A stretch of 64,000 nt of DNA. Origin: Nitrosopumilus sp. (GTDB lineage: Archaea; Thermoproteota; Nitrososphaeria; Nitrososphaerales; Nitrosopumilaceae). Each line of letters begins with the position of its first letter. The stretch's first letter is position 1. The notes beneath the pieces were generated by a model, which worked only from the letters and a program-made list of their open reading frames with translations, made no database searches and had not been told where the DNA came from. Shown here piece after piece: positions 1 through 64,000 of this stretch. A program made the position numbers and the translations under genes. The stretch covers positions 256,001 to 320,000 of the forward strand of contig OZ242041.1 in NCBI GenBank assembly GCA_965205215.1. The letters run 5' to 3'.

Positions 1-156
1 GCAGACATCGACACTGAGACGGAGATGCTCGGATACGGCATGTCCGTTGTCCTGCTGAACCTGGGAATGTATGTTGGAATTCCAGCATTTGCAATCCTGA
101 AATGCACCAAACTGGTACGGGCAAGACTTCACACGGAAAACCCCCAAAACAGATAA
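1..156 (+). CDS. C-terminal end of CFI-box-CTERM domain protein (partial)
   Basis: Frame 1 reads ADIDTETEMLGYGMSVVLLNLGMYVGIPAFAILK..., stop TAA at 154-156. This resembles the thaumarchaeal CFI-box-CTERM tail (E-E-LGYG--V-LLN-GMY). Confidence 0.75.
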   Translation, partial: ADIDTETEMLGYGMSVVLLNLGMYVGIPAFAILKCTKLVRARLHTENPQNR

Positions 157-318
157 TGTAACGGGCAACAGTAAATTACATTGTCTACATATTTTTAACT
201 TTCATAACTAGAACAGAGCGCCCTTCATTCGAACCAAGTTACATGCACGAGACACCTCACGGCAAAAGAAAGAAGCGCGAATTTGAGATAGAAGGCGATC
301 CTCAAGTAACGCCAAGCA

Positions 319-1071
319 TCAGGCAGCAGGCCTTCGAGTTAGGGATATCACACCCATGACAATGGCGACGGCAGACATGGAGAGCCCCATGACGGCAAAG
401 TTGTAAGACAGGCCGCCTGCATCATTGCTGCTGTTATTGTTGCCAGGTGGTACCATATCCTCACCAGATTTCAGTCTCGAGACGTCCTGCTGCAGGGAGG
501 ATATCGCCTTTTTCATTGCGACGGTATCGGCCGCATCCGCTCCTCCTCCTCCTCCGCTGCCGCCTCCGCCCGCGACAGGCGGAAAGTCCAGCGCCGCCGT
601 GTGCTCCACGTCCTCAATTGGGATCACGATATCCACGGGCGTGCCTCGAATATCGCCCTGTACCTGAAGCAGGTACGTTCCGGTTCTGGTTGGAATTATC
701 GGGGACAGGTAGTGTCCCGGCAGGTTGTCGGGGTTGAAGGCAGCCACCTTTGACTCGCCGCCGAACATTATCGTCGCCTCCACGCCCCGAAAGACGTGTG
801 TGACACCGGTGGACTGGCCCTCCACCTCGCCGCGCTCGACTACCGACAGTACGACCGAGTTTCTCAGTCCCACTATGGGCGGCTCCACGTCCCATCCGGC
901 CTCAATATCATACTTGTCGACTGAGATGGTGGTGTGGGCAAAAGAAGGCGCGGCAAGTCCGGCCGACAAAACAAAGAACACGGCCAGTGCGCATGCAGAC
1001 AGTGCCAGCATCTTTGGTCCGGCCGTCTTTGGCACCACCAGCCTCGCTGTTGGCGTACCCGCAACCATCAC
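319..1071 (-). CDS. Membrane-anchored secreted protein with predicted mature N-terminal His; possible copper-binding protein
   Basis: Signal peptide ending SFA|HTT, beta-rich domain, Gly linker, C-terminal TM helix. AT-rich TATA-like box ~25 nt upstream. Divergent from copCD. Confidence 0.7.
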   Translation of the reverse strand: MMVAGTPTARLVVPKTAGPKMLALSACALAVFFVLSAGLAAPSFAHTTISVDKYDIEAGWDVEPPIVGLRNSVVLSVVERGEVEGQSTGVTHVFRGVEATIMFGGESKVAAFNPDNLPGHYLSPIIPTRTGTYLLQVQGDIRGTPVDIVIPIEDVEHTAALDFPPVAGGGGSGGGGGADAADTVAMKKAISSLQQDVSRLKSGEDMVPPGNNNSSNDAGGLSYNFAVMGLSMSAVAIVMGVISLTRRPAA

Positions 1072-1286
1072 ATCGTTTCAGTCACTATGGGTTATTATAT
1101 TTACGCGGATGCTAGCAGCCGGCGAAGTTTTCAGAAATTCATCGTCAATGCCAGAAAACATCACGAGACAGCAGTCACCCGGAACCTAAACGACAGCTTG
1201 CATAAATTACGATGCAGGCAGGTGCTACTCCCAAGTGTGGCCGGAACAAAGTGCGTTTATTTGTGGCACCGCACACATATAGGCAA

Positions 1287-4200
1287 ATGCGAACCGTGCC
1301 GTTCCCCGGGCAAGCCACAAAAGGGAGTAGGACAGCGACAAACTCAGCATTGCATCTGTCATCATTGTCATCGGTCACCAACACCACCAAAACCGCACGA
1401 GTCGTGGTTCTACTGACGATTCTGGCAATCCCTCTCATGCTGGCGTCGCCGGCAGTCCCACTTGCATCGGCCCATCCGTACATAGAGGAGACCACTCCAA
1501 GCACGGCCCAGAACGCGCCCGCAGGGACAAGCGAGGTGATAGTGTACTTTTCAGAATCAGTGGACATAGAGTTCAGCGAGATCAAGGTCATAAACGACAA
1601 GGGAGATCGCATCGACAACAGAGATCTCAGGTATCACCACGAAGACGTGGCGCTGGCCGTCTCAACGCCCCCACTTGAGGACGGGGTCTACACGGTCTCC
1701 ACAAAGGTGCTCTCAAAGGTGGACGGCCACCTGGTCCCCGGCGTCTTCCTGTTCGGCGTGGGGGAGGCAACGATAGATCCCGAGCTGCTGTCCCAAGAGA
1801 AGCAGACTGAGCTGCTGTTCCTGCCCGAGGCCGGCGCCGAGCTCCCAGGCATAGTGGGCCAGACCATCATAGTCGGGGCGGCAGTGGCCGCAATCGCAGT
1901 CTGGGAGTCCCACAGGGACAGGCGGCACGGCCGCACCGAATCATCACCGTCATCAGCAATGGAACAAGAGCACCACAAAAGGTTCATGCAGCTTACGGGG
2001 GCGGGACTGCTGCTCGTACTGGCATCGGACATGATGGTAATTGCGCTGCAGATGTCAAGACTGGAGTCCGGGCTTGTGGAGACCGTCCAGACCCAATTTG
2101 GCATGATATGGCTTGCAAGAATGGCGATCACCATGGCCCTGTTTGGCGCATGGTTTGCCGCCAACAAGGCCGGCAGGTCAAGGCCAAAGACGATGCACGC
2201 GGCCATGCTGGCCGCCGCGCTGGCCCTCATGCTGACGTCAAGCATGTCGGGGCATGGCGCGGCGACGGAGACTGTCGAAGCAGTGCTTCTTGACTATATC
2301 CACAACATAGTGGCCGGAATATGGATAGGCGGGATAATATACATCGTGTTCGGGCTCCTGCCGGTACTCTCAAGATTCCCCGACGTCAAGGAGCGGCTCA
2401 GCCTGGCCGCAATCCCGAGGTTCTCTGCAATATTCATAGTGTCTGTGGGAATCGTCATAGTGACCGGCCCCATCCTGCTGTGGACCTTGGAAAGCGACGT
2501 GGGCATGATTACGGAATCGGTGTTTGGCAGGCTGATCATACTAAAGGTTGCAATCGCGTCGGTCATGGTGGGCATGGGTGGGCTTGTCCAGTACACCATA
2601 CAAAAGAGGGCCGAATCCGATATCGCCTCATCAAAAAAGCCCCAAGTCCACGGCAGGCTCAGCAAGACACTCAGGGTTGACGCGGCACTCGGGATAGCCC
2701 TGCTGGTGGTAGTGGCCATCCTCACCAACGGGACCCTGCCCGCGGGCGAGATACGGAGCGTCGAGGCGCAGCAGTCGTTTGGCGGGCTTGCCGCGACCGA
2801 GTTCTCCGAGAGCATAAAGTTCGACATCGAGATAACACCGTTTGCCACGGGGGAGAACGGCATTGCCATAACGGTATCAGGGACAGACGGGACTGACCTA
2901 GACGATCTGGACAGGATAAAGGCAAAGGCGTCGAACCCGGCCAGGGGCATCCCCCCAATCGAGCTGGACCTGCAGGACGTGACACGGGACAGGGGGGATG
3001 CGGGGGCAACAGGCTCCGTCACGTACCAAGGAGTCCTGACCCTCGCATTCTCAGGCCAGTGGCTCGTAGAGATCGAGGCCCAGCGCCTGCAGAACGCAAA
3101 CGAGGCGGTGCGCCTCGACATATTTGCAAGGCCGAACCTGAGGGACATGGACACAACGCTTGCAGAGTACGATCTCCCCGCCAACAACACAAGCCCGCTT
3201 CACGCCGCGTACGACCATGCGGGGAGCGTCTGGTTCACAGACGCGTCGGCGCCGCGCCTGTGGCAGGTCGACACGGAGACGGGCCAGGCCACACCGCACG
3301 AGTTTGAGGGAGCCTCGTCGTCGTTTATCACGTACAATGAGAAGGACCGCAGCATATGGTTTACGGACAGCAGGGGCGGCCAGATCGGGCACGCGAGGCA
3401 GCAGGGCGGTGACGGTGATTATGTCATAACCACCATAAAGACCCCCGAGTTCGAATCAAGGCAGCCCCAGTCAGATCCGACTGGCGAAAAGGCCTTGCCC
3501 TTCTTCATAGAGTCGGACAGAGACGGTGACGTGTGGCTGACCGTGATAAACAAGGGGCTGATAGCAAGGTATGACGTGCAGTCAGAGGAGTTTGAAGAGT
3601 ACCACGTTCCGGGCCGCGACTCGCTGCCGTTTGCGCTGGCAGAGGGGCCCGACGGCATGATGTGGTATACTGCCACCGGAACCGGAACCGTCGGATATAT
3701 CGATCCCGGCAACGGCAGCATGACGCAGGTAATCGGCCCCGACCGGCCGCTCGAGGCGCCGGAGGCCCTCCTCTTTGAGGATGAGTCGGAGGGGGGAGGC
3801 CTCTGGATCACAGAGCATACGGGCTTTGCAGTCGTGAGGTATGATCCCGTGCTGGACACCCTTGCAAGGTACGAGGTACGGGACGCCGACGCGCTGCCGT
3901 TTGGAATGGCTTTTGACAGGTACGGCAACGTCTGGTTTGCGCAACACACGGTGGATGTCATAGGCGTCATCGACCCGCGCAGTGGAAACATGGCCGAGGT
4001 GGAGGTCCCGACGGCGACGTCGTTTGTGCAGTTTCTAGAGTCCGATGGCGACGGAAACATATGGTTTGCAGAGCAGAGGGGTGGCAAGATAGGCGTCATA
4101 TCCATCTCTGAGAGGCCCAGCACGTACAGCGCGCAGGACCTGCAGGAGTCCGTTCCGCGGGCATACGAGGTCAGGTACGCGGACCTCGTCTCGCCGCTCA

Positions 4201-4310
4201 TGGCGCTCGGCGTGCTTTCCGCCTCGCTGTTCTATGTAAAGGCCGTGCGCGACGGAAGGAGGCTGGATGGCATCATGATGAACATGCCGCCCGACAAGCG
4301 ACCCGGCTGA
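1287..4310 (+). CDS. Copper resistance CopC-CopD fusion with Ig-like domain and Vgb-lyase-like beta-propeller
   Basis: ASA|HPY N-terminal His and VLSKVDGH (CopC). Multi-TM region with SGHG and HNIVAGIWIGG (CopD). Repeated D-x-x-G-x-x-W-F propeller blades and a C-terminal TM. Start uncertain (ORF opens at 1212). Confidence 0.85.
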   Translation: MRTVPFPGQATKGSRTATNSALHLSSLSSVTNTTKTARVVVLLTILAIPLMLASPAVPLASAHPYIEETTPSTAQNAPAGTSEVIVYFSESVDIEFSEIKVINDKGDRIDNRDLRYHHEDVALAVSTPPLEDGVYTVSTKVLSKVDGHLVPGVFLFGVGEATIDPELLSQEKQTELLFLPEAGAELPGIVGQTIIVGAAVAAIAVWESHRDRRHGRTESSPSSAMEQEHHKRFMQLTGAGLLLVLASDMMVIALQMSRLESGLVETVQTQFGMIWLARMAITMALFGAWFAANKAGRSRPKTMHAAMLAAALALMLTSSMSGHGAATETVEAVLLDYIHNIVAGIWIGGIIYIVFGLLPVLSRFPDVKERLSLAAIPRFSAIFIVSVGIVIVTGPILLWTLESDVGMITESVFGRLIILKVAIASVMVGMGGLVQYTIQKRAESDIASSKKPQVHGRLSKTLRVDAALGIALLVVVAILTNGTLPAGEIRSVEAQQSFGGLAATEFSESIKFDIEITPFATGENGIAITVSGTDGTDLDDLDRIKAKASNPARGIPPIELDLQDVTRDRGDAGATGSVTYQGVLTLAFSGQWLVEIEAQRLQNANEAVRLDIFARPNLRDMDTTLAEYDLPANNTSPLHAAYDHAGSVWFTDASAPRLWQVDTETGQATPHEFEGASSSFITYNEKDRSIWFTDSRGGQIGHARQQGGDGDYVITTIKTPEFESRQPQSDPTGEKALPFFIESDRDGDVWLTVINKGLIARYDVQSEEFEEYHVPGRDSLPFALAEGPDGMMWYTATGTGTVGYIDPGNGSMTQVIGPDRPLEAPEALLFEDESEGGGLWITEHTGFAVVRYDPVLDTLARYEVRDADALPFGMAFDRYGNVWFAQHTVDVIGVIDPRSGNMAEVEVPTATSFVQFLESDGDGNIWFAEQRGGKIGVISISERPSTYSAQDLQESVPRAYEVRYADLVSPLMALGVLSASLFYVKAVRDGRRLDGIMMNMPPDKRPG

Positions 4311-4434
4311 CTCTGCCGCCATCGCGGGGGCGCCGGCCGCCATGGCAGCGGCCGGACACTACGGGGCGTTGATACAGGCAGTAGCCAAGCTTGAAGAACG
4401 GGCGTCGCCTTTCCGCGCACAGTCCCTATTGGTC

Positions 4435-5631
4435 TTAGCACAGCGCCGCCTGGAGGTTCTCAAGGTTTTGGTACATCTTGGACATGTATGTCTCGTCGGG
4501 CTGTGCAATCTCAAGCGGCGACAAGGTCAGGACCCGTCCGCCTATCTCGTCTGCAACGACCTGCGCCGTCTTGGGATCGGCCGCCTCGTCGGTAAATATG
4601 ACGTCCAGGCCCTGCGCCCTGGCAGTCTCAATCACGTCATGGAGCGTCCTCGGGGCGATCTCGCCGTACGGAGTCAGCGACCTTAGTATGACGTGCTGGA
4701 CCAAGTCATACTCTTCTGAAAAGTAGGCAAACGCAAAGTGGTACGCCACAAACTCACGTGAGCACGATTCCAGCCCGGTCCTGATGTCAGAGTCCAGCTG
4801 CTGCAGCTCTGCAATGTACCTGTCGGCGTTTTCCTGATAGTAGTCGGCGTTCTTGGGATCGGCCTCTGAGAGCCCGTCGGCGATATTCTGTACCTGTATC
4901 TGGGCGAGAATCGGGTTAAGCCATATGTGCGGGTCGCCGACAAACGCGCCTCCGGGGGCATCGTCATCGTGGCCGTCGCCGTGATCGTCCTTGGCCTCCA
5001 TGCCGTGGTCGTCATCGCCGTGATCGTCCTTGGCCTCCATGCCGTGGCCGTCGCCGTGATCGTCCTTGGCCTCCATGCCGTGGTCGTCATCGCCGTGATC
5101 GTCCTTGGCCTCCATGCCGTGGTCGTCATCGCCGTGATCGTCCTTGGCCTCCATGCCGTGGTCGTCATCGCCGTGATCGTCACCTTCTTCCCCGTGGCCG
5201 TGGCCGTGATCGTGGCCGTGCGTTCCTTCCGCTGCCTCCATCACCTCTACTCCCTTGCTGGTGTCAATCAAGACGCCCTCAAATCCGACGTCCTCCAGAC
5301 TATCCAGCCACGTCTCAAATCCGATTCCATTAATCGCTATGGCATCTGCACTCTGCATGCGCTGGGCGTCCCTGACGGTGGGCTCCCAGTCGTGCGGCTC
5401 GGCGCCAGGCGGTAGGATCAGATTCGACTCGACCTTGTCCCCGCCCACGGCATTTACAAACTGCCAGATTGGATAAAACGACGACAGCACCAGTATCCGT
5501 GGCTCCTCTGCAACGGCCGTGCCCTCCACGTCTGCCGGCTCCGGCTCTATCGTGGTGCTGTATACGGCAAAGATTGCAAGCGGGATCACCACCGCAATTG
5601 CGATGCCCGCGTAGACCGCCTTGGATACCAT
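4435..5631 (-). CDS. znuA: Zn/Mn ABC transporter substrate-binding protein (ZnuA/TroA family), copy 1
   Basis: PGAEPHDWEP, DPHIWLNP and HFAFAYF motifs, His/Asp-rich loop. Start MVSKAVYAG is shared with the paralogue. Confidence 0.9.
   Translation of the reverse strand: MVSKAVYAGIAIAVVIPLAIFAVYSTTIEPEPADVEGTAVAEEPRILVLSSFYPIWQFVNAVGGDKVESNLILPPGAEPHDWEPTVRDAQRMQSADAIAINGIGFETWLDSLEDVGFEGVLIDTSKGVEVMEAAEGTHGHDHGHGHGEEGDDHGDDDHGMEAKDDHGDDDHGMEAKDDHGDDDHGMEAKDDHGDGHGMEAKDDHGDDDHGMEAKDDHGDGHDDDAPGGAFVGDPHIWLNPILAQIQVQNIADGLSEADPKNADYYQENADRYIAELQQLDSDIRTGLESCSREFVAYHFAFAYFSEEYDLVQHVILRSLTPYGEIAPRTLHDVIETARAQGLDVIFTDEAADPKTAQVVADEIGGRVLTLSPLEIAQPDETYMSKMYQNLENLQAALC
4981..5181 (-). repeat. 39-bp tandem repeat (DDHGDDDHGMEAK), about 5 units including one 36-bp variant
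   Basis: Unit gtgatcgtccttggcctccatgccgtggtcgtcatcgcc repeated in the sequence. Confidence 0.95.
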
Positions 5632-5645
5632 GTGCGGTCTTCGCA

Positions 5646-5662
5646 GGTAGCTATTAATAAAT
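5646..5662 (-). promoter_or_regulatory. TATA box/operator of znuA copy 1
   Basis: ggtagctattaataa lies 15-30 nt from the ATG. A near-identical ggtagttattaataa sits at the same spacing before znuA copy 2. Confidence 0.55.
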
Positions 5663-6045
5663 CTTGAGAATATAATAATAATAATTATCAGAATTTGATC
5701 AAAATATAATATCCTAGCCGCATCCGGCGGCCTCGACGGCCGGACACATGCGAGCTTGACCAGCGTCGTGGATCCTCCATGGCCCCTTGGCAGATCCGGG
5801 ACGGCGGGGGGCTGGAACCGGGATGCTCGTCTCCGATTAGAGGAACAGGGCCGTCGTGGGAGAGGTAAGTGGAAGGAAGGAGGATAAACGCAGGATCCCG
5901 TCATACGGAGGGAAGGCAATACGCCGACGGCGTCGCATCGTCTTGGAAGCGGCGTGCGTGACGGCCACCCGCCGACCCACTGCCCATCCAAGGGCTATAC
6001 GTGACGGGAAGCGGAAGGGAGGGGTCGGACGGCATGACGGTGGGC

Positions 6046-6864
6046 CTACCGACGGGCCAACAGTCCGGCGGACTTTGCCCCCATCGTGGCCCCAAGCACG
6101 CATATTGCCAAGACAACTATGCTTCCGGCAGGGGCGATATTCAGTACATACGACAGAAATATACCAGCGATTACGGTCGATACGGAGATCCCTATCGATA
6201 GGACAACCGTGCTCTGAAACCCGCGCCCCAGCATCATGGCAGTGACGTTCGGTATGACAAAGAGCGCTGAGATGAGCAGCACCCCGACGAGCTGTATCGC
6301 GGTGACCACGGTCAGCCCCGCCATGAACACTAGCAGGTAGGTTATCCGCTCCACGCGTATTCCACTCACCTTTGCCTGCTTTTCATCAAACGTAGTGTAC
6401 AGTATCTGCCTAAAGAGCGCCAGTATGACAAGCAGGATGGCGCCGGTCATTGCCAGTATCAGTATGGTGTCATCTACGCTTACAAGCAGTATGCTTCCAA
6501 ACAGAAAGCTGAATATGTCAACTGAGAACCCCCCAGACAGCCCTATTATGACCAGCCCCACCGCGATCCCGGACGACAGCAGCACCGCGATTGCCGCGTC
6601 CCCGGACACGTTGTACTTTTCCCGGATCCGCGTGATCAGTACGGCGCTGATTATGGATATCACGTACGCCATCCACAGCGGGTAGATGCCCATAAGAAGT
6701 CCCAGCGCCACGCCACCAAACGAGGAGTGGGCCAGGGCGTCACCGAACAGCGAGAAGCGCCTCAGCACGAGAAATATTCCAACTACGGAGCACAGCACGG
6801 CGATGGTGGCGCCGGACAAGAGCGCCCGTTGCATAAAGTCGTACGCGAGCACCTCAAAGACCAT
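6046..6864 (-). CDS. znuB: Zn/Mn ABC transporter permease
   Basis: VLRRFSLFGDALAH motif, multiple TM helices, VGVLLISALFVIP. Confidence 0.92.
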   Translation of the reverse strand: MVFEVLAYDFMQRALLSGATIAVLCSVVGIFLVLRRFSLFGDALAHSSFGGVALGLLMGIYPLWMAYVISIISAVLITRIREKYNVSGDAAIAVLLSSGIAVGLVIIGLSGGFSVDIFSFLFGSILLVSVDDTILILAMTGAILLVILALFRQILYTTFDEKQAKVSGIRVERITYLLVFMAGLTVVTAIQLVGVLLISALFVIPNVTAMMLGRGFQSTVVLSIGISVSTVIAGIFLSYVLNIAPAGSIVVLAICVLGATMGAKSAGLLARR

Positions 6865-6933
6865 TACATTCCCCCACACGCGCTGCTGCCTGTCGCTGTC
6901 ATGGCCATCATCACCTGCAACCGCCCACCAGTG

Positions 6934-7701
6934 TCACGAGGCTTCATTTCTTATGGGCTGGGGTTTGGTGATGCCGGGGTTGTACTCCATGCATTCGGAG
7001 GGGTCGGTGCACTGGCACATGATCTGCGCCAGTTTCTCGTCAGCGAAGAACTCCTTGGCGGCGCCGTGAAAGAACAGTGTGCGGTTAAGGCATGCCACAT
7101 GGCTTGACATCATTTTTATGGCGTCAAGGTCGTGCGACGACCACGCGATGGTTATTCCGTGGTTTAAGTTGAGATCCTTCAGTATTCCATAAAACAGGCT
7201 CATGCTGGCCTGGTCTATGCCCGCGACGGGCTCGTCTAGGATGAGCATCTTGGGATCGTTTACCAGGGCCTTTGCAATAAAGACGCGCTGCTGCTGCCCC
7301 CCGGAGAGCTCCCCAATCCGCCGATCCGCAAGCTCATGTATCCACAACTCGCGCATTACCTCGTCTATGCGCTCCTCCTGGACTCCGTGCCACATTCCCA
7401 GCTGTATCACCTCCCGGACCGTAACGGGAAAGTTTCGCTCAAAGTGCATCATCTGCGGCACATACCCGATCTTTTTTAGCGGACCTTTGGATCTGTGTAT
7501 GTTCTGCCCGAATACCCGTATCGCGCCGGTATACTGTGTGTTGAGCCCAAGCATGCATGCAAAGAGCGTGGACTTGCCCGCTCCGTTGGGCCCTATTATG
7601 CCAAGAAACTCGCCCTGATCCACGTCAAATGACACGTTCTCGAGGGCCTGCACTCCGGCATAGCTCACGCTCAGGTTGGAAACCTCTACTGGTCTTGGCA
7701 T
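6934..7701 (-). CDS. znuC: Zn/Mn ABC transporter ATP-binding protein
   Basis: Walker A GPNGAGKST, LSGGQQQR signature, LILDEP Walker B, SSHDL H-loop. Confidence 0.93.
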   Translation of the reverse strand: MPRPVEVSNLSVSYAGVQALENVSFDVDQGEFLGIIGPNGAGKSTLFACMLGLNTQYTGAIRVFGQNIHRSKGPLKKIGYVPQMMHFERNFPVTVREVIQLGMWHGVQEERIDEVMRELWIHELADRRIGELSGGQQQRVFIAKALVNDPKMLILDEPVAGIDQASMSLFYGILKDLNLNHGITIAWSSHDLDAIKMMSSHVACLNRTLFFHGAAKEFFADEKLAQIMCQCTDPSECMEYNPGITKPQPIRNEAS

Positions 7702-9200
7702 AATGCCACCTGAAGGTTCTCAAGGTTTTGGTACATTTTGGATATGTATGTCTCGCCGGGCTCTCCAATCTCAAGCGGTGACAGGATCATAACGCGCCCG
7801 CCTATCTCGTCTGCAACAATCTGTGCGGTCCTGGGATCGACTGCCTCTTCGGTGAATATGACATCGATGCCCTGCGCCCTAGCGGTCTCAATCACATCCC
7901 TGAGTGTTCCCGGGGCGACATCACTGTGCGGGGTTGCCGACTTTAGTATGGTGTGCTGGACCAAGTCATATTCCAATGTAAAGTAGGTAAACGCCTGGTG
8001 GAACGCTACAAATTCACGTGAGCACGATTCCAGCCCGGTTCTGATGTCAGAGTCCAGCTGCTGCAGCTCTGCGATGTACCTGTCGGCGTTTTCCTGATAG
8101 TAGTCGGCGTTCTCGGGATCGGCCTCTGAAAGCCCGTCGGCGATATTCTGTACCTGTATCTGGACAAGAACCGGGTTCAGCCATATGTGTGGGTCGCCGA
8201 GCAGCTCATCTTCGTGGTGGTCGTCATCGTCGCCGTGGTCGTCCTCCTTGGCCTCCATGCCGTGGTCGTCATCGTCCATGGCCTCCATGCCGTGGTCGTC
8301 ATCGTCCATGGCCTCCATGCCGTGGTCGTCATCGTCCATGGCCTCCATGCCGTGGTCGTCATCGTCCATGGCCTCCATGCCGTGGTCGTCATCGTCCATG
8401 GCCTCCATGCCGTGGTCGTCATCGTCCATGGCCTCCATGCCGTGGTCGTCATCGTCCATGGCCTCCATGCCGTGGTCGTCATCGTCCATGGCCTCCATGC
8501 CGTGGTCGTCATCGTCCATGGCCTCCATGCCGTGGTCGTCATCGTCCATGGCCTCCATGCCGTGGTCGTCATCGTCCATGGCCTCCATGCCGTGGTCGTC
8601 ATCGTCCATGGCCTCCATGCCGTGGTCGTCATCGTCCATGGCCTCCATGCCGTGGTCGTCATCGTCCATGGCCTCCATGCCGTGGTCGTCATCGTCCATG
8701 GCCTCCATGCCGTGGTCGTCATCGTCATCATCGTGGTCGTCCTTGGCCTCCATGCCGTGGTCGTCATCATCTTCATCTCCGTGGGCATGTGCACCCTCCA
8801 CCGCTTCCATCAACTCTATTCCTTTACTGGTATCAACCAAGACGCCCTCAAATCCGACGTCGTGCAGGCTCTCCACCCACGTCTCAAACCCGCCTCCGTT
8901 AATCACGACAACGTCTGCGCTCCTCATGTCCTGGACATCCCTGACGGTGGGCTCCCAGTCATGAGGTTCGGCGCCCGGTGGCAGAACCAGCGCCGACTCG
9001 ATCCTGTCCCCGCCCACATTACTCACAAACTGCTCAATTGGATAAAACGATGATAATACGAATATCTTTGGCTCCTCTGCCGGAGTCACGTCTTGCACAT
9101 CTGCCGGTTCCGGCTCTATAGTGGTGCTGTATACGGCAAATATGGCAAGTGGAATTATCACTGCGATCGCGATACCCGCGTAGACCGCCTTGGACACCAT
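7686..9200 (-). CDS. znuA: Zn/Mn ABC transporter substrate-binding protein, copy 2, with greatly expanded acidic His/Met loop
   Basis: EPHDWEP, DPHIWLNP and HQAFTYF motifs; (DDDDHGMEAM)n loop. Confidence 0.9.
   Translation of the reverse strand: MVSKAVYAGIAIAVIIPLAIFAVYSTTIEPEPADVQDVTPAEEPKIFVLSSFYPIEQFVSNVGGDRIESALVLPPGAEPHDWEPTVRDVQDMRSADVVVINGGGFETWVESLHDVGFEGVLVDTSKGIELMEAVEGAHAHGDEDDDDHGMEAKDDHDDDDDDHGMEAMDDDDHGMEAMDDDDHGMEAMDDDDHGMEAMDDDDHGMEAMDDDDHGMEAMDDDDHGMEAMDDDDHGMEAMDDDDHGMEAMDDDDHGMEAMDDDDHGMEAMDDDDHGMEAMDDDDHGMEAMDDDDHGMEAMDDDDHGMEAMDDDDHGMEAKEDDHGDDDDHHEDELLGDPHIWLNPVLVQIQVQNIADGLSEADPENADYYQENADRYIAELQQLDSDIRTGLESCSREFVAFHQAFTYFTLEYDLVQHTILKSATPHSDVAPGTLRDVIETARAQGIDVIFTEEAVDPRTAQIVADEIGGRVMILSPLEIGEPGETYISKMYQNLENLQVALCQDQ
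8251..8726 (-). repeat. Perfect 30-bp tandem repeat, 15 copies plus a partial one (DDDDHGMEAM)
   Basis: gcctccatgccgtggtcgtcatcgtccatg is repeated exactly from 8251 to 8700. Confidence 0.97.
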
Positions 9201-9288
9201 ATATAATGGGCATGGGTAGTTATTAATAAGTTTTTAACTTAATAATAAATAGTAAAAACTTATAAGATTAATGTTAATAACGTGACGT
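9201..9288. promoter_or_regulatory. AT-rich divergent promoter region between znuA2 and the NikR-like regulator
   Basis: Very AT-rich, with repeated ttaataa elements and TATA-like boxes on both strands. Confidence 0.6.
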
Positions 9289-9672
9289 ATGTCGATCATC
9301 TCGATCTCCCTGAACGATCAGATCCTCTCTGAGATTGACGCGTACAGGAAGGCGCTGGGCTTTTCCGGACGCTCGGAGATAATCAGGGCGGGGATCAGGT
9401 CATTCATCTCCGAGGAGAAGCAAAAGGCCGAGATGAGTGGCGACATAAACTCGATACTGCTCGTGCTGCACGATGACGACTTTGACAATGTCGCGTCGGA
9501 CCTCAGCAAGGACTATGAGGACATGATAAGGACCCGCATGCACAGCAAGATAGACGGCAAAAAGTGCATGGAGCTCTTCGTGCTGAGGGGCAACGCAAAG
9601 CTGATCACCGAGATGACGGCCAAGTACACCACGAACAGGTACATGGACACGGTGAAGATAGTCGCGTTCTGA
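9289..9672 (+). CDS. NikR-family (CopG/RHH + ACT) metal-responsive transcriptional regulator
   Basis: IISISL...GFSGRSEIIR RHH domain; C-terminal domain with H..CMELFVLRG. Confidence 0.85.
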   Translation: MSIISISLNDQILSEIDAYRKALGFSGRSEIIRAGIRSFISEEKQKAEMSGDINSILLVLHDDDFDNVASDLSKDYEDMIRTRMHSKIDGKKCMELFVLRGNAKLITEMTAKYTTNRYMDTVKIVAF

Positions 9673-9703
9673 AGGGGCCGGCGGCCGATACGGGAGGCGG
9701 CGG

Positions 9704-11356
9704 TTACGCGGCAGGCAGCGGTGCCGGTTCCGTGCGTTTCGCGCGCCCGTTGTGCCTTGACGCGGCATACATCGAGACGACAGTGGCGCCGGCTGCTGCG
9801 AGCATCGCTGCCGCGACCGTCCCAAACTCGGGCACCACCAGAATGCCAAACTCGGTCTCCTGCCCGGTGCCGCGTATATCCTCGAACTTTATCGTGGTGG
9901 GCCCCGTCTGGTCCTCAGCAAAGGTGAACTTTACAAACTGCCCCCCGATTCGCGCCTGGCCCGACGTGCGGTGTATCTCGTCTTCGCCCTGCTCTATTAC
10001 AAACGTGTAATCCGAGTTCCGGAGCGGCTCGCCGGTCTGCCCGTCGCGTATGGTAAACACGAACGTGGTCTCCTCTCCGGGAAGTATCTCAGGCGGATCC
10101 CACGACAGGTTGATGAGAAACTCCTCGCTTATCGTATATGCAACCAGCGGGAACTCCAGTTCCTCGGCCATGGCGAGCGTGAACGTGATGCTGTCCGGGA
10201 ACGGCTCGCCGGTCTTCTTCATCTCGTTCTTGATGAACCTCGTGTGATCCTGAAGGAGGACAAAGTGCACTATCCTCTCGTCCTCCAGCGTGTAGTCGTC
10301 CGTGATGACCGACGCCCTGAATAGCTTTACGCCGTTGGCGTATCCCTCGTAGCCCGGCGAGTGGAACTCTAGAAAGTCCTTTGGGAAGTGCGTCTCCACG
10401 TGAACCACCGGTATGTGCGACATCCGGGCCTCGCTCCAGTCAAACGGCATTACGATGGTTATGAGGCCCGATTCGGCGTCGTACTCGAGGCTCTCGATCT
10501 GATCAAAGTAGGATTTTGTGCCGAATGCGACCGGGCTTCCGTCAGAGCCGGTTCCAGCATGGGTTGCAGACTCGATGATGCTCAGATCGGCATAATACGT
10601 GTCGGGCTCTGTAATTACGTCCCCCCCTATGGCATGGACTGCGACATCAAAGGTGTAGAGTCCGCCGTGGCCAAAGGCAGATCCGTCTATCCTGACCGGG
10701 TTGTCGCCGGCGGGACGCCATGCGTCAGGAAGGAGCCCGCCGCCGCCCCGCTCCCCGACTATGACCGGGTTGTCGCCGCGGGCGGCCTCCACGTCAAGCG
10801 CAAGCACGCCATCAGGCGCAAGAAAGTAGTCCCGGAATACCGTCTGGCCGCCGTGCGACGCGCCAAGCTGGTATATGATGTCCCCGGCAGGCTGGCGTGT
10901 CGTGGCGTCCGTGGCAGTGATGGTGATTCGTTCCGTGGCCGAATTGTCCGCAAGCTCCTGTGGCATCTCGACATGTATCACGATCTTTTGGTCCCCGGCC
11001 ACGACTGACGGTATGCGGTCAAGCCCCAGTCCGTGCCCGTATGCCGGGGGCAGCATCATGCCTCCCAGCACCGACCCGGGGGCGGCCGGCGCGCCATCGT
11101 GTGGCGAGAGCGGCACGTCTGGAAGGGGCTGCGGTGCGGCTACCGCGAACAGTGCGGCTACCACGACCGCCATCACTACCACTGCAGGCGTCGGCGGCAT
11201 CCGGCCGGCTCCCAGACGCCGCATGGCGCCCTTGCCATGCCTGTCGCGCCCGATGCGGCCGCGCGCAATCATGCGGGGGCCGCCGGCTGCGGGGGCCGCC
11301 GCGGCGGGTGCCGAACCGTGCCATACGCGCAAAACGCCGTCATGCCCACAAACCAA
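9704..11356 (-). CDS. PEFG-CTERM sorting domain surface protein
   Basis: VVPEFG followed by a hydrophobic helix and basic tail. Signal-like region ends AYG|HGLG. True start probably downstream of 11356. Confidence 0.85.
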   Translation of the reverse strand: MVCGHDGVLRVWHGSAPAAAAPAAGGPRMIARGRIGRDRHGKGAMRRLGAGRMPPTPAVVVMAVVVAALFAVAAPQPLPDVPLSPHDGAPAAPGSVLGGMMLPPAYGHGLGLDRIPSVVAGDQKIVIHVEMPQELADNSATERITITATDATTRQPAGDIIYQLGASHGGQTVFRDYFLAPDGVLALDVEAARGDNPVIVGERGGGGLLPDAWRPAGDNPVRIDGSAFGHGGLYTFDVAVHAIGGDVITEPDTYYADLSIIESATHAGTGSDGSPVAFGTKSYFDQIESLEYDAESGLITIVMPFDWSEARMSHIPVVHVETHFPKDFLEFHSPGYEGYANGVKLFRASVITDDYTLEDERIVHFVLLQDHTRFIKNEMKKTGEPFPDSITFTLAMAEELEFPLVAYTISEEFLINLSWDPPEILPGEETTFVFTIRDGQTGEPLRNSDYTFVIEQGEDEIHRTSGQARIGGQFVKFTFAEDQTGPTTIKFEDIRGTGQETEFGILVVPEFGTVAAAMLAAAGATVVSMYAASRHNGRAKRTEPAPLPAA

Positions 11357-11476
11357 ACCTTCTCGCCCTTGTGCTGTATTCTGAGGTATAACTAGTTAAT
11401 TTTCCAGCGCGCGGCTTGCCGCACACGCCGGCCGCGCGAGCCCTTGCGGGCAAGCCAGACCGCCGCCATAGGGGGC

Positions 11477-12196
11477 CTAGGCGGACAAGCCGCGCCTCAT
11501 CAGGCGCTCGGCCCTTCCCAGAAGGTCGCCGGCCGATTCGGCCTCCAGCAGATCTTGGAGATCTATAGGGCCCGTGGACGCGAGCGCGCACAAGCTGTAC
11601 ACGTACTCCGCGGTGGGGGTGTCCGTGGCGAGGTAAAAGCGCCTCAGCATCTCGTCAAGCGCGCCGGGCGTGACGTCGTCGGACGTCGCCTGGTGTTTTA
11701 TGTTCTTCTTCCACAAAAAGACCAGGTTCTCCCACGAGTCAAGCGGGATGCTGCCGTCGATCTCAGGCAGCATCGTAACCTTGGCGCGGATGTACATCTT
11801 GCCGCCCGAGCCCATCTTGTCGTTCATCTCGGATACGATCTCGTGTCCTTCTGCAGACAGCGGGTCATAGTCCCGGGGCTGCGGTATGGACGGTTCTATA
11901 ATCTCGTTTATGCGAAACGGGTTACGTCCGACGGTCTCTATCTGCAGCTGCAGCCCGTCAAGCCCGACGTCCTTGCACCTTATGATCTTGGCGATGGTCC
12001 CGACCGAATGCGGCATGCTCCATCCAAGCACGGATCCGCCGTCCCTTACCAGACACGCCCCGAACTGCCCGTCCCCCAGCATGCAGTCATCCACAAGCTG
12101 CTTGTACCGCGGCTCAAAGACGCGCAGCGGAAGCTCCTGCCGGGGGAAGAGCACCAGATCAAGCGGGAATATCGGGATAATCTTTTCTGTTGGCAC
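11477..12196 (-). CDS. Stand-alone LON peptidase substrate-binding domain protein
   Basis: IPIFPLDLVLFP...LPLRVFEPRYKQLV...VGTIAKI motif. Confidence 0.85.
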   Translation of the reverse strand: MPTEKIIPIFPLDLVLFPRQELPLRVFEPRYKQLVDDCMLGDGQFGACLVRDGGSVLGWSMPHSVGTIAKIIRCKDVGLDGLQLQIETVGRNPFRINEIIEPSIPQPRDYDPLSAEGHEIVSEMNDKMGSGGKMYIRAKVTMLPEIDGSIPLDSWENLVFLWKKNIKHQATSDDVTPGALDEMLRRFYLATDTPTAEYVYSLCALASTGPIDLQDLLEAESAGDLLGRAERLMRRGLSA

Positions 12197-12377
12197 GCCA
12201 AGGATACGGCGCCAGTTCAGGCGTATATATCAAGCAGCCGGGGCGATGCCAAGATTCATTGCGGTGGGGCGGGGGGGGAGAAGACAGTCCACGGCCCTGA
12301 TGACGGCAGCGGCGACGAGGGACTAGAGCGGGGTCGGGACACAGGGGCAGATCATACGATAACCGGCACGGCGCCGC

Positions 12378-13334
12378 TCAGACGCCCTTCTCGTTCAGCA
12401 TGACGGCCAGCAGCGCCGCGCGCGTGTGCATTCCGTACTCGGCCTGCCTAAAGTATTTTGCATTGTCAGTCGCGTCCACGTCCGGCGATATCTCGTCGAC
12501 GCGCGGCAGCGGGTGCATTATTATCGCGTCCCTCTTCATCTGGCGCAGCATGTCAAGCCCCACCACGTAGCTCCCCTTTACCTTGAGGTACTCCTCGGCG
12601 TCCGGGAACCTCTCCTTTTGTATTCGGGTGACATACAGCACGTCAAGCTCCTCTATGTGGTCCGATATGTCCGAGGATTCCACAAACTCGAGCCTCTTTC
12701 TGATCTCGTAGGTGGAGTCAGACCTGATCTTGAGGGGTTCTGGCGAGATCAGCCGCACGTCCACGTCATAGTTCCCGAGGCCGTACAGCAGCGAGTATAC
12801 GGTGCGGCCGTACTTTAGGTCCCCGATTATCCCTATCTTCAGCCCGTCTATCTTCCTCTTCTCCTGCCTGATGGTGAAGAGGTCCTGGATTGCCTGGGTC
12901 GGGTGCTCCTCTGTGCCGCTTCCCGCGTTGATGACGGGCTTTGAGGACACCTCTGATGCAAACCGGCTGGAGCCGTCCAGCTTGTGCCGCAGCACTAACA
13001 CGTCAGAATAGATCGACATCATGCGCACCGTGTCTGCAAGGCTCTCGCCCTTGTGCGCGGACGACGAGGAGACGTCCGATATGCCAAGCGAGCTGCCGCC
13101 CACGGAGGCCATCGCCGCGTCAAAGCTCAGCCTCGTCCTCGTGCTCGGCTCGTAAAAGAGGTATCCCAGGGTGGAGCCGGCGCAGAGCGTCCTGCGCTGC
13201 TCTGGCGTCATGCCCATGACGCGCTCCGTGGCGGCAAACAGGGTCTCAAACTGCGCGCGGTCGAGATCCTTTACCGATATGACGTCGCGCCGGTAGAACT
13301 CGTTTTCCGAGTCGTGTTTGTCCACTTTCAGCAT
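12378..13334 (-). CDS. pyrB: Aspartate carbamoyltransferase catalytic subunit
   Basis: FYEPSTRTRLSF, HPTQAIQD, GDLKYGRTV, MHPLPR. Confidence 0.97.
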   Translation of the reverse strand: MLKVDKHDSENEFYRRDVISVKDLDRAQFETLFAATERVMGMTPEQRRTLCAGSTLGYLFYEPSTRTRLSFDAAMASVGGSSLGISDVSSSSAHKGESLADTVRMMSIYSDVLVLRHKLDGSSRFASEVSSKPVINAGSGTEEHPTQAIQDLFTIRQEKRKIDGLKIGIIGDLKYGRTVYSLLYGLGNYDVDVRLISPEPLKIRSDSTYEIRKRLEFVESSDISDHIEELDVLYVTRIQKERFPDAEEYLKVKGSYVVGLDMLRQMKRDAIIMHPLPRVDEISPDVDATDNAKYFRQAEYGMHTRAALLAVMLNEKGV

Positions 13335-13362
13335 TATATAGAGGTGAGTATAAAATATTTTG

Positions 13363-13824
13363 ATGGAGCAGTCCGAGCTGCTTGTAAGGCGGATAAGGGA
13401 AGGCACCGTGATAGACCACATAGACGAGGGGATGGGCCTCAAGGTGCTTGACGCCCTGCAGATAGACGGCAGCGACGGCAGCCTGATTACCATAGCCCTC
13501 AACGTACCGAGCGGCAAGTTCAAGAAAAAGGACATCATAAAGGTGGAGGGCAGGTTCCTCAAGGACGACGACACCAACAAGCTGGCGGTCATAGCCCCCA
13601 AGGCCACCATCAACATGATAAAGGAGTACAGGCTCGTCGAGAAGCGCCGCGTCTCGCTGCCAAACGAGATCGACCGCATATTCAGGTGCGGCAACCCCGA
13701 CTGCATCACCAACAGCGCAGAAAAGATAGAGTCCGTAATGGACGTGATAGACAGAGAGGGTAGGGTGCTCAGATGCAGGTACTGCTCAAGAACCCTCGAC
13801 GTGGACAGGCTCAGGTACAACTAG
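13363..13824 (+). CDS. pyrI: Aspartate carbamoyltransferase regulatory subunit
   Basis: GTVIDHI, KKDIIKVE, Zn site CGNPDCITN...CRYC. Confidence 0.96.
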   Translation: MEQSELLVRRIREGTVIDHIDEGMGLKVLDALQIDGSDGSLITIALNVPSGKFKKKDIIKVEGRFLKDDDTNKLAVIAPKATINMIKEYRLVEKRRVSLPNEIDRIFRCGNPDCITNSAEKIESVMDVIDREGRVLRCRYCSRTLDVDRLRYN

Positions 13825-13919
13825 CAGCCTGGCGGGCGCGCCGCATGCGTCAGGCCGCGCGGCTGGCCGCACAACACTAGAGAGAAAAATTTGTGGATAG
13901 GAAGAAAGTACCGCGAGCC

Positions 13920-14231
13920 TTACTGTCCCAAGATGATGAACATCATGACGATGCCGTATATGGCGATCGACTCTACCATGCCTATAAAGATGAACACCTT
14001 TGACTGTAGTGCCGGGTTCTCACTGATTACAGCAAGTCCCGCCGCTCCCACCTGGCCGAGGCCGATTCCTGCACCAAAGGCCGCAAGACCAAAGGCCAGC
14101 CCGGCTCCGAGGATCTTCATAGAGTCGGAGCCCGTCGATGATGTGTCGCCCTCAGCAGCATATGCAAGGCCGGTCGAGCCGACAACCGATATTGCCGCTA
14201 TTGCAAAAAGTACCAGCGTTATTGGCTTCAT
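13920..14231 (-). CDS. atpK: A-type ATP synthase proteolipid subunit K (c)
   Basis: GxGxGxG helix, ENP loop, ion-binding Glu in MVESIAIYG. Confidence 0.93.
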   Translation of the reverse strand: MKPITLVLFAIAAISVVGSTGLAYAAEGDTSSTGSDSMKILGAGLAFGLAAFGAGIGLGQVGAAGLAVISENPALQSKVFIFIGMVESIAIYGIVMMFIILGQ

Positions 14232-14399
14232 GTTATGTTGTGGCCTCTCGAAAGTCCTTATTTAAATCATGATAACAAGTTGGGGCAAAAACGCGGCGGC
14301 GGCGCCGCGCCGCCACATGCAGGCTGCTTGGCGCGCAGGTGGCGCTGTTTTGCAGGCAGGGTGGGAACAACGCGTGCGCGGACGGGACGGGCGGCAGGC

Positions 14400-14537
14400 T
14401 CAGCTGCTGATGTCCTCGAGGGCCTTCTTCTTGAACGACTCCAGGTCCTTCCTTACAGAGTCCGCAAACTTTTTGCGGTCCTGCTCCACTGATTTCTTGG
14501 AGTCCTTTACGAGATCCCTGATGTCGTCCCTTGGCAT
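14400..14537 (-). CDS. 45-aa charged helical protein within the ATP synthase operon (not in ORF track)
   Basis: MPRDDIRDLVKDSKKSVEQDRKKFADSVRKDLESFKKKALEDISS*. ATG lies 1 nt after the atpD stop; codon usage is typical. Confidence 0.7.
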   Translation of the reverse strand: MPRDDIRDLVKDSKKSVEQDRKKFADSVRKDLESFKKKALEDISS

Positions 14538-14538
14538 G

Positions 14539-15171
14539 CTACTTTCTACTCTCCATGGCCGCCTTGACTTTTTTTAACTTTGCGAACTCTTCGCGTTCGC
14601 GCTCCTCCAGCGTCGCAAGTATGAACCTGATGCGCTGTTGGTACTGGGGTATGATCACGTTCTCGAGGGCGTTGAGCAGCTTTTGGGTCTTCTCGAGCGC
14701 TTTTGCCAGGCTGAATATCGAGTTCTCGTACTCTGCGGCCTTGCATATGCTCGGCAGCAGCTCCTTGATCTGCTTTGCGCCCCTGTCTATAGAGGAGTTG
14801 GTGTCGGCAAACCCGTACGGCATGCCCGCGTCGTCCTTTTCCGTGACCGAGAGCGCCGGTATCTTTACGTCCACCACGCGGCGCACCGACACGTCGACCT
14901 GCATTATGGGCGGGGTGGACTCTGCAACCGTGTCGACCGTGGACGTCCCGAGGGCCAGGTACGCCTCGTTGACTGACCTGTAGATGTCTTGGAGCGGATC
15001 CCATATGCCGCCGCGCGCCTTGGAGGCCTCGTCTATCATCTCCTCTATGTTCTTGAGCAGCACCTTGCGCTTGTCATCGAGTATCTTCTGGACCATGGTG
15101 GCAACCTGGCTTGAGCGCTTGTACTTTAGGAGCTCGATCTTGGTTGCAGCGACGTTCTGGCCAAAGGACAC
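14539..15171 (-). CDS. atpD: A-type ATP synthase subunit D
   Basis: GTG start after a GAGGTG RBS; ATKIEL...NALENVIIP...LEEREREEF. Confidence 0.93.
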   Translation of the reverse strand: MSFGQNVAATKIELLKYKRSSQVATMVQKILDDKRKVLLKNIEEMIDEASKARGGIWDPLQDIYRSVNEAYLALGTSTVDTVAESTPPIMQVDVSVRRVVDVKIPALSVTEKDDAGMPYGFADTNSSIDRGAKQIKELLPSICKAAEYENSIFSLAKALEKTQKLLNALENVIIPQYQQRIRFILATLEEREREEFAKLKKVKAAMESRK

Positions 15172-15188
15172 GGGCGCGACACCTCTTC

Positions 15189-16604
15189 TCAGTCGGTACC
15201 CTGGTAGTACTGGTCCATGTACTTGTCCTTTACCTTCGTAAGCTCGTTTTTGGGCAGCTGCGAGACCACCTTCCACAGGATTGAGAGCGTCTCGTCCACG
15301 TTACGGTTCTCGTCTATGGACTGGGACAGGAACTCCTTCTCAAACGTGTCGCCCACGCCCATATACTTGAGGTCGATCTCGGTAAGCCCGGCCTTGCCCA
15401 CTATGCCGGCAAGCGCCCTGACCTCCTGCGCCCTAGAGTACGCGTCGTAGTTCTGGTTGGATATCTCGCCGTGGTCCTCGCGGGTGCTGCCCTCGCCGAT
15501 GCCGTCCTTCATCAGGCGGCTGAGGCTCATCAGTATGTTGACCGGCGGGTAGACGCCCTGCCTGAACAGGTCCCTGCCGAGCACTATCTGCCCCTCCGTG
15601 ATGTATCCGGTCAGGTCTGGTATCGGGTGCGTAATGTCATCAGACGGCATCGACAGGATGGGTACCTGCGTGACGCTGCCCTTTTTGCCCACCAGCTTGC
15701 CGGCCCTCTCGTATATGGTCGACAGGTCGGTATACAGGTATCCGGGATATCCCTTGCGCCCGGGAACCTCCTCCCGCGCCGCGCTGATCTCACGGAGGGC
15801 CTCCGCATAGTTCGTCATGTCGGTAAGGATAACCAAGACGTGCATCCCGAGATCGAACGCCAGATACTCCGCCACGGTGAGCGCCACGCGCGGCGTGATG
15901 ATGCGCTCTATTGCCGGATCGTCGGCGAGGTTGAGGAACAGCACGCTCCTCTTCAGCGCGCCGGACTCCTCGAGGCTGCGCTTGAAGTACTCGGCCTCGC
16001 TGTACTGGACGCCGATTGCGGCAAACACCACCGCAAACTCGTCGTCCGTGCCGATTACCGCGGCCTGCCGCGCGATCTGGGCCGCAAGCAGGTTGTGCGA
16101 CATGCCGGAGCCCGAGAATATAGGAAGCTTCTGCCCCCGCACGAGAGTGATCATGCCGTCTATGACAGAGACGCCGGTCTGTATGAAGTCCTTGGGGTAT
16201 TCGCGCTGCTCCGGATTCATCGGCTCGCCGTTGATGTCGATGAACCTGTCCGCTATCGGGTCCGGCAGGCCGTCCTTTGGGCGCCCGAGCCCGTCAAAGA
16301 CGCGGCCCAGCACCTCCCTTGAGACGGGCATCTCCATCACCTTGCCCACGAACTTTGCGTTGGTTCCAGACACGGACAGTCCCGTGGTCCCCTCAAACAC
16401 CTGCACGATGGCCTTGCCGTTGCCCACCTCGAGCACCTTGCCCAGCCGCTTCTCGCCGTCGCGGGTCTCCACCTCTACCAGTTCGTCGAACGCGGCGTTC
16501 TCCACGTCGTCTACGATGACGAGGGGCCCCTTTATCTCGGCAATCTTGCTGTACTGGACGCCGCCCTTGCTGGCTGCGGCAGCCGCCGCCTCAGAACCGC
16601 TCAA
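15189..16604 (-). CDS. atpB: A-type ATP synthase subunit B
   Basis: [41 protein letters not shown]. Confidence 0.97.
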
Positions 16605-18412
16605 CTCGGAACCTTTACCCCCGTTATTCCCTGGAACTGCTCGGCCATCTGGGCGCCGAGCTGGTCAAGCTTCTGGGTCTCCTCGTCCTTTATCTCCATC
16701 CTGGCCTTTAGCAGCGACCCTATAATCGGCATGGCCCTGATGTCGGCCAGCCCCGCGCCCTCCTTTAGCGCCGTCTGCCCCCTCTTGTAGAACTCCACCA
16801 GCATCTTCAGCAGGCGGTACTGCTTGTCGGGGCTGCAGTACGTGTCGACGTCGTCAAACGAGTTCTGCTGCAGCAGTCCGATCTTGATCATCCTGGCCAC
16901 CTCGAGGATCAGCTTCTCCTCGTCCGGGAGGGCCTCTGGGCCGAGCAGCCGGACGATCTCTTTGAGGGTGTCCTCGCGCTGCAGTATGCCGTACGCGTCG
17001 GACCTGAGGTCGAGCCAGTCCTCGCTGACGTTCTGCCCCCACCACTTCGCGATGTCGGCCAGGTACCCCGAGTAACTGTTCATCCAGTTGATGGACGGAT
17101 AGTGCCTAGAGTAGGCAAGCTTGGCGTCGAGCGCCCAGAATGTCTTTATGAACCTCATGGTGTGTGTCGTGACCGGCTCCGTAAAGTCGCCGCCGGACGG
17201 CGAGACCGCTCCCACCAGCGTGACCGAGCCGTCCCTGTCGGGGCTGCCGGCCGCCCTCACGCGCCCTGCCCTCTCGTAGAACTCCGCAAGCCGGGACGCC
17301 AGATACGACGGATAGCCCTCCTCGGCGGGCATCTCCTCAAGCCTGCCGCTCATCTCCCTGAGCGCCTCGGCCCACCTGCTTGTGGAGTCCGCGACCAGAA
17401 CGACGTCCTTGCCCATGTCCCTGTAATACTCGGCAATCGTAACCCCCGTGTAGATGCTCGCCTCCCTCGCGGCCACCGGCATGTTGCTTGTGTTTGCCAC
17501 CAAAACCGTGCGGTCCATGAGGGGCTTGCCGCTTCTGGGATCCGTCAGGTGGGGGAATTCGACTAGCACCTCTGTCATCTCGTTGCCGCGCTCGCCGCAT
17601 CCGATGTATACCACAACCTGCGAGTCGGCCCACTTTGCTATCTGGTGGAGCGTGACTGTCTTGCCCGTCCCGAATGCGCCCGGAATCGAGCCGGTGCCGC
17701 CCTTTGCGATCGGAAAGAACGTGTCTATCACGCGCTGCCCCGTCAGGAGCGGAACGGTCGGGTCGTACCTGTCCTTGTACGGCCTGGGCTTTCGCACGGG
17801 CCACCTGTGGTACATCCTGAGCGGTTCGGCCGGTGCGCTGCTGCCGTCGTCGCTGCCGCTGCCGCCGGCGGCGGACTCGACTGTGGCAAGCTCTACCTCC
17901 AGATCGTAGTCGCCCTCCGGCACCACGCTTGCAATCTTGCCGCCCGGATGATCCGGCGGCACCATTATGGAATGATCAATGAGATCGGTCTCCTGGACGG
18001 TTCCTATCACGTTGCCCGCCGCGACCTCGTCCCCGACTGACACGCTCGGGACAAAGTGGTACTTTTTGGCCATGTCTACCGGGGTGGTGGTGATGCCCCT
18101 GCCGATGAACGACCCCGATGCTTTGGAGAGCTCCCTCAGAGGCCTCTGGATTCCGTCGTACAGCTGCCCTATGATGCCGGGCCCCAGCAGGACGCTGAGC
18201 GGGTTGCCCGTCCCTACCACCGGCTCGCCCGGCTTCAATCCACTTGTCGACTCGTAAACCTGAATGAATGCAACGTCCCCGGTAAGCCTGATGACCTCGC
18301 CGACCAGCTTCGCCTCTCCTACCACCACGGTCTCGTACATCTTTGCATCCGACATGCCGTCGGCCTTTACGGCAGGGCCGCTTACCCATACAATCCTGCC
18401 CTGCGCCGCCAT
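16601..18412 (-). CDS. atpA: A-type ATP synthase subunit A
   Basis: Walker [26 protein letters not shown]. Confidence 0.97.
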
Positions 18413-18413
18413 C

Positions 18414-19028
18414 TCAGTTGCCTGCTCCGAATTTGGATGCGATTCCCTTCCTAATTAAAGGCTTGAGGCGCTCTATCCTCGCGTCAAGCGTGTTGTCAAA
18501 CGTCATGGCCCCGTCCTTTGACTGGATCCGGACCCCTCCCATGCAGCCGAGCGGCTCTGGCGCCAGTTCGGCGCCCGCATAGTCAGAGGACAGTATGCCC
18601 TGTACCGCGTCCCGGTCCTGCGCGCTCGCATGCACTACGACGTCAGACGAGCCCAGGACCGACACGGCCTCGGCCAAGAGCGAGCGCAGGAGCGCCGCAT
18701 AGTCCGCCCCGTTGCGGTCGGCCGCGGCCACCTCCTCGAGGGCGCGCGTAAAGACGCCGTCGACCGCGTCCTCGAGCGCCAGCAGCTGCCGGTTGCGCAC
18801 CTCCAGATCGGCCGAGCCCACGATCTGGCGGCTGATCTTGTCGGCCTCCTTCCTGCCGTCGGCGATTATCTTCTCGTACTCCTGCTCCAGCGCGGGTATG
18901 GCGTCGTCAAGCGCCTGGCTCGACTGTCCCGCGGCCGACTCCATCCCGGAGAGTATCTCCTCCTCGGTCTGGCGTATGATCTTGTCAATGGTCTGTTCCA
19001 GCTGCGCCACGGGCCCTGATGTCGTCAT
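18414..19028 (-). CDS. atpE: A-type ATP synthase subunit E
   Basis: Coiled-coil N-terminus; MGGV...[10 protein letters not shown]. Confidence 0.9.
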
Positions 19029-19177
19029 GGCCGTCCGTCTGGAATAATGGATTTTAATGTTTTGAAGTTTTCCGGCCCCCGGCGGGCGGCGGCGCCGTTA
19101 CACAGGCAGAATTAGCCCCGCCGGGGCGTCTCCCCTTGCAAAGGTATTAAAACACAGCAGTCTACGGGCCAAGCATC

Positions 19178-21304
19178 TTGGGTCTGGCGGAGCTAAAGCT
19201 GGGGAGTGTAATCTTGCCAAGAAGCGAGTCCCCGGCCGCCATATCGAGGCTGGCGGAGTTTGAGTGGTTCCACAAGATCGACGGCGAACACGACATAGTC
19301 ACGCCGGAGATAGACGACCTGCTGCTGGAGGCCCAAAAGACCTACCAGTCGGTGGACGACGTGGTAAAGGGGCTCGGGATACCGCCCACAGTCGGCATGC
19401 TGGAGATACTGTTCAAGGGCACCATGATCAAGAAAAAGGACTACGAGCTTGACGAGGTAGCCGAGATGGTGGGCCACCTCGCCAAGGAGGCGCCCGGCGC
19501 GATATCCGACGCGGCGCGGCTGTTGGAGGAGCGCGCGGACACAAAGCGCGCGCTAGACGAGTACACCTCGCTGAGGGACACCATAGGGATCGCAAAGAGA
19601 CTTGAGATCGACCTGTCCGGATTCGGACTCATGCGGTACTTTTACGCAAACCTGTTCGTGATTGACGCGGCGGACTATGACGAGATTGCAAGGTCGCTTG
19701 AGGGCGCGGCGCCGTCTGTTACGTCGTACAGGTATGACCTGTCATCGTCAAAAAAGAAGGGCGGAAGGTCCGCCGTGCTGGTAATAGGGGGGGCGGCCGA
19801 CTCTGAGAAGATACTAAAGATATTCAGGAGCTTTAATGCAAACCCGTTTGCCATCCCGGAGGGGATGCCGCAGGTGCCCTCAAAGGCCCACGCCCTGGCA
19901 GAGTCAAAGATCAAGGAGCTGGCCGCCAAGCAAAAGACAAACGCAAAGGAGGTCGCGCAGATGGCAAAGAGGACGAGGCGCGACATGCTTGCCCTGCACG
20001 AGGAGGCGAGGGTGGCAAAGGAGATGCTGGAGACGCTCAGAAAGCCGTCCGGCACAAAGCACTTTGCGCTGATCCAGGGGTACATACCCGCAAAGATGGA
20101 GGCCAAGTTCCAAAAGATAGCGGGCAGGTGGACTGCCATAGTAGAGGAGCTCACCGATCCCAAGCTGATAGAGCAGGCCCCCACCCTGTACGACAACAAG
20201 CGGTTCATACGGACGTTTGAGACCATAACCAACAGCCAGGGGATTCCAAAGAAGGGCGAGGCGGATCCCACGCCTATGATTGCGCTGATGTGGCCCATCT
20301 TCTATGGCATAATGTTCGCCGACCTGGGGCACGGGCTGCTCCTCATGGGGATGGGGCTGCTCTTCAAGGCAAAGGGCCAGGGCAACCTCTCAAGGTGGGG
20401 CATGCTGCTTGCAATATCCGGGGCCGCGTCGGCGATCGCCGGCGTGGGCACGGGGGAGGTGTTCGGGCACCACATAGCCGCCATGGGCCCGTTTACAGGA
20501 CTGCTGGCCGAGGGCGGCGCCCTGTACCCGATCAGCTGGATCGTGGGAGTGATATCGGTCGCGGAGCTGACGTTTGAGCAGGTGATCGACATACTAAAGG
20601 TGTCACTGTTCATAGGGATAGTGCACCTGCTGTGGGCGATGATCCTGCGCATAAAGCGCCTGGCCAGGGAGGGCAAGAAGATCGCCCTGTACATGGAGGC
20701 GCTCCCGAACATCACGCTGTACGGCGGGATCGTCGTGATAATGATGTGCGCGATAGGCTCCCAGTACGACGTGATGAACATGTACTCCAGGACGCACACG
20801 GAGACGGTCCCGTGGGTTACCGTGTTCCTGGGCGAGTGGGCGCAGGTCTGGATAGTGACGAGGATCGCCGTGGTAACGGTAATTGCGTCGATGGCCATGA
20901 TGATGATAGGCGGGCTGATGCACGCAAAGAGGCACCCGGAGGAGGGCGGCTCGGCGGCCAACGTGATAATGGAGGTATTCCTGGGCAAGACAATAGAGAG
21001 TCTGGCGCACACCATCAGCTACGCCCGGATAGGGATCATGCTGCTGGTGCATGCGGCCCTGCTGCTTACGGTCAACAACTCGTTCTACTCGCTTGGCGGC
21101 CCCGACGCGATAGGCGCGTGGGTCATGATAATAGGCGGCAACATCGGGATCATGATGATCGAGGGGCTCATCGTCTACATACAGTCCCTGAGGCTGCACC
21201 TGTACGAGTTCTTTACAAAGTGGTACGACGGCGGCGGGCACGAGTTCAGGCAGCTGAGGCCGGAGATGATCTACAACCAGTTTGTCTGGAAAAAGTCAAA
21301 CTGA
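19178..21304 (+). CDS. atpI: A-type ATP synthase subunit I (a)
   Basis: FYGIMFADLGHG, HTISYARI, SLRLHLYEFFTKWY. Confidence 0.95.
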   Translation: MGLAELKLGSVILPRSESPAAISRLAEFEWFHKIDGEHDIVTPEIDDLLLEAQKTYQSVDDVVKGLGIPPTVGMLEILFKGTMIKKKDYELDEVAEMVGHLAKEAPGAISDAARLLEERADTKRALDEYTSLRDTIGIAKRLEIDLSGFGLMRYFYANLFVIDAADYDEIARSLEGAAPSVTSYRYDLSSSKKKGGRSAVLVIGGAADSEKILKIFRSFNANPFAIPEGMPQVPSKAHALAESKIKELAAKQKTNAKEVAQMAKRTRRDMLALHEEARVAKEMLETLRKPSGTKHFALIQGYIPAKMEAKFQKIAGRWTAIVEELTDPKLIEQAPTLYDNKRFIRTFETITNSQGIPKKGEADPTPMIALMWPIFYGIMFADLGHGLLLMGMGLLFKAKGQGNLSRWGMLLAISGAASAIAGVGTGEVFGHHIAAMGPFTGLLAEGGALYPISWIVGVISVAELTFEQVIDILKVSLFIGIVHLLWAMILRIKRLAREGKKIALYMEALPNITLYGGIVVIMMCAIGSQYDVMNMYSRTHTETVPWVTVFLGEWAQVWIVTRIAVVTVIASMAMMMIGGLMHAKRHPEEGGSAANVIMEVFLGKTIESLAHTISYARIGIMLLVHAALLLTVNNSFYSLGGPDAIGAWVMIIGGNIGIMMIEGLIVYIQSLRLHLYEFFTKWYDGGGHEFRQLRPEMIYNQFVWKKSN

Positions 21305-21429
21305 TTCCAGAGCCAAGAAAGCAGCCAAGCACAGGCGCGAGTGCGCAGTCACGTATGCACAACATGACACTTCGCGACGGCTTGCAGGTTTACGGGCAAC
21401 GGCGGCGTCGGATAGAGGCGGCAAATTCA

Positions 21430-22215
21430 CTATGCCGCAGAGGGCAGGCCAGGTACGTTGCCCCACTCGCCCCACGAACCTAGGTAGACTCTGACGTTCT
21501 CAAATCCCGCCGTCTTGAGCGCGACAAACGAGTTTGCAGCGCGGTAGGCGCCCTGGCAGTACGTCACAACCTCAGAGTCGCGCGGAATGCCCCCGTACAT
21601 CTCTGCCAGCCGTCTCTTGTCCTTGAGCCGCCCGTCGCCGGCCAGGTTCCTGCTCCAGTTAATGTTTGTCGCGCCCGGTATGTGCCCCGCCCTCGCCGCT
21701 CTGGATACGGTCCCGTCATACTCCTCCGGGGAGCGGGCATCCACCAAGACGAGCCGGTCCAGATTACTTGCAACGTACTCGTATCCGGCCAGTACGGAGG
21801 GATCTGGCCGCGGCTCGAACACCGCAGGCCTCGGTGCGTTGGTTCCCGTCTCGACGGGCCTCGATTCGCCCCGCCACGCGGCGAACCCCCCGTCAAGCAT
21901 GTACGAGTCGCCGTGCGACATGTACCGGAGCATCCAGACGCCGCGCGCGGCGAGCATGCCGGACTGCCCGTCATACACGACGGCGGTTCTGTCCCGTGTC
22001 ACGCCCGCAAACCCGAGCAGCCTGGCAGTCTGCCTGTCGAACTCGGCTATGCCGCGCGCGGAGGTGTCGTTCCAGTGGAAGGCAAACAGATCAAGGTTTA
22101 CCGCCCCGGGTATGTGCCCCTTGGCGTACTCCGAGAAGGGGCGCACATCTATCACGACCAAGTCATCGTTTGAGCCTGCAAGAAGATCACCCAGGCGGCC
22201 GGTGGTAATCAGCAT
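21430..22215 (-). CDS. Tandem-domain rhodanese / thiosulfate sulfurtransferase
   Basis: Two GHIPGA motifs, active-site YCQGAYRA, YLGSWGEW. Confidence 0.92.
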   Translation of the reverse strand: MLITTGRLGDLLAGSNDDLVVIDVRPFSEYAKGHIPGAVNLDLFAFHWNDTSARGIAEFDRQTARLLGFAGVTRDRTAVVYDGQSGMLAARGVWMLRYMSHGDSYMLDGGFAAWRGESRPVETGTNAPRPAVFEPRPDPSVLAGYEYVASNLDRLVLVDARSPEEYDGTVSRAARAGHIPGATNINWSRNLAGDGRLKDKRRLAEMYGGIPRDSEVVTYCQGAYRAANSFVALKTAGFENVRVYLGSWGEWGNVPGLPSAA

Positions 22216-22537
22216 GCCGATTCCATCACCACCACTAGCACCACACACATGCTACCACTGCCGCAGCGTATTAATTGATTTTGCGGCGGTCCTGAGAATT
22301 CCCAACTAGCCAACACCGCGTACTGTTCACCGCTGCATCTTTCACGGGACTCACTCCAACCACGGCACGCCCGGACACTTGACGTGGGGAGGGATCGGCC
22401 GCCATCATATTCAGAGCCGCGCGCGGCGCACAAAGGCCAACTGCTGCAACGCGCTTGGCACGCGACGAGCAATCGCGAGGTGCCCGTGCGCACCCATCAG
22501 GCCAAAAAAGGAATAATAAAAAGAGGAGAGAGGAATT

Positions 22538-24100
22538 CTACTCGCTTGTGTATGCTCTTTCACCGTGCTGCGCAAGATCAAGGCCGATCTCCTCCTCTTT
22601 CGGAGTGACCCTGATTCCACCTGGCCAGACAGCATCCATGATCTTCAGGATGACTATCGTCACGCCAAACGCATACGCGATGGACATTGCAGCGGCGATG
22701 ATGCTGATTCCCTGCTGCTCCATGCCCTCGGCCGTGCCGGTCCATGCTCCGATACCGTCGCCGGTATCCCACACGTGCGGACTTGCCAGTGTTCCGGTCA
22801 AGATGGCGCCCGTAAGACCGCCCATCCCGTGTACTCCCCATACATCGAGTGCGTCGTCCCACTTGCGCGCGTTCTTGAACGCTATGCTTGCGTAGCATAT
22901 GGTGCCTGCAGCAATGCCGATGATGATCGCGGCCATTGGACCTACCCAACCAGAGGCTGGCGTGATAGCTACCAGTCCCGCCACAACGCCGGTTGCCCCG
23001 CCGATGACACTTGGCTTTCCTGTATGCGCCCATGACATGAGCATCCAAGTGACGGCGGCCATGCCTGTTGCGGTATTGGTTACCGTCCATGCGCTGACCG
23101 TAATGCCGTCTACCATCACTTCGCTTCCTGCGTTAAAGCCGAACCAACCGAACCACAGAATTCCGGCGCCCAATACTATGAGCGGGATGTTGTGTGGCTC
23201 CATCGGAACCTTGCCATATCCGAGGCGTCTGCCAAGGACGATGGCTCCTGCCAATGCAGCGAATCCTGAAGAGATGTGCACTACTGTACCGCCGGCAAAG
23301 TCTAGAGCGTACGATGGAGACAGGTCCGGATCGAGGTCTAGCGAGCCTCCGCCGATGTATCCTCCGCCCCAGACCCAATGTGCGATCGGGTCGTATACGA
23401 AGGTACCCCAGAGAAGCACGAATATGACCAGCGCGCTGAACTTGATTCTGTCAATCAGACCACCGATAATCAGAACCGGGGTGATGACTGCAAAGGTCGC
23501 CTGGAACATTGCAAAGAGCTGGTGTGGCACTGTGCCAGGCCAACTCAGGCTGCAATACTCGCCTTCCTTGAACTCGTTCATCTGGTAGGCAGCCGACCAT
23601 GTATCATGGCAGGGCCCAAGCTCGCCTAACGGCGCCCAGGCCGAGACCATGTTGAATCCTGCATAGTCGAGGTTGCCCATGAACAGGTTTGCGTCCGAAT
23701 CAATTCCGCCGAATGCCAGCGAGTATCCCCAGAGGACCCACTGTACGGACATCAGACCCATAACCATGAGGGTCATGCCCAGTACGTTGACGATGTTCTT
23801 TGATCTGGCGAGACCGCCATAAAAGAACGCTACGCCGGGGGACATGAAGAGTACCATCGAGGTTGCAGTCAGCATCCATGCCATGTCACCTGTGTCTACC
23901 ATGCATGGCAGCATGCCTCCTTCGCCGTCGTCGTACCAACATTCGTTAGGGTTTCCAGTATAGATGCCACTGGTTCCCATCACGTATCCGTCCATACCAT
24001 CGTTGACACTCTGCGCATATGCTTGTGACATTGCGCCTGTTGCCGTAATGGCTACTGCGGCCACAAGTAATAGAGCATACTTGTGGTTCTTAGAATTCAT
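22538..24100 (-). CDS. amt: Ammonium transporter Amt
   Basis: FFYGGL, DFAGGTVVH, WFGWFGFNAGS, DDALDVWGVHG (twin His retained). Confidence 0.97.
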   Translation of the reverse strand: MNSKNHKYALLLVAAVAITATGAMSQAYAQSVNDGMDGYVMGTSGIYTGNPNECWYDDGEGGMLPCMVDTGDMAWMLTATSMVLFMSPGVAFFYGGLARSKNIVNVLGMTLMVMGLMSVQWVLWGYSLAFGGIDSDANLFMGNLDYAGFNMVSAWAPLGELGPCHDTWSAAYQMNEFKEGEYCSLSWPGTVPHQLFAMFQATFAVITPVLIIGGLIDRIKFSALVIFVLLWGTFVYDPIAHWVWGGGYIGGGSLDLDPDLSPSYALDFAGGTVVHISSGFAALAGAIVLGRRLGYGKVPMEPHNIPLIVLGAGILWFGWFGFNAGSEVMVDGITVSAWTVTNTATGMAAVTWMLMSWAHTGKPSVIGGATGVVAGLVAITPASGWVGPMAAIIIGIAAGTICYASIAFKNARKWDDALDVWGVHGMGGLTGAILTGTLASPHVWDTGDGIGAWTGTAEGMEQQGISIIAAAMSIAYAFGVTIVILKIMDAVWPGGIRVTPKEEEIGLDLAQHGERAYTSE

Positions 24101-24226
24101 TAAATCTGCCACAGATTGAAATTATTTAAGAGTTGAATATTATAATATCACCCAGAAAGTAAGTTATTATATCCGAGTATAACAAGATAGTATCATAACA
24201 ATGAAAAAACGTGTCAAGGTGGTGCA

Positions 24227-25003
24227 ATGAAGGACGCCAGGCTGTCCATATTCAGCAGGTTCAAGACAGGCAACAGGCGCCTGACGGGGGAGGCAAGGAG
24301 GCAGAGGGCCATCATAGCAATACTGGCGGTGCAGACCAACCCCACGGGCCGCACGAGGACGGGCATAGCGCGGCAGGTGGCAGAGGTGGAGAACAGCGTG
24401 TGGAAGAACGTCTACTCGGGAATATTCCGGGATCTGGACGAGGTGCTCCTGCCCATGCATGTGGTGGAGGAGGAGGGCAGGATGCCGCTCAAGCGGGGGC
24501 CAAAGGCGCTCCAAGAGATGGGGGTGCCGTACTACAGGCTGACCAGGGAGGGCGTACTGGTCGCCGCGTCGCTGGTACGCGACGCGGAGCAGAAGAGGAG
24601 GATGCTAAAGACGTTCTTTGCAACCGGTCCCGACGAGGACGGGAACACAACAATGCTAAAGAGGCTCTCGGAGGCAAGTCCGCTGTTTGCGTCATATGTG
24701 GTGCGGCTGTACGTTGGCGCGTTCTGCGAAAAGAGGATAGACAGCCTGCTGCCGTTTGAGCTATCCAAGCTGCGGCGCATAGAAGACGACTCGCTGGCAA
24801 TGCACAGGGAGCTCCTGACGGCCTTTGCGAGATTCTCAAAGGGCGACCGCGACGGTACAATAGGACTGCTTGATGAGATGATGGGGGCAGGGACAGGCGC
24901 AGGCGCAGGCGCTGCATCCGACGGGACGGGCGGCGACGCGGCACCACGCGCGAAGAAGGACGGCGCGGAACGCGCAGGCGGGACGGGCGTCGATGACCGG
25001 TGA
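24227..25003 (+). CDS. Conserved hypothetical protein, possible winged-helix regulator divergent from amt
   Basis: TRTGIAR...YSGIFRDL...YYRLTREG gives a wHTH-like pattern. Confidence 0.65.
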   Translation: MKDARLSIFSRFKTGNRRLTGEARRQRAIIAILAVQTNPTGRTRTGIARQVAEVENSVWKNVYSGIFRDLDEVLLPMHVVEEEGRMPLKRGPKALQEMGVPYYRLTREGVLVAASLVRDAEQKRRMLKTFFATGPDEDGNTTMLKRLSEASPLFASYVVRLYVGAFCEKRIDSLLPFELSKLRRIEDDSLAMHRELLTAFARFSKGDRDGTIGLLDEMMGAGTGAGAGAASDGTGGDAAPRAKKDGAERAGGTGVDDR

Positions 25004-25071
25004 AAAAGACGGCCCGCGAAAGGCAACCGCTTACAAACATTAAAATCCATTGCAGAGTCGCCGCACGCTAA

Positions 25072-26109
25072 ATGGGCAAGAGCGTATACGCGTCGGTAAA
25101 GGCGTACAGCAAAAAGGGAAAGCTCTTGGCGCGTTCTGATTTTCAGACGCTGGCAGAGTCAAGGGACCTGGACGAGCTGATGACCAGGATAAAGAACACC
25201 ACGTACGCGGACGCCGTATCAGAGGTGCAGAAGCCGTACACCTCGCAGGGGATCGAGTCGGCCCTGAGGGGCCACCTGGCCGAGGTGCACCACTCCATCG
25301 CGCGGACGGCAGGGGGAAACTCGCGCCTGCTTGACGCATACTATATGAAGTTCATCATAACCAACCTGAAGATCATACTAAAGGGCAAGGTGCTCGGAAA
25401 GAGCCAGGAGGAGCTGGAGAGGCACCTCAACCTGCGCGCGGAGGAGCTGATAAAGCAGCGCGACGTGGTGGTAAAGGCGCTCGTTGCAAAGGACCTGGAG
25501 GAGGCAGTCGCGAGCCTCGGGTCGGCGCAGTTCGGCGAGGACATAGCAAAGGCGGCGGCCGCGTACAACGACAAGAAGAACATCCAGATGTTTGACACGT
25601 ACTTTGACAAGATTCTGTACAGGCAGCTGGGCAGCGCCATTCAGGGCACCAGGGAGCTTGACGCGACCAGGCTCATCGGGATGGACGTGGACTTTTACAA
25701 CCTGCTCAGCGTGGCAAGGGGCAAGCTCTGGGGGCTTGACGACGCGCAGATAGAGGATCTGATAGTGTCAAGCACGCCGCTGATCTCAAGGGAGCTGCTG
25801 GGCAGGATGATCTCGGCCGGGACCGTATCCGACGCGTTTGCGGAGCTGTCCGCGACGAGATACAAGGTGCTGGTGCCCGACTCGGACAACGACCTTGACG
25901 CGGTGGCCCAGTTCGAGAGGGCCTTTGAGATGGCCATATACGCCGCGTCCGCAAGGGCGTTCACCAGGATGTTCAGCTTTGCAACCGTAATAGGGATAAC
26001 AAAGCTCATGTCCTACGAGGTGCGCAACATGGCGGCAATCGCGTACGCGGTGGAGCAGGGAATACCGGCAGAAACCACAATGTCAAAGCTCATCCTGCAC
26101 GGGGAGTGA
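25072..26109 (+). CDS. atpC: A-type ATP synthase subunit C
   Basis: NLKIILKGK, VDFYNLLSVARGK and EVRNMAAI match the AC39/subunit C pattern. Confidence 0.88.
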   Translation: MGKSVYASVKAYSKKGKLLARSDFQTLAESRDLDELMTRIKNTTYADAVSEVQKPYTSQGIESALRGHLAEVHHSIARTAGGNSRLLDAYYMKFIITNLKIILKGKVLGKSQEELERHLNLRAEELIKQRDVVVKALVAKDLEEAVASLGSAQFGEDIAKAAAAYNDKKNIQMFDTYFDKILYRQLGSAIQGTRELDATRLIGMDVDFYNLLSVARGKLWGLDDAQIEDLIVSSTPLISRELLGRMISAGTVSDAFAELSATRYKVLVPDSDNDLDAVAQFERAFEMAIYAASARAFTRMFSFATVIGITKLMSYEVRNMAAIAYAVEQGIPAETTMSKLILHGE

Positions 26110-26213
26110 GCTGCGGACGGAGGGGGGAGCCGCGCGGACCGCGGCGCGGCGATGGTTCTAGGAGTTTGCACTAGCCTAGAATATTTATTAAAAGATGCGG
26201 ATACATCTGTCCC

Positions 26214-26708
26214 ATGCAGGACGGGGACAACGGGAACGGCAAGGAGGAGCGCCTCTTCGTGGGGACGGCCGAGGCCGAGCACGTCGAGATGTACCTCAAG
26301 GCGATCTGGCACATAAAGGAGCGCGGCGGGGAGGTGAAGATCACGTCAATTGCAGACATGCTGCACGTAAAGCAGCCCAGCGTGGTGCAGATGCTCAAAA
26401 AGCTCAACGCCAAAAAGCTGGTGAACTACAACAAGGCCGGGGTGAGGCTGACAGACGAGGGCGAGAGGATAGGGGCGAGCATGATGAGAAACAGCAGGCT
26501 GCTCGAGGTCCTGATGCAGAACGCCCTCAAGGTCGAGATAAACGAGGAGATGGTGTGCGGGATAGAGCACCACATGAACAAGCAGTTTACCGACGCGCTG
26601 TGCACCATGCTAAACCACCCCAGGCTGTGCCCTCACGACTACGTCATACCGCCGGGCGAGTGCTGCCTGTCCAAGAATGAGGACGAAGGGGACGGAAAGG
26701 CCGACTGA
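26214..26708 (+). CDS. DtxR/MntR-family metal-dependent regulator
   Basis: EMYLKAIW, PSVVQMLKKL, RLLE, CGIEHH, CPHDYVIP. Confidence 0.92.
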   Translation: MQDGDNGNGKEERLFVGTAEAEHVEMYLKAIWHIKERGGEVKITSIADMLHVKQPSVVQMLKKLNAKKLVNYNKAGVRLTDEGERIGASMMRNSRLLEVLMQNALKVEINEEMVCGIEHHMNKQFTDALCTMLNHPRLCPHDYVIPPGECCLSKNEDEGDGKAD

Positions 26709-26894
26709 CGCCTGGCCGGCTGCCGTGCCGCAGCCGCGCTGCGGCCTGCAAGAGCATGCATGCTTCTCATTGGGGGAGGGGGCGCAGATCCCAGAGCCGC
26801 GGCGTTTGCAGGTTGCGCCACCGCCACCGTCGTTGCCGCCGCCACCGCCACACCATAAAACAAGAGATATAACGATACAGAGGGGCGCCCGTTT

Positions 26895-27059
26895 ATGGCG
26901 TGCTTTTGCGGCTGCGAGACGTACGAGAAGAGCGAGGACGGGTTCAAGATTGCGTGCACGAAGTGCGGGCACGGGCCGCAGAACCACGACGACGAGTTTA
27001 GGGCCTCTGCAAGAAAGAACGAGTCCCAGAGCCAAAAGCGCGACGCGGACTTTGGGTGA
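26895..27059 (+). CDS. 54-aa Cys/His zinc-finger microprotein (not in ORF track)
   Basis: MACFCGCETYEKSEDGFKIACTKCGHGPQNHDDEFRASARKNESQSQKRDADFG*; AT-richer upstream region. Confidence 0.7.
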   Translation: MACFCGCETYEKSEDGFKIACTKCGHGPQNHDDEFRASARKNESQSQKRDADFG

Positions 27060-27506
27060 CTACTGCCCGATTATCTTGACGAGCACGCGCTTTTTGCGCC
27101 TCCCGTCAAACTCCCCGTAAAAGATCTGCTCCCACGGCCCAAAGTCCAGCTTGTTTCCGGTGATCGCCACCACCACCTCCCGTCCCATAACCTGGCGCTT
27201 CATGTGCGCGTCGGCATTGTCCTCCCCCGTCCCGGAGTTGTGCGCGTACCGCTCCACGGGCCCGTGCGGGGCCAGCCCCTCGAGCCACTTCTCATAGTCG
27301 CCCAGCAGCCCGTCCTCGTTGTCGTTTATGTAGACGCTGGCGGTGATGTGCATCGCGTTGACAAGGCAGAGCCCCTCCTGCACCCCGCTCTTTGCGACCA
27401 GCGACTCGACCTGCGGCGTGATGTTTACAAACGCCACGCGCGTCGGGGTCTCAAAGGTGAGGTGCTCTGTAAGGGACTTCACGGCCGCGCGGCGCGGCGC
27501 TCCCAT
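27060..27506 (-). CDS. yjbQ: YjbQ family (UPF0047) protein
   Basis: [29 protein letters not shown]. Confidence 0.92.
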
Positions 27507-27786
27507 TAAAAGTATGGCAGGACTCCGAACTCAAGATCGTCATCATCCTTCCGCGGCCGTCGGCCGGGAATCAGAGGGATAGATTCGTCACTGCCTGCAC
27601 TGTGCCTGCCGCGCGCGAACTGATTAACCTTTCAATGCGGAGAGGGGGGGAAGAAGCGCGCCGGGGCCCGCCGCCGCGGGTGCGGACCGCTCGGCATGCG
27701 GCACCGTGCGGGCCAGGCTGCGGGGAGCGGGGCCGGAGTGTCCCTGAAAAAAGCTTGATAAAAGGGCCAGCTTCCAGTCCTGCAAA

Positions 27787-28227
27787 TTGGTTCGGATAGA
27801 GACGCCGGCGTCGCTTGAGAGTTTCAGAAAATTCGTCATATTCAGCACGTGCAGGTCGTACGCGCCGAGAAGCTATCTGGACGATCACGAGATATTTGCC
27901 GAGCGCGGCGAGTCAAGCGGCGAGATATACGTGGAGGCGGCGGACAAGGTCACGCTAAAAAAACTCAGGGACGTAACGTTCGTGAACGCGAGGGACGTGC
28001 TGGGCATCATATACAAGTCAAAGAGCGGAAACACCGACCTCAAGTGGCGCCAGCTTAGGCGGTTCAACGGCAAGGTCACCGGGGAGGCGTCATCAAACTC
28101 CCTGGCCAACCTCTCGGAGTCCGGCGTGATAACCATGGACTGGCTGAAAGACTACCTCAGGGAGAAGACGGGTGACGGCGGCGATGCGGCGGCGGCGGCA
28201 GCCTCAGGCCCGGCCGATACACCATAG
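27787..28227 (+). CDS. Conserved hypothetical protein
   Basis: Typical codon usage, TATA-like box upstream, globular sequence; no family recognised. Confidence 0.65.
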   Translation: MVRIETPASLESFRKFVIFSTCRSYAPRSYLDDHEIFAERGESSGEIYVEAADKVTLKKLRDVTFVNARDVLGIIYKSKSGNTDLKWRQLRRFNGKVTGEASSNSLANLSESGVITMDWLKDYLREKTGDGGDAAAAAASGPADTP

Positions 28228-28317
28228 CAAGGCGATGCTGCAGGCGTCCATGCATAGCATGCTGCCGACGCAATACCGTTATTATCAGACACGGGCATTG
28301 TCAGCAGGGACGCAAGC

Positions 28318-29445
28318 ATGATAGTCAAGAGAAAGGACGAGTCTGCACTTTCCGCAATCGCGGAGGACGCCGACGACCTGCTTGCGCTGCGCCGCGTGAT
28401 CAAGCGCGGCGACATGATAACGGGCTCCACGACCCGGGTGCTAAAGCGCGACAGGGATTACTCGCGGCCCGACCGCGGCGAGCGCGTCAGGATCACGGTC
28501 ACGATTATGGCAGAAAAGATCTCGCTTGACGGCACGATCGAGAGGCTGAGGGTAGGCGGAACCGTGCACGAGTCAAACAACGACTCTGTCCCGCACGGGA
28601 CGCACCACTCCATGACGGTAGCGGCCGGCGACGCCATCACCATCTCAAAGAGAGTCCAGAGGGCTGGAGGCGGGAAGGGCGGATGGACTAGGACGGAACA
28701 CAGGATACTCAAGAGCGGCGGTGGCGGGAAGGGCGGCAACTCGGCATTCATCCTAGTCGCAATGGACACCGCCGACTGCGGGGTGGCGCTCCTAAGGGGC
28801 ACGCACCTTGACGTCTCGCCCAACATGTACTCCGGCAGGGGCGGCAAGCGCTACAAGACGAGCCACAACATGGAGGACTTTTTCGGCCAGGTTGCGTCGG
28901 CCATAGACGCCGTTGCAAAGGAGGCGGCGCGCGGAGGCGGAGGGCAGGAATCCAGAACCGTGATACTGTTCGGCCCCGGAAACACGAAGAAGAGGTTTGC
29001 AAACTACATCGGCGGCGGGCAGCCAAGGGGTGGGCGCCCCGCATACGAGATTATAATGGTGGAGGGGATAGACTCCGGAGGCGAGGACGGAATACACGTA
29101 TTTGCAAAGTCGGAGGCTATGCGCGAGGCCATCTCAAGCAGCAAGCTGGCGCTCGTCTCGGGCATACTTGACAGGATAATCGGGCACGCGCACAAGAAGG
29201 TTCCAAGGTATGCAATGGGGTACGAGGAGACCCTTGCCGCGGCCAGGATGGGCGCAGTAGACTCGCTGATATTTGCCGACGGAGCCCTGCAGCAGTACGG
29301 TGACGAGCAGAAGGTGGTGGACCTTCTCAACATGGCCGAGGAGTCCGGGGCCGACGTGTACGGAGTGGACTCGTCGACGGACATAGGGCTGCGCGCGGCG
29401 GGGCTGGGCGGCATAGTGGCGCTGCTAAGATACGCGGTGGAATAA
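28318..29445 (+). CDS. pelA: Pelota / aDom34 mRNA surveillance factor
   Basis: DDLLALRRVIKRGD, RLRVGG, GTHHS, GLGGIVALLRY. Confidence 0.92.
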   Translation: MIVKRKDESALSAIAEDADDLLALRRVIKRGDMITGSTTRVLKRDRDYSRPDRGERVRITVTIMAEKISLDGTIERLRVGGTVHESNNDSVPHGTHHSMTVAAGDAITISKRVQRAGGGKGGWTRTEHRILKSGGGGKGGNSAFILVAMDTADCGVALLRGTHLDVSPNMYSGRGGKRYKTSHNMEDFFGQVASAIDAVAKEAARGGGGQESRTVILFGPGNTKKRFANYIGGGQPRGGRPAYEIIMVEGIDSGGEDGIHVFAKSEAMREAISSSKLALVSGILDRIIGHAHKKVPRYAMGYEETLAAARMGAVDSLIFADGALQQYGDEQKVVDLLNMAEESGADVYGVDSSTDIGLRAAGLGGIVALLRYAVE

Positions 29446-29527
29446 CGGCGGCGTCTCCCTTTCCCCTTTTCTCCCATCACCTACGGCATCGCACGGTGCG
29501 GACGCAAGTCTCAGAAACCGATTGCCG

Positions 29528-29959
29528 TCACGGGCCGTTGTCTCGGCCGCCACCAGGGGCGGTGGCGGCAGCGGCAGGAGAACTGGTCGAGGCGGCAAGC
29601 CAGCGCATGTACGGCCCGTTGATGTCAGACACGGCGATCTCCGCAACCTCCGGAACGTCGTACGGGTGCGTCGCGCCTATCCTCTCCTTTAGCTCCTCCT
29701 TTCTGTCCGACGTGGTCTTGAATATGGCGATGTGTTCGCGCTCGTCCTCTACCATCTTGCCCTCCCACGAATAGAACGAGGATATCTCAGATATGTTCAC
29801 GCAGGCCGCAAGTCCGGCCCCCACAAGAGCTGCCGCGGCGCCGGATGCAGCCGCCTTGTCCGGATATGTCGAGACTATTATCGCGGGTTCGGTTGCCGGT
29901 GTCGGTGGCGGTGCCGCTTCTGCTCCTGCTACCATGCCAGTCGCTTGCACGCCATGCAT
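29528..29959 (-). CDS. cutA: Divalent cation tolerance protein CutA
   Basis: LAACVN, SFYSWEG, HPYDVPEV; start uncertain. Confidence 0.9.
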   Translation of the reverse strand: MHGVQATGMVAGAEAAPPPTPATEPAIIVSTYPDKAAASGAAAALVGAGLAACVNISEISSFYSWEGKMVEDEREHIAIFKTTSDRKEELKERIGATHPYDVPEVAEIAVSDINGPYMRWLAASTSSPAAAATAPGGGRDNGP

Positions 29960-30005
29960 TATAAACAAAAGCTTAAAATCCCGTCCTCCAGCCGACACGA
30001 TCACA

Positions 30006-30740
30006 ATGGGTAAGAGGCCACTTGTAAGGAGAAGAGGCAGGGGAGGAAACCAGTTCAGGGCTTCCTTTACCGGCAAGGTGGGCGCAAGGGCAATCTATCC
30101 AAGGTTCAAGCTCGGCGACCAGCTGGAAGGCAGGGTCATTGACCTGGTCCACGAGCGCGGACGCGACGCGCCGCTCTCCAAGATAAGGTTCGGCGACGGC
30201 TCGGTATCGTTCGTGCCGGCCGTGCTGGGCACCAAGGTGGGCTCCATGGTGCAGTTCGGGCTAAAGTCGGACATTGCGGAGGGCAACGTGATCAGCGTCC
30301 AGAACATACCGGACGGCACCGTGGTGTGCAACATAGAAAAGCACTACGGCGACGGCGGGGCGATAGTAAAGTCGGCCGGCACGAACGCGACGATATTCTC
30401 CCACGGCGACGAGGGCGTGACGGTCAAGCTTCCCTCCGGCAAGTTCACCACGCTGAACCCAAAGAACCGCGCCATGATCGGGACGCTGGCGGGGGGCGGC
30501 GTGAGCGAGAGGCCGTTCATGAGCGCCGGCGGCAAGTGGCGAAAGTTCAGGTCAAAGGGCAAGAAATACCCCATAGTCCGCGGAGTGGCCCAGGCCGCAT
30601 ACGTGCACCCGCACGGGGGCGGAAGGCACCAGCACGTAGGACAGAGCTCCACCGTATCCAGGGACGCGCCCCCGGGGGCAAAGGTCGGAAGCATTGCTGC
30701 AAGGAAGACCGGAAGGGCCAGGATCAAGGAGAGGCGTTGA
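30006..30740 (+). CDS. rpl2: 50S ribosomal protein L2 (uL2)
   Basis: MGKRPLVRRRGRG, VRGVAQ..HPHGGG. Confidence 0.97.
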   Translation: MGKRPLVRRRGRGGNQFRASFTGKVGARAIYPRFKLGDQLEGRVIDLVHERGRDAPLSKIRFGDGSVSFVPAVLGTKVGSMVQFGLKSDIAEGNVISVQNIPDGTVVCNIEKHYGDGGAIVKSAGTNATIFSHGDEGVTVKLPSGKFTTLNPKNRAMIGTLAGGGVSERPFMSAGGKWRKFRSKGKKYPIVRGVAQAAYVHPHGGGRHQHVGQSSTVSRDAPPGAKVGSIAARKTGRARIKERR

Positions 30741-30853
30741 CAGCCACGGCATGGCAACGGTTGCAGCTGGCGGCCCGCGGTGCCGCGTTGTGACGCACCC
30801 ATCGCAGACGCAATGTCAAAACTGATTAATGGTCAGCCCGTCGGCCGTACAGA

Positions 30854-31135
30854 ATGGCAGACCGCCGGGTTCGAATCTTTGTCACGGGCCGCGTGCAGGG
30901 CGTCTTTTTCCGCCAGGCGCTCAAGGTAACGGCAAAGAAGAACAACATACTTGGATGGGTTAGGAACCTCAAGGACGGCCGCGTAGAGGCCGTGCTTGAG
31001 GGGGACGAGGAGGCGCTCGGCCGCGTTATAGAGTGGGCGCATGCGGGGCCGGCAAACGCCAGGGTGGAAGACGTGGAGATCCGCAACGAGGAGGCGCTCG
31101 GCGAGTTCCAGTCATTTGACGTAAGGTACCCGTGA
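30854..31135 (+). CDS. acyP: Acylphosphatase
   Basis: GRVQGVFFR, GWVRNLKDGRVE. Confidence 0.95.
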   Translation: MADRRVRIFVTGRVQGVFFRQALKVTAKKNNILGWVRNLKDGRVEAVLEGDEEALGRVIEWAHAGPANARVEDVEIRNEEALGEFQSFDVRYP

Positions 31136-31194
31136 CGGCGGGGCCGCGGCGTGGCGTCGACACGCGCAGGAACCGGTGACGCGCGGACGCGCGG

Positions 31195-31545
31195 TCAGCG
31201 CACCGAATCGTACGCGGCCGCAATCGCGTCCCTGATCTCCTGGGAGGGGCCGTTCCGGTCCATCCGAACCGTCCGTATCGGATCCCGCCATCCGGTGCGT
31301 ATCTTGATCGTGACCGTTCCGGGGTCATCATCGGAGGGCTTGGCGTCTGCGAACCACCTGGTGTTCATGGACTTGCAGAATACAACGCGGTGGGGCCTGA
31401 CATCCTCTATCACGTTGCCGCCAAGCGACATGCAGAACTGCCGGAGCGCGCCAAACGCCGGGCGCATCTCAGCTGGCAGCTGGCTTTTCTGAAACCCGTC
31501 ATAGCTGCGGGAACTTGCTCCCCCTCCCGAAGGCATCATGTCCAT
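31195..31545 (-). CDS. Hypothetical protein (possibly DUF5655-like)
   Basis: LRQFCMSLGGNVIEDVRPHRVVFCKS...AAYDSVR. The longer ORF overlaps the SRP RNA, so the start is placed at 31545. Confidence 0.6.
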   Translation of the reverse strand: MDMMPSGGGASSRSYDGFQKSQLPAEMRPAFGALRQFCMSLGGNVIEDVRPHRVVFCKSMNTRWFADAKPSDDDPGTVTIKIRTGWRDPIRTVRMDRNGPSQEIRDAIAAAYDSVR

Positions 31546-31575
31546 GCTACGCGCTGCGCGTGCGGTTCTAATTAA

Positions 31576-31891
31576 GGTAGCAGCCCTGCCGGCTCCAGTC
31601 CAGACAGGCGGCCCCATCTCGAGGCGTACAAGATCCGCCACGTTGACGGGGAAGCGTGGAAGCTCCACCTTAGGATTGCTCCCTCCCGGACCTAGTCCCT
31701 TTCGGTGGCTCAGGCTTGGAAGCCGTCCCTTCGAACGGTTCCAGCCTTGCAACCACCCGCCCCGGCGTGATTTCATTTCCGCACGCCAAGCGGGAACCGC
31801 CCATCGGGAGATTTACCCAGCAGTTACTGATCTCTGCGTATAGCCGGTTTCAGAACGGGGCACGGCTGGCACCCCAATCCTCCCTGCTACC
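31576..31891 (-). ncRNA. ffs: Archaeal signal recognition particle (7S) RNA
   Basis: Minus strand contains helix-8 motif GGTCCGGGAGGGAGCAATCC. The 5' GGTAGCAG pairs with 3' CTGCTACC. Length ~316 nt; TATA-like box ~25 nt upstream. Confidence 0.9.
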
Positions 31892-31974
31892 AACGTACGG
31901 TGGCCGAAGTTCTATATTTGCATTAAGATCGCGGGACGGCAGAAGTCCTACACTAGGCGGCGGGCGGACGCCTG

Positions 31975-33078
31975 CTAGCGGCGGATGCGGCCCAGCCTGG
32001 CCATCGTCTCGCACACGGAGCATATTCCGTTGTCTCCCCCCGTGCAGCTGGCGCCACACCGCGTGCACGAAGAGCGCCGCTTGCCGGCGGATTCTGTGGG
32101 GGCGGGGATGGTGGCAGCAGGAGTGTCGGCGGCGCCGTCCGGCCTGCCGGCCCTCGGAGGCTCGGATGTCGCACAGCGATCATGGGCCATCTGTACGATC
32201 CGGAGAACCGACGCGTACATGCTGTTCTTTATGCCGCTCCGCTCAGACTCCAGCGAGTTTAGGAACTCGCGTATCTCGGTCCTTATCCCCTCGTTCATGT
32301 GGGGGCACGGCTCCTGCTGAAACGGGAGCCCGCTTGCAAACGCATAGAATACTATCTCCGACTCGTATATCTCGCAGAACGGCTTTATCCTCCGGGGGTT
32401 TGCGCCGGCATCGGCCGCCGCCCCCGTCGCGCCGCCGGGGCCCATCCACGCGATCTTGTCGGTGTCGCCGGACAGCATGTTGATGAGAAATGTCTGCAGC
32501 GTGTCGTCAAGGTTGTGCCCCGTCGCGACCGCATCGGCGCCCACGTCGGCCGCGGCGATGTCGATGGCCCTGCGCCTGAGCGTGCCGCATATGGAGCACG
32601 ACGACATTCCCCGGGCTCCCTGCTGCTGCTGCCTCAGGCCGAGCGCCTCGTCGAGTGACACCTCGAAGAGGTCCTTGTACGCATACACCCTGTGCCCCAC
32701 CCCCAGCGAGCCGCACACGTCGGACACTATCCCGAGCGCCTCGTCCCTGTATCCGGGGATCCCCTCGTCTATGGTTATGACGTCTATTCCAAAGTTGTGC
32801 CTCTGCGACATCTCGTGCATTATCTGCAGCAGCGCAAGCGAGTCCTTGCCGCCGGATACCGCGACTGCCACCCTGTCCCCGTCCCTGATCATGCCATACT
32901 TGGATATGGTCTTTGCGACCTTTCTTGATATCGAGTGCCTAAAGCATTTGGTGCACAGGGACTGCCCGGAGTACTTGCGCGTATACGCGGCGCGCTCGGC
33001 GCCGCACCGGTCGCACATGCTTGGCGCCCCGCCGGCGCCAAGGCCGCCGCCGGTCCGCGGGGTGGCCGGGGCGCTCAT
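31975..33078 (-). CDS. ttuA: tRNA 2-thiolation protein (TtuA/Ncs6 family)
   Basis: N- and C-terminal CxxC fingers, PP-loop SGGKDS, CSICG, TGHNLDD. Confidence 0.9.
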   Translation of the reverse strand: MSAPATPRTGGGLGAGGAPSMCDRCGAERAAYTRKYSGQSLCTKCFRHSISRKVAKTISKYGMIRDGDRVAVAVSGGKDSLALLQIMHEMSQRHNFGIDVITIDEGIPGYRDEALGIVSDVCGSLGVGHRVYAYKDLFEVSLDEALGLRQQQQGARGMSSCSICGTLRRRAIDIAAADVGADAVATGHNLDDTLQTFLINMLSGDTDKIAWMGPGGATGAAADAGANPRRIKPFCEIYESEIVFYAFASGLPFQQEPCPHMNEGIRTEIREFLNSLESERSGIKNSMYASVLRIVQMAHDRCATSEPPRAGRPDGAADTPAATIPAPTESAGKRRSSCTRCGASCTGGDNGICSVCETMARLGRIRR

Positions 33079-34271
33079 ATCGTAAACCATCCGGACTTCA
33101 GGTAGGACAGCGCTATGTTCAGCACGAACAGCACGAACGTGAACGCGTACGTCCCGATCATTACCACGGTGATCGCCCGCTCGGATATCCTCTCATCAAG
33201 TATGCTGTGGACGAACTTGCCGCCGTCGAGGATCGGAAGGGGCAGCATGTTGATTATCCCGATAAAGAACGATATCATCCACAGCCACAGCAGGAACATC
33301 GAGAACGCCGGATCGTTCCACTCGATAAAGTCCAGCACCGGCTTGTACGCAAGCGAGTTGTCGCGCATTATGCCGACCAGCCCCCTCTCCGGATCGTCAG
33401 GCGCCGGGGTTATCGGGACCTCGAACGACACGTACTGGCCGCTGCGCAGCACCTCCACGTCGGCCACATCCCCGGGCTCCAGCCGCGGAAAGTCAAGCGG
33501 CGTGGTTATCTCGGCTCCGTTTATCCTGGTGATTATGTCCCCTGACAGCATCCCGGCCCCTTCGGCGCCTGACCCCTCTATGACTGAGAGCACCAGTACG
33601 CCCTCGGGCAGCTCGTAAAAGGTCTCGCGGATTGGATCGGGCAGCACTATGGCAAACAGCGGGTTTGTAAGTAGTATGGCGCCGAGCGCGAGCGCAAAGA
33701 TGACGTTTGACGTGGCCCCCGCCCCGATGACGCGCAGCTTGGAGACGCGCTTTGCCTTTTTGAACTCGTCCTCGTCGGGCTCCACGAACCCCGCAAAGAG
33801 CGCGATGAATATGGCAAACCCGCCCGTCTTGATCTTTATCCTCTCAAGGGCGGCCACTATGCCGTGCGCCCCCTCATGTATCACCAGGACTATCGGGATG
33901 GACAAAAGAAAGTACATTATTGACGTGGCCGACGTCAGCGTGACGCCGGGTATGAGGACCGTCAGCTCTGCAAACTCGTCCTGCGCCACAAAATAGTTCG
34001 ATACGTTGTTCAGCAGGAACCAGAACGCAAAGCCCATCATCAGGAACCCGGCCACCACGCTCACGTCTGCAAAGACCCGTATTCCACGCCGGGTGCGGCC
34101 AAGCATCCGTACAAGCACCGAGTTGACTCCCGCGTTCTTGTACGTGAGGCTGTACGGGGTTATCGAGAACCCGTGCCGGTCAAGCCGGATCGCCTTCGCT
34201 ACAACCACGATGACAACCCACGCGATCAGGACGTAGATTATAGAGTTCTGGGTGATGGCGTCGAGATCCAA
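33075..34271 (-). CDS. Site-2 protease (M50) with PDZ domain
   Basis: HEGAHG, GFVEPD, NMLPLPILDGG, PDZ-like GDIITRING. Confidence 0.93.
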   Translation of the reverse strand: MDLDAITQNSIIYVLIAWVVIVVVAKAIRLDRHGFSITPYSLTYKNAGVNSVLVRMLGRTRRGIRVFADVSVVAGFLMMGFAFWFLLNNVSNYFVAQDEFAELTVLIPGVTLTSATSIMYFLLSIPIVLVIHEGAHGIVAALERIKIKTGGFAIFIALFAGFVEPDEDEFKKAKRVSKLRVIGAGATSNVIFALALGAILLTNPLFAIVLPDPIRETFYELPEGVLVLSVIEGSGAEGAGMLSGDIITRINGAEITTPLDFPRLEPGDVADVEVLRSGQYVSFEVPITPAPDDPERGLVGIMRDNSLAYKPVLDFIEWNDPAFSMFLLWLWMISFFIGIINMLPLPILDGGKFVHSILDERISERAITVVMIGTYAFTFVLFVLNIALSYLKSGWFTI

Positions 34272-34802
34272 CTGTTGGCCTGCCCTTGCGCCGTGCATTT
34301 ATCGGTTACTGTAAGCGGGCGCACACAAGGAGTGACAGGCCTGCGCGTCGGCCACTCAAGGCTCTTGCGGCCTAGAGTGTGTGTCTTTGCCAATGGCCTT
34401 AGACGCACACGACGGCTCAGTCTGCGCATGCCTGCTTGAGTCCGGCATCATTTGACGCTTTGTATTGCGTATGGCAGGCGCGAAAGCGGCCACTAACGGT
34501 GATCTACTTGTCATGCATGTTCATATTAGCGCCATGCCGAGAACGGGGCTTTATAGCCGCCGGACAAAGACGATGCCCGGCACTTTCCAGTTCGTGAGCT
34601 CCTGCCTGCGCGCCTACTCGATGGCCGGCTGGAATCACGTAGGCCGCAATAATGGGAATGCGCGCGTGGAATTGCAGATTGTACAAGAAACGTGGATCTC
34701 AAGACGGACGCATTTGGCAGAGAAATGGAAGCGAATTAGGGGCAGGCAAAACCCATGAATTAGAAGCAGTATCCAACCAAAGGTCTTCTAGGTAAAAGAC
34801 GG

Positions 34803-36668
34803 CTACCTGCAAACCAATACCTTGGCAGAGAAGTTGTCGTTAATCCTTGGATCGGGAGACAATGCCACAGCAGGCCTCTTGAGGTCAGCGGTTCCGTCCA
34901 GCAGTGTCTCGAAGTAGTCGTATGCCTTTGCGCCTACATCGCCACAGAGGTTCAGTGATGCGTCTACGGCGTCCCTAAAGTGCACGCCGCTCCACACGCG
35001 GCTGTCGCCGCAAGCCTCCTTGTATTCGGTCCATGTGTTAAATGAGACGTATAGATTGTTTCTCGGTGTTGTGCCGGGCTCATGTACCGAACTTCCTGCG
35101 CGCAGTATGCCGGCCAAGTCATTACCAAAGTTGCCATCTCCGTTGACGTCGGGAATGGTATCGCTACCGCCGTGGTACCTCTTCCATGCCTCCGCCTGGG
35201 CTGCACAGAAGCAAGTCGTGGCCGAGGGATACTCTGGATGGTCGCTCGTGATCACGTAGGGTTGCCAGTTTTCTCCCTGGACCTGTCCATCGTAACGGTC
35301 AACCGTCTGGCCGTCATAGAGATACTGGATTGCCGTTATGGGTCGTACGGCGTCATGCCGGGTCTTTTCCTGCCATGTGACAATGCCCGCGTCAAACTGT
35401 GCAATGTGCAGCATAAAGTCCAACTGCCAGAAGTCCCGGGTGTTCAGACAGTCAGCATAGGGCACGGGTAGTCCATTCTGAGGAGGTGCAAGGGACGGCG
35501 GGCACGCGTTGGTCGCAACAAGAGCACGCTTGTCGCCTGTTGCCAAGGCCTCCACTGCGGGGAAGAACAGCGTTTCGCGAGCCTTGTTGTCAAAGTATTC
35601 GGCCAGCATCTTTTGTTCTTCGGTCAAGGCCGCAACCGCATCCAACACTTCCTGTGCCTGCGCCTTGTAGTCCTGCGGGTTTGAGTAATAGTCGCTCTTT
35701 ACGGGATCCGGCGTGCGGTAGTCGCGCGGGTCTAGCCCAACGGTATACGGCTCTGTGTTGGCCCACTGCGGGGTGATGTACTGCTGCACCCATGACGCAC
35801 CATCGCTAGCGGTCAGACTCAACGGCTGCCACCGTGACAGATCCACCAAGTTATCGGCGGTGTTGACGGGCGTGTAACCGGTCGTGTCCAAGAACTCACC
35901 GGCGGTCGTCCCATCAAAGTTCTGGTTAAAGCCGTCGTTTATGCGCCCATCCATGACACACTGGGCGGCAATGTTGCCGATAGCGATAGCCGCTTGTCTA
36001 GCGGTTGTAAAGGAAGACAGATCCGGATTGTCGCATCCTAGGCCAATGCCCACATCGACGTCGTTTGGATCAAGTCCGTTGTCAGTCAGCATCCTATCCC
36101 ACTGCCCCTTGTAACTTGCGTCGAATGCCATTGCAAGGCGGTACATCGCTTGTATTGATGCAATGTTCATGTTCTCGCTGTTCGCATACTCGGTTGTGGG
36201 GCGGTTAGCTATGTGCGAATAGACGCCCTTGGCATTTTGGCTATAAGGCGCCGTGGCATCATAGCCTACATTCAGTATAATTGTGACATAGCGGAACGCC
36301 AGAGACGGCTCGGCAAAGTTAGGCGAGATCTCTTCGTAAATCCAAGTCCCAAGGTTTGGTATGACCACACCAAAGACGGCGTTTCCGTCAGTCATGGTGA
36401 AGGTTGGATTGTTATAGGAGCCTGGAGGATTAGTGGGAAAGGGGTACGGTGGGAACGGTGGGAACGGTGCGTTTACGTCATTACTCACATCAAAGTTCAT
36501 ATAGTTTCCGCGGGCAAAGGGCGAACCAACCTGTGCCATCGCTTCTTGGGCAGTGGCAGACTCTGTGCCGAGTTCGTCGCTTACGTAAAAGTCAATTGCA
36601 AGTACTGATCCAGCCGCAACTGCTGCTACCAGCACGAAAGCATGTACGATGGTTCCTGTTGTTCCCAT
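34803..36668 (-). CDS. Secreted vanadium-dependent haloperoxidase-like protein (PAP2 superfamily)
   Basis: Signal peptide; motifs KTRHDAVRP, HPEYPSAT and SRVWSGVHFRD. Lower GC3 than flanking genes. Confidence 0.8.
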   Translation of the reverse strand: MGTTGTIVHAFVLVAAVAAGSVLAIDFYVSDELGTESATAQEAMAQVGSPFARGNYMNFDVSNDVNAPFPPFPPYPFPTNPPGSYNNPTFTMTDGNAVFGVVIPNLGTWIYEEISPNFAEPSLAFRYVTIILNVGYDATAPYSQNAKGVYSHIANRPTTEYANSENMNIASIQAMYRLAMAFDASYKGQWDRMLTDNGLDPNDVDVGIGLGCDNPDLSSFTTARQAAIAIGNIAAQCVMDGRINDGFNQNFDGTTAGEFLDTTGYTPVNTADNLVDLSRWQPLSLTASDGASWVQQYITPQWANTEPYTVGLDPRDYRTPDPVKSDYYSNPQDYKAQAQEVLDAVAALTEEQKMLAEYFDNKARETLFFPAVEALATGDKRALVATNACPPSLAPPQNGLPVPYADCLNTRDFWQLDFMLHIAQFDAGIVTWQEKTRHDAVRPITAIQYLYDGQTVDRYDGQVQGENWQPYVITSDHPEYPSATTCFCAAQAEAWKRYHGGSDTIPDVNGDGNFGNDLAGILRAGSSVHEPGTTPRNNLYVSFNTWTEYKEACGDSRVWSGVHFRDAVDASLNLCGDVGAKAYDYFETLLDGTADLKRPAVALSPDPRINDNFSAKVLVCR

Positions 36669-37149
36669 TCTAAACAAGGGTCACGATGTGGGTATAAAAA
36701 AGTATCGAACCCATGCTGTACGCACTCGGATCGACTGAATCGTGCCTGAAATCGCAAAACTTGGGGTGCACTCAGGCACGAACTCGAAACCGGCCTGAGC
36801 GTGTACCCATACTGTGTGGCAGTCCCGCCTAGAAAATGGCGGAATGTCAATGATCGGGCCATGCGATCAGGATCCGGACGCGTCTTGACGGCCGACTCGT
36901 GTCTGGATGCTTGGCCGTGCCCGCATGGCCGAGACGGCGGCGTGGTGGCAGTGGATCCCCAGAAACATGTCAAGGTGGGCGAGATGCTGACGATGCACGG
37001 ACAGGGGCCGCGTGAGGTGTAACCGAAAAAAACTCAACTGCCGCAAGAACAGACGTCCCTCAGTTACACCAACGGCCCGTTTGTCCCCTTGGCCATCGCA
37101 AGTCTAGTACGCAGTAGGGATGTGGACAGATCCGGGGCGTGTGCAGCAA

Positions 37150-37440
37150 GTCGCTTGGAGACGACAATTCGTCCAAACTCCGTTACGCAGGAGGATCCTG
37201 AAAGCTTGACGCGTCCATTGACGGGTTAGAGGATGCAGAAAAGAAAGTGTGGCTACAGGCATCAGTGGCGGCAGGGAAGGGTAAGCCGGAACCATCACGG
37301 CGCGTGACGGGGGGAAAGTACGACTCCGTCCTGAGCCGTCCGGACTCGCCCTCACCATCCGCGCGGAGTGCATGCGGGACGAACACCGCGTGGGAAAGTC
37401 GTTTCGCAAGATGCACGTAACGGCTGACATGAAGTCTGCC
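37150..37440 (+). mobile_element. Degenerate IS5-family transposase remnant
   Basis: Frameshifted LRRRILK/LD, then SGLALTIRAECMRDEHRVGKSFRKMHVTADMKS. This resembles the IS5-type DSTGLK..RGEW.R.K.....F.K.H...D block. Confidence 0.55.
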
Positions 37441-37839
37441 GGCCGAGCCCGGCATACGTCACGTATGTAGGATAAGGCACTTGCCAACGGGAGGCCTGAA
37501 AGGCTGCACGCGAGATACAGTACAGATCCTTTCCCTTCCTTTCCCCCCTCCCCCCTCCCACGAATCCAAGTCCATTGATGAGATCCCACGGGCCTGTTCA
37601 CGCGATGCCAACTGGCGTGTCGCGCATGTCGGTTGAGGAACCGCGGTGGCGCCTGCAGTAATTTGAAAGGGGGCGGCACCGCGGGGAGAAACTACGACGG
37701 CCGCGGATTAACAGACGCAGGGATTGGTGAAGAACACGATGCCGTTGACGGCGGGAGAAGGAAGGAGGCCAATTCTTGAACCCCGCAACCTCCAACCAAT
37801 CTGACAAAGGTATAAAATGTAGGCAGGGTCATTCCACAC

Positions 37840-40026
37840 ATGAGTCAGAGCGGGCTGTCCCTCAAAGTACTGGAGGCATACACCAGGGACGTGGGAAGGG
37901 GCGTCGCAAGGATAGACTACGACTCGATGGACACGCTTGGCGCCTCTACCGGCGACGTAATCGAGATAAAGGGAAAGCGCCGAACTGTTGCAAAGTGCCT
38001 TCCGCTCTACCCGTCAGACGAGGGCAAGGGGATCATAAGGATTGACGGTTTGGGCCGCAACAACTCCGGCATCGCGATAGGCGACACCATCATGGTCAAA
38101 AAGATAAAGGCAGTCGCGGCCGAGAGGGTGGTGGTGGCCCCGCTGGAGTCGATACCCCCCATCGACGAGAGGTACCTGGCCGACGCGCTCGAGAGCGTCC
38201 CGCTGATAAAGGGCGACAACGTGATGGTCCCGTACTTTGGCGGCAGGCTGACGTTCCAGGTCATATCGGTTACGCCGGGATCCGACGCGGTGCTGATCAC
38301 GCAAAAGACCACGTTCACCATAGCAGAAAAGGGCGAGACCCTCCGCGGCGTGCCCCAGGTCACATACGAGGACATCGGCGGCCTGACAGACGAGATCAAA
38401 AAGGTCAGGGAGATGATAGAGCTTCCGCTCAGGCACCCCGAGATATTCGAAAAGCTCGGCATAGAGGCGCCAAAGGGCGTCCTGCTCTACGGTCCGCCTG
38501 GCACCGGAAAGACGCTGCTTGCAAAGGCCGTCGCAAACGAGAGCAACGCCCACTTTATCAGCATATCGGGGCCCGAGATAATGAGCAAGTTTTACGGAGA
38601 GAGCGAGGCCCGCCTCAGGGAGATATTCAAGGAGGCGAGGGAAAAGGCCCCGTCGATAATATTCGTAGACGAGATAGACTCGATCGCCCCAAAGCGCGAG
38701 GAGGTCACGGGGGAGGTGGAGCGCAGGGTCGTCTCGCAGATGCTCTCCCTCATGGACGGCCTCGAGGCCCGGGGCAAGGTCATAGTGATATCTGCCACCA
38801 ACCGCCCCAACGCGATAGACCCGGCCCTGAGGAGGCCCGGCAGGTTCGACCGCGAGATCGAGATCAAGGTGCCGGACAAGAAGGGCCGCAAGGACATACT
38901 TGCAATACACAGCCGCAACATGCCGCTTGACGACGACGTCAACACGGACAAGATATCCGCGATAAGCCACGGGTACGTCGGCGCGGACCTCGAGTACCTG
39001 TGCAAGGAGGCCGCAATGAAGTGCCTCAGGAGGCTGCTGCCCATACTGAACTTGGAGGAGGAGAAGATCCCGCCCGAGACGCTTGACAAGCTGGTGGTGA
39101 ACCACGAGGACTTTACAAAGGCCCTCATAGAGGTCACGCCGTCCGGCATGCGCGAGGTCTTCATAGAGAACCCCGACGTAAAGTGGGAGGAGGTCGGCGG
39201 ACTGGAGGACGTAAAGAGGGACCTGCAGGAGGCAGTCGAGTGGCCCATGAAGTATCCCGGGCTGTACGACAAGCTCGGGCACAACATGCCCCGCGGCATA
39301 CTGCTGCACGGGCCCAGCGGTACCGGAAAGACGCTGCTTGCAAAGGCCGTCGCCACCCAGAGCGAGGCCAACTTCGTGTCGGTCAGGGGGCCCGAGCTGC
39401 TCTCAAAGTGGGTCGGCGAGTCCGAGCGCGGCATACGCGAGATATTCAAGCGCGCGCGCCAGTCGGCGCCGTGCGTGGTGTTCTTCGACGAGATAGACTC
39501 CATCGCGCCGGTCAGGGGCGCCGGGGGCGAGACGGCCGTGACTGAGCGCGTCGTCTCCCAGCTGCTCACCGAGCTGGACGGCATGGAGAACATGCACGGG
39601 GTGGTGGTGCTGGCCGCCACCAACAGGGCCGACATGATAGACCCCGCCCTGCTGAGGCCCGGAAGGTTCGACAAGATAATACAGATTCCGCTGCCCGACA
39701 AGGAGAGCCGCAAGAGCATACTGCGCATAAACGCCAAGAAGATCCCGACCGTCGACAGCCCCGACGACCCGCAACACGTCAACTTTGACAAGATTGCCGA
39801 GATGACCGACGGCATGAGTGGCGCCGACACCGCGTCCATAGCAAACACGGCAGTCTCGCTCGTGATACACGAGTTCCTCGACGCCTACCCCGACGTAAAG
39901 GACGTGGAGAAGAAGAGCACCGAGGCCAGGGTTACGATGCGGCACTTTGAGGAGGCCGTCAAGAAGGTCAGGGAGCAGAAGGACCTTAAGATAGGCGAGA
40001 AGCTGGCCGTCTCTTACTACAGATAA
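37840..40026 (+). CDS. cdc48: Cdc48/VCP AAA+ ATPase
   Basis: N-domain plus two AAA modules ([22 protein letters not shown]); C-terminal YYR HbYX motif. Confidence 0.97.
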
Positions 40027-40058
40027 TTAATTAAGATGGCAGGGGCAGTTTGTCTGCC

Positions 40059-41522
40059 ATGAACGATACGGGCGGATACCGCGGCGCTGCGCTGCGGGCG
40101 CTGAACGACGCGGGCGCCGCAGTCGGGGACTCCGTCGTCATAACCTACAAGGACGGCACCAGGCGCGCTGGACTCCTAATGCCCAGGTACGAGCACGACG
40201 ACGACGCGCACGTCGTGGCAAAGCTGAGCAGCGGGTACAATGCGGGCATCGACGTTGACCTGATAAGAGAGATCTCAGTGGACAGGCGCAGCGCCGTCAC
40301 GGACATGGGGAAGGGGGACGGCAGCAACAGTGGCAATGGCGGCGGCGCAGACGGCGACGCCTCGGCCGCGGATCCACCCAGAACGGCGGCCCGAAACCGC
40401 GCAGGAGAGAAGAGGATACTGCTGCTCTCGACCGGCGGCACGATAGCAAGCAGAATAGACTACAGAACCGGAGCCGTGACCCCCGTGCTGTCGGCCTCGG
40501 ACCTGCTCGACTCCATACCGGAGCTGGCCGACATAGCCGAGATAGACTCGGAGGTGGTGATATCCGAGTATTCTGAGAACATAATGCCGGAGCACTGGCT
40601 GACGCTTGCGCGGCGCATAGACGAGCGCGCCGCGGGCCTCGGCGCCGGCGACGCCGCGGTGGGGGGTGACGGCGGCAAGTCCGATACCGCCACCGCCGCA
40701 TCAACAGCAGGAGGCGGCAGGCCGTACGCGGGCATCATAGTGGCGCACGGAACCGACACGATGCACTACACGTCCGCGTTCCTGTCGTTTGCGCTTGCGG
40801 GGCTCCCGATTCCCGTCGTCCTAGTGGGCGCGCAGAGGTCGTCGGACAGGGCGTCGTCGGACGCCGCGACCAACCTGATCGGGGCCGCAAGGTTTATTGC
40901 TTCACATAGCGGCGGCGGCGTCTACGTCGCAATGCACGGCGGCTCCGGGGACGACGAGATAGCGTGCCACGTAGGCACCAAGGTCAGAAAGAACCACACA
41001 AGCAGGAGGGACGCCTTTGAGACCATAGGCGGCAGGCCGGCGTTTGTCGTATCTGCCGACGGTGGCATATCCCCGGATAGTCCGGATGGCGCAGGCCGGC
41101 CGCGTCCCGGCCCCGAATACAGTCCCAAGATATCGCTCGACCAGAGGGTTGCGCTCGTAAAGTATCACCCCGGGTACGACCCGGCCCACTTGGGGCACAT
41201 AATCGACTCCGGATGCAGGGCCATAATATTCGAGGGGACCGGCCTGGGACACGTGGGAAGGGCCGTGTACGGGCAGGTCGCAAGGGCCGGCGAGCGCGGC
41301 GTGTTCATGGGTATGACGTCGCAGTGCATAGACGGCAGGACGGCGATGACAGTATACGAGAGCGGGCGCGATCTAATGGAGATGGGAGTGGTGCCGCTCG
41401 GTGACATGATACCGGAGGTCGCCCTGGTAAAGGCCATGTGGGCCGCCTCGCTGGCGGAGGACTCAGAGGGAATCAAAAGGATAATGCTTGAAAACGTCGC
41501 GTCGGAGATGACCGCACGGTGA
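40059..41522 (+). CDS. gatD: Glu-tRNA(Gln) amidotransferase subunit D
   Basis: KLSSGYNAG, TGGTIASRIDYRTG, HGTDTM, GAQRSSDR. Confidence 0.95.
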   Translation: MNDTGGYRGAALRALNDAGAAVGDSVVITYKDGTRRAGLLMPRYEHDDDAHVVAKLSSGYNAGIDVDLIREISVDRRSAVTDMGKGDGSNSGNGGGADGDASAADPPRTAARNRAGEKRILLLSTGGTIASRIDYRTGAVTPVLSASDLLDSIPELADIAEIDSEVVISEYSENIMPEHWLTLARRIDERAAGLGAGDAAVGGDGGKSDTATAASTAGGGRPYAGIIVAHGTDTMHYTSAFLSFALAGLPIPVVLVGAQRSSDRASSDAATNLIGAARFIASHSGGGVYVAMHGGSGDDEIACHVGTKVRKNHTSRRDAFETIGGRPAFVVSADGGISPDSPDGAGRPRPGPEYSPKISLDQRVALVKYHPGYDPAHLGHIIDSGCRAIIFEGTGLGHVGRAVYGQVARAGERGVFMGMTSQCIDGRTAMTVYESGRDLMEMGVVPLGDMIPEVALVKAMWAASLAEDSEGIKRIMLENVASEMTAR

Positions 41523-43534
41523 GCGTGCAGGGGACGCCGAGCCTCGGGGACCTGGGCGTCATGGTGGGGCTGGAGATACACCAGCAGCTCGCGACCGGCA
41601 AAAAGCTGTTCTGCGGCTGCCCGCCGGCCGAGCCCGACGCGTACCCCATAACGTTCAGCCGCAGGCTTAGATCATCAAGCGGCGAGGTCGGGGGGCACGA
41701 CCCGGCGGCGCTCTTCGAGGGGGCAAGGGCCAAGACCATCACATACTATGCAAACTACAACAGCAGCTGCCTGGTCGAGCAGGACGAGGAGCCGCCGCAC
41801 TGTCTGGATCCCGACGCCAAGAGGACGGCGCTGACAATCGCGTCCGCGCTCAAGTCCAGGACGTACACCGAGCTCCACACCATGAGGAAGACCGTGGTGG
41901 ACGGCTCAAACACGACAGGCTTCCAGCGGACCATGCTGGTGTCGGAGGGGGGGTCGTTTGACGTGCCGTTGCCGTCGTCGTCGCCGTCGCAGGGACTGGA
42001 AGGCGGGGCGCCGGGCACCACAAGGATCGGAGTCCAGTCCATATGCCTAGAGGAGGACGCCGCAAGGATACTCGAGGCAGGAGCCCATGCGGACGTGGAT
42101 GCCAAGGGGTACGGCCTCGAGAGGCTCGGGGTGCCGCTAGTCGAGATTGCAACGGAGCCGTTTGACGTGTCTGACCCGGACGCGGTGAGGGCCGCGGCCC
42201 TGTCGCTTGGGAGGATGCTGCGGGGCACCAGGATGGTGACGCGCGGCCTGGGCTCCATCAGGCAGGACGTCAACGTGAGCATAAGGGACGGCGGGGGCAG
42301 CGTGGTGGAGGTCAAGGGGGTGCAGCAGCTCGACCAGCTTGCAGACGTGGTGTCGTACGAGGCGTACAGGCAGCACGGGCTGACTGCCATATCAGCAAGG
42401 CTGCGGGAGTGCCGGTGGGAGCACGACGCGTCGCGGGACAGGGCGGACGTAACCGGCGTATTCAGACAGTCCGCGTCATCGAAGATAATCCAGAGGGCCG
42501 TAAAGCAGAACCATATAATCATGGCAGTCGCGTTCAGGAACGCGGCCGGAATATTCGGATACTCCCCGCACGAGGACGTCAGGCTCGGCAAGGAGATAGC
42601 AGAGCTCGTCAGGCGGTTCGGCGTGGGCGGCATATTCCACTCCGACGAGCTTCCGGCGTACGGAGTAACGGAGCAGGACGTGGCCGAGGTGGCCGGACTG
42701 CTGCAGGCAAGCCTCGACACGGACGCGTTCATCATGCTGGCGGCCCCGGCCGGCAGGACGGGCCCCATCATAGACCAGATAGTCTCAAGGGTGCGGCGCA
42801 TAGCAACGGACGGCGTCCCGGCCGACACCAGGCTTGCCACGGCCGACGGCAGGACCGCGTTTCTGAGGCCCCGGCCCGGCTCTGCGCGCATGTACCCGGA
42901 GACTGACGTCCCCACGATTACCATAACGCAGGAGGAGCTGGACCGCGCCGCGGCCGACGTGTCAAAACCGTGGAGCGAGGCGGTGTCAGACCTGCAGGAC
43001 GCGTACGGCATCAACAGGCAGCTTGCAGAGCAGCTCTGGGACTCGCCATATCTGGAGCTGTTCGAGGAGATTGCGTCCGGGCGAGGCGCCCGGGCGGCAG
43101 CGGAGACGGTGGAACCTACGTTCGTGGCATCCGCGCTCTGCTCGTCGATAACGAGGCTGGGCAGGCAGGAGGGCATGGATGCCGGACGGCTTGACGATCA
43201 GATGATACGCGAGACGTTTGAGATGCTCGGAGAGAACAAGATTGCCAAGGAATCAGTCGAGATGATATTCCAGGCCATAATGTCGGCCAGGGCCGGAACC
43301 GTCTCAGACGCCATAAAGTCGGCGTCCATACAGAGCGTCGGCGCAGACGAGCTCGAGGAGATAGTAAGCGGGATAATACAAGACAACATGGAGATGATCT
43401 CAAACCAGGGCGAGCGGGCGGCGGGGCCCCTCATGGGAATCGCCATGAAGCGGCTCAGGGGCAGGGCCCCCGGGCAGAGGGTCAACGAACTGATCGTAAG
43501 CGGCATTGCAGACGCACTGCGGGAAGCAAAGTAG
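41519..43534 (+). CDS. gatE: Glu-tRNA(Gln) amidotransferase subunit E
   Basis: GLEIHQQL, DGSNTTGFQRT, RPRPGSARMYPETD. Confidence 0.96.
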   Translation: MSVQGTPSLGDLGVMVGLEIHQQLATGKKLFCGCPPAEPDAYPITFSRRLRSSSGEVGGHDPAALFEGARAKTITYYANYNSSCLVEQDEEPPHCLDPDAKRTALTIASALKSRTYTELHTMRKTVVDGSNTTGFQRTMLVSEGGSFDVPLPSSSPSQGLEGGAPGTTRIGVQSICLEEDAARILEAGAHADVDAKGYGLERLGVPLVEIATEPFDVSDPDAVRAAALSLGRMLRGTRMVTRGLGSIRQDVNVSIRDGGGSVVEVKGVQQLDQLADVVSYEAYRQHGLTAISARLRECRWEHDASRDRADVTGVFRQSASSKIIQRAVKQNHIIMAVAFRNAAGIFGYSPHEDVRLGKEIAELVRRFGVGGIFHSDELPAYGVTEQDVAEVAGLLQASLDTDAFIMLAAPAGRTGPIIDQIVSRVRRIATDGVPADTRLATADGRTAFLRPRPGSARMYPETDVPTITITQEELDRAAADVSKPWSEAVSDLQDAYGINRQLAEQLWDSPYLELFEEIASGRGARAAAETVEPTFVASALCSSITRLGRQEGMDAGRLDDQMIRETFEMLGENKIAKESVEMIFQAIMSARAGTVSDAIKSASIQSVGADELEEIVSGIIQDNMEMISNQGERAAGPLMGIAMKRLRGRAPGQRVNELIVSGIADALREAK

Positions 43535-43630
43535 CCCATAGCGGGGACGACAGCGGCGCGGTAACCGTTCAATCCTTCTCACCTCCCCCCCCCCCCCATG
43601 ACACGGGGCAGGAATTCGGGCAGTCCGGGC

Positions 43631-45454
43631 CTAATAGTAGTGATGCATCTGGCGCTGCTCCAGGCCCTCCTGCTCCCAGTGGTTGTGGTTCCTGCCGGGA
43701 TCCTTGTGGGCGTGCACGGTGCCGTCTATATGGCAGTGCGTGTTGTCGATCAAATCCTTGACAAAGACGTCATCCACGTTCAGGACGGCGCATGCGGCCT
43801 CTACGGAGCTCTTGAGAACCTGGGCCTTTACGGCATACGGCTCTATGACGCTGTAGGGCAGGAGGGAGACGTCGCATATGCTCCGGGAAGCATGGTCGAT
43901 CCCGTACCAGCCCGAGGGCGGGTCGGAGACGGCGGCGGCGCCGTTGTCCCCGTCACCGGTCCCGCCGGCATTGTCACCGGCGCGGGTCGTCGCAGCACGC
44001 GATCCCCGGCGGTCTCCGTGCACCCTTGAGCGCAGGAGCGGCAGCGCGTCCAGCGTCTCAATCCCGGCGTTCTCGGCAAGGGTCATTGGAACCGACTCGA
44101 GCGCGTCTGCAAACCTTGCGGCCGCGACCTGCGCCTTCCCGGCCATCACACCCGACTCGTCCCTGACCCGCCGCGCGAGAATGGCCTCGCACGAGCCCGC
44201 CCCATACACCAGGTACGGGCATTCGACGAAACCCCTCAGCATGTGCAGCACGTTGAGCGCGGTGCGGTGAAACTCGTCTAGGTACCTCTTTGAGTTGGCC
44301 CGCAAGAGGAGCGTCACGGACTTTGCGTCGTCACGCCCGGACTCGACGAAGAGCATCCTGTCCCCGCCCACGCTCCTCTCGCATACCAGGTCCGCATGCC
44401 CCATCTTCGCTCCTGACATGTCGCGTATGTCCGTGCATGTGACGGCGCCCGTCGCCTTTTCAAGCCACCATATGTCGTTGTGCTTGACCCGCCTCACAGA
44501 GATTATGCCGCTCCTTGCAAGCAGCTCCTGGGCCTCGTCGTCAATCCCCTTGCGGGATATGACCACGTTGGCACCGCTGCCGATCACCCCGCTCACCGCG
44601 CCGCGCACGTCGTCGGACTCCTGCCGCAGGAACTCCTTCATCTGTCCGGGAGAGTCCATCGCAATCTCCGACTCTGTCTTGGTGCGGCTGCGCTCAAGCG
44701 GCTCGCTCACAAGCAGTATCCGGGCGTCGCGCACGGCGCGGGGCATGGCGGCGCTGTCCACGGGCTTGTCGATTACGGTCCCCATTACCAGTTCGGTCTG
44801 CGCCGCGCTGCCGGGCTTTTCCTCTATCTTGACATCATCAGTATGGGCGCGCCCGGAGGACACGTCAGACGTGCAGTATGCGGCGCGTACCAGCATGTCG
44901 ACGATGCCGCCGTTTCCGGCGCCATTGCCCCGGCCATCCCGGACGCGGCTCCCCTCGCAGAGCTCCCCGAGCGCTGTGCCCCTGATGCAGCAGCGCGCCA
45001 GATCACGCATGGTGCGGTGGTCCGAGGCCCTGCCCTCGAACTTTATGCGCCCCAGTTCCGCCAGCGCGGCCTCCAGTCCCGCCTCGTATCCTGCAATGAT
45101 ACTGGCAGTCGGGATGCGCAGGGCGCGCATCTCCCTGGCATTCCTGAGCAGGGCCCCGATCAGCACCGCAGCGGTCGTGGTTCCGTCGCCCACGTGGTTG
45201 TCCACTGTGTTTACCGCGTCGATGACGGCCTTGGCGGCCGGGTGGTCCACGTCAATCTTGCGCAGAAACGCGCCCCCGTGCACGGTCAGGGTATCCTCGC
45301 CGAGGATGTCAACGTACACCTTCATCATGCCGCGCGGCCCGAGCGCCGTTCTAACCGTCCGTGTTACGAGCTCGCCGGCAATCAGATTGTACATCTGCGA
45401 CTCCTGCACGCCGATGCGCGACAGGTCGGGGTTGAATATGTCGGGGTACTTCAT
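43631..45454 (-). CDS. Divergent group II chaperonin (thermosome-like) with His-rich C-terminal tail
   Basis: LGPRGMMK, HPAAK, GDGTTT and LEKATGA motifs; tail THCHIDGTVHAH...NHNH...MHHYY. Confidence 0.88.
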   Translation of the reverse strand: MKYPDIFNPDLSRIGVQESQMYNLIAGELVTRTVRTALGPRGMMKVYVDILGEDTLTVHGGAFLRKIDVDHPAAKAVIDAVNTVDNHVGDGTTTAAVLIGALLRNAREMRALRIPTASIIAGYEAGLEAALAELGRIKFEGRASDHRTMRDLARCCIRGTALGELCEGSRVRDGRGNGAGNGGIVDMLVRAAYCTSDVSSGRAHTDDVKIEEKPGSAAQTELVMGTVIDKPVDSAAMPRAVRDARILLVSEPLERSRTKTESEIAMDSPGQMKEFLRQESDDVRGAVSGVIGSGANVVISRKGIDDEAQELLARSGIISVRRVKHNDIWWLEKATGAVTCTDIRDMSGAKMGHADLVCERSVGGDRMLFVESGRDDAKSVTLLLRANSKRYLDEFHRTALNVLHMLRGFVECPYLVYGAGSCEAILARRVRDESGVMAGKAQVAAARFADALESVPMTLAENAGIETLDALPLLRSRVHGDRRGSRAATTRAGDNAGGTGDGDNGAAAVSDPPSGWYGIDHASRSICDVSLLPYSVIEPYAVKAQVLKSSVEAACAVLNVDDVFVKDLIDNTHCHIDGTVHAHKDPGRNHNHWEQEGLEQRQMHHYY

Positions 45455-45493
45455 TAGCGGTATTACGATAATGATGCGGACAGGTTAAAAACT

Positions 45494-47137
45494 TCAGGCT
45501 CCCTTGCTTGGCACGCCGCCGGGCACGTTGCCGACCCCCTTTGCGCCGCCGTCCTTGCCTCCGGCGCCCTCCCCGCCGTCGCCGCCCGAGTCCTGCGGCA
45601 CTCCCTCAAGCCCCGAGCTCATGAAGTCTTCCCTAAAGTGCCTTAGGTCCTCGCCTGCAATCACGTCCTCCTCGGGCGGTACATAGTCGCGCACGTCGTG
45701 CCTGGCCTTTCCCGGATACCGGTTCTGGGTCGCAAGGGCCACGGCGATGAACACCGCGAACGAGACGACCGGCGGGATCATGGTGTCCAGTCCCGCCCAC
45801 TCCTCGGGCATGGTAAAGAAGAACGACAGCCGCAGGAACGACGCTATCAGGAGGGACGCGACGGCAGCAGGCATGTTTGCCTTCTTCCAGAACAGCCCCA
45901 GGGTAAGCGGGGCAAAGGCCCCCGCGAACATGATGTCAAAGGCCAGCACCAGATAGACCCCGGGGTTGGGCACCAGGTATCCCAGCGTGGTTCCCGCCAC
46001 AATCATGGGGAATAGCGTGACCCTCGTCATCCACAGCAGGCTCTTGTCGCTTGTGCCGGGCTTTCCAAGCCACCTCCTGCGTATTATCCTGTTTACGAGG
46101 TTGCGCGACACGACGCTTGATATGGCCAGCAACCCACCGCTGGCAGTGGACATGGATGCGCCGATCACCCCCATGAGGATGGCCGCGCCCACCGCAAAGG
46201 GCATGTGCAAGGTGCTGAGCAGCGGGAGCGCGAACCCGGGATCCGTGTCACCCGGCAGGTAGTAGAGCGCCACGATCCCAAGCATGCTGGTGGGCACGAC
46301 GGTAAACAGGGTGAGGGCCCCGCCCATGTATGCGCCCCGTCGTGCAGTCCTCGGATCCTTTGAGGCAAACACGCGCTCCATAAAGTCCAGGGCGATGATG
46401 TCGCCCAGCCCCAGCGCCAGTATGGCGCCCCAGTTTATCAGGGCCCCGTTGCCGATGTCAAACAGCCCCGACAGGTCCAGGAACTCGGGCGGCGCGTTCG
46501 CGTATATGACAGCCCACGGGGCGTCTGCAAACCCCCCCGCAAAGTACAGGAATCCGACCCAGAACGCGGCGATTGCAAGATATACTTGGAACAGGTTGGT
46601 GTACGCGGACGCAAACAGGCCGCCTGCGCAGGTATACGCAACCACCACCAGGGCCGAGAATAGAATCCCCCAGAAAAAGTCAATCCCGAACACGATCTCC
46701 AGTATGAACCCGCTTGCGGCCAGGTTCCCCGCGACCAGGACGGTAAAGCTGATTATCATGAGTACGCCGGATATGCCCTCTGCCGCGTTGCCGTACCTCC
46801 TGTAGTAAAAGTCCGGCAGGGTTATCATCGACATCTTGTTGAGGGGCTTTGCGTAGAACGTGGCCGTGATCAGCAGGCACACGCCCAGCCCTATGGGCAC
46901 GACGGCCCCGGCCCAGAATCCAAACTCGAAGACCAGCGCCACGTTGCCAAGCGACGAGTTGCCGTCCACTGCCTGCGCGGCGAGCATCGTCCCGACCATG
47001 GCAAGCGGCAGGCTCTTGCCCGCGACAATCAGCCGCTTGCCGCTCTGCTTTATGAGCCGGCCCGACAGGACGCCGACTACCAGTGTAAGCAGGATAAACA
47101 GTATGATCGCGGCCCCAAAGCCGTCTATCTCCGCCAA
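45494..47137 (-). CDS. Sodium:solute symporter (SSS/SLC5 family), substrate unknown
   Basis: About 13 TM helices; VAGKSLP, TLPDFYYRRYG, ASMSTASG, LGLFWKKAN. Confidence 0.9.
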   Translation of the reverse strand: MAEIDGFGAAIILFILLTLVVGVLSGRLIKQSGKRLIVAGKSLPLAMVGTMLAAQAVDGNSSLGNVALVFEFGFWAGAVVPIGLGVCLLITATFYAKPLNKMSMITLPDFYYRRYGNAAEGISGVLMIISFTVLVAGNLAASGFILEIVFGIDFFWGILFSALVVVAYTCAGGLFASAYTNLFQVYLAIAAFWVGFLYFAGGFADAPWAVIYANAPPEFLDLSGLFDIGNGALINWGAILALGLGDIIALDFMERVFASKDPRTARRGAYMGGALTLFTVVPTSMLGIVALYYLPGDTDPGFALPLLSTLHMPFAVGAAILMGVIGASMSTASGGLLAISSVVSRNLVNRIIRRRWLGKPGTSDKSLLWMTRVTLFPMIVAGTTLGYLVPNPGVYLVLAFDIMFAGAFAPLTLGLFWKKANMPAAVASLLIASFLRLSFFFTMPEEWAGLDTMIPPVVSFAVFIAVALATQNRYPGKARHDVRDYVPPEEDVIAGEDLRHFREDFMSSGLEGVPQDSGGDGGEGAGGKDGGAKGVGNVPGGVPSKGA

Positions 47138-47159
47138 CGCACCTGTTACGGATGCAGAC

Positions 47160-47280
47160 CTATTAAATATTGAAAATTTGATGTAAAGTACGTATTACGC
47201 ATAAAATATTATGTGTATAATACAAATTTATGCATAAAACGTAGTAAATACTAAAAAAAGATAGATTATATAAAGATACA
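47160..47280. promoter_or_regulatory. AT-rich regulatory region upstream of the SSS gene, with palindromes
   Basis: TATA-like at 47160-47167 (minus strand); cataa-aata-ttatg at 47200-47213; perfect palindrome tttatgcataaa at 47227-47238. Confidence 0.55.
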
Positions 47281-47539
47281 ACAAGTGGCGGGGCGCCCCT
47301 GCAGAAAGGAGTACTGCAAGGCGGCCCGCAGAGGCGGCGGCGGGGCTGTGGCTCACGGCATGCCCTTTCTTCCTCCTCCTCCTACTCCCTCCCTTTCCTC
47401 CCCCCCCCCTCCCCGCTAGTACAATACCCGGCGCGTCATCAGGATTCCGCGCCAGAGGCTCAATACTATGAAATGCCCAAGTGCCGGCCAAAACCGGCCA
47501 GAACATCGGCATGCGCCACGAACTGCTTTTAATCTACCA

Positions 47540-47761
47540 ATGCACATCCCGTCTGTGGACAAGCAGTTTGCGGCGGCAGTCATACTGATAATATTCGGTT
47601 TTGCCCTGACCCAGATGGGCGGCGGGGAGCAGGCGCAGGGCGGCGCAGACCAGAGCATGCCGTTTCTGGCGGGGCTTGGGGTCGGGACCATCGCAATTGC
47701 GTCGTTCTGGATAGTGATGCGGATCATATCAGACATCAAGAAGAACCGCACGAGACAGTGA
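47540..47761 (+). CDS. Small two-TM membrane protein
   Basis: Two hydrophobic helices and a basic C-terminus. Confidence 0.6.
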   Translation: MHIPSVDKQFAAAVILIIFGFALTQMGGGEQAQGGADQSMPFLAGLGVGTIAIASFWIVMRIISDIKKNRTRQ

Positions 47762-47998
47762 CTACAGGCGCGGCGACTGCAAGCGTTCGTCGCGCTTGGC
47801 CGCACGCGTCCGCGGTGGCGCGCACTGCAGACGGCGCGCGACGACGCAAGGTTTTGACGGCATGCGCCCGGATCGGTTGGGGCCTTATGCCCACAACTAC
47901 CAGATGCAGGACGCGCCCAAGCGTAAATTAAGCCGGCCGGAACGTTCACTTTTAATATATTCATAAAATAATATAAACGCCAGTACGGTACGCACTGC

Positions 47999-48523
47999 AT
48001 GCCCGGCAGTGGATATTCTACAATCGGCCTCAAGCCGGGCATACTGGCGCTCCTCACAAGCGTCACGGACACGTTTTATCCGGGAATGTTCCTGCCAAGC
48101 ACTCTGATAATTCTGATGAACGAGGTGAGGCTGGGACGGTATACGGTAAGGATGCACGGCCACAGGCTCGACCTCTCAGGCAAGTACAACACGCTGACCA
48201 TACGCAACGACATAAAGGAGTGGATTGACAGCCACCACAAGGAACACATGGAGGAGTACGCGTCAAAATACCGCATAAAGTGCTACTCGCACTTTGTCAG
48301 CTACTTTCTTGCAAACCTGTTCGAGTCAAAGTTCGAGTCGCAGAACGGGATCATACGGCTGCAGGAATCGGACTTTGAGTGGCTTCACTCAGAGTACGAG
48401 TCGCACCGTGCCGCGGCAGCAGGATCCGGGAACGGCAATATGACCTTTGACAGGTTTGCCGACGTGTACGTAAACAACATCCTGCAAAGGATGAGAACCG
48501 CAAAGGAGATCCTCTCTGCCTGA
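47999..48523 (+). CDS. Hypothetical protein with tandem ribbon-helix-helix-like modules
   Basis: Three beta-alpha-alpha patterns: YSTIGLKP, YNTLTIRNDIKEWI, IIRLQESDFEWL. Strong TATA upstream. Confidence 0.65.
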   Translation: MPGSGYSTIGLKPGILALLTSVTDTFYPGMFLPSTLIILMNEVRLGRYTVRMHGHRLDLSGKYNTLTIRNDIKEWIDSHHKEHMEEYASKYRIKCYSHFVSYFLANLFESKFESQNGIIRLQESDFEWLHSEYESHRAAAAGSGNGNMTFDRFADVYVNNILQRMRTAKEILSA

Positions 48524-48527
48524 GCCG

Positions 48528-48782
48528 TCACAGCGGCGTCATGGTGTCGATCAGCCTAGCGTTTGTAACCTGGCAGTCCCTCTCCTGTATCTCGAGGTCC
48601 ACGGTATACTTTAGCCCGTCACGCATAAAGTTCACCTGCACGTCCCACGCCACGCGCGGCCCCTTTTCGGGTATCTGAAACGTCTCGTTGACCCTAAAGT
48701 CGGATATCACGTCGCCGTACAGGGACGTGATGACGCGCTTGGACTCGCGCTCTATGTCCGCCGGCGTGCTTACCGCAACCAT
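48528..48782 (-). CDS. Small conserved hypothetical protein
   Basis: Clean ORF, helix plus beta-strands, TATA-like cttataa upstream. Confidence 0.65.
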   Translation of the reverse strand: MVAVSTPADIERESKRVITSLYGDVISDFRVNETFQIPEKGPRVAWDVQVNFMRDGLKYTVDLEIQERDCQVTNARLIDTMTPL

Positions 48783-48932
48783 GCATGTAGTATGGCGTGG
48801 TATGTTATAAGATTTTTGTCACTGTCGTGTTGTTGCAAATTACACATAATATTCTCGGGCGGGCTGCCTGCGTACAGTACGAATTGCCCGCCGGGCGGGC
48901 CGTGAATTGCGCGTGCGCGCATTCCGCATTAA

Positions 48933-50207
48933 TTATGGCGGCAGTCGCCGGTCATCTTGGCCCTCCCTCTTCCTCCCTTTTGCGGCCCTTTTTTGCGCCT
49001 TTGTGATTTTTTCCACAACCTTGTCCCGGTAGTACTCGGCGGTGCGGTTGCCGGGATCAAGCGAGAGCGCCTTTTCGTACGACAGGAGGGCCTCGGCGTA
49101 CCGCTCCAGCAGGTACAGCAGCTTTCCGCGATAACTGTGCGCGTACACGTACCCCGGATCCGCGCCGATGGCCAGATCGCAGTATTCAAGGGCCTCCGCG
49201 TATCGTTTGCGGTGCTCCAAGATCCAGACCATGCTGCACAGGGCCTTGGGATTGGATGGGTCGGCGCGTATCGCAGCGTCGCAAAAGAACGCGGCCGCGG
49301 CATGCTGCTTTAGCGAGTGTAGCGCGATCCCCTTGCTGTAAAGGGCCCTGACGTTCCTCGGATCGTACTCGAGAATCCTGTCAAGGCACTCGACTGCCTT
49401 GCGGTACAGGCCGGTCCGGTCATACAGGAAGCTCAGGTTGAGGTGGGCCTCGGTGCAGTGCGGGTCGATCCGTATGGCCTTCTCATAGAGCGGGACCACG
49501 TCCTTTGAGGGAAGCCCTGCATAGTCAAGCGTCCAGCCCTTTGCCACGAGCGCGTCCGTGTTCTCCGGGTTCAGGCGCAGCGCCCTTGTGTACATCTCCA
49601 CCGCCTTCTCGTGCCTTTTCTGCCGTGACAGTGCCTGGCCCTGCTCGTACAGGGCAGCAGACTGCATGGCCTCGGCCTTCCTTGCATCGTCCAGGGCCGA
49701 TATGGACTCGGCGTCCCTGTGCATCCGGCTCAGGACGCGGCTCCTGCAGTAGTGCGCCTGCACGTGGTTGCCGCCGCTTCTCGATATCGCTCCGTCAAGC
49801 ATCGCAATCGCCTCGTCGTGATCCCCGAGTCCGCTCCTGCAGAGGGCCGAGTATGCCACTGCGTCGTCATACGTGGCGTCTATTGCAAGGATCCTCTCAA
49901 AGTGTGCAAGGGCCTCCGCGTACTTGTGCTGCTTTTCGAGCGTGAGTCCCAGGCCCTGCAGGGCGTCTATGTTGGAGGGATCGGACTTGACTATCTCTGC
50001 ATAGCAGCGCTCGGAGTCGTCGTACCTTCCCGTCTGGTAGTGTATGCCAGCAATGTGCATCAGGGCGGTCCCGTTGTGCGGGTTTATGCTCAAGGCCTTT
50101 GCGAACCGGGAAGCCGCCTTTGAGAGCTGCCCGTACCGCTCGCACCGGAGTCCCTCGTTTATGTGGCGCCACTCGTTTACGCCGCGTCCCTTTCCTGCAA
50201 ATACCAC
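48933..50207 (-). CDS. Tetratricopeptide repeat protein
   Basis: About 11 34-aa repeats (A...Y..AL.LDP). Confidence 0.9.
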   Translation of the reverse strand: MVFAGKGRGVNEWRHINEGLRCERYGQLSKAASRFAKALSINPHNGTALMHIAGIHYQTGRYDDSERCYAEIVKSDPSNIDALQGLGLTLEKQHKYAEALAHFERILAIDATYDDAVAYSALCRSGLGDHDEAIAMLDGAISRSGGNHVQAHYCRSRVLSRMHRDAESISALDDARKAEAMQSAALYEQGQALSRQKRHEKAVEMYTRALRLNPENTDALVAKGWTLDYAGLPSKDVVPLYEKAIRIDPHCTEAHLNLSFLYDRTGLYRKAVECLDRILEYDPRNVRALYSKGIALHSLKQHAAAAFFCDAAIRADPSNPKALCSMVWILEHRKRYAEALEYCDLAIGADPGYVYAHSYRGKLLYLLERYAEALLSYEKALSLDPGNRTAEYYRDKVVEKITKAQKRAAKGRKREGQDDRRLPP

Positions 50208-50382
50208 GCGCGAACTGGTAGGCGCACGCGCTTATAACTTTGGATGTTGCCGCGCGGGCAGGGCGTGCGCGGACGGCCGTCTTCCATTATACGATCCGGC
50301 GCGCTTTGTCGGCGCCGCGGCGCGCATGCGTACTTTACTTGGAATCTTTATTTATCCACAATGCGTCACATAATTGATTATC

Positions 50383-51498
50383 ATGGGGATGGAATTTTAC
50401 GGTGACGATTACCGGGGGGCCGATGTCGCGCCGTTTGTTGGAATAAACACATTTCTGCACCTGCCCTGGATCAGAAGCCACGCCGAGCTGGTAGATGCAA
50501 ACCCCGACGTGGCGATAATAGGAGAACCGTTTGACTTTGGTACCACGATACGGCCGGGTGCAAGATACGGCCCGCGGGCCCTGCGCGCCGCGTCCACCAT
50601 ACCGTCCCCGCCGTACGAGCGGTTCAACATAGAGACCGGGGCCGACCCGTTTGGCACGTTCAGAACCGTGGACTACGGCGACGTGCAGGTCTCGCCGGGT
50701 GACGTGATAGAGTCACACAAGAGGATGACCGCAAAGGTCAAGGAGGTGCTCGAGCAAGACGGCATCCCGGTCATGCTCGGGGGGGACCACTCCATAACGT
50801 ATGCCAACGTAAGGGCGTTTGCAAAAAAGTACAAGCGGATAGGAATGATACACTTTGACACGCACGCGGACTGCGCGCCGCAGGGCCTGACGGGCTACAA
50901 GTACGACCACGGGGCCCACATACGCCGCATAATGGAGATCGGGTGCATGAAGGGGCGCAACTACTCGCTTGTGGGACCGCGCGGATACTGGCCGGGGCCT
51001 GACCTTTACAAGTGGATGTCCGACCAGGACTTTCAATGGTTTACGATGCTCGACGTGGAGGAGATGGGTATAGACTATATCGCAAAGGAGATTGCGGACC
51101 GCGCAAACGACGGGACGGACGCGGTATACCTGAGCTGGGACATAGACTCGTTTGACCCCGCATACGCCCCCGGCACCGGGGAGCCGGAGCCCAACGGACT
51201 AACGTCCAGGGAGGGCATACGCATGATCAGGCTGCTCTCGAAATCCTTTGACCCGGACCGCTTTGCGATGGATCTGGTGGAGGTCGCGCCGGCGTACGAC
51301 GTCAGCGATAACAGCTCGTACAACGGCGGGATTACCTCTGGCCTTGGCCAGCGGCTGATAGTGGAGCTGCTGGCGGGACTCTCGCTTACAAAGAGGGGGC
51401 TTGAGGGCGGCAGCCCCGTCAGGCCGAGGGACTATCGCGGTACGGGCAACACATACAACTTTGGAAACCCACGGGCGGAGATTCCTGATCGCGGTTGA
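50383..51498 (+). CDS. Ureohydrolase (agmatinase/arginase superfamily), substrate unknown
   Basis: RPGARYGP, GGDHS, HFDTHAD, SWDIDSFDP..APGTGEPE; all binuclear metal ligands present. Confidence 0.92.
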   Translation: MGMEFYGDDYRGADVAPFVGINTFLHLPWIRSHAELVDANPDVAIIGEPFDFGTTIRPGARYGPRALRAASTIPSPPYERFNIETGADPFGTFRTVDYGDVQVSPGDVIESHKRMTAKVKEVLEQDGIPVMLGGDHSITYANVRAFAKKYKRIGMIHFDTHADCAPQGLTGYKYDHGAHIRRIMEIGCMKGRNYSLVGPRGYWPGPDLYKWMSDQDFQWFTMLDVEEMGIDYIAKEIADRANDGTDAVYLSWDIDSFDPAYAPGTGEPEPNGLTSREGIRMIRLLSKSFDPDRFAMDLVEVAPAYDVSDNSSYNGGITSGLGQRLIVELLAGLSLTKRGLEGGSPVRPRDYRGTGNTYNFGNPRAEIPDRG

Positions 51499-52088
51499 CG
51501 GGTAATACGCGCAGCAGCGGCCGCCTGCAGTGCACCATACAGGTAACCGCGCGGGGGGCAGACAGGGACATGGGCCCGCTGACCAGGCGGTACGATATAA
51601 TGGACAGAAACGACGAGGAGATGCTTGCGGCGGCGGCCGACTCAATCCAGAACATGATCGCCGGCAACCGCAGGATAAACATCAACGACGTCATGCTGCT
51701 GTACGGTGCATGCGCGTACTCGTCTGCGGCAGCGGCAGGCCGGCAGGGCTCGTGCATGTCTGCAATCGAGGAGGGGCTGCCGGACATGCTGTCTGACCAC
51801 CAGGTGATGATCGGCGTGCCGGACATGATCAGGCGCCTTGAGATCAGCATCATGGACAGGACAGGCGGCGGCGGCGCGGCAGATGTAGTGATACAGGATC
51901 CAATCAGGCCCGCATCATACATGAAACGGGGATTGAGTCAGGGGCAGTCGTCATCACCATCGTCATCACCATCGTCATCACCATCGTCATCACCATCGTC
52001 ATCACCATCGTCATCACCATCATCGGCGGCGGCATCGCTTAGCAACAGCGATGGCGGCGGCAGGATAATCTCGGGTGAGATGCCATGA
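51495..52088 (+). CDS. Divergent urease gamma-subunit paralogue
   Basis: RININD...LSDHQVMIGVPDMIRRLEI...VVIQDPI aligns with UreA KLNHPE...[19 protein letters not shown]...VTVHDPI in this window. Start and stop overlap both neighbours. Confidence 0.7.
   Translation: MTGNTRSSGRLQCTIQVTARGADRDMGPLTRRYDIMDRNDEEMLAAAADSIQNMIAGNRRININDVMLLYGACAYSSAAAAGRQGSCMSAIEEGLPDMLSDHQVMIGVPDMIRRLEISIMDRTGGGGAADVVIQDPIRPASYMKRGLSQGQSSSPSSSPSSSPSSSPSSSPSSSPSSAAASLSNSDGGGRIISGEMP
51948..52019 (+). repeat. 12-bp tandem repeat x6 (tcgtcatcacca; SSSP)
   Basis: Seen directly in the sequence. Confidence 0.95.
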
Positions 52089-52945
52089 CCGTGCTGGACG
52101 GACTGCTTGCAGGCGCATACCACGCGCCGTATGCAGAGGCTCCCCTGCTTTTGCTGGGGGCCGGGCTGCTGATAGGGCTGTACCATGCATTGGAGCCGGA
52201 TCACGTAACCGCAATGCTGTCGTCTGTCAGACGGGGGCAGAGGGGGGAAGAGAAGCAGAGTAGGAGGAGGGCAGGCATATCGGGCTCCATATCGGGCTTG
52301 TTATGGGGGTTCGGGCACGCGTCTAGCATATTTCTAGTGGCGGTGTTAGTCATAATACTGTCCGTAAACATCCCACACGAACTGTTTGACATATTCGAGA
52401 TGGGGGTGGGCGCGATGCTGCTCCTGCTTGGCGTGTCGGCGATACGCGGAGGCGACGACGGCACAAAAAGGTGGGGGGTGCCATTCCTGTCACGACTCTG
52501 GACGCACTCGCACGTCCATACGCACGAGGACGGAACGACGCACTCACACCCGCACAGACACGACGACAAACACGGGGGTGGGGGTGATGACGGCAGCACG
52601 GGCCACTCGCACAGCCACGTCCCGTACGTCATAGGATGCGTGCACGGCCTGGCCGGAAGCGGGGGGTTGGTGATATTGGCCCTGTCGGCCGTACCGGACG
52701 CAATAGCATCGTCTGCGGCCGATGCCGGGGCGCTGCTGCCGCTGCCGCTATTGCTTGCGTCAGTGTTTGGCGCTGGATCAACGATCGGCATGGTGCTGGT
52801 GGCGGGTGCCCTGTCACTGTTGTTTGCGGCATGCGGCAGCACCAACACCGCAAGGAGGGCAATCCGGTACGCGTCAGGGGGCGCCGCAATACTGTTTGGC
52901 GCGTATATCATTGCGAGCGGCGCGGCCGCAGCGCTGGGGATATAG
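52085..52945 (+). CDS. ureH: UreH/NiCoT-like nickel transporter
   Basis: HALEPDH, WGFGH and HGLAGSGG motifs; His-rich loop HSHVHTHEDGTTHSHPH. Confidence 0.82.
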   Translation: MTVLDGLLAGAYHAPYAEAPLLLLGAGLLIGLYHALEPDHVTAMLSSVRRGQRGEEKQSRRRAGISGSISGLLWGFGHASSIFLVAVLVIILSVNIPHELFDIFEMGVGAMLLLLGVSAIRGGDDGTKRWGVPFLSRLWTHSHVHTHEDGTTHSHPHRHDDKHGGGGDDGSTGHSHSHVPYVIGCVHGLAGSGGLVILALSAVPDAIASSAADAGALLPLPLLLASVFGAGSTIGMVLVAGALSLLFAACGSTNTARRAIRYASGGAAILFGAYIIASGAAAALGI

Positions 52946-52976
52946 CGGCGTCAGCAGAAAGCAACAACCAAGAGCA

Positions 52977-53546
52977 CTAGCGGGTCGTAGTCTCCGGATT
53001 GGACGGCTCGGCCCTGCCGCTGCCGCCTCCCACGTTTCCGCGGCCCAGCAGCAGACTGCGCGACTTTAGCGTCTTCCGGATCAGGACGAACCCGAGCGCG
53101 GTCGTAATGGCGCCAAACAGGATGTGCGTCACGTTGGCATCCTCCCCAGTGGACATCATGGTAAAGCCCAGCCCCAGCAGCATCATCAGGCCGCCCAGTC
53201 CGGCAAAGATTATCATTACAAGGGGCAGTTTCTGCGGAGGCCTCGGCAGCTCGTTTTTTGATTTTGGCGCCGTGGGAACGGGAACGGCCCCGTTTGATAC
53301 CGCCTCGTAGCAGACGTGGCAGTAGTTGTGGTGGATGCCGCCCTTGTTGTACGGCTTCATAAAGTAATAGTCGACGCCGCACAGATCGCACTTCCTGGTA
53401 GGGCTTACAATCTTGGCGTGCTTGTCAAACTCCTTGCCGAGCTCCAGCATGCAGGGCCTGCAATAGTAGCCCGGTATGCGCCACATGCGCTGGAACTTGT
53501 ATTTCTTCCATCCAAGGGTGATGCCGCACCCGGCGCAGTGTGTCAC
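52977..53546 (-). CDS. Double zinc-finger protein with two C-terminal TM helices
   Basis: Four CxxC motifs (CAGC, CRPC, CDLC, CHVC) followed by two hydrophobic helices. Confidence 0.75.
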   Translation of the reverse strand: MTHCAGCGITLGWKKYKFQRMWRIPGYYCRPCMLELGKEFDKHAKIVSPTRKCDLCGVDYYFMKPYNKGGIHHNYCHVCYEAVSNGAVPVPTAPKSKNELPRPPQKLPLVMIIFAGLGGLMMLLGLGFTMMSTGEDANVTHILFGAITTALGFVLIRKTLKSRSLLLGRGNVGGGSGRAEPSNPETTTR

Positions 53547-53552
53547 GAGGGA

Positions 53553-55772
53553 TCACGCCCCCGATTTTGCCCCGTCGTCCTTTCCGCTTTTGGCGTCGTC
53601 GCCACCGCTGTCGTCATCGTCGCCGCCACCGCCGGCTTCATCGGCAGGATCATCCTCGACGGCCTCCTGCGCCCCGGATTCCGTGACGACTGCCTTCCTG
53701 CCCCTGGCAACCTGTGCGATTCCATGCCTCGCTTCTATGATGGGTAGCCCAACTATAAAAAAGGTCGCGGCGCTCACCCATGTGACTGCTATGCCGACCC
53801 ACAGAGAGTAGAACCCGATGTCAAACACGTACCCGGAGAAGAACAGCGGCATGGGCCACGCTATGATCAGCACCAAGGTCATGATCCCGCCTCCCTTGAG
53901 GCTGAACTTGAACGCGCGGTTAAGCGTCCTTTCGTCCGCGTCGAGCGCCGCCTTCTCGGCCTGGCTGATGTCCACCAGCTTTATCCTCTCCCTCATTAAT
54001 GCCCAGTCGAACTTGGTCCTGCTTGCCAAGCTTCCCAGGCCCGCGATGGCGCCGCCCGTAAGTATGCCGGCTATGTTACCGAAGAGCATAGAGTAGTTGT
54101 GCCCCAGGCTGGCAAGCGACACCTCGCCCCCGAACTCCGGCAGCGACGCGGCCACGCCGACCCAAGTGCCCAGCGCCACGAAGAGCCCCGCAATCGCGCC
54201 TATCGTGGCGGCGTACTTGTTTGTGCGCTTCCACGTGATCGTCAGGGCTATCGGTATCACGGCAGAGCCGATCAGCACGCCCATCGCCAGGTATACGAAT
54301 CCCAGTGACAGTCCCATGCTCAGCAGTATCACCGCCAGGCCCCCCATGCCCAGGCCGAACCCGATTATGGTGGCGCGCGAGACCTTTAGCAGCTGTTTTC
54401 CCGACGCCGACGGGTTCTTGTACGTCCTATACACGTCGTACGTGATCAGCGACGAGACGGCGATCAGCTCGGCGGATCCCGCCGACGTCACGGCCATGAA
54501 CAGCATGGTCAGCACCATCACGGCGCCTACCTCGCCCATCAAAACCGATGCGGCGGCGGGCACCGTAAGCCCGAGCTGAACCTGCTCTGGCGTCAGGTCC
54601 ACGCCAAGCGCGACGGCCGTGAGGCCCATTGTAGTTGCAAGCGTAAACGGAATGGCAAACCAGCAGGCGCCACCGAGGAGGAACCCCTTTACCGTGGACT
54701 GCGGGCGCGCGGCAATCGCGCGCTGCCAGTACGCCTGGTCCACAAACACGGTGCCAAAGTTGCCCACGATGTTGATCACGCCGAATATCAGACCCCCGAG
54801 GGACGCCATGGTAAGGTAGGCGCCCGCCGCGTTGCCCTCCACCGGGCTTATGCGCGCGGCCTCGACGAGCTTGTCGTACATTCCCTCGATGCCGCCCGTA
54901 ATGGGGCTGATAAAGTAGACCGTGCTGACGAATATCAGTATCACGATGAATATGATTATGGTATGCATGTAGTCTGCAACGAACGTGGCCTTTAGCCCGC
55001 CGACCAGCGTGTATATCATCACGCCTATCGGGATCAGGAACGCGGCAAGCGAGATATCCATGCCGGTCAGCCCGTTGACGACTGCAGCGCCGCCGAGCAG
55101 CAGCATGGCTGTAACTATCATGTTGGTCATCAGGGCGAACACGAGAAAGACCCGGTGGGCGCCGCCGCCGTACCTGGCCCTTATGATCTCCAGGAACGTG
55201 TGGGCGTTGGGCGCCTTGCGCTTGAGCTCTATTGCCAGTATGCCGAAGAGAAGGACCTGTATGGATGCGCCTGCCGCATACCAGAACGGACCGCTTACCC
55301 CGTACTGGTAGGCAACCGTCGACGACTGCAGCAGCGTGGCGGCCCACGTCCAAGCAGATACAATGGCAGCCGCAGTAAGGCCTGTTTTGATCACTCTGCC
55401 AGCCGTGTTGAACCACTCTGAGGTCTGGGAGACGCCTAGGTATCGTTCCTCCACCTTTGTCTCGATCGTGATTACGATCGCGAACACGGCGCCGAGGCCC
55501 ACAACTATGAACCAGCCCCAGCTCTCGTCGAGCACGTCGCCTATCGTGAATCCTTCCGCGATGGCACCGGCACCAAACGCCGGGTTTGGGACGCAGGATA
55601 TAGCCAGTACGGCGACCAGCGCCACTGCCGCAGACGGCAAAAACGCCTGCCGGGACATGATCGCCTTTTTGTTAGCAGCCGCAGCAGACGCAATGGATTC
55701 AAGCGGCGCCACTACTGATGCCGTTATCGTAGAGAGGGTGGTAGTCGCAGGCTGTCCGCGCTCCATGCGCAT
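53553..55772 (-). CDS. dur3: DUR3-type active urea transporter (SSS family)
   Basis: FNTAGR, SAWTWAATLLQSS, GPFWYAAGA, GNFGTVFVDQAYWQRAIAA. Confidence 0.93.
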   Translation of the reverse strand: MRMERGQPATTTLSTITASVVAPLESIASAAAANKKAIMSRQAFLPSAAVALVAVLAISCVPNPAFGAGAIAEGFTIGDVLDESWGWFIVVGLGAVFAIVITIETKVEERYLGVSQTSEWFNTAGRVIKTGLTAAAIVSAWTWAATLLQSSTVAYQYGVSGPFWYAAGASIQVLLFGILAIELKRKAPNAHTFLEIIRARYGGGAHRVFLVFALMTNMIVTAMLLLGGAAVVNGLTGMDISLAAFLIPIGVMIYTLVGGLKATFVADYMHTIIIFIVILIFVSTVYFISPITGGIEGMYDKLVEAARISPVEGNAAGAYLTMASLGGLIFGVINIVGNFGTVFVDQAYWQRAIAARPQSTVKGFLLGGACWFAIPFTLATTMGLTAVALGVDLTPEQVQLGLTVPAAASVLMGEVGAVMVLTMLFMAVTSAGSAELIAVSSLITYDVYRTYKNPSASGKQLLKVSRATIIGFGLGMGGLAVILLSMGLSLGFVYLAMGVLIGSAVIPIALTITWKRTNKYAATIGAIAGLFVALGTWVGVAASLPEFGGEVSLASLGHNYSMLFGNIAGILTGGAIAGLGSLASRTKFDWALMRERIKLVDISQAEKAALDADERTLNRAFKFSLKGGGIMTLVLIIAWPMPLFFSGYVFDIGFYSLWVGIAVTWVSAATFFIVGLPIIEARHGIAQVARGRKAVVTESGAQEAVEDDPADEAGGGGDDDDSGGDDAKSGKDDGAKSGA

Positions 55773-55851
55773 ACGTGTGGCCTGCTTTCCCCATATGCGT
55801 TCAAACCGTATCTCGCCTTATATACAAAAAACTAGTCGATGTCGACTAAGC

Positions 55852-57564
55852 CTAGTACAGGCTGTACAACCTTCCAAGGGACAGGCGCGTCGCCGGTTCG
55901 GCGGTGGCCGGCCTGCCGTCCACCACGACCTCGTAGGTCTCAGGATTGATGCGTATCTCAGGCGTCAGGTCGTTGTGCACCATGTCCTTTTTGCCTATGC
56001 CGCGGCAGTTCTCGACTGGCACCAGCCTCTTTGAGGTCCCAAGGCTGTCCGGAAGCCCGCGGGCAATGGCCAGCTTTGACGTGAACGTGACCGACGTCGA
56101 GTGCTTGGCCGAGCCGAGCGCCCCGAACATCGGGCGGTAGTACACAGGCTCAGTCGTCGGTATGCTCGCGTTGGGATCGCCCATCAGCGAGTACGCGACA
56201 AACCCGCCCTTTATGATCATCTTGGGCTTTATGCCAAAGAACTGCGGTGTCCACACCACGATGTCGGCAAGCTTGCCGGGCTCAAGCGAGCCGACGTGGG
56301 CCGATATCCCGTGCGTTATGGCCGGGTTTATGGTAATCTTGGCAAGGTACCTCTTTACGCGCACGTTGTCGTTGTCGCCGCGCTCGCTGGCAAGCCGCCC
56401 CGTGCTGCGCTTCATCTTGTCGGCGGTCTGCCAGTTCCTGGTGGTAACCTCCCCCACCCGTCCCATCGCCTGGCTGTCAGAGGACATCATGGATATGGCG
56501 CCCATGTCGTGCAGGACGTCCTCCGCCGCTATGGTCTCGCCGCGTATGCGCGACTCGGCAAACGAGAGGTCCTCCGGGACGGAGGGGTTCAGGTGGTGGC
56601 AGACCATCATCATGTCGAGGTGCTCCGCCAGCGTGTTCACCGTGAACGGGCGCGTAGGGTTGGTGGAGGACGGCAGTATGTTAGGCTCCCCGGCCACCCT
56701 CATTATGTCGGGCGCGTGCCCCCCGCCGGCCCCCTCCGTATGGTACGTGTGGATGGTCCGGCCCGCTATGGCCTGTATGGTATCGTCCACAAAGCCGCAC
56801 TCGTTGAGCGTGTCGGTGTGTATCGCAACCTGCGTGTCCGTCTCGTCTGCCACGCGCAGGGCCGAGTCTATGGTGGCGGGAGTCGTCCCCCAGTCCTCGT
56901 GCAGCTTTAGCCCGCAGGCGCCGGCTCCCACCTGCTCCAGAAGCGACTCGGGCCTGGAGTCGTTGCCCTTGCAGAGGAACCCAAAGTTGAGAGGGTATTC
57001 CTCGGCGGCCTCTATCATGCGGTGTATGTTCCACGAGCCCGGCGTGCAGGTCGTGGCCTTTGTGCCGTCGGCGGGGCCCGTGCCGCCGCCTATCATGGTG
57101 GTGGTGCCGTTGCATATGGCGTCCACCGCCTGCTGCGGCGAGATGAAGTGGATGTGAGTGTCTATGGTGCCCGGCGTGCATATCGTGTGCTCGCCGGCGA
57201 TCACCTCCGTGTTCGAGGACACGGTCATCTCGATGCCGTCCATGATGTGGGGGTTTCCGGCGTTCCCGACGCCCGCGATTAGCCCGTCCTTTATCCCGAT
57301 GTCGGCCTTTACGATGCCAAGCACCGGGTCCATGACGATCGCGTTTGTAATCAGCAGGTCAAGCGAGTCCTCCCGCAGGACGCCGCTGGCCTGGCCCATT
57401 CCGTCGCGCGCGCTCTTCCCGCCGCCAAAGACGATCTCGTCGCCGTGCACGAGCAGGTCGCGCTCGATCTCTATTATCAGGTCCGTGTCGGCAAGCCGGA
57501 CCCTGTCGCCGGCGGTGGGCCCGAACAGCTCGGCGTACCGGCGCCGCGGAATCTCAAGCGTCAC
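55852..57564 (-). CDS. ureC: Urease alpha subunit
   Basis: [41 protein letters not shown]. Confidence 0.98.
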
Positions 57565-58025
57565 TGCGACCTGTACCCCCTCTCCGCGGCAAGGCGCAGG
57601 GCCCCGTCCCTCTTCTGGTCGAGCGGCCCGTTCACCAGCCCGCCAAAGCCGTACACCGTCCTCTCCCCGCCGTACGCGACAAGGCTGACTGTGCGCGAGT
57701 CGCCCGGCTCGAACCGGACGGACGTCCCGGCGGGAATGTTCAGGTGGAACCCGTACGCCCTTTGCCGGTCAAAGGACAGGGCCCTGTTTGCCTCAAAAAA
57801 GTGGGCGTGCGATCCGACCTGCACGGGGCGGTCCCCCGTGTTCGTGACCTGCACCGACACGGTGTCCCTGTCCCGGTTGAGTACGATGTCGCCACCGGCT
57901 ATGATGTACTCGCCGGGTATTTCGCGCGCGATCACTGCCCGGCCGCCGCCCCCGTGGTTTTCAATGCGATCCTGGTGGTCGTCGTCGTAATTATCATTAT
58001 TAACATCACCTGCCACCATTACCAC
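57561..58025 (-). CDS. ureB: Urease beta subunit
   Basis: [24 protein letters not shown]; start uncertain. Confidence 0.96.
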
Positions 58026-58070
58026 CTGCCATCATCACAGTCCCCACCACGCAAGCACGACGACACATCC

Positions 58071-58373
58071 TCACTTTGCTATCGGGTCGTGTACGGTCAC
58101 GAGCTTTGTGCCGTCGTCAAACGTGGCCTCCACCTGTATCGAGTGTATCAGATCCGGAACCTGCGGCAGCACGTCGTCCTTGCAGAGAACGCTTCTGCCC
58201 GAGCTCATCAGCTCGGGCACGGTCCTGCCGTCACGCGCGCCCTCCAGTATGTGGTCCGTGATTACGGCGACAGCCTCCGGATGGTTGAGCTTGAGGCCGC
58301 GCTCCTTGCGGCGCATCGCAAGCTGGGCCGCAAGGAACACGTGCAGCTTGTCAATCTCCCGCGGCGTGAGCAT
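58071..58373 (-). CDS. ureA: Urease gamma subunit
   Basis: [34 protein letters not shown]. Confidence 0.97.
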
Positions 58374-58468
58374 CAATATTGAACCTACGTGCGTGACATA
58401 TTTAATAATTGAGGGGGCAGGGGGTGGGCGCAGGCAAAGTATAATTTGACACGCCGGCCAATCACGGC

Positions 58469-59014
58469 ATGCTGGATGTATACACCAAGATAGCGGGCAA
58501 CAAACTCAACGGCGACGAAAGGCGCGCAAGGGGCGGCGAGGAATTATTCGATACGGCCGTGATGCCGAGGGCCGACATGGCAAAGAGCAGGCAGCTTGTA
58601 AGGACAGAGTCGGGGGCCGAGGTAGGGATAAACCTGAGCCGGGGCACGACGCTGCGCCACGGGGACATCCTGCAAAGCGAGAACCAGAAGAGGGGGCCCC
58701 TAATGATCCAGCAGTCCCCCGAAAAGGTCGTCGTGGCAAGATTTCAGGCCCGGGATCCGGAGGACAACCATGGCATGCCATCTGTCAATGATTATTTCGA
58801 GTTATGCCTGGTCATGGGTCACGTAATAGGAAACAGGCACCGTCCCATCTCTGTCAACGGGGAGGAGAAGACCGTGTCGTTTCCGATACAGGACGATTCT
58901 GAACTAGAGACGTTTGAGAGGCTGCTTGGCCAGGCGGGGGGCGACGTCGAACTGAGGATTGCAAGGGAGATCTTTGTGCCGCATACGGGGGCCGACGTGC
59001 ATGGGCACCAGTGA
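58469..59014 (+). CDS. ureE: Urease accessory protein UreE
   Basis: [18 protein letters not shown]-terminal HGH. Confidence 0.9.
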
Positions 59015-59732
59015 CGCGGGAGCGGCGGGGGACGGCCCCGGCGCCTGCGCGCCGGACGATCTTGACGCCCTGCAGATATCAGACTCGCTGTTTCCCACCG
59101 GGATGTTTGCGTCATCAGGCGGACTGGAGCTGATGTTTGCCAAGGGAATGGTAACTGGCGCGCGGGAGCTGTCTGCGCTGTGCAGGGACCTGATCACCCA
59201 CCAGGTCGGCGTTGCAGACTGCGTGGCCCTTGCAAACGCGTACGACGCGGCGTTCCGCAAAGACACGGATGCCATAGAGGAGGTGGATGCCGCATGCTGC
59301 TCTACGAAGACGGTGCGGGAGGCAAGGGACGCGTACGTGCGCTCCGGAGTGCAGCTGTGCAGGTGCGTTGCAGGGTTTTGCGGCGACGCGCGCCTGGCAA
59401 GATACATGGAGTGCATAGATGACGGGAGGGCCTCCGGGGTCTACCCGGTCGCACTGGGCGTGTGCTGCCGCGCGCTCGGGATCGGAAAAGAAAAGGCCGC
59501 GCTGATCATGCTGTATGGGTTTGTCTCAAACATGGCGGGCGCGGCGCTGCGGCTGGGAATGATACATCACTTTGAGGCGCAGGGGATAATTCACGAGCTA
59601 AAGCCCGTCATGCGGGAGGCCGCCGCGTCGTCGGTTGCAAAGGACGTGTCGGAGATGTGGCAGTTCTGCCCGCACGCCGAGGCGCTGCAGATGGCCCATG
59701 CGAGGACTGATGCAAAAATGTTCATTACGTGA
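59001..59732 (+). CDS. ureF: Urease accessory protein UreF
   Basis: QISDSLFPTGMFASSGGLE; C-terminal H......MFIT. Confidence 0.92.
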   Translation: MGTSDAGAAGDGPGACAPDDLDALQISDSLFPTGMFASSGGLELMFAKGMVTGARELSALCRDLITHQVGVADCVALANAYDAAFRKDTDAIEEVDAACCSTKTVREARDAYVRSGVQLCRCVAGFCGDARLARYMECIDDGRASGVYPVALGVCCRALGIGKEKAALIMLYGFVSNMAGAALRLGMIHHFEAQGIIHELKPVMREAAASSVAKDVSEMWQFCPHAEALQMAHARTDAKMFIT

Positions 59733-60424
59733 CGGGAGGACGGCGCGGTATGGCGGAGAGGATACCTAGGATCGGAATAGGCGGGCCCGTGGGCTCCGGA
59801 AAGAGCATGCTGATTGAGCGCGTGGTGCCCGTGCTGGCGGGCCGCGGATACAGCGTGAGCATAATATCAAACGACGTCATATCAAAGGAGGACGCGGACC
59901 GCATGAGATCCAACCTGGCCACGGAGCGCGGCCTGCTGCCGGAGAACTTGGTCGTGGGGCTGGCGACTGGCGGGTGCCCGCACACGGCCGTGAGGGAGGA
60001 TCCGTCAATGAACATATCGGTAATAGAGGACATTGAAAGGGAGCACCCCGAGCTGGACCTCATAATAATAGAGAGCGGCGGCGACAACATAACCACCACG
60101 TTCAGCCCGCTGCTTGCAGACTACTTCATCTACATCGTAGACGTGGCCGGCGGCGACAAGTATCCAAGGAAGGGCGGGCTTGGAATAACGAGCTGCGACC
60201 TGCTTGTGATAAACAAGACGGACCTGGCGCCCATGGTGGGCGCGGACCTGGAGGTGATGAGAACAGACGCCCTGAGAATCAGGGGCGCGGAAAAGCCGTT
60301 TGTCTTTGTCAACTGCATGGCCGACCGGGGCATACCGGAAGTGGCAGACCTGATAGTAAGAAACCTGCTATTCGGGGAGCCCCCGAAGAGCCGCGCCGCA
60401 AAGGTGGGGGAAGTGCAGCAGTGA
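59729..60424 (+). CDS. ureG: Urease accessory GTPase UreG
   Basis: GPVGSGKS, TGGCPH, ESGGDN, NKTD. Confidence 0.97.
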   Translation: MTGGRRGMAERIPRIGIGGPVGSGKSMLIERVVPVLAGRGYSVSIISNDVISKEDADRMRSNLATERGLLPENLVVGLATGGCPHTAVREDPSMNISVIEDIEREHPELDLIIIESGGDNITTTFSPLLADYFIYIVDVAGGDKYPRKGGLGITSCDLLVINKTDLAPMVGADLEVMRTDALRIRGAEKPFVFVNCMADRGIPEVADLIVRNLLFGEPPKSRAAKVGEVQQ

Positions 60425-61506
60425 TGGGAACCGCGGCCGGCGCGGCAGCGGCGGCAGGAGGAGGAGTGGGAGCCGCGCCGCAAAGGTACGATGAGGAGGC
60501 TGCCGCGGACGTCATACCGCCCCACAGGACGGGCATGGAGGGGCGCCTGCACCTGTCGCTACTATACGACGGCGCCAGGACGATAATCGCGGGCCAGCGC
60601 GCAGAGCCGCCCCTGGCAGTACAGAGGGCGCTCTACTGCGAGCAGTCCCTGCCAGGCATGGCGTACGTGTATGTCACGTCCACGTCCGGCGGCATACTCC
60701 AGGGCGACAGGCACGTCACGAGGTTTGACCTGGGCGGCGGGGCGAGGGCCCACATCACGACGCAGGGGGCCACCAGAATATACGGGACAAGAGACTCGGC
60801 GCGTACAGAAAAGAAGCCGGCGGCGCGGGCGTCACTCCGCATGTCGCTGGGCGAGAGCTCGTATCTGGAGTACATGCCCGACCAGATAATCCCGTACGCG
60901 GGATCCAGGTTCCGGCAGGATGCGGTCATGTCCGTACACGAGACTGCAACCCTGGTGTACGCGGAGACCGTATCGCCCGGGCGCGTCGGAATGGGCGAGT
61001 CGTTTGAGTACGAGTCGTGCAGCCTGAGGATGCGCGTCACGGACCAGAACGGGAGGTTCAGGTTTGTGGATGCGGCAAGGATGGAGCCGCGAGTTGCGTC
61101 CTTGCAGTCATCGCCATCGGCATCATCGCAAACGGCATATTCTTTATCACCATCCTCACAACCATCAGATTCAACACAAGCATCGTCTTTACAGCCACAA
61201 TCCGCAGATGAGCCAGAACTGGACATAAAGTCGTTTGGAATAATGGAAGAATATGATGTAGTATCCTCGTTGTATGTAATTACAGAAAAAAAGCATGTGG
61301 AAAGCCTGCAAAAAGGCATGGACGGCGCCATACTCCAGCACGGCGAGGTTGCAGGCGGCGCCACCGTAATGAGCGGCAACACTGGGGTGATGGCAAGGCT
61401 GCTCGGGCGCGACACCGAGTCCGTAGGATCCGCAGTAACGGAGGCCGCCGCTTACGCAAGAAAGGTTGTTCTGGGCGCCCCCTTTACCGGCATCAGAAAG
61501 AGCTGA
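60421..61506 (+). CDS. ureD: Urease accessory protein UreD
   Basis: SGGILQGD, TTQGATRIY, LEYMPDQIIP, PGR..MGESF. Confidence 0.93.
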   Translation: MMGTAAGAAAAAGGGVGAAPQRYDEEAAADVIPPHRTGMEGRLHLSLLYDGARTIIAGQRAEPPLAVQRALYCEQSLPGMAYVYVTSTSGGILQGDRHVTRFDLGGGARAHITTQGATRIYGTRDSARTEKKPAARASLRMSLGESSYLEYMPDQIIPYAGSRFRQDAVMSVHETATLVYAETVSPGRVGMGESFEYESCSLRMRVTDQNGRFRFVDAARMEPRVASLQSSPSASSQTAYSLSPSSQPSDSTQASSLQPQSADEPELDIKSFGIMEEYDVVSSLYVITEKKHVESLQKGMDGAILQHGEVAGGATVMSGNTGVMARLLGRDTESVGSAVTEAAAYARKVVLGAPFTGIRKS

Positions 61507-61562
61507 CTGTGTTGACGGCGCGACATGCAATATGACGGACGGCGGGGCCGCACCCACGCCGC

Positions 61563-64000
61563 CTACTGTATCTGTCTGACCGCGGTGGCCCCGGATGACT
61601 TTTCAATCTTGAAGACGTGCTCTGCGTGCGCTACCATCTCGTCGTCGTGGGAGACCAGTATGATCTGCTCCGAGTTCAACCCGTCGAGCAGCTCCTTTAC
61701 GTGTCCCAGCTGTCCCTTGGAGAGCCCGTCGGTAGGCTCGTCGAGTATCAGCAGGCTCGACTCCAGGCTCCCGGCCTCCTTCCTCACCATGTGGTTGAGG
61801 GCCAGTCGGTAGGAGAGCGCCACGCTTGTCTTCTCGCCGCCGCTCAGGTACTCCACGCTCTGCACGTACCCGTCCTGCTCCACTATGGGCGCAAACTCCT
61901 CGTCTATGTAGGAGTCCTTTGTCGGGTCGTCTATCAGTTTGGCATGCCACGTACGGTACGACTCGTTGAACGTCCGTTGCAGTGTCAGCAGGACCGTCTT
62001 CTCTATCTGGGACACGGTGGGGGTGAAAAAGTCCGACAGCCAGTTCATGCAGGCGGTGTATCTCACGTGCCTTTCTTCAAGGCGCTCTGCCTCCGCAACG
62101 TCGGCCCCCAGCCGCGACACGGCCCGGTTTGCGTTCTCCAAGTCCGCTTTTTTTGCGGCGAGCTTTTCGCGCACGTCGGCAAGCGATCGGCGCGCGTCGT
62201 CGAGTCTTGCCTTTGCGGCCGACGCGGCCTCGTCGTCGCCCTTGTATGACTCGAGTGTTGCAGAGACCCTGCTGAGCTCCGACTCGAAGCCGCGCGTGCG
62301 CTCCAGCGAATTTTCCATCTCCGCGCGGTCGCTTTTGTCGGCCGCCTCCAGGCGCTTGAGCTCGTCGGCGATGTCGGCCGCGCGCCTCCTGTTGTTCTCG
62401 TACTCGACAAGGGCGTCCTTTAGCGCCGAGAGGTACTCGGCCGGTGTCTGCGTGCGGCCGGAGTCGGCGGGGAATCCTGGCTCCGGTGACACCGCGTTCT
62501 TTGCGTCAAGCGACTTCAAGCTGGCCTGGAGCCGCGCCAGTTCGGAGCCAAGCCGCCGGTGTTCCTCCGCGTCCGGTATCATAACCTGCAGCGAGGCCAG
62601 CGTACTTTTGAGCCTCTCCGCGTCGGCCTCCGCGTCCCGAATCCGGTCTGACTCGGCCTTGTACTTTACGTCTAGCGCGCTCTTCCTTGACCGGGCGGCG
62701 GCCATCGCCTTGCGCCTCTCCTCTCCCTGCCGGGCTATGTGCTCCTTTGTCAGCTTGTGTCCACACAGGCTGCACCTTGCCCCGAGCTTTTGAAGTGACG
62801 CAACGTCCTCGTTCAGCCTGTCCTCCTCGACGGCGGCCGCCGTCCTTGCGGCGTTGGTGTCCTCGCGCGCGCGGCGCATGTCATCCAGCGTTCTTGTGCG
62901 CGAGCCAAGCTCCGACTCGCACCTGTCGGCCTCCTCCCTTATGGCGCCCGCATCCGTTCTTCCCTGCAGCTTTGCCCGCAGCGCGTCGATCCGCCCGGCC
63001 ACCGAGCTGGCGTCGGCGCGTGCCCTTATGATCTCCTCGCCGAGCGCCTCGAACCGCGCGATCTCCTCGCGTATCTGCTCCATGGTGCGCCCCGTGGGAC
63101 TCTGGATCCTTGAGATCGCGACGGACTCGGCCCTGACAGAGTCCATGCGGTCCCGGTTCTCCTCCATCCTCCTCTTGCATTCCGCGCGCATGTGCTCTTC
63201 CCCGTCCAGCCGGGAGCGGATGCCGGCATACCTTACGTCGAGCGCGTTCTTATCGGCCATTCGGCCCTCGTACCGCGATACCTCGTCCCTTGCAGTCTTC
63301 TCCAGTACCCCTAGGTCTCGTTCTGCCTCGGATCCGGCAGATATCTCGGCCGTGATGTCACGGATGTTCCGCTCCGTGTCCGCAAGCTCCGACCTCTTGT
63401 CGCCCAGATCCTCGAACTTTGCCTCCAGTCTGTTTGCCTCGTCGCGCATCCTTTGTCTGAGAAAATTCGCGTTCTCCACGGCCGTCTGGTACTCTTCCAT
63501 GCGGAATATCTTGCGTATGGTCTCGAGGCGCTTGTCCGTATCCCACAGTATGGACTTCATCTCGTCCTGCGGGGTGAACACGGCATACCGGTATATGCGG
63601 CTCTTGGCGTTGGAGCTGGACGGCTCGTTGAGCCTCAGGATCTCCAGGATGCGCCCGTCCAGCTGCTTCGTGGTGAGAGGCTCGAGCACGTTGTCTGCGC
63701 GGAGGTACGAGCCCTTGGGGTCCTGCGCGATCTTCCCGCGGGCCCGCCTGAGCGTCCTGCCCACCTCGTACTTGGTGTCGCCGACGTGGAACGTAAGCAT
63801 TATCTCGCCGGAGTCCGCGCCCTTTGAGAGAAGGCTCTCCCCCTTGACGGATCCGCTACCGAACAGTGCAAACTCGATCCCCATCAGTATGGTGGACTTG
63901 CCAGAGCCGATGTCGCCGCTGAATATGGTGATGCCCGTAGGGAACTTTATCTCGGTGTCGCGGTGGCTCCGGATGTTGGTCAGCGTGAGCGAGTCGAGAA
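61563..64000 (-). CDS. rad50: Rad50/SbcC SMC-like ATPase (start just beyond window)
   Basis: NIRSH, Walker A GDIGSGKST, coiled coil with CSLC zinc hook, LSGGEK, LILDEPT. Confidence 0.92.
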   Translation of the reverse strand, partial: LDSLTLTNIRSHRDTEIKFPTGITIFSGDIGSGKSTILMGIEFALFGSGSVKGESLLSKGADSGEIMLTFHVGDTKYEVGRTLRRARGKIAQDPKGSYLRADNVLEPLTTKQLDGRILEILRLNEPSSSNAKSRIYRYAVFTPQDEMKSILWDTDKRLETIRKIFRMEEYQTAVENANFLRQRMRDEANRLEAKFEDLGDKRSELADTERNIRDITAEISAGSEAERDLGVLEKTARDEVSRYEGRMADKNALDVRYAGIRSRLDGEEHMRAECKRRMEENRDRMDSVRAESVAISRIQSPTGRTMEQIREEIARFEALGEEIIRARADASSVAGRIDALRAKLQGRTDAGAIREEADRCESELGSRTRTLDDMRRAREDTNAARTAAAVEEDRLNEDVASLQKLGARCSLCGHKLTKEHIARQGEERRKAMAAARSRKSALDVKYKAESDRIRDAEADAERLKSTLASLQVMIPDAEEHRRLGSELARLQASLKSLDAKNAVSPEPGFPADSGRTQTPAEYLSALKDALVEYENNRRRAADIADELKRLEAADKSDRAEMENSLERTRGFESELSRVSATLESYKGDDEAASAAKARLDDARRSLADVREKLAAKKADLENANRAVSRLGADVAEAERLEERHVRYTACMNWLSDFFTPTVSQIEKTVLLTLQRTFNESYRTWHAKLIDDPTKDSYIDEEFAPIVEQDGYVQSVEYLSGGEKTSVALSYRLALNHMVRKEAGSLESSLLILDEPTDGLSKGQLGHVKELLDGLNSEQIILVSHDDEMVAHAEHVFKIEKSSGATAVRQIQ

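Follow-up and report, generated by a model that had tools for sequence, protein, structure and literature searches.

A conserved, urease-dependent gene module with a putative Glu-type ureohydrolase in ammonia-oxidizing archaea

The genes that accompany urease in a 64,000-nucleotide stretch of a Nitrosopumilus sp. contig (OZ242041.1; the whole stretch analysed, hereafter the window) constitute one conserved, urease-dependent module. On balance, we believe that this module serves the uptake of a guanidino compound and its hydrolysis to urea, the hydrolysis probably being nickel-dependent, followed by conversion of the urea to ammonia. An earlier sequence-only reading had proposed that a ureohydrolase in this island makes urea for urease with the help of non-standard accessory proteins, and that its substrate is possibly host-derived. 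The first part is, as an inference, well supported by synteny and by the nesting of the module within urease-positive genomes, whereas the second is not borne out by the distribution described below.

Gene content, synteny and co-occurrence with urease

All genes listed by the sequence-only reading were recovered in the window from ORFs, Pfam and NCBIfam (Table 1). The list did not include orf84, and the chaperonin gene, rather than the SSS gene, stands first after gatE.

Table 1. Features of the urease island and its flanks (positions in the window)
Feature	Position	Strand	Evidence
gatD	40050-41522		above equivalog cut-off
gatE	41519-43534		above equivalog cut-off
thermosome paralogue with C-terminal His/Cys-rich tail NTHCHIDGTVHAHKDPGRNHNHWEQEGLEQRQMHHYY	43631-45454	-	Pfam Cpn60_TCP1, E 5e-111
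SSS2, PutP-like sodium:solute symporter	45494-47137	-	Pfam SSF
orf174, 174 aa, tandem ribbon-helix-helix-like	47999-48523	+	AlphaFold model
orf84, 84 aa, PepSY/cystatin-like	48528-48782	-	predicted model
TPR-repeat protein	48933-50207	-	Pfam TPR_2, E 2e-49
UH, arginase-family ureohydrolase	50374-51498 (probable start ATG at 50383)	+	Pfam Arginase, E 1.5e-81
UreA (urease gamma) paralogue	51495-52088	+	full-length alignment with true UreA
NiT, NicO-like (UreH/NiCoT-type) metal transporter, His-rich loop	52085-52945	+	orthologues match Pfam NicO
Cys-rich 189-aa protein, four CxxC pairs, C-terminal hydrophobic segment	52977-53546	-	translation
DUR3-type SSF transporter, 739 aa	53553-55772	-	Pfam SSF
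ureC	55852-57564	-	Pfam above gathering scores
ureB	57561-58025	-	Pfam above gathering score
ureA	58071-58376	-	Pfam above gathering score
ureE	58469-59014	+	Pfam UreE_N above gathering score
ureF	58959-59732	+	Pfam UreF above gathering score
ureG	59729-60424	+	Pfam cobW above gathering score
ureD	60421-61506	+	Pfam UreD above gathering score
Rad50-like gene	61563-63884

Within the ureCBA block (55852-58376), Pfam Urease_alpha, Amidohydro_1, Urease_beta and Urease_gamma all exceeded their gathering scores. DUR3 scored above the cut-offs of Pfam SSF (82.5 vs 22.8 bits) and of the NCBIfam sss superfamily (224 vs 184 bits); its urea specificity is taken from passages of two papers (PMC6790972, PMC12686405). 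The Cys-rich protein gave no significant match in a Pfam search and adjoins DUR3 in three loci (L029, L047 and L055). This protein, previously counted as a Zn-finger membrane protein of the module, therefore travels with DUR3 instead.

Our computations revealed that UH, SSS2 and the tailed thermosome are syntenic in 33/33 loci from three families of ammonia-oxidizing archaea (AOA), apart from the three loci of one family (f4), in which the tailed thermosome was not found. Their usual companions are the UreA paralogue, the NicO-like transporter, the tandem ribbon-helix-helix (RHH) protein, the PepSY-like protein and the TPR protein. In the window's family, UH, SSS2, the tailed thermosome, orf174, orf84 and the TPR gene were clustered in all 20 loci (GC 0.32-0.70), and in the other two families (f15 and f4) the module was clustered in 13/13 loci, nine of which have urease adjoining. 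Since the extra genes are syntenic in 33/33 loci, this arrangement is far beyond chance.

The same genes follow urease at the level of whole genomes. Among 201 genomes of the window's family, 73 have UH and 99 have UreC; 71 of them carry the two together, 28 have UreC without UH, and two, which are 76% and 85% complete, have UH without urease. Counted by genus, the module was present in 18 of 27 genera, all 18 with urease, and in none of the six genera without urease. The expectation that the SSS, chaperonin, ureohydrolase, UreA-like and nickel-transporter genes travel together across Nitrososphaerota thus came out strongly positive, and the module is nested within urease-positive genomes (71/73 UH-positive genomes).

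The spread of the module over 73/201 family genomes and two further AOA families indicates that it is not a symbiont speciality, and a host-derived substrate finds no support here. UH homologues were also found on contigs labelled Nitrososphaeraceae, Nitrosocosmicus, Nitrosotalea and Marine Group I. In two metatranscriptome libraries from sponges, contigs that are 90-99% alike span portions of Ths, SSS2, TPR, UH, DUR3 and ureC, which is no more than a weak hint that the module is expressed.

The ureohydrolase and its candidate transporter

UH belongs to the arginase superfamily (Pfam PF00491, 274 bits against a cut-off of 22). The metal-ligand motifs of the superfamily (GGDHS, DxHxD and DxDxxDP) were checked, and the binuclear-site ligands D135, H136, D159, H161, D163, D253 and D255 were invariant in 26/26 sequences. 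The catalytic site thus keeps its metal ligands, and the 72-98% identity across the three AOA families indicates that UH is under strong constraint. Glu267, in a GTGEPEP motif, was equally invariant (26/26) at a position occupied by Trp in guanidinases and by Thr in other ureohydrolases. As judged from this signature, UH represents a subfamily of uncharacterised “Glu-type” ureohydrolases.

The best PDB match of UH was the guanidinobutyrase 3nio (180 bits), followed by the guanidinases 9fek and 7esr (164-166 bits). GbuA (3nio) is thus the top solved structure, yet its canonical Thr is replaced by Glu in UH. UH was also compared with GdmH-type guanidinases at Thr105, His222, Trp313 and Glu344 of the Nitrospira inopinata enzyme, the residues named in the Fig. 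2 legend of PMC11410670. Residue numbers of 9fek were taken to differ by 2 from the chain index, a shift itself deduced from the alignment; on this mapping, these positions read Thr, His, Glu (for Trp313) and Glu in UH, and assignment to this type was rejected.

Databases name UH “agmatinase”, and its best NCBIfam family is indeed agmatinase, at a score under the cut-off. UH was below both TIGR01230 (160.5 vs 174.3 bits) and NF002564 (209 vs 302 bits), and its orthologues, at 153-158 bits, were also below the TIGR01230 cut-off. In contrast, a second ureohydrolase paralogue of the same genome passes the agmatinase equivalog (197.8 vs 174.3 bits). Because this paralogue passes where UH and its orthologues fail, UH is, on these model scores, distinct from the housekeeping agmatinase. 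UH could still be a second SpeB that makes putrescine, with urease recycling the by-product urea and SSS2 acting as a low-affinity urea transporter. The SSS-“SpeB” pair beside urease is read in this manner in a passage of PMC11131427, and most AOA have 2-3 speB copies according to a portion of PMC10753782. We regard this explanation as rather improbable: besides the model scores, polyamine synthesis is not expected only in urease-positive genomes (71/73), a general urea transporter is hard to square with the lack of SSS2 in 27/28 urease-only genomes, SpeB is not expected to have a dedicated chaperonin or a His tail, and the canonical Thr has given way to an invariant Glu.

SSS2 is a member of the sodium:solute symporters (PF00474, 84 bits against a cut-off of 22.8), and its best NCBIfam equivalog is the Na/proline symporter, with a score far under the cut-off. 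Across the window's family its identity is mostly 68-87%, falling to about 50% at three loci (L035, L036 and L041). In this family, SSS2 was present in 70/73 UH-positive genomes, 1/28 urease-only genomes and 0/100 genomes with neither; it therefore follows UH, not urease, and is a candidate importer of the UH substrate. We know of no SSS transporter that carries guanidino compounds.

The closest relatives of UH outside AOA are from Halobacteria (50-57% identity), and they keep the Glu signature. In 41/45 haloarchaeal loci, UH has an SSS2 homologue (35-41% identity) no more than 10 kb away, and in 151 genomes of Halobacteria urease was present in 11/11 UH-positive genomes vs 32/140 of the rest. 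Fisher values overstate significance, because genomes that are related do not count as independent. The UH-SSS-urease association in haloarchaea is an independent replicate in another phylum. Homologues of the UreA-like protein, NiT, orf174, orf84, the TPR protein and the tailed thermosome were not detected in the 45 haloarchaeal loci, indicating that the accessory factors are not intrinsic to the chemistry. Six weak thermosome-family matches in these loci (24% identity in one inspected) were taken as ordinary thermosomes. No downstream catabolic genes were found beside the haloarchaeal UH-SSS pair.

These pairings bear on the possibility that UH acts on an internal metabolite, for example to detoxify or recover guanidine or some guanidino by-product, while SSS2 carries something else and urease serves nitrogen salvage only. 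Such a role would explain the nesting of UH within urease-positive genomes equally, and guanidine is described as an endogenous metabolite of bacteria in a section of PMC11410670. However, the UH-SSS pairing is kept in two phyla (70/73 genomes; 41/45 loci), which points to a transporter-enzyme couple, and its patchy, accessory occurrence inside genera looks more like that of a nutritional trait than that of housekeeping detoxification. We therefore consider an internal substrate unlikely.

The tailed chaperonin and the accessory proteins

Two canonical thermosomes of the same genome reach 633 and 622 bits with Pfam Cpn60_TCP1, whereas the tailed copy scored 372 bits and fell narrowly short of the NCBIfam equivalog cut-offs for the alpha and beta thermosome (410 vs 450 and 393 vs 400 bits). 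On these scores, it can be classed as a divergent third group II chaperonin paralogue. Its His/Cys-rich C-terminal tail is kept in 17/17 full-length orthologues. In the window's family, the tailed chaperonin occurred in 70/73 UH-positive genomes, 4/28 urease-only genomes and 1/100 genomes with neither, and thus follows UH rather than urease. In family f4, the tailed thermosome was found in none of four genomes and none of three loci; there, a C-terminal His-rich extension sits on UH itself (3/3 loci), so that the tail is in cis rather than in trans. UH probably uses nickel, or at the least is a metalloenzyme whose demands are special. The nickel-dependent ureohydrolase GdmH provides a precedent, since it can need dedicated loading factors according to a part of PMC11410670.

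The window copy of NiT gave a sub-threshold match to Pfam NicO (PF03824; E 0.1, 12.3 bits, cut-off 27.7), and 12/24 orthologues matched this family at E <= 0.01, the best at 1.3e-6. The residues H34, D39 and H40 and nine His in the loop are invariant. An H-x4-D-H motif in an early transmembrane helix is the signature of NicO/NiCoT/UreH proteins. NiT was present in 60/73 UH-positive genomes and not found in the other 13, and it was also present in 6/28 urease-only genomes and 26/100 genomes with neither UH nor urease; its role could be cobalt or general nickel supply.

The UreA paralogue lies directly downstream of UH, and blastp detected it in 25/33 loci; it is missing in several lineages, with no space for it in, for example, L023, L039 and L040. 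The window copy matched NCBIfam urease gamma at E 1e-3 and had no Pfam match, the copy in L036 passes Pfam Urease_gamma (PF00547; 35.2 vs 23.9 bits), and a Pro/Ser repeat tail is unique to the window copy. By its context, the protein is a paralogue and not a urease subunit.

That the module adjoins urease in many loci and contains both a UreA paralogue and a NicO-like transporter would suit a role mainly in urease maturation or nickel supply, performed by these two proteins and the chaperonin, with UH as a passenger. In one genome (G039), moreover, NiT lies near ureC and UH was not found. However, 24/28 urease-only genomes have no tailed chaperonin and 22/28 have no NiT, closed genomes among them, and urease therefore does not need these factors. 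The fusion of the tail to UH in family f4 and the position of UH as the most conserved module member (72-98% identity) also oppose this explanation, which we consider very unlikely.

The AlphaFold model of orf174 (pLDDT 84) has strand-helix-helix twice, then helices; its top Foldseek matches, F-plasmid relaxosome chains and DndE (probability 0.95, E 0.07), are weak, and the Atlas gave only RHH-clan leads, all scoring below 0.9. The gene is present in 30/33 AOA loci and transcribed divergently from SSS2, and orf174 is a candidate regulator with a putative tandem RHH-like fold. For orf84, present in 28/33 loci with 54-83% identity across the family, the model (pLDDT 88.6) has a helix and a four-stranded sheet; fold matches were weak, and the automatic name of one Atlas cluster is “PepSY domain-containing”. 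The TPR gene shares the strand of orf84, upstream of it, and is divergent from UH. A TPR homologue or a shorter TPR protein was found in 21/21 loci of the window's family, the window counted, and matches in the other two AOA families were weaker.

Proposed pathway, known systems and significance

From this evidence we infer a pathway in which SSS2 would import a guanidino compound, candidates being a guanidino acid (for example guanidinoacetate, 3-guanidinopropionate or 4-guanidinobutyrate) and guanidine/methylguanidine. Cytoplasmic UH would cleave it to urea and a second product, and urease would turn the urea into ammonia for ammonia oxidation and assimilation. The dedicated thermosome paralogue, with its His/Cys tail directed into the folding chamber, and the NicO-like transporter may serve the folding and metal loading of UH, and in family f4 the His-rich tail is carried by UH itself. 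The tandem-RHH protein would be the likely regulator, and the UreA paralogue, TPR and PepSY-like proteins accessory parts.

The arginase-fold guanidinases of Synechocystis (GdmH; 7esr/7oi1) and N. inopinata (9fek) resemble the system proposed here. In comammox the enzyme makes urea, from which urease provides ammonia for the nitrifier, as proposed for UH, and guanidinases are linked to a dedicated permease as UH is to SSS2. Guanidinase also depends on nickel, and helper proteins can be required to load it, as described in part of PMC11410670. In contrast, guanidinases have Trp313 where UH has an invariant Glu, APC or ABC transporters rather than an SSS transporter, and HypA/HypB-like helpers rather than a His-tailed thermosome, a UreA paralogue and a NicO-like transporter. 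No riboswitch was found here, the sole result of an Rfam scan being a ureC antisense artefact.

GbuA and GpuA of Pseudomonas aeruginosa (3nio, 3nip) share the HG-x-x-x-RR loop with UH and hydrolyse guanidino acids to urea and an amino acid. They are Mn enzymes that are not known to have dedicated chaperones. They differ from UH in the canonical Thr of their GTGT motif, Glu in UH, and the UH subfamily has additional C-terminal segments. The tailed thermosome is reminiscent of HspA of Helicobacter pylori, a GroES whose His-rich tail binds nickel, from an organism that has nickel enzymes. Both have a His- or His/Cys-rich C-terminal tail on a general chaperonin component; however, the tail described here is on a group II chaperonin subunit paralogue and keeps company with a ureohydrolase, not with urease.

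[quoted passage not shown] Urea and cyanate are the accepted alternative substrates, and to our knowledge guanidine use has so far been shown for comammox bacteria only. The survey in PMC11410670, in the portion that covers AOA, reports no guanidine-degradation genes in them. The module described here is present in about 72% of the sampled urease-positive genomes of the window's family (71/99) and in two further AOA families. It provides a specialised chaperonin with a putative metal-binding tail in a tractable setting, and an uncharacterised ureohydrolase subfamily common to AOA and haloarchaea. A broader proposal, which we put forward only tentatively, is that an ancient and hitherto unrecognised energy and nitrogen pathway is common to marine, soil and symbiotic AOA lineages. 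In this pathway, a new Glu-type nickel ureohydrolase, folded and metal-loaded in a dedicated group II chaperonin with a nickel-binding tail in its chamber, would release urea from a widespread guanidino compound, possibly guanidine, the nitrogen of which would then be oxidised. If the chaperonin serves UH in this way, it would be the first metallochaperone of chaperonin type that is dedicated to one client. If urea is released from a guanidino compound, this would be a new substrate class for archaeal nitrification; ureC-based surveys would read differently, and a large part of the “urea-using” archaea of the ocean and soils would also be users of guanidino compounds.

Gene layout and conservation of the module

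Annotation of the window, which belongs to a 2.1-Mb genome assembled as a single contig and has a GC content of 0.56-0.65, bore out the gene inventory of the sequence-only reading, the sole omission being orf84 (see the table). From their strands and spacing, the genes seem to be organised in the transcription units SSS2-Ths, orf174, TPR-orf84, UH-UreA-like-NiT, ureABC-DUR3-Cys-rich protein, and ureEFGD. The orf174 gene is divergent from SSS2-Ths, as is UH-UreA-like-NiT from TPR-orf84, and the UH stop codon overlaps the open reading frame downstream, that of the UreA paralogue. No riboswitch was found in an Rfam scan of positions 43000-62000. The single match in that region, to the H. pylori 5'-ureB sRNA (57127-57408, + strand, antisense to ureC; 46.4 bits, gathering score 40), is most likely a reflection of the conserved urease alpha coding sequence and not an archaeal sRNA.

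Genes of the urease-associated island and its flanks
Feature	Position	Strand	Remark
gatD/gatE	40050-43534		left flank; both exceed NCBIfam cut-offs
Ths, thermosome paralogue with His/Cys-rich tail	43631-45454	-	
SSS2, PutP-like sodium:solute symporter	45494-47137	-	
orf174, tandem-RHH-like protein	47999-48523	+	
orf84, small PepSY-like protein	48528-48782	-	
TPR protein	48933-50207	-	
UH, arginase-family ureohydrolase	50374-51498	+	
UreA paralogue	51495-52088	+	
NiT, NicO-like membrane protein with His-rich loop	52085-52945	+	
Cys-rich membrane protein	52977-53546	-	
DUR3-type transporter	53553-55772	-	
ureCBA	55852-58376	-	
ureEFGD	58469-61506	+	
Rad50-like gene	61563-63884		right flank

UH was searched for in 201 genomes of the window's family; loci of about 20 kb around it were taken from 20 genomes of many genera, and the window proteins were mapped onto them by tblastn. 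The UH orthologues form a sharply separate class (77-98% identity, 73 of the 201 genomes), and a paralogue at 30-38% identity is present in most of the genomes. Ths, SSS2, orf174, orf84, TPR, and UH occurred together in all 20 loci, with the UreA paralogue and NiT in most; the loci span GC contents of 0.32-0.70, and urease adjoins the module in only some of them. An order-level search revealed UH orthologues (72-83% identity) in two further families of ammonia-oxidising archaea (AOA), f15 (20/40 genomes) and f4 (4/9), and none in 111 genomes from 17 other families of the order. Thirteen loci from these two families contain the same genes, and urease adjoins in nine of them; the order in f4 is SSS2-TPR-orf84, followed by UH-(UreA-like)-NiT-ureABCEFGD, the latter all in the same orientation. 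Together, the extra genes make up a single conserved module that is ancient and occurs widely among AOA; UH, SSS2, and the tailed chaperonin are its core. In the g11/g6 variant of the module, UH is 81% and SSS2 about 50% identical and NiT is absent; at locus L036 of this variant, universal stress protein and ParB-like genes lie between SSS2 and orf174 (13530-14777).

UH occurred in 73 and UreC in 99 of the 201 family genomes, both in 71 and neither in 100. The two genomes with UH and without UreC are 76% and 85% complete; several of the 28 genomes with urease and without UH are closed. SSS2 was found in 70/73 UH-positive genomes, in one of the 28 urease-only genomes (60% complete), and in none of the 100 with neither. 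The Ths tail, searched with a 55-residue query, gave 70/73, 4/28, and 1/100, respectively; three of these four urease-only genomes are at most 84% complete, and the fourth, which is closed, carries only a 64-residue remnant. By genus, the module is present in 18 of 27 genera, all with urease, and in none of the six urease-less genera, while three genera possess urease without it. The association of UH with urease (Fisher 3e-28, 201 genomes) is overstated in significance because related genomes are not independent; nevertheless, the patchy pattern is repeated within many genera. The samples include two unpublished genomes, G092 (positive for UH, UreC, NiT, the Ths tail, and SSS2) and G093 (neither UH nor urease); each count shifts by one if they are dropped, and no claim depends on them. 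We conclude from these counts that the module depends on urease, that urease can do without the module, and that the transporter and chaperonin belong to UH.

The comparison of synteny and co-occurrence was the check proposed with the original idea that the island imports a guanidino compound, from which the ureohydrolase releases urea for urease, and it largely upheld that idea. The further suggestion that the compound may be host-derived was not supported, as the module is spread widely through AOA. This distribution rules out the module as a symbiont-specific trait.

The ureohydrolase and its haloarchaeal counterpart

The metal ligands of UH are intact. Among solved structures, UH best matched a guanidinobutyrase (3nio, 180 bits) and the guanidinases of N. 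inopinata (9fek, 166 bits) and Synechocystis (7esr, 164 bits), followed by guanidinopropionase and proclavaminate amidinohydrolase; agmatinases scored about 126 bits. UH and its orthologues reach 153-161 bits against an agmatinase equivalog cut-off of 174, which the second arginase-family gene of the genome passes with 198 bits. Four guanidinase residues are listed in the legend of Fig. 2 of PMC11410670; UH retains the Thr, His, and Glu, and has Glu in place of Trp313. GbuA, GpuA, and PAH carry Thr at this position, in contrast to UH. The Glu, part of a GTGEPEP motif, is invariant in 26/26 AOA sequences. A search of 5.8 billion proteins found it in 72 of 109 full-length matches, comprising essentially all those of at least 49% identity (the exceptions were one Val and one Thr); the canonical Thr occupies the position in the 34 matches of no more than 46% identity. 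This pattern places UH in a distinct subfamily, here called Glu-type, which is uncharacterised as far as could be seen.

The nearest Glu-type relatives outside AOA (50-57% identity) bear haloarchaeal names. Of 45 haloarchaeal loci, 41 have a homologue of SSS2 (35-41% identity) no more than 10 kb from the enzyme gene, and 6 have urease adjoining. Among 151 genomes sampled from the class Halobacteria, urease was present in 11/11 enzyme-positive genomes versus 32/140 others; an earlier spot check of enzyme-positive genomes had given 5/5. Two phyla thus share the pairing of UH with an SSS transporter and the reliance of that pair on urease, which is the strongest argument that the product of the enzyme is urea and that the SSS transporter brings its substrate. 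Apart from the SSS gene, the only neighbours that recur in these loci are an AbrB/PhoU-type regulator, in 41 of them, and a JAB-domain protein, in 30. Many neighbourhood clusters were shadow ORFs of GC-rich DNA, and none of the neighbours points to the second product. In 41/45 loci (L056-L100), the AbrB/MazE-PhoU-domain regulator sits between the SSS gene and the ureohydrolase gene. Homologues of the AOA accessory genes were not detected in the 45 loci; weak thermosome-family matches in six of them (24% identity in the one locus inspected) are taken to be ordinary thermosomes.

Proposed metal supply and accessory proteins

Ths is a third, divergent thermosome gene of the genome, scoring 372 bits versus 633 and 622 for the two canonical copies. 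Its C-terminal His/Cys-rich tail is almost invariant in 17/17 full-length orthologues of the window's family, and in f15 it can still be recognised by the elements Thr-His-Thr-His and His-Ser-His and by HHYY at the very end. The window's copy additionally carries an 18-residue Gly/Asp/Ala-rich insertion, absent from 17 other aligned sequences. No tailed chaperonin was found in f4 (three loci, four genomes), where a similar His-rich extension of 45 residues forms the C-terminus of UH (3/3 loci). Two families thus supply this putatively metal-binding tail in trans, on the chaperonin, and a third has it in cis on UH, which ties the function of the tail to UH.

In NiT, an H-x4-D-H motif and nine His residues of a loop are invariant. 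The Pfam NicO family was matched by 12/24 orthologues, and a profile search of the PDB matched only His-rich segments of Zn-ATPases. The NiT family was found in 60/73 UH-positive genomes, 6/28 urease-only genomes, and 26/100 with neither. Because these last genomes carry the family in the absence of urease, NiT is not exclusive to the module, and its association with UH is a statistical one. Several individual copies were observed. Close relatives of the window have a NiT copy adjoining ureC (G016:C12:5616-6398; G039:C6:4018-4869); the former is a second copy broken by one TGA, and the latter genome has a UreC 98% identical to the window's and no detected UH. The closed, urease-positive genome G100, without UH or SSS2, has a NiT gene beside the 64-residue chaperonin-tail remnant (C1:333793-333954, 332619-333296), which looks like decay of a former module.

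Nickel is the metal that we prefer for UH within the uptake-hydrolysis-urease reading, with about an even chance of being correct, because His-rich ligands suit nickel and because nickel-dependent ureohydrolases with loading helpers are known, as described in PMC11410670. The absence of all helpers from the haloarchaeal loci weakens the case for nickel as intrinsic to the subfamily; the metal may instead be cobalt, or manganese combined with a particular demand in folding.

The UreA paralogue aligns end to end with true UreA, has an extra N-terminal strand region, and in one locus (L036) exceeds the Pfam Urease_gamma gathering score. Where present, it always directly follows UH; it is missing where the UH-NiT gap is under 130 bases (L023, L025, L039, L040). 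It might serve as an adaptor towards urease or the UreDFG machinery. The window's copy ends in a Pro/Ser repeat tail (51940-52060) seen in none of 14 aligned orthologues, and RNA contigs are seemingly cut at this tail (51947-52036).

The model of orf174 comprises two strand-helix-helix units plus helices (pLDDT 84), with weak Foldseek matches in the PDB to relaxosome chains and DndE and leads to the RHH clan; that of orf84 is a four-stranded sheet bearing a helix (pLDDT 88.6), with one Atlas cluster named PepSY. Neither model had a PDB match at E <= 0.001 with Foldseek, and we tentatively read them as RHH and PepSY proteins from the order of secondary structure and these weak leads. The divergent position of orf174 beside SSS2 makes it a likely regulator. 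A crude search for a shared operator, by 7-mer counts in the 220-bp regions upstream of UH, SSS2, Ths, orf174, orf84, TPR, ureA, and ureE at 21 loci, found no motif, only AT-rich promoter-like words. A co-chaperone role for the TPR protein is speculation. The Cys-rich protein, a single-pass membrane protein with four CxxC pairs that had been counted in the island as a zinc-finger protein, goes with DUR3 instead: it lies directly downstream of DUR3 in three loci of distant AOA (L029, L047, L055; 53-73% identity), which suggests that it is a DUR3 partner.

Possible expression and proposed place in AOA nitrogen metabolism

Parts of Ths, SSS2, TPR, UH, DUR3, ureC, and ureB are covered by contigs (90-99% alike) from two sponge metatranscriptome libraries, each from a different study. 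This cover is only a hint of expression because DNA carry-over is possible, and since the evidence consists of assembled contigs, uncovered parts carry no meaning and depth cannot rank genes. PMC11131427 states that soil AOA expressed an 'agmatinase' whose gene groups with an SSS gene close to urease; it also notes the adjacency of SSS and 'SpeB' genes and reads it as urea transport and urea homeostasis. AOA arginase-family genes are likewise treated as SpeB in PMC6790972 and PMC10753782. According to PMC11410670, most beta-AOB and comammox carry genes for guanidine degradation and AOA carry none; the organisms tested there were N. inopinata and five strains of AOB, with no archaeon among them. 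PMC12625717 finds no guanidine genes in its nitrifier genomes. Term searches found no mention of agmatinase, thermosome, or chaperonin in PMC12686405 and PMC7554672, nor of nickel in PMC12686405. In the open-access main texts that it covered, our search found no description of the module or of guanidino-compound use by AOA.

Taken as a whole, the reading in which SSS2 takes up a substrate, UH hydrolyses it, and urease acts on the urea released is, in our judgement, somewhat more probable than its negation; what UH acts on, which metal it uses, and what each accessory protein does are all inferred. The module would thereby lead from an imported guanidino compound through urea to ammonia in these archaea.

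What the first reader, a model, noticed from the sequence alone, without database searches (positions are those of the whole stretch)
43631..45454. Thermosome paralogue with altered ATPase residues and a His-rich tail: a possible nickel metallo-chaperonin
Seen: the nucleotide-binding GDGTTT is intact. By eye, the canonical TNDGATI reads TVHGGAF and the E-RSLHDA region reads EFHRTALNV, so both aspartates used for ATP hydrolysis in chaperonins appear replaced (His, Asn). The usual Gly/Met tail is replaced by THCHIDGTVHAHKDPGRNHNHWEQEGLEQRQMHHYY, with 8 His and 1 Cys. Known: chaperonin C-tails project into the cavity, and the His-rich tail of the Helicobacter GroES homologue HspA binds nickel. 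Inference: a repurposed chaperonin that stores or delivers Ni, or folds urease or the ureohydrolase in a metal-lined chamber.
Basis: partly seen in the sequence, partly recalled or inferred. Interest (0 to 1): 0.85.

Follow-up and report, generated by a model that had tools for sequence, protein, structure and literature searches.

The report
His-tailed thermosome paralogue tied to ureohydrolase
A third, divergent chaperonin gene of an ammonia-oxidising archaeon carries an almost invariant histidine-rich tail and has lost its ATP-splitting residues, and it travels through genomes together with a urea-producing enzyme gene next to urease, so it looks like a dedicated, probably metal-binding helper for that pathway.

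Summary
ORF 43631-45454(-) is a 607-aa group II chaperonin. The two catalytic aspartates are replaced (H59, N401), the GDGTTT loop is intact, and a 41-residue tail with 8 His replaces the Gly/Met tail.

New here:
- The tail (HxH-x5-HxH-x6-HxH...QR..HH.Y) defines one clade of ammonia-oxidiser thermosome paralogues.
- Aspartate loss is confined to the marine Nitrosopumilaceae branch; most soil relatives keep both.
- In 400 genomes of the order, the tail gene occurs only in urease-positive Nitrosopumilaceae (41 of 65, against 0 of 84 urease-negative).
- Its profile matches an arginase-family ureohydrolase far better: 40/41 and 85/86 in the two families. That gene always lies within 25 kb.
- The motif HxHx[DNE]GxxHxH occurs twice in this genome: in the tail and in the His loop of a NicO-like nickel transporter 8.8 kb away.

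Best reading: a dedicated, probably Ni-binding chaperonin for the ureohydrolase/urease module. Metal binding, ring formation and client are untested.

The gene was noted in print as an "extra thermosome"; I found no description of its tail, dead ATPase site or ureohydrolase link.

The parts
43631..45454 (-). Divergent group II chaperonin (thermosome paralogue), 607 aa, P0001
   Evidence: ORF and translation. Pfam PF00118 at 372 bits. AF2 model with mean pLDDT 85.7. Foldseek TM-score 0.91-0.95, normalised to the target, against Mm-cpn and Thermococcus KS-1 chaperonins.
43634..43756 (-). His-rich C-terminal tail, residues 567-607; core motif HCHIDGTVHAH at 43706-43738
   Evidence: Invariant in 33 orthologues: H573, H575, G578, H581, H583, H590, G597, Q600, R601, H604. 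AF2 confidence is below 50, with short strands at 572-574 and 580-582.
45278..45280 (-). Codon of H59, opposite the first catalytic Asp (Mm-cpn D60)
44252..44254 (-). Codon of N401, opposite the second catalytic Asp (Mm-cpn D386)
45173..45190 (-). Intact nucleotide-binding loop GDGTTT (residues 89-94)
45494..47137 (-). Sodium:solute symporter SSS1, 39 nt upstream of the chaperonin on the same strand
   Evidence: Pfam SSF at 84 bits. It lies directly upstream on the same strand in 10 of 19 intact Nitrosopumilaceae loci, and within the 20-kb locus in 13 of 13 soil-clade loci.
47999..48523 (+). Conserved 174-aa protein of the module with no family; weak ribbon-helix-helix lead
   Evidence: No Pfam or NCBIfam hit. 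Present in most loci at 44-60% identity. The Atlas leads score 0.83-0.86 only.
48933..50207 (-). TPR-repeat protein of the module
   Evidence: Pfam TPR families. Syntenic in Nitrosopumilaceae loci.
50383..51498 (+). Arginase-family ureohydrolase (ARGase); the gene whose distribution matches the chaperonin
   Evidence: Pfam Arginase at 274 bits. Below the agmatinase cut-offs. The nearest solved relatives are guanidinobutyrase, guanidinases and metformin hydrolase. The residues H136, D159, H161, D163, D253 and D255, which I recall as the six metal ligands of the arginase family, are invariant in 31 orthologues. Co-occurrence and distance.
51495..52088 (+). Unknown protein whose start overlaps the ARGase stop; Ser/Pro repeat tail; faint urease-gamma likeness
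   Evidence: Urease_gamma E = 0.22 only.
52085..52945 (+). NicO-like putative nickel/cobalt transporter with a His-rich loop; HTHEDGTTHSH at 52517-52549
   Evidence: Atlas nearest clusters are named nickel transporter / NicO at 0.95-0.96. Pfam NicO E = 0.1. An H-x4-DH motif and the His loop are conserved in 20 orthologues. Motif coordinates.
53553..55772 (-). Second, longer sodium:solute symporter (SSS2), downstream of ureC
   Evidence: Pfam SSF; TIGR00813 at 224 bits.
55852..58376 (-). Urease structural genes: ureC 55852-57564, ureB 57561-58025, ureA 58071-58376
58469..61506 (+). Urease accessory genes ureE, ureF, ureG, ureD

Best explanation
The gene encodes a thermosome (group II chaperonin) paralogue that arose once within ammonia-oxidising archaea. 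It is defined by an invariant histidine-rich C-terminal tail in place of the usual Gly/Met tail.

Shown: it is a fixed member of a gene module built around an arginase-family ureohydrolase. The module also holds an SSS transporter and often a NicO-like nickel transporter, and it occurs only in urease-bearing Nitrosopumilaceae.

Inferred: the protein forms a chaperonin cage whose tails, which in known group II chaperonins point into the cavity floor, make a His-lined, Ni2+-binding chamber. That chamber would hold the ureohydrolase (and perhaps urease subunits) during folding, assembly or metal loading. The ureohydrolase makes urea from a guanidino compound taken up by the neighbouring symporter, and urease turns it into ammonia.

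In the marine branch, which includes this window, both catalytic aspartates are replaced while the P-loop is kept. Nucleotide is therefore probably still bound but hardly hydrolysed, and the cage would work as a holding and metal-delivery scaffold rather than a cycling foldase.
For: Fold and family:
- Searches place the protein in the group II chaperonins.
- With the tail columns removed, all 33 tail-bearing proteins form one clade (SH-aLRT 100), next to the canonical thaumarchaeal thermosomes. The 18 marine sequences with D>H and D>N form a nested clade (100).

Tail:
- 120 of 121 homologues have 7-10 His in the last 45 residues, and 10 positions are invariant in 33 orthologues.
- The body is only 36-56% identical between those orthologues and P0001.
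- No other protein family carries the tail. All 50 shorter hits are fragments or remnants of this chaperonin, and only three 50%-identity clusters among 1.84 billion representatives carry it.

Distribution in 400 genomes of the order plus the window's own:
- Tail: f1 41/149, f14 86/149, the 14 other families 0/102.
- ARGase orthologue: f1 41/149, f14 87/149.
- Overlap: 40 of 41 in f1 and 85 of 86 in f14. The per-genus tallies are identical in all f1 genera, ten of which are mixed.

Linkage:
- Where both genes are on one contig, they lie within 25 kb in 37 of 37 f1 genomes and within 6.7 kb in 75 of 75 f14 genomes.
- In at least seven complete f1 genomes ureC lies 0.2-1.3 Mb away (coordinates).

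A natural loss: genome G343 keeps ureC and the NicO-like gene, the ARGase is not found, and only the last ~85 codons of the chaperonin remain.

Pointers to nickel:
- The strict motif H.H.[DNE]G..H.H occurs only in the tail and in the His loop of the NicO-like transporter of the same module. It is present in 12 of 22 transporter orthologues.
- All 41 f1 carriers have urease, a nickel enzyme by textbook knowledge.
- Solved relatives of the ARGase include guanidinases, described as nickel enzymes that need loading chaperones (PMC11410670 passages). They also include metformin hydrolase, whose nickel dependence I recall only.
- Some soil orthologues add a second His-rich insert (P0132 and L061).
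Against: - No metal binding, ring formation, client or ATPase activity was measured.
- The tail is modelled with pLDDT below 50 and has no solved relative.
- Four of 7 genomes of family f3 have an ARGase orthologue (72-74% identity) and urease but no tail chaperonin, so the enzyme can exist without it.
- The NicO-like transporter is spread more loosely. It is found in f14 30/149 and f1 63/149, including 18 ureC-negative f1 genomes, and 6 of 41 f1 carriers lack it. The nickel link through that gene is therefore not module-specific.
- The ARGase's best solved match is guanidinobutyrase, which I recall as a manganese enzyme. Its metal ligands do not tell Ni from Mn.
- Co-occurrence and linkage could reflect one island moving as a unit. 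The genomes are kin, so the Fisher values overstate.
- Most soil orthologues keep both catalytic Asp, so a 'dead ATPase' is not part of the family's core mechanism.
Confidence: 0.5

Rival explanations
1. One reading: a nickel metallo-chaperonin that serves urease itself, storing or delivering Ni or folding UreC.
For: - All 41 tail-bearing f1 genomes have ureC, against 0 of 84 ureC-negative ones.
- The gene abuts ureD or ureA in several loci: L035, L047, L057-L060, L064.
- In the window it lies about 10 kb from ureABC.
Against: - 24 of 65 (f1) and 53 of 128 (f14) ureC-positive genomes lack it, so urease matures without it.
- A full ureEFGD set is present in the window.
- In at least seven complete genomes ureC lies 0.2-1.3 Mb away while the ARGase stays within 25 kb.
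- G343 keeps urease but has lost the chaperonin.
Confidence: 0.2
2. A nickel store or buffer. The chaperonin scaffold is reused as a many-tailed His cage, like Hpn or the HspA tail, without any specific client.
For: - The catalytic Asp residues are lost in the marine branch while the tail is invariant.
- Extra His-rich inserts occur in some orthologues.
- The motif is shared with a NicO-like transporter loop.
Against: - A pure buffer should follow all nickel users. Instead it follows the ARGase nearly one to one and is missing from many urease carriers.
- The whole chaperonin body, lid region included, is kept under constraint.
- Most soil orthologues keep the ATPase residues.
Confidence: 0.1
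3. The tail binds another metal (Zn, Co, Cu, Mn), or is a docking peptide, and the module's enzyme is an ordinary Mn ureohydrolase. The chaperonin is then a client-specific foldase with no role in nickel.
For: - Nothing in the sequence tells Ni from other His-loving metals.
- The best solved relative of the ARGase is guanidinobutyrase.
- The NicO-like gene's profile is only loosely tied to the module.
Against: - The same motif sits in a NicO-type transporter loop.
- Strict co-occurrence with the nickel enzyme urease in f1.
- By general knowledge, Mn2+ is a poor match for an all-His site.
Confidence: 0.12
4. A general stress subunit (heat, pressure) that joins the ordinary thermosome rings, as proposed for a hadal genome by Zhong et al. 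2020.
For: PMC7265257 (passages seen) reads the extra thermosome as a possible high-pressure adaptation. The protein is a close paralogue of the canonical subunits, so mixed rings cannot be excluded.
Against: - The window's relatives turn up in sponge and coral metagenomes, and soil AOA also carry the gene, so it is not tied to depth.
- Its presence follows one enzyme gene, not a habitat or clade.
- Hydrolysis residues are lost in the marine branch.
Confidence: 0.06

Closest known systems
Canonical archaeal thermosome alpha/beta subunits (e.g. M. maripaludis Mm-cpn, Thermococcus KS-1, T. acidophilum)
   Same: Same Pfam family and three-domain fold, a P-loop GDGTT, and a lid region of normal length. 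It is the sister clade of the thaumarchaeal thermosomes.
   Different: - H59 and N401 replace the catalytic Asp pair.
- GGG reads GAG.
- The His-rich tail replaces the Gly/Met tail.
- The protein scores below the NCBIfam thermosome cut-offs.
- It is patchily distributed and tied to one gene module.
'Extra thermosome' of the hadal thaumarchaeal MAG MTA1 (Zhong et al. 2020, PMC7265257; passages seen)
   Same: [quoted passage not shown] It is most likely the same family.
   Different: In the passages I saw, that paper gives no tail, active-site or ureohydrolase analysis and proposes pressure adaptation. Its Figure S7 is in supplements I could not open.
Urease-locus Hsp60 homologue of Nitrosocaldus and Nitrososphaerales (Abby et al. 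2018, PMC5797428; passages seen)
   Same: A chaperonin-family gene linked to urease in ammonia-oxidising archaea.
   Different: The gene I find between ureC and ureE in L068, L069, L072 and L073 is a different protein, here called type A:
- It is about 516 aa and 22-24% identical to P0001 in the three copies scored (L068, L069, L073).
- It has no His tail and keeps both Asp and GGG.
- It is a distant branch in the tree.
- It scores for both thermosome (313 bits) and GroEL (169 bits) models.
Abby et al. state that their homologue is absent from Nitrosopumilales, whereas the tail family is present there. That type A is their protein is my inference; I could not see their Figure 4.
Mycobacterial GroEL1 (group I chaperonin paralogue with a His-rich C-terminus; review PMC5904260, passages seen)
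   Same: A duplicated chaperonin whose Gly/Met tail is replaced by a His-rich tail. It has been proposed to bind metals or to help metalloproteins fold.
   Different: It is group I, not group II. As I recall, its tail is a plain His run rather than a fixed-spacing motif, and no dedicated enzyme module is described for it.
   Same: A chaperonin-system protein with a metal-binding C-terminal extension in a urease-dependent organism.
   Different: It is the co-chaperonin lid of a group I system. There is no sequence relation to this tail (no PDB match to the tail profile).
Nickel-loading chaperones of Synechocystis guanidine hydrolase (mentioned in PMC11410670; passages seen)
   Same: Accessory factors needed to load Ni into an arginase-family enzyme. 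The same paper notes that comammox Nitrospira has no recognisable loader.
   Different: As I recall, those are HypA/HypB-type proteins, not chaperonins. No homology is claimed here.

Membership tests
Group II chaperonin (thermosome/CCT, Pfam PF00118) | Full-length Cpn60_TCP1 domain | tested here: met
   372 bits over residues 30-565, profile positions 1-487 of 490.
Group II chaperonin (thermosome/CCT, Pfam PF00118) | Equatorial, intermediate and apical domain fold with a built-in lid segment | tested here: met
   AF2 mean pLDDT 85.7. Foldseek TM-score 0.91-0.95, normalised to the target, against Mm-cpn and KS-1 chains. The lid region has normal length in the alignment.
Group II chaperonin (thermosome/CCT, Pfam PF00118) | Nucleotide-binding loop GDGTT | tested here: met
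   GDGTTT at residues 89-94.
Group II chaperonin (thermosome/CCT, Pfam PF00118) | Catalytic aspartates (Mm-cpn D60 and D386) | tested here: not met
   H59 and N401 in this protein. The same holds in 18 of 20 Nitrosopumilaceae orthologues, while both Asp are kept in 9 of 13 soil-clade orthologues. The catalytic role of D386 is recalled; PDB titles 'D386A ... pre-hydrolysis ATP-bound state' appear.
Group II chaperonin (thermosome/CCT, Pfam PF00118) | Double-ring oligomer and ATP-driven folding cycle | not testable with these tools
   No oligomer model is possible within the size limits, and there is no biochemistry.
Thermosome alpha / beta equivalogs (NCBIfam NF041082, NF041083, TIGR02339) | Score above the curated cut-off | tested here: not met
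   410 against 450, 393 against 400, 397 against 671. The two canonical genes of the genome score 622-633 bits on PF00118, against 372 for this one.
His-rich nickel metallochaperones (HspA tail, UreE tail, HypB, Hpn type) | His-rich segment able to bind Ni2+ | not testable with these tools
   The segment is present: 8 His in 41 residues as three HxH pairs plus HH. Binding itself is not measurable here.
His-rich nickel metallochaperones (HspA tail, UreE tail, HypB, Hpn type) | Genomic association with a nickel enzyme or nickel transport | tested here: met
   ureC is present in 41 of 41 f1 carriers. A NicO-like gene with the same motif lies in the module. That gene's distribution is looser, however.
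Urease-locus Hsp60 homologue of Abby et al. 2018 (type A here) | Same protein family as the gene between ureC and ureE | tested here: not met
   22-24% identity, a separate distant clade, and no tail.

The most novel reading that the evidence does not exclude
A client-dedicated group II chaperonin cage, ATPase-dead in the marine lineage, acts as the nickel insertase and assembly chamber for a nickel-dependent arginase-family ureohydrolase. This would be the loading factor reported as missing for such enzymes in other nitrifiers. It would also mark an unrecognised route in ammonia-oxidising archaea, from a guanidino compound to urea to ammonia, with its own symporter.
Probability: 0.25. Interest if true: 0.85.

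Novelty: new variant of a known kind. Interest (0 to 1): 0.72.

Why it matters
Group II chaperonins are treated as general, ATP-driven folding machines. A paralogue with a fixed metal-binding tail, a decayed ATPase site and a one-to-one tie to a single enzyme gene would be a rare case of a thermosome turned into a dedicated maturation factor.

It also flags a conserved, unstudied gene module in about a quarter of the sampled marine ammonia-oxidising archaea and over half of the soil ones. The module holds a symporter, a ureohydrolase of unknown substrate, often a nickel transporter, and this chaperonin, and it feeds urease. It therefore bears on which organic nitrogen compounds fuel nitrification.

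Nickel-dependent arginase-family enzymes (guanidinase) have no known loader in nitrifiers (PMC11410670). This protein is a testable candidate for an analogous role.

Tried and rejected
- Complex prediction of the ARGase (alignment A3) with the 51-residue tail (alignment A4) and two Mn gave 'no answer', score 0.00. This is neither for nor against binding.
- The tail profile found nothing in the PDB at E up to 10.
- A search for shorter proteins carrying the tail found only fragments or remnants of the same chaperonin. The idea that the tail is a mobile module shared with other families was dropped.
- I first took the protein for the urease-locus Hsp60 of Abby et al. 2018. Synteny, identity and the tree showed that to be a different protein.
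- I expected the NicO-like transporter to share the chaperonin's distribution. It does not.
- Laying contigs of two sponge metatranscriptome libraries (X19, X20) put pieces on the chaperonin (for example 44363-44710), SSS1, the ARGase, SSS2 and ureC. The tool warns that contigs of RNA libraries do not show transcription, so I draw no expression claim from them. Parts without cover mean nothing.
- The guanidinase-type Trp aligned with 'GTGW' of 9fek is Glu in this ARGase (alignment, counted by hand). I therefore do not call the enzyme a guanidinase; its substrate stays open.
- Literature searches that found no description of the tail, the Asp losses or the ureohydrolase link. Supplements were closed, so Figure S7 and Table S4 of PMC7265257 and the figures of PMC5797428 may hold relevant detail that I could not see.
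Full report
**What is at the coordinates**

The minus-strand ORF 43631-45454 encodes 607 residues. It is a full-length Cpn60_TCP1 protein (372 bits). Its best solved relatives are archaeal group II chaperonins (E 1.8e-87 to the M. maripaludis chaperonin).

An AlphaFold2 model built on 79 sequences has mean pLDDT 85.7. It superposes on Mm-cpn and Thermococcus KS-1 chains with a TM-score of 0.91-0.95, normalised to the target.

The protein falls below all three NCBIfam thermosome cut-offs. The genome is 2.10 Mb in one contig and has three chaperonin genes. Two are canonical, at 633 and 622 bits on the Pfam model, with a Gly/Met-rich and a Gly/Pro-rich tail. The third is this one.

In the HMMER alignment to Mm-cpn, counted by hand, H59 is opposite D60 and N401 is opposite D386. 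D386 is the residue mutated in the PDB entries titled 'D386A ... pre-hydrolysis ATP-bound state'.

GDGTTT is intact and the GGG motif reads GAG. The last 41 residues hold 8 His and 1 Cys.

Two low-complexity Gly/Asp/Arg-rich inserts, at about residues 166-181 and 481-515, are peculiar to this lineage and modelled at low confidence.

**The tail defines a family; the dead ATPase does not**

A word-indexed search gave 2023 proteins at E<=1e-30, of which the best 120 were listed. Counting the query, 120 of the 121 stored proteins carry 7-10 His in their last 45 residues. The one exception is a truncated 493-aa form.

The exhaustive search of 1.84 billion representatives found only three 50%-identity clusters whose match runs to the query's last residue: P0122, P0123 and the fragment P0132. 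All three end in the His tail. Ordinary thermosomes follow at 39-40% identity.

In 33 orthologues from two families, ten tail positions are invariant: H573, H575, G578, H581, H583, H590, G597, Q600, R601 and H604. This gives HxH-x5-HxH-x6-HxH ... QR..HH.Y. The bodies of those orthologues are only 36-56% identical to P0001. The Cys is not conserved: the soil clade has Thr there.

With the tail removed from the alignment, all 33 form one clade (SH-aLRT 100). It sits beside the canonical thaumarchaeal thermosomes (support 92). The two fragments P0132 and L066 were left out of this tree.

The fate of the catalytic pair differs by lineage:
- 18 of 20 Nitrosopumilaceae sequences have His and Asn at the two sites. 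These 18 form a nested clade (support 100).
- The other two Nitrosopumilaceae sequences (L045, L047) have Asn or Ser at the first site and keep Asp at the second. They group with soil sequences.
- 9 of 13 soil-clade sequences keep both Asp, 1 lost the first and 3 lost the second.

So the tail came first and is the constant feature. Hydrolysis residues decayed later, completely in the marine branch.

**Surroundings**

The window holds the following genes:
- the chaperonin;
- a sodium:solute symporter, SSS1, 39 nt upstream on the same strand;
- a conserved 174-aa protein of no family;
- a TPR protein;
- an arginase-family ureohydrolase, here called ARGase, followed by two overlapping ORFs;
- a small Cys-rich membrane protein;
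- a second, longer symporter, SSS2;
- ureCBA, and ureEFGD on the opposite strand.

The second ORF after the ARGase (52085-52945) is a membrane protein. It has an H-x4-DH motif and a His-rich loop. Its nearest Atlas clusters are named nickel transporter / NicO (0.95-0.96). Pfam NicO is only E = 0.1. I take it as a NicO-like nickel/cobalt transporter.

**Who does the chaperonin travel with?**

I searched the same 400 genomes of the order (completeness at least 85%) plus the window's genome with four queries.

| Query | f1 (the window's family) | f14 | Other families |
|---|---|---|---|
| Tail profile | 41/149 | 86/149 | 0/102 in 14 families |
| ureC | 65/149 | 128/149 | f3 4/7, f8 2/10 |
| ARGase at E<=1e-100 | 41/149 | 87/149 | f3 4/7 |

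In f1 every tail-bearing genome has ureC (41 of 41), and none of 84 ureC-negative genomes has the tail. However, 24 ureC-positive f1 genomes and 53 ureC-positive f14 genomes lack the tail gene.

The ARGase fits far better:
- f1: 40 genomes have both, 1 has the tail only, 1 has the ARGase only, 107 have neither.
- f14: 85 have both, 1 has the tail only, 2 have the ARGase only, 61 have neither.

Four of the five mismatches are fragmented assemblies of 210-520 contigs. The fifth is G343, described below.

The per-genus tallies of tail and ARGase are identical in all f1 genera, ten of which are mixed. The two genes were therefore gained or lost together many times. The genomes are kin, so I give no weight to the P-values.

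**Linkage tells the same story**

Where both coordinates were printed and lie on one contig, the tail and the ARGase are close:
- f1: within 25 kb in 37 of 37 genomes, median 7.1 kb.
- f14: within 6.7 kb in 75 of 75 genomes, median 1.3 kb.

In at least seven complete f1 genomes ureC is 0.2-1.3 Mb from the chaperonin: G033, G080, G126, G135, G162, G205 and G225 (coordinates).

In 39 fetched 20-kb loci the neighbours are recurrently SSS1, the 174-aa protein, TPR, ARGase, the two downstream ORFs and urease genes.

In the complete genome G343, ureC and the NicO-like gene are present. The ARGase is not found, and only the last ~85 codons of the chaperonin remain next to the NicO-like gene. That is one loss event in which chaperonin and ARGase went together while urease stayed.

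**Nickel**

The strict motif H.H.[DNE]G..H.H occurs exactly twice in all 12,795 six-frame ORFs of at least 80 aa in the genome (2.19 million residues). One copy is HCHIDGTVHAH in the chaperonin tail. The other is HTHEDGTTHSH in the His loop of the NicO-like protein, 8.8 kb away.

The soil-clade tails read HTH.DGT.HSH, which is even closer to that loop. The motif is present in 12 of 22 NicO-like orthologues examined, and all of them have alternating HxH runs. A soil orthologue also carries a 45-residue His-rich insert in the body (P0132 and L061).

The ARGase is unusually conserved: 79% mean column identity over 31 orthologues. The residues I recall as the six metal ligands of the arginase family are invariant. 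It is not an equivalog of agmatinase. The genome has a second arginase-family gene elsewhere.

Its solved relatives are guanidinobutyrase (180 bits), the guanidinases 9fek and 7esr/7oi1 (164-166 bits), guanidinopropionase and metformin hydrolase. Passages of PMC11410670 describe guanidinase as nickel-dependent and as far more active when co-expressed with nickel-loading chaperones. They also describe comammox Nitrospira as lacking any recognisable loader.

Against a simple nickel story, the NicO-like gene is more loosely distributed than the chaperonin:
- f1 63/149, including 18 genomes without ureC;
- f14 30/149;
- f3 7/7;
- 6 of 41 f1 carriers lack it.

**How it most likely works**

Shown:
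- a group II chaperonin fold;
- an invariant His motif at the C-terminus;
- loss of the hydrolysis residues in this lineage;
- near one-to-one co-occurrence and tight linkage with the ureohydrolase;
- restriction to urease carriers in the window's family.

From established knowledge of thermosome structures (recalled), the C-termini point into the cavity at the ring equator.

Inferred: sixteen or so tails form a His-lined, Ni-binding floor. The cage holds the ureohydrolase, and possibly urease subunits, for assembly and metal loading. The symporter brings in the guanidino substrate, the enzyme releases urea, and urease yields ammonia for energy.

With His and Asn at the catalytic sites and the P-loop kept, the marine proteins probably bind nucleotide but hardly hydrolyse it. 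I put this reading at 0.5.

The rivals are:
- a urease-directed nickel chaperonin (0.2);
- a foldase whose tail binds another metal or is a docking peptide (0.12);
- a client-free nickel store (0.1);
- a general stress subunit (0.06).

**What is known already**

Zhong et al. 2020 noted an additional, phylogenetically distinct thermosome beside a symporter and urease in a hadal genome, and suggested pressure adaptation (PMC7265257, passages). That is most likely this family.

Abby et al. 2018 described an Hsp60 homologue in urease loci of Nitrosocaldus and Nitrososphaerales, 'not found in any Nitrosopumilales' (PMC5797428, passages). The gene I find between ureC and ureE in four loci is a different protein, here called type A:
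- about 516 aa, and 22-24% identical to P0001 in the three copies scored;
- no His tail, and an intact catalytic pair;
- scores for both thermosome and GroEL models.

I infer that type A is their protein.

His-rich tails are known on mycobacterial GroEL1, a group I paralogue (PMC5904260, passages), and, from memory, on Helicobacter HspA.

Eight full-text searches found no description of this tail, of the aspartate losses or of the ureohydrolase link. Supplements were closed.

**Verdict**

This is a new variant of a known kind: a thermosome paralogue turned into a module-specific, probably metal-handling factor.

The f14 counts include four genomes flagged unpublished (G222, G354, G358, G360).

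Noticed in passing
L068:6629-8266(-), L069:6968-8584(-), L072:6796-8388(-), L073:11673-13238(+): A second, unrelated urease-linked chaperonin ('type A') sits between ureC and ureE in two genomes of family f8 and two of f14. It is about 516 aa, has no His tail and keeps its catalytic residues. It scores for both thermosome (313 bits) and GroEL (169 bits) models, like the bacterial 'group III' chaperonins.
   Followed up: partly
window 52085-52945 (+): A NicO-like putative nickel transporter with an H-x4-DH motif and a loop of alternating HxH. Pfam does not recognise it (E = 0.1). Orthologues occur in 63 of 149 f1 genomes, including 18 without ureC.
   Followed up: partly
window 51495-52088 (+): An ORF whose start overlaps the ureohydrolase stop. 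It has a (SSSP)n-like Ser/Pro repeat near its end and a faint urease-gamma likeness (E = 0.22). In L071 the ORF at the same position matches UreA at 39% identity.
   Followed up: no
window 47999-48523 (+): A conserved 174-aa protein of the module, specific to Nitrososphaerota, with 8 His. There are only weak ribbon-helix-helix leads (Atlas 0.83-0.86). It is possibly the module's regulator.
   Followed up: partly
L053 (G343:C1) 9794-10052: A remnant of the chaperonin: only the last ~85 codons remain, 94% identical over the last 62 residues to a congener. Several 52-107-aa tail-only ORFs on long contigs in the protein database suggest that such decay recurs.
   Followed up: partly
P0132; L061:8807-10654(+): Some soil-clade orthologues carry an extra insert of about 45 residues, very rich in His, in the body of the chaperonin.
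   Followed up: no
P0124, P0125: Proteins of about 1050 aa that are two complete group II chaperonin units fused in tandem. They appear among the distant hits.
   Followed up: no
own genome G000:C1:224304-224556 (-), about 31.5 kb before the window: A 584-aa open frame with a long HEHG/HGHD repeat, another strongly His-rich product in the same genome.
   Followed up: no
window 43631-45454 (residues about 166-181 and 481-515): Two Gly/Asp/Arg-rich low-complexity inserts that are absent from Nitrosopumilus-type orthologues. Both are modelled at low confidence.
   Followed up: no
window 43500-47200: Near-identical DNA is held by sponge and coral metagenome runs, so the organism is probably a host-associated member of the Nitrosopumilaceae.
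   Followed up: no
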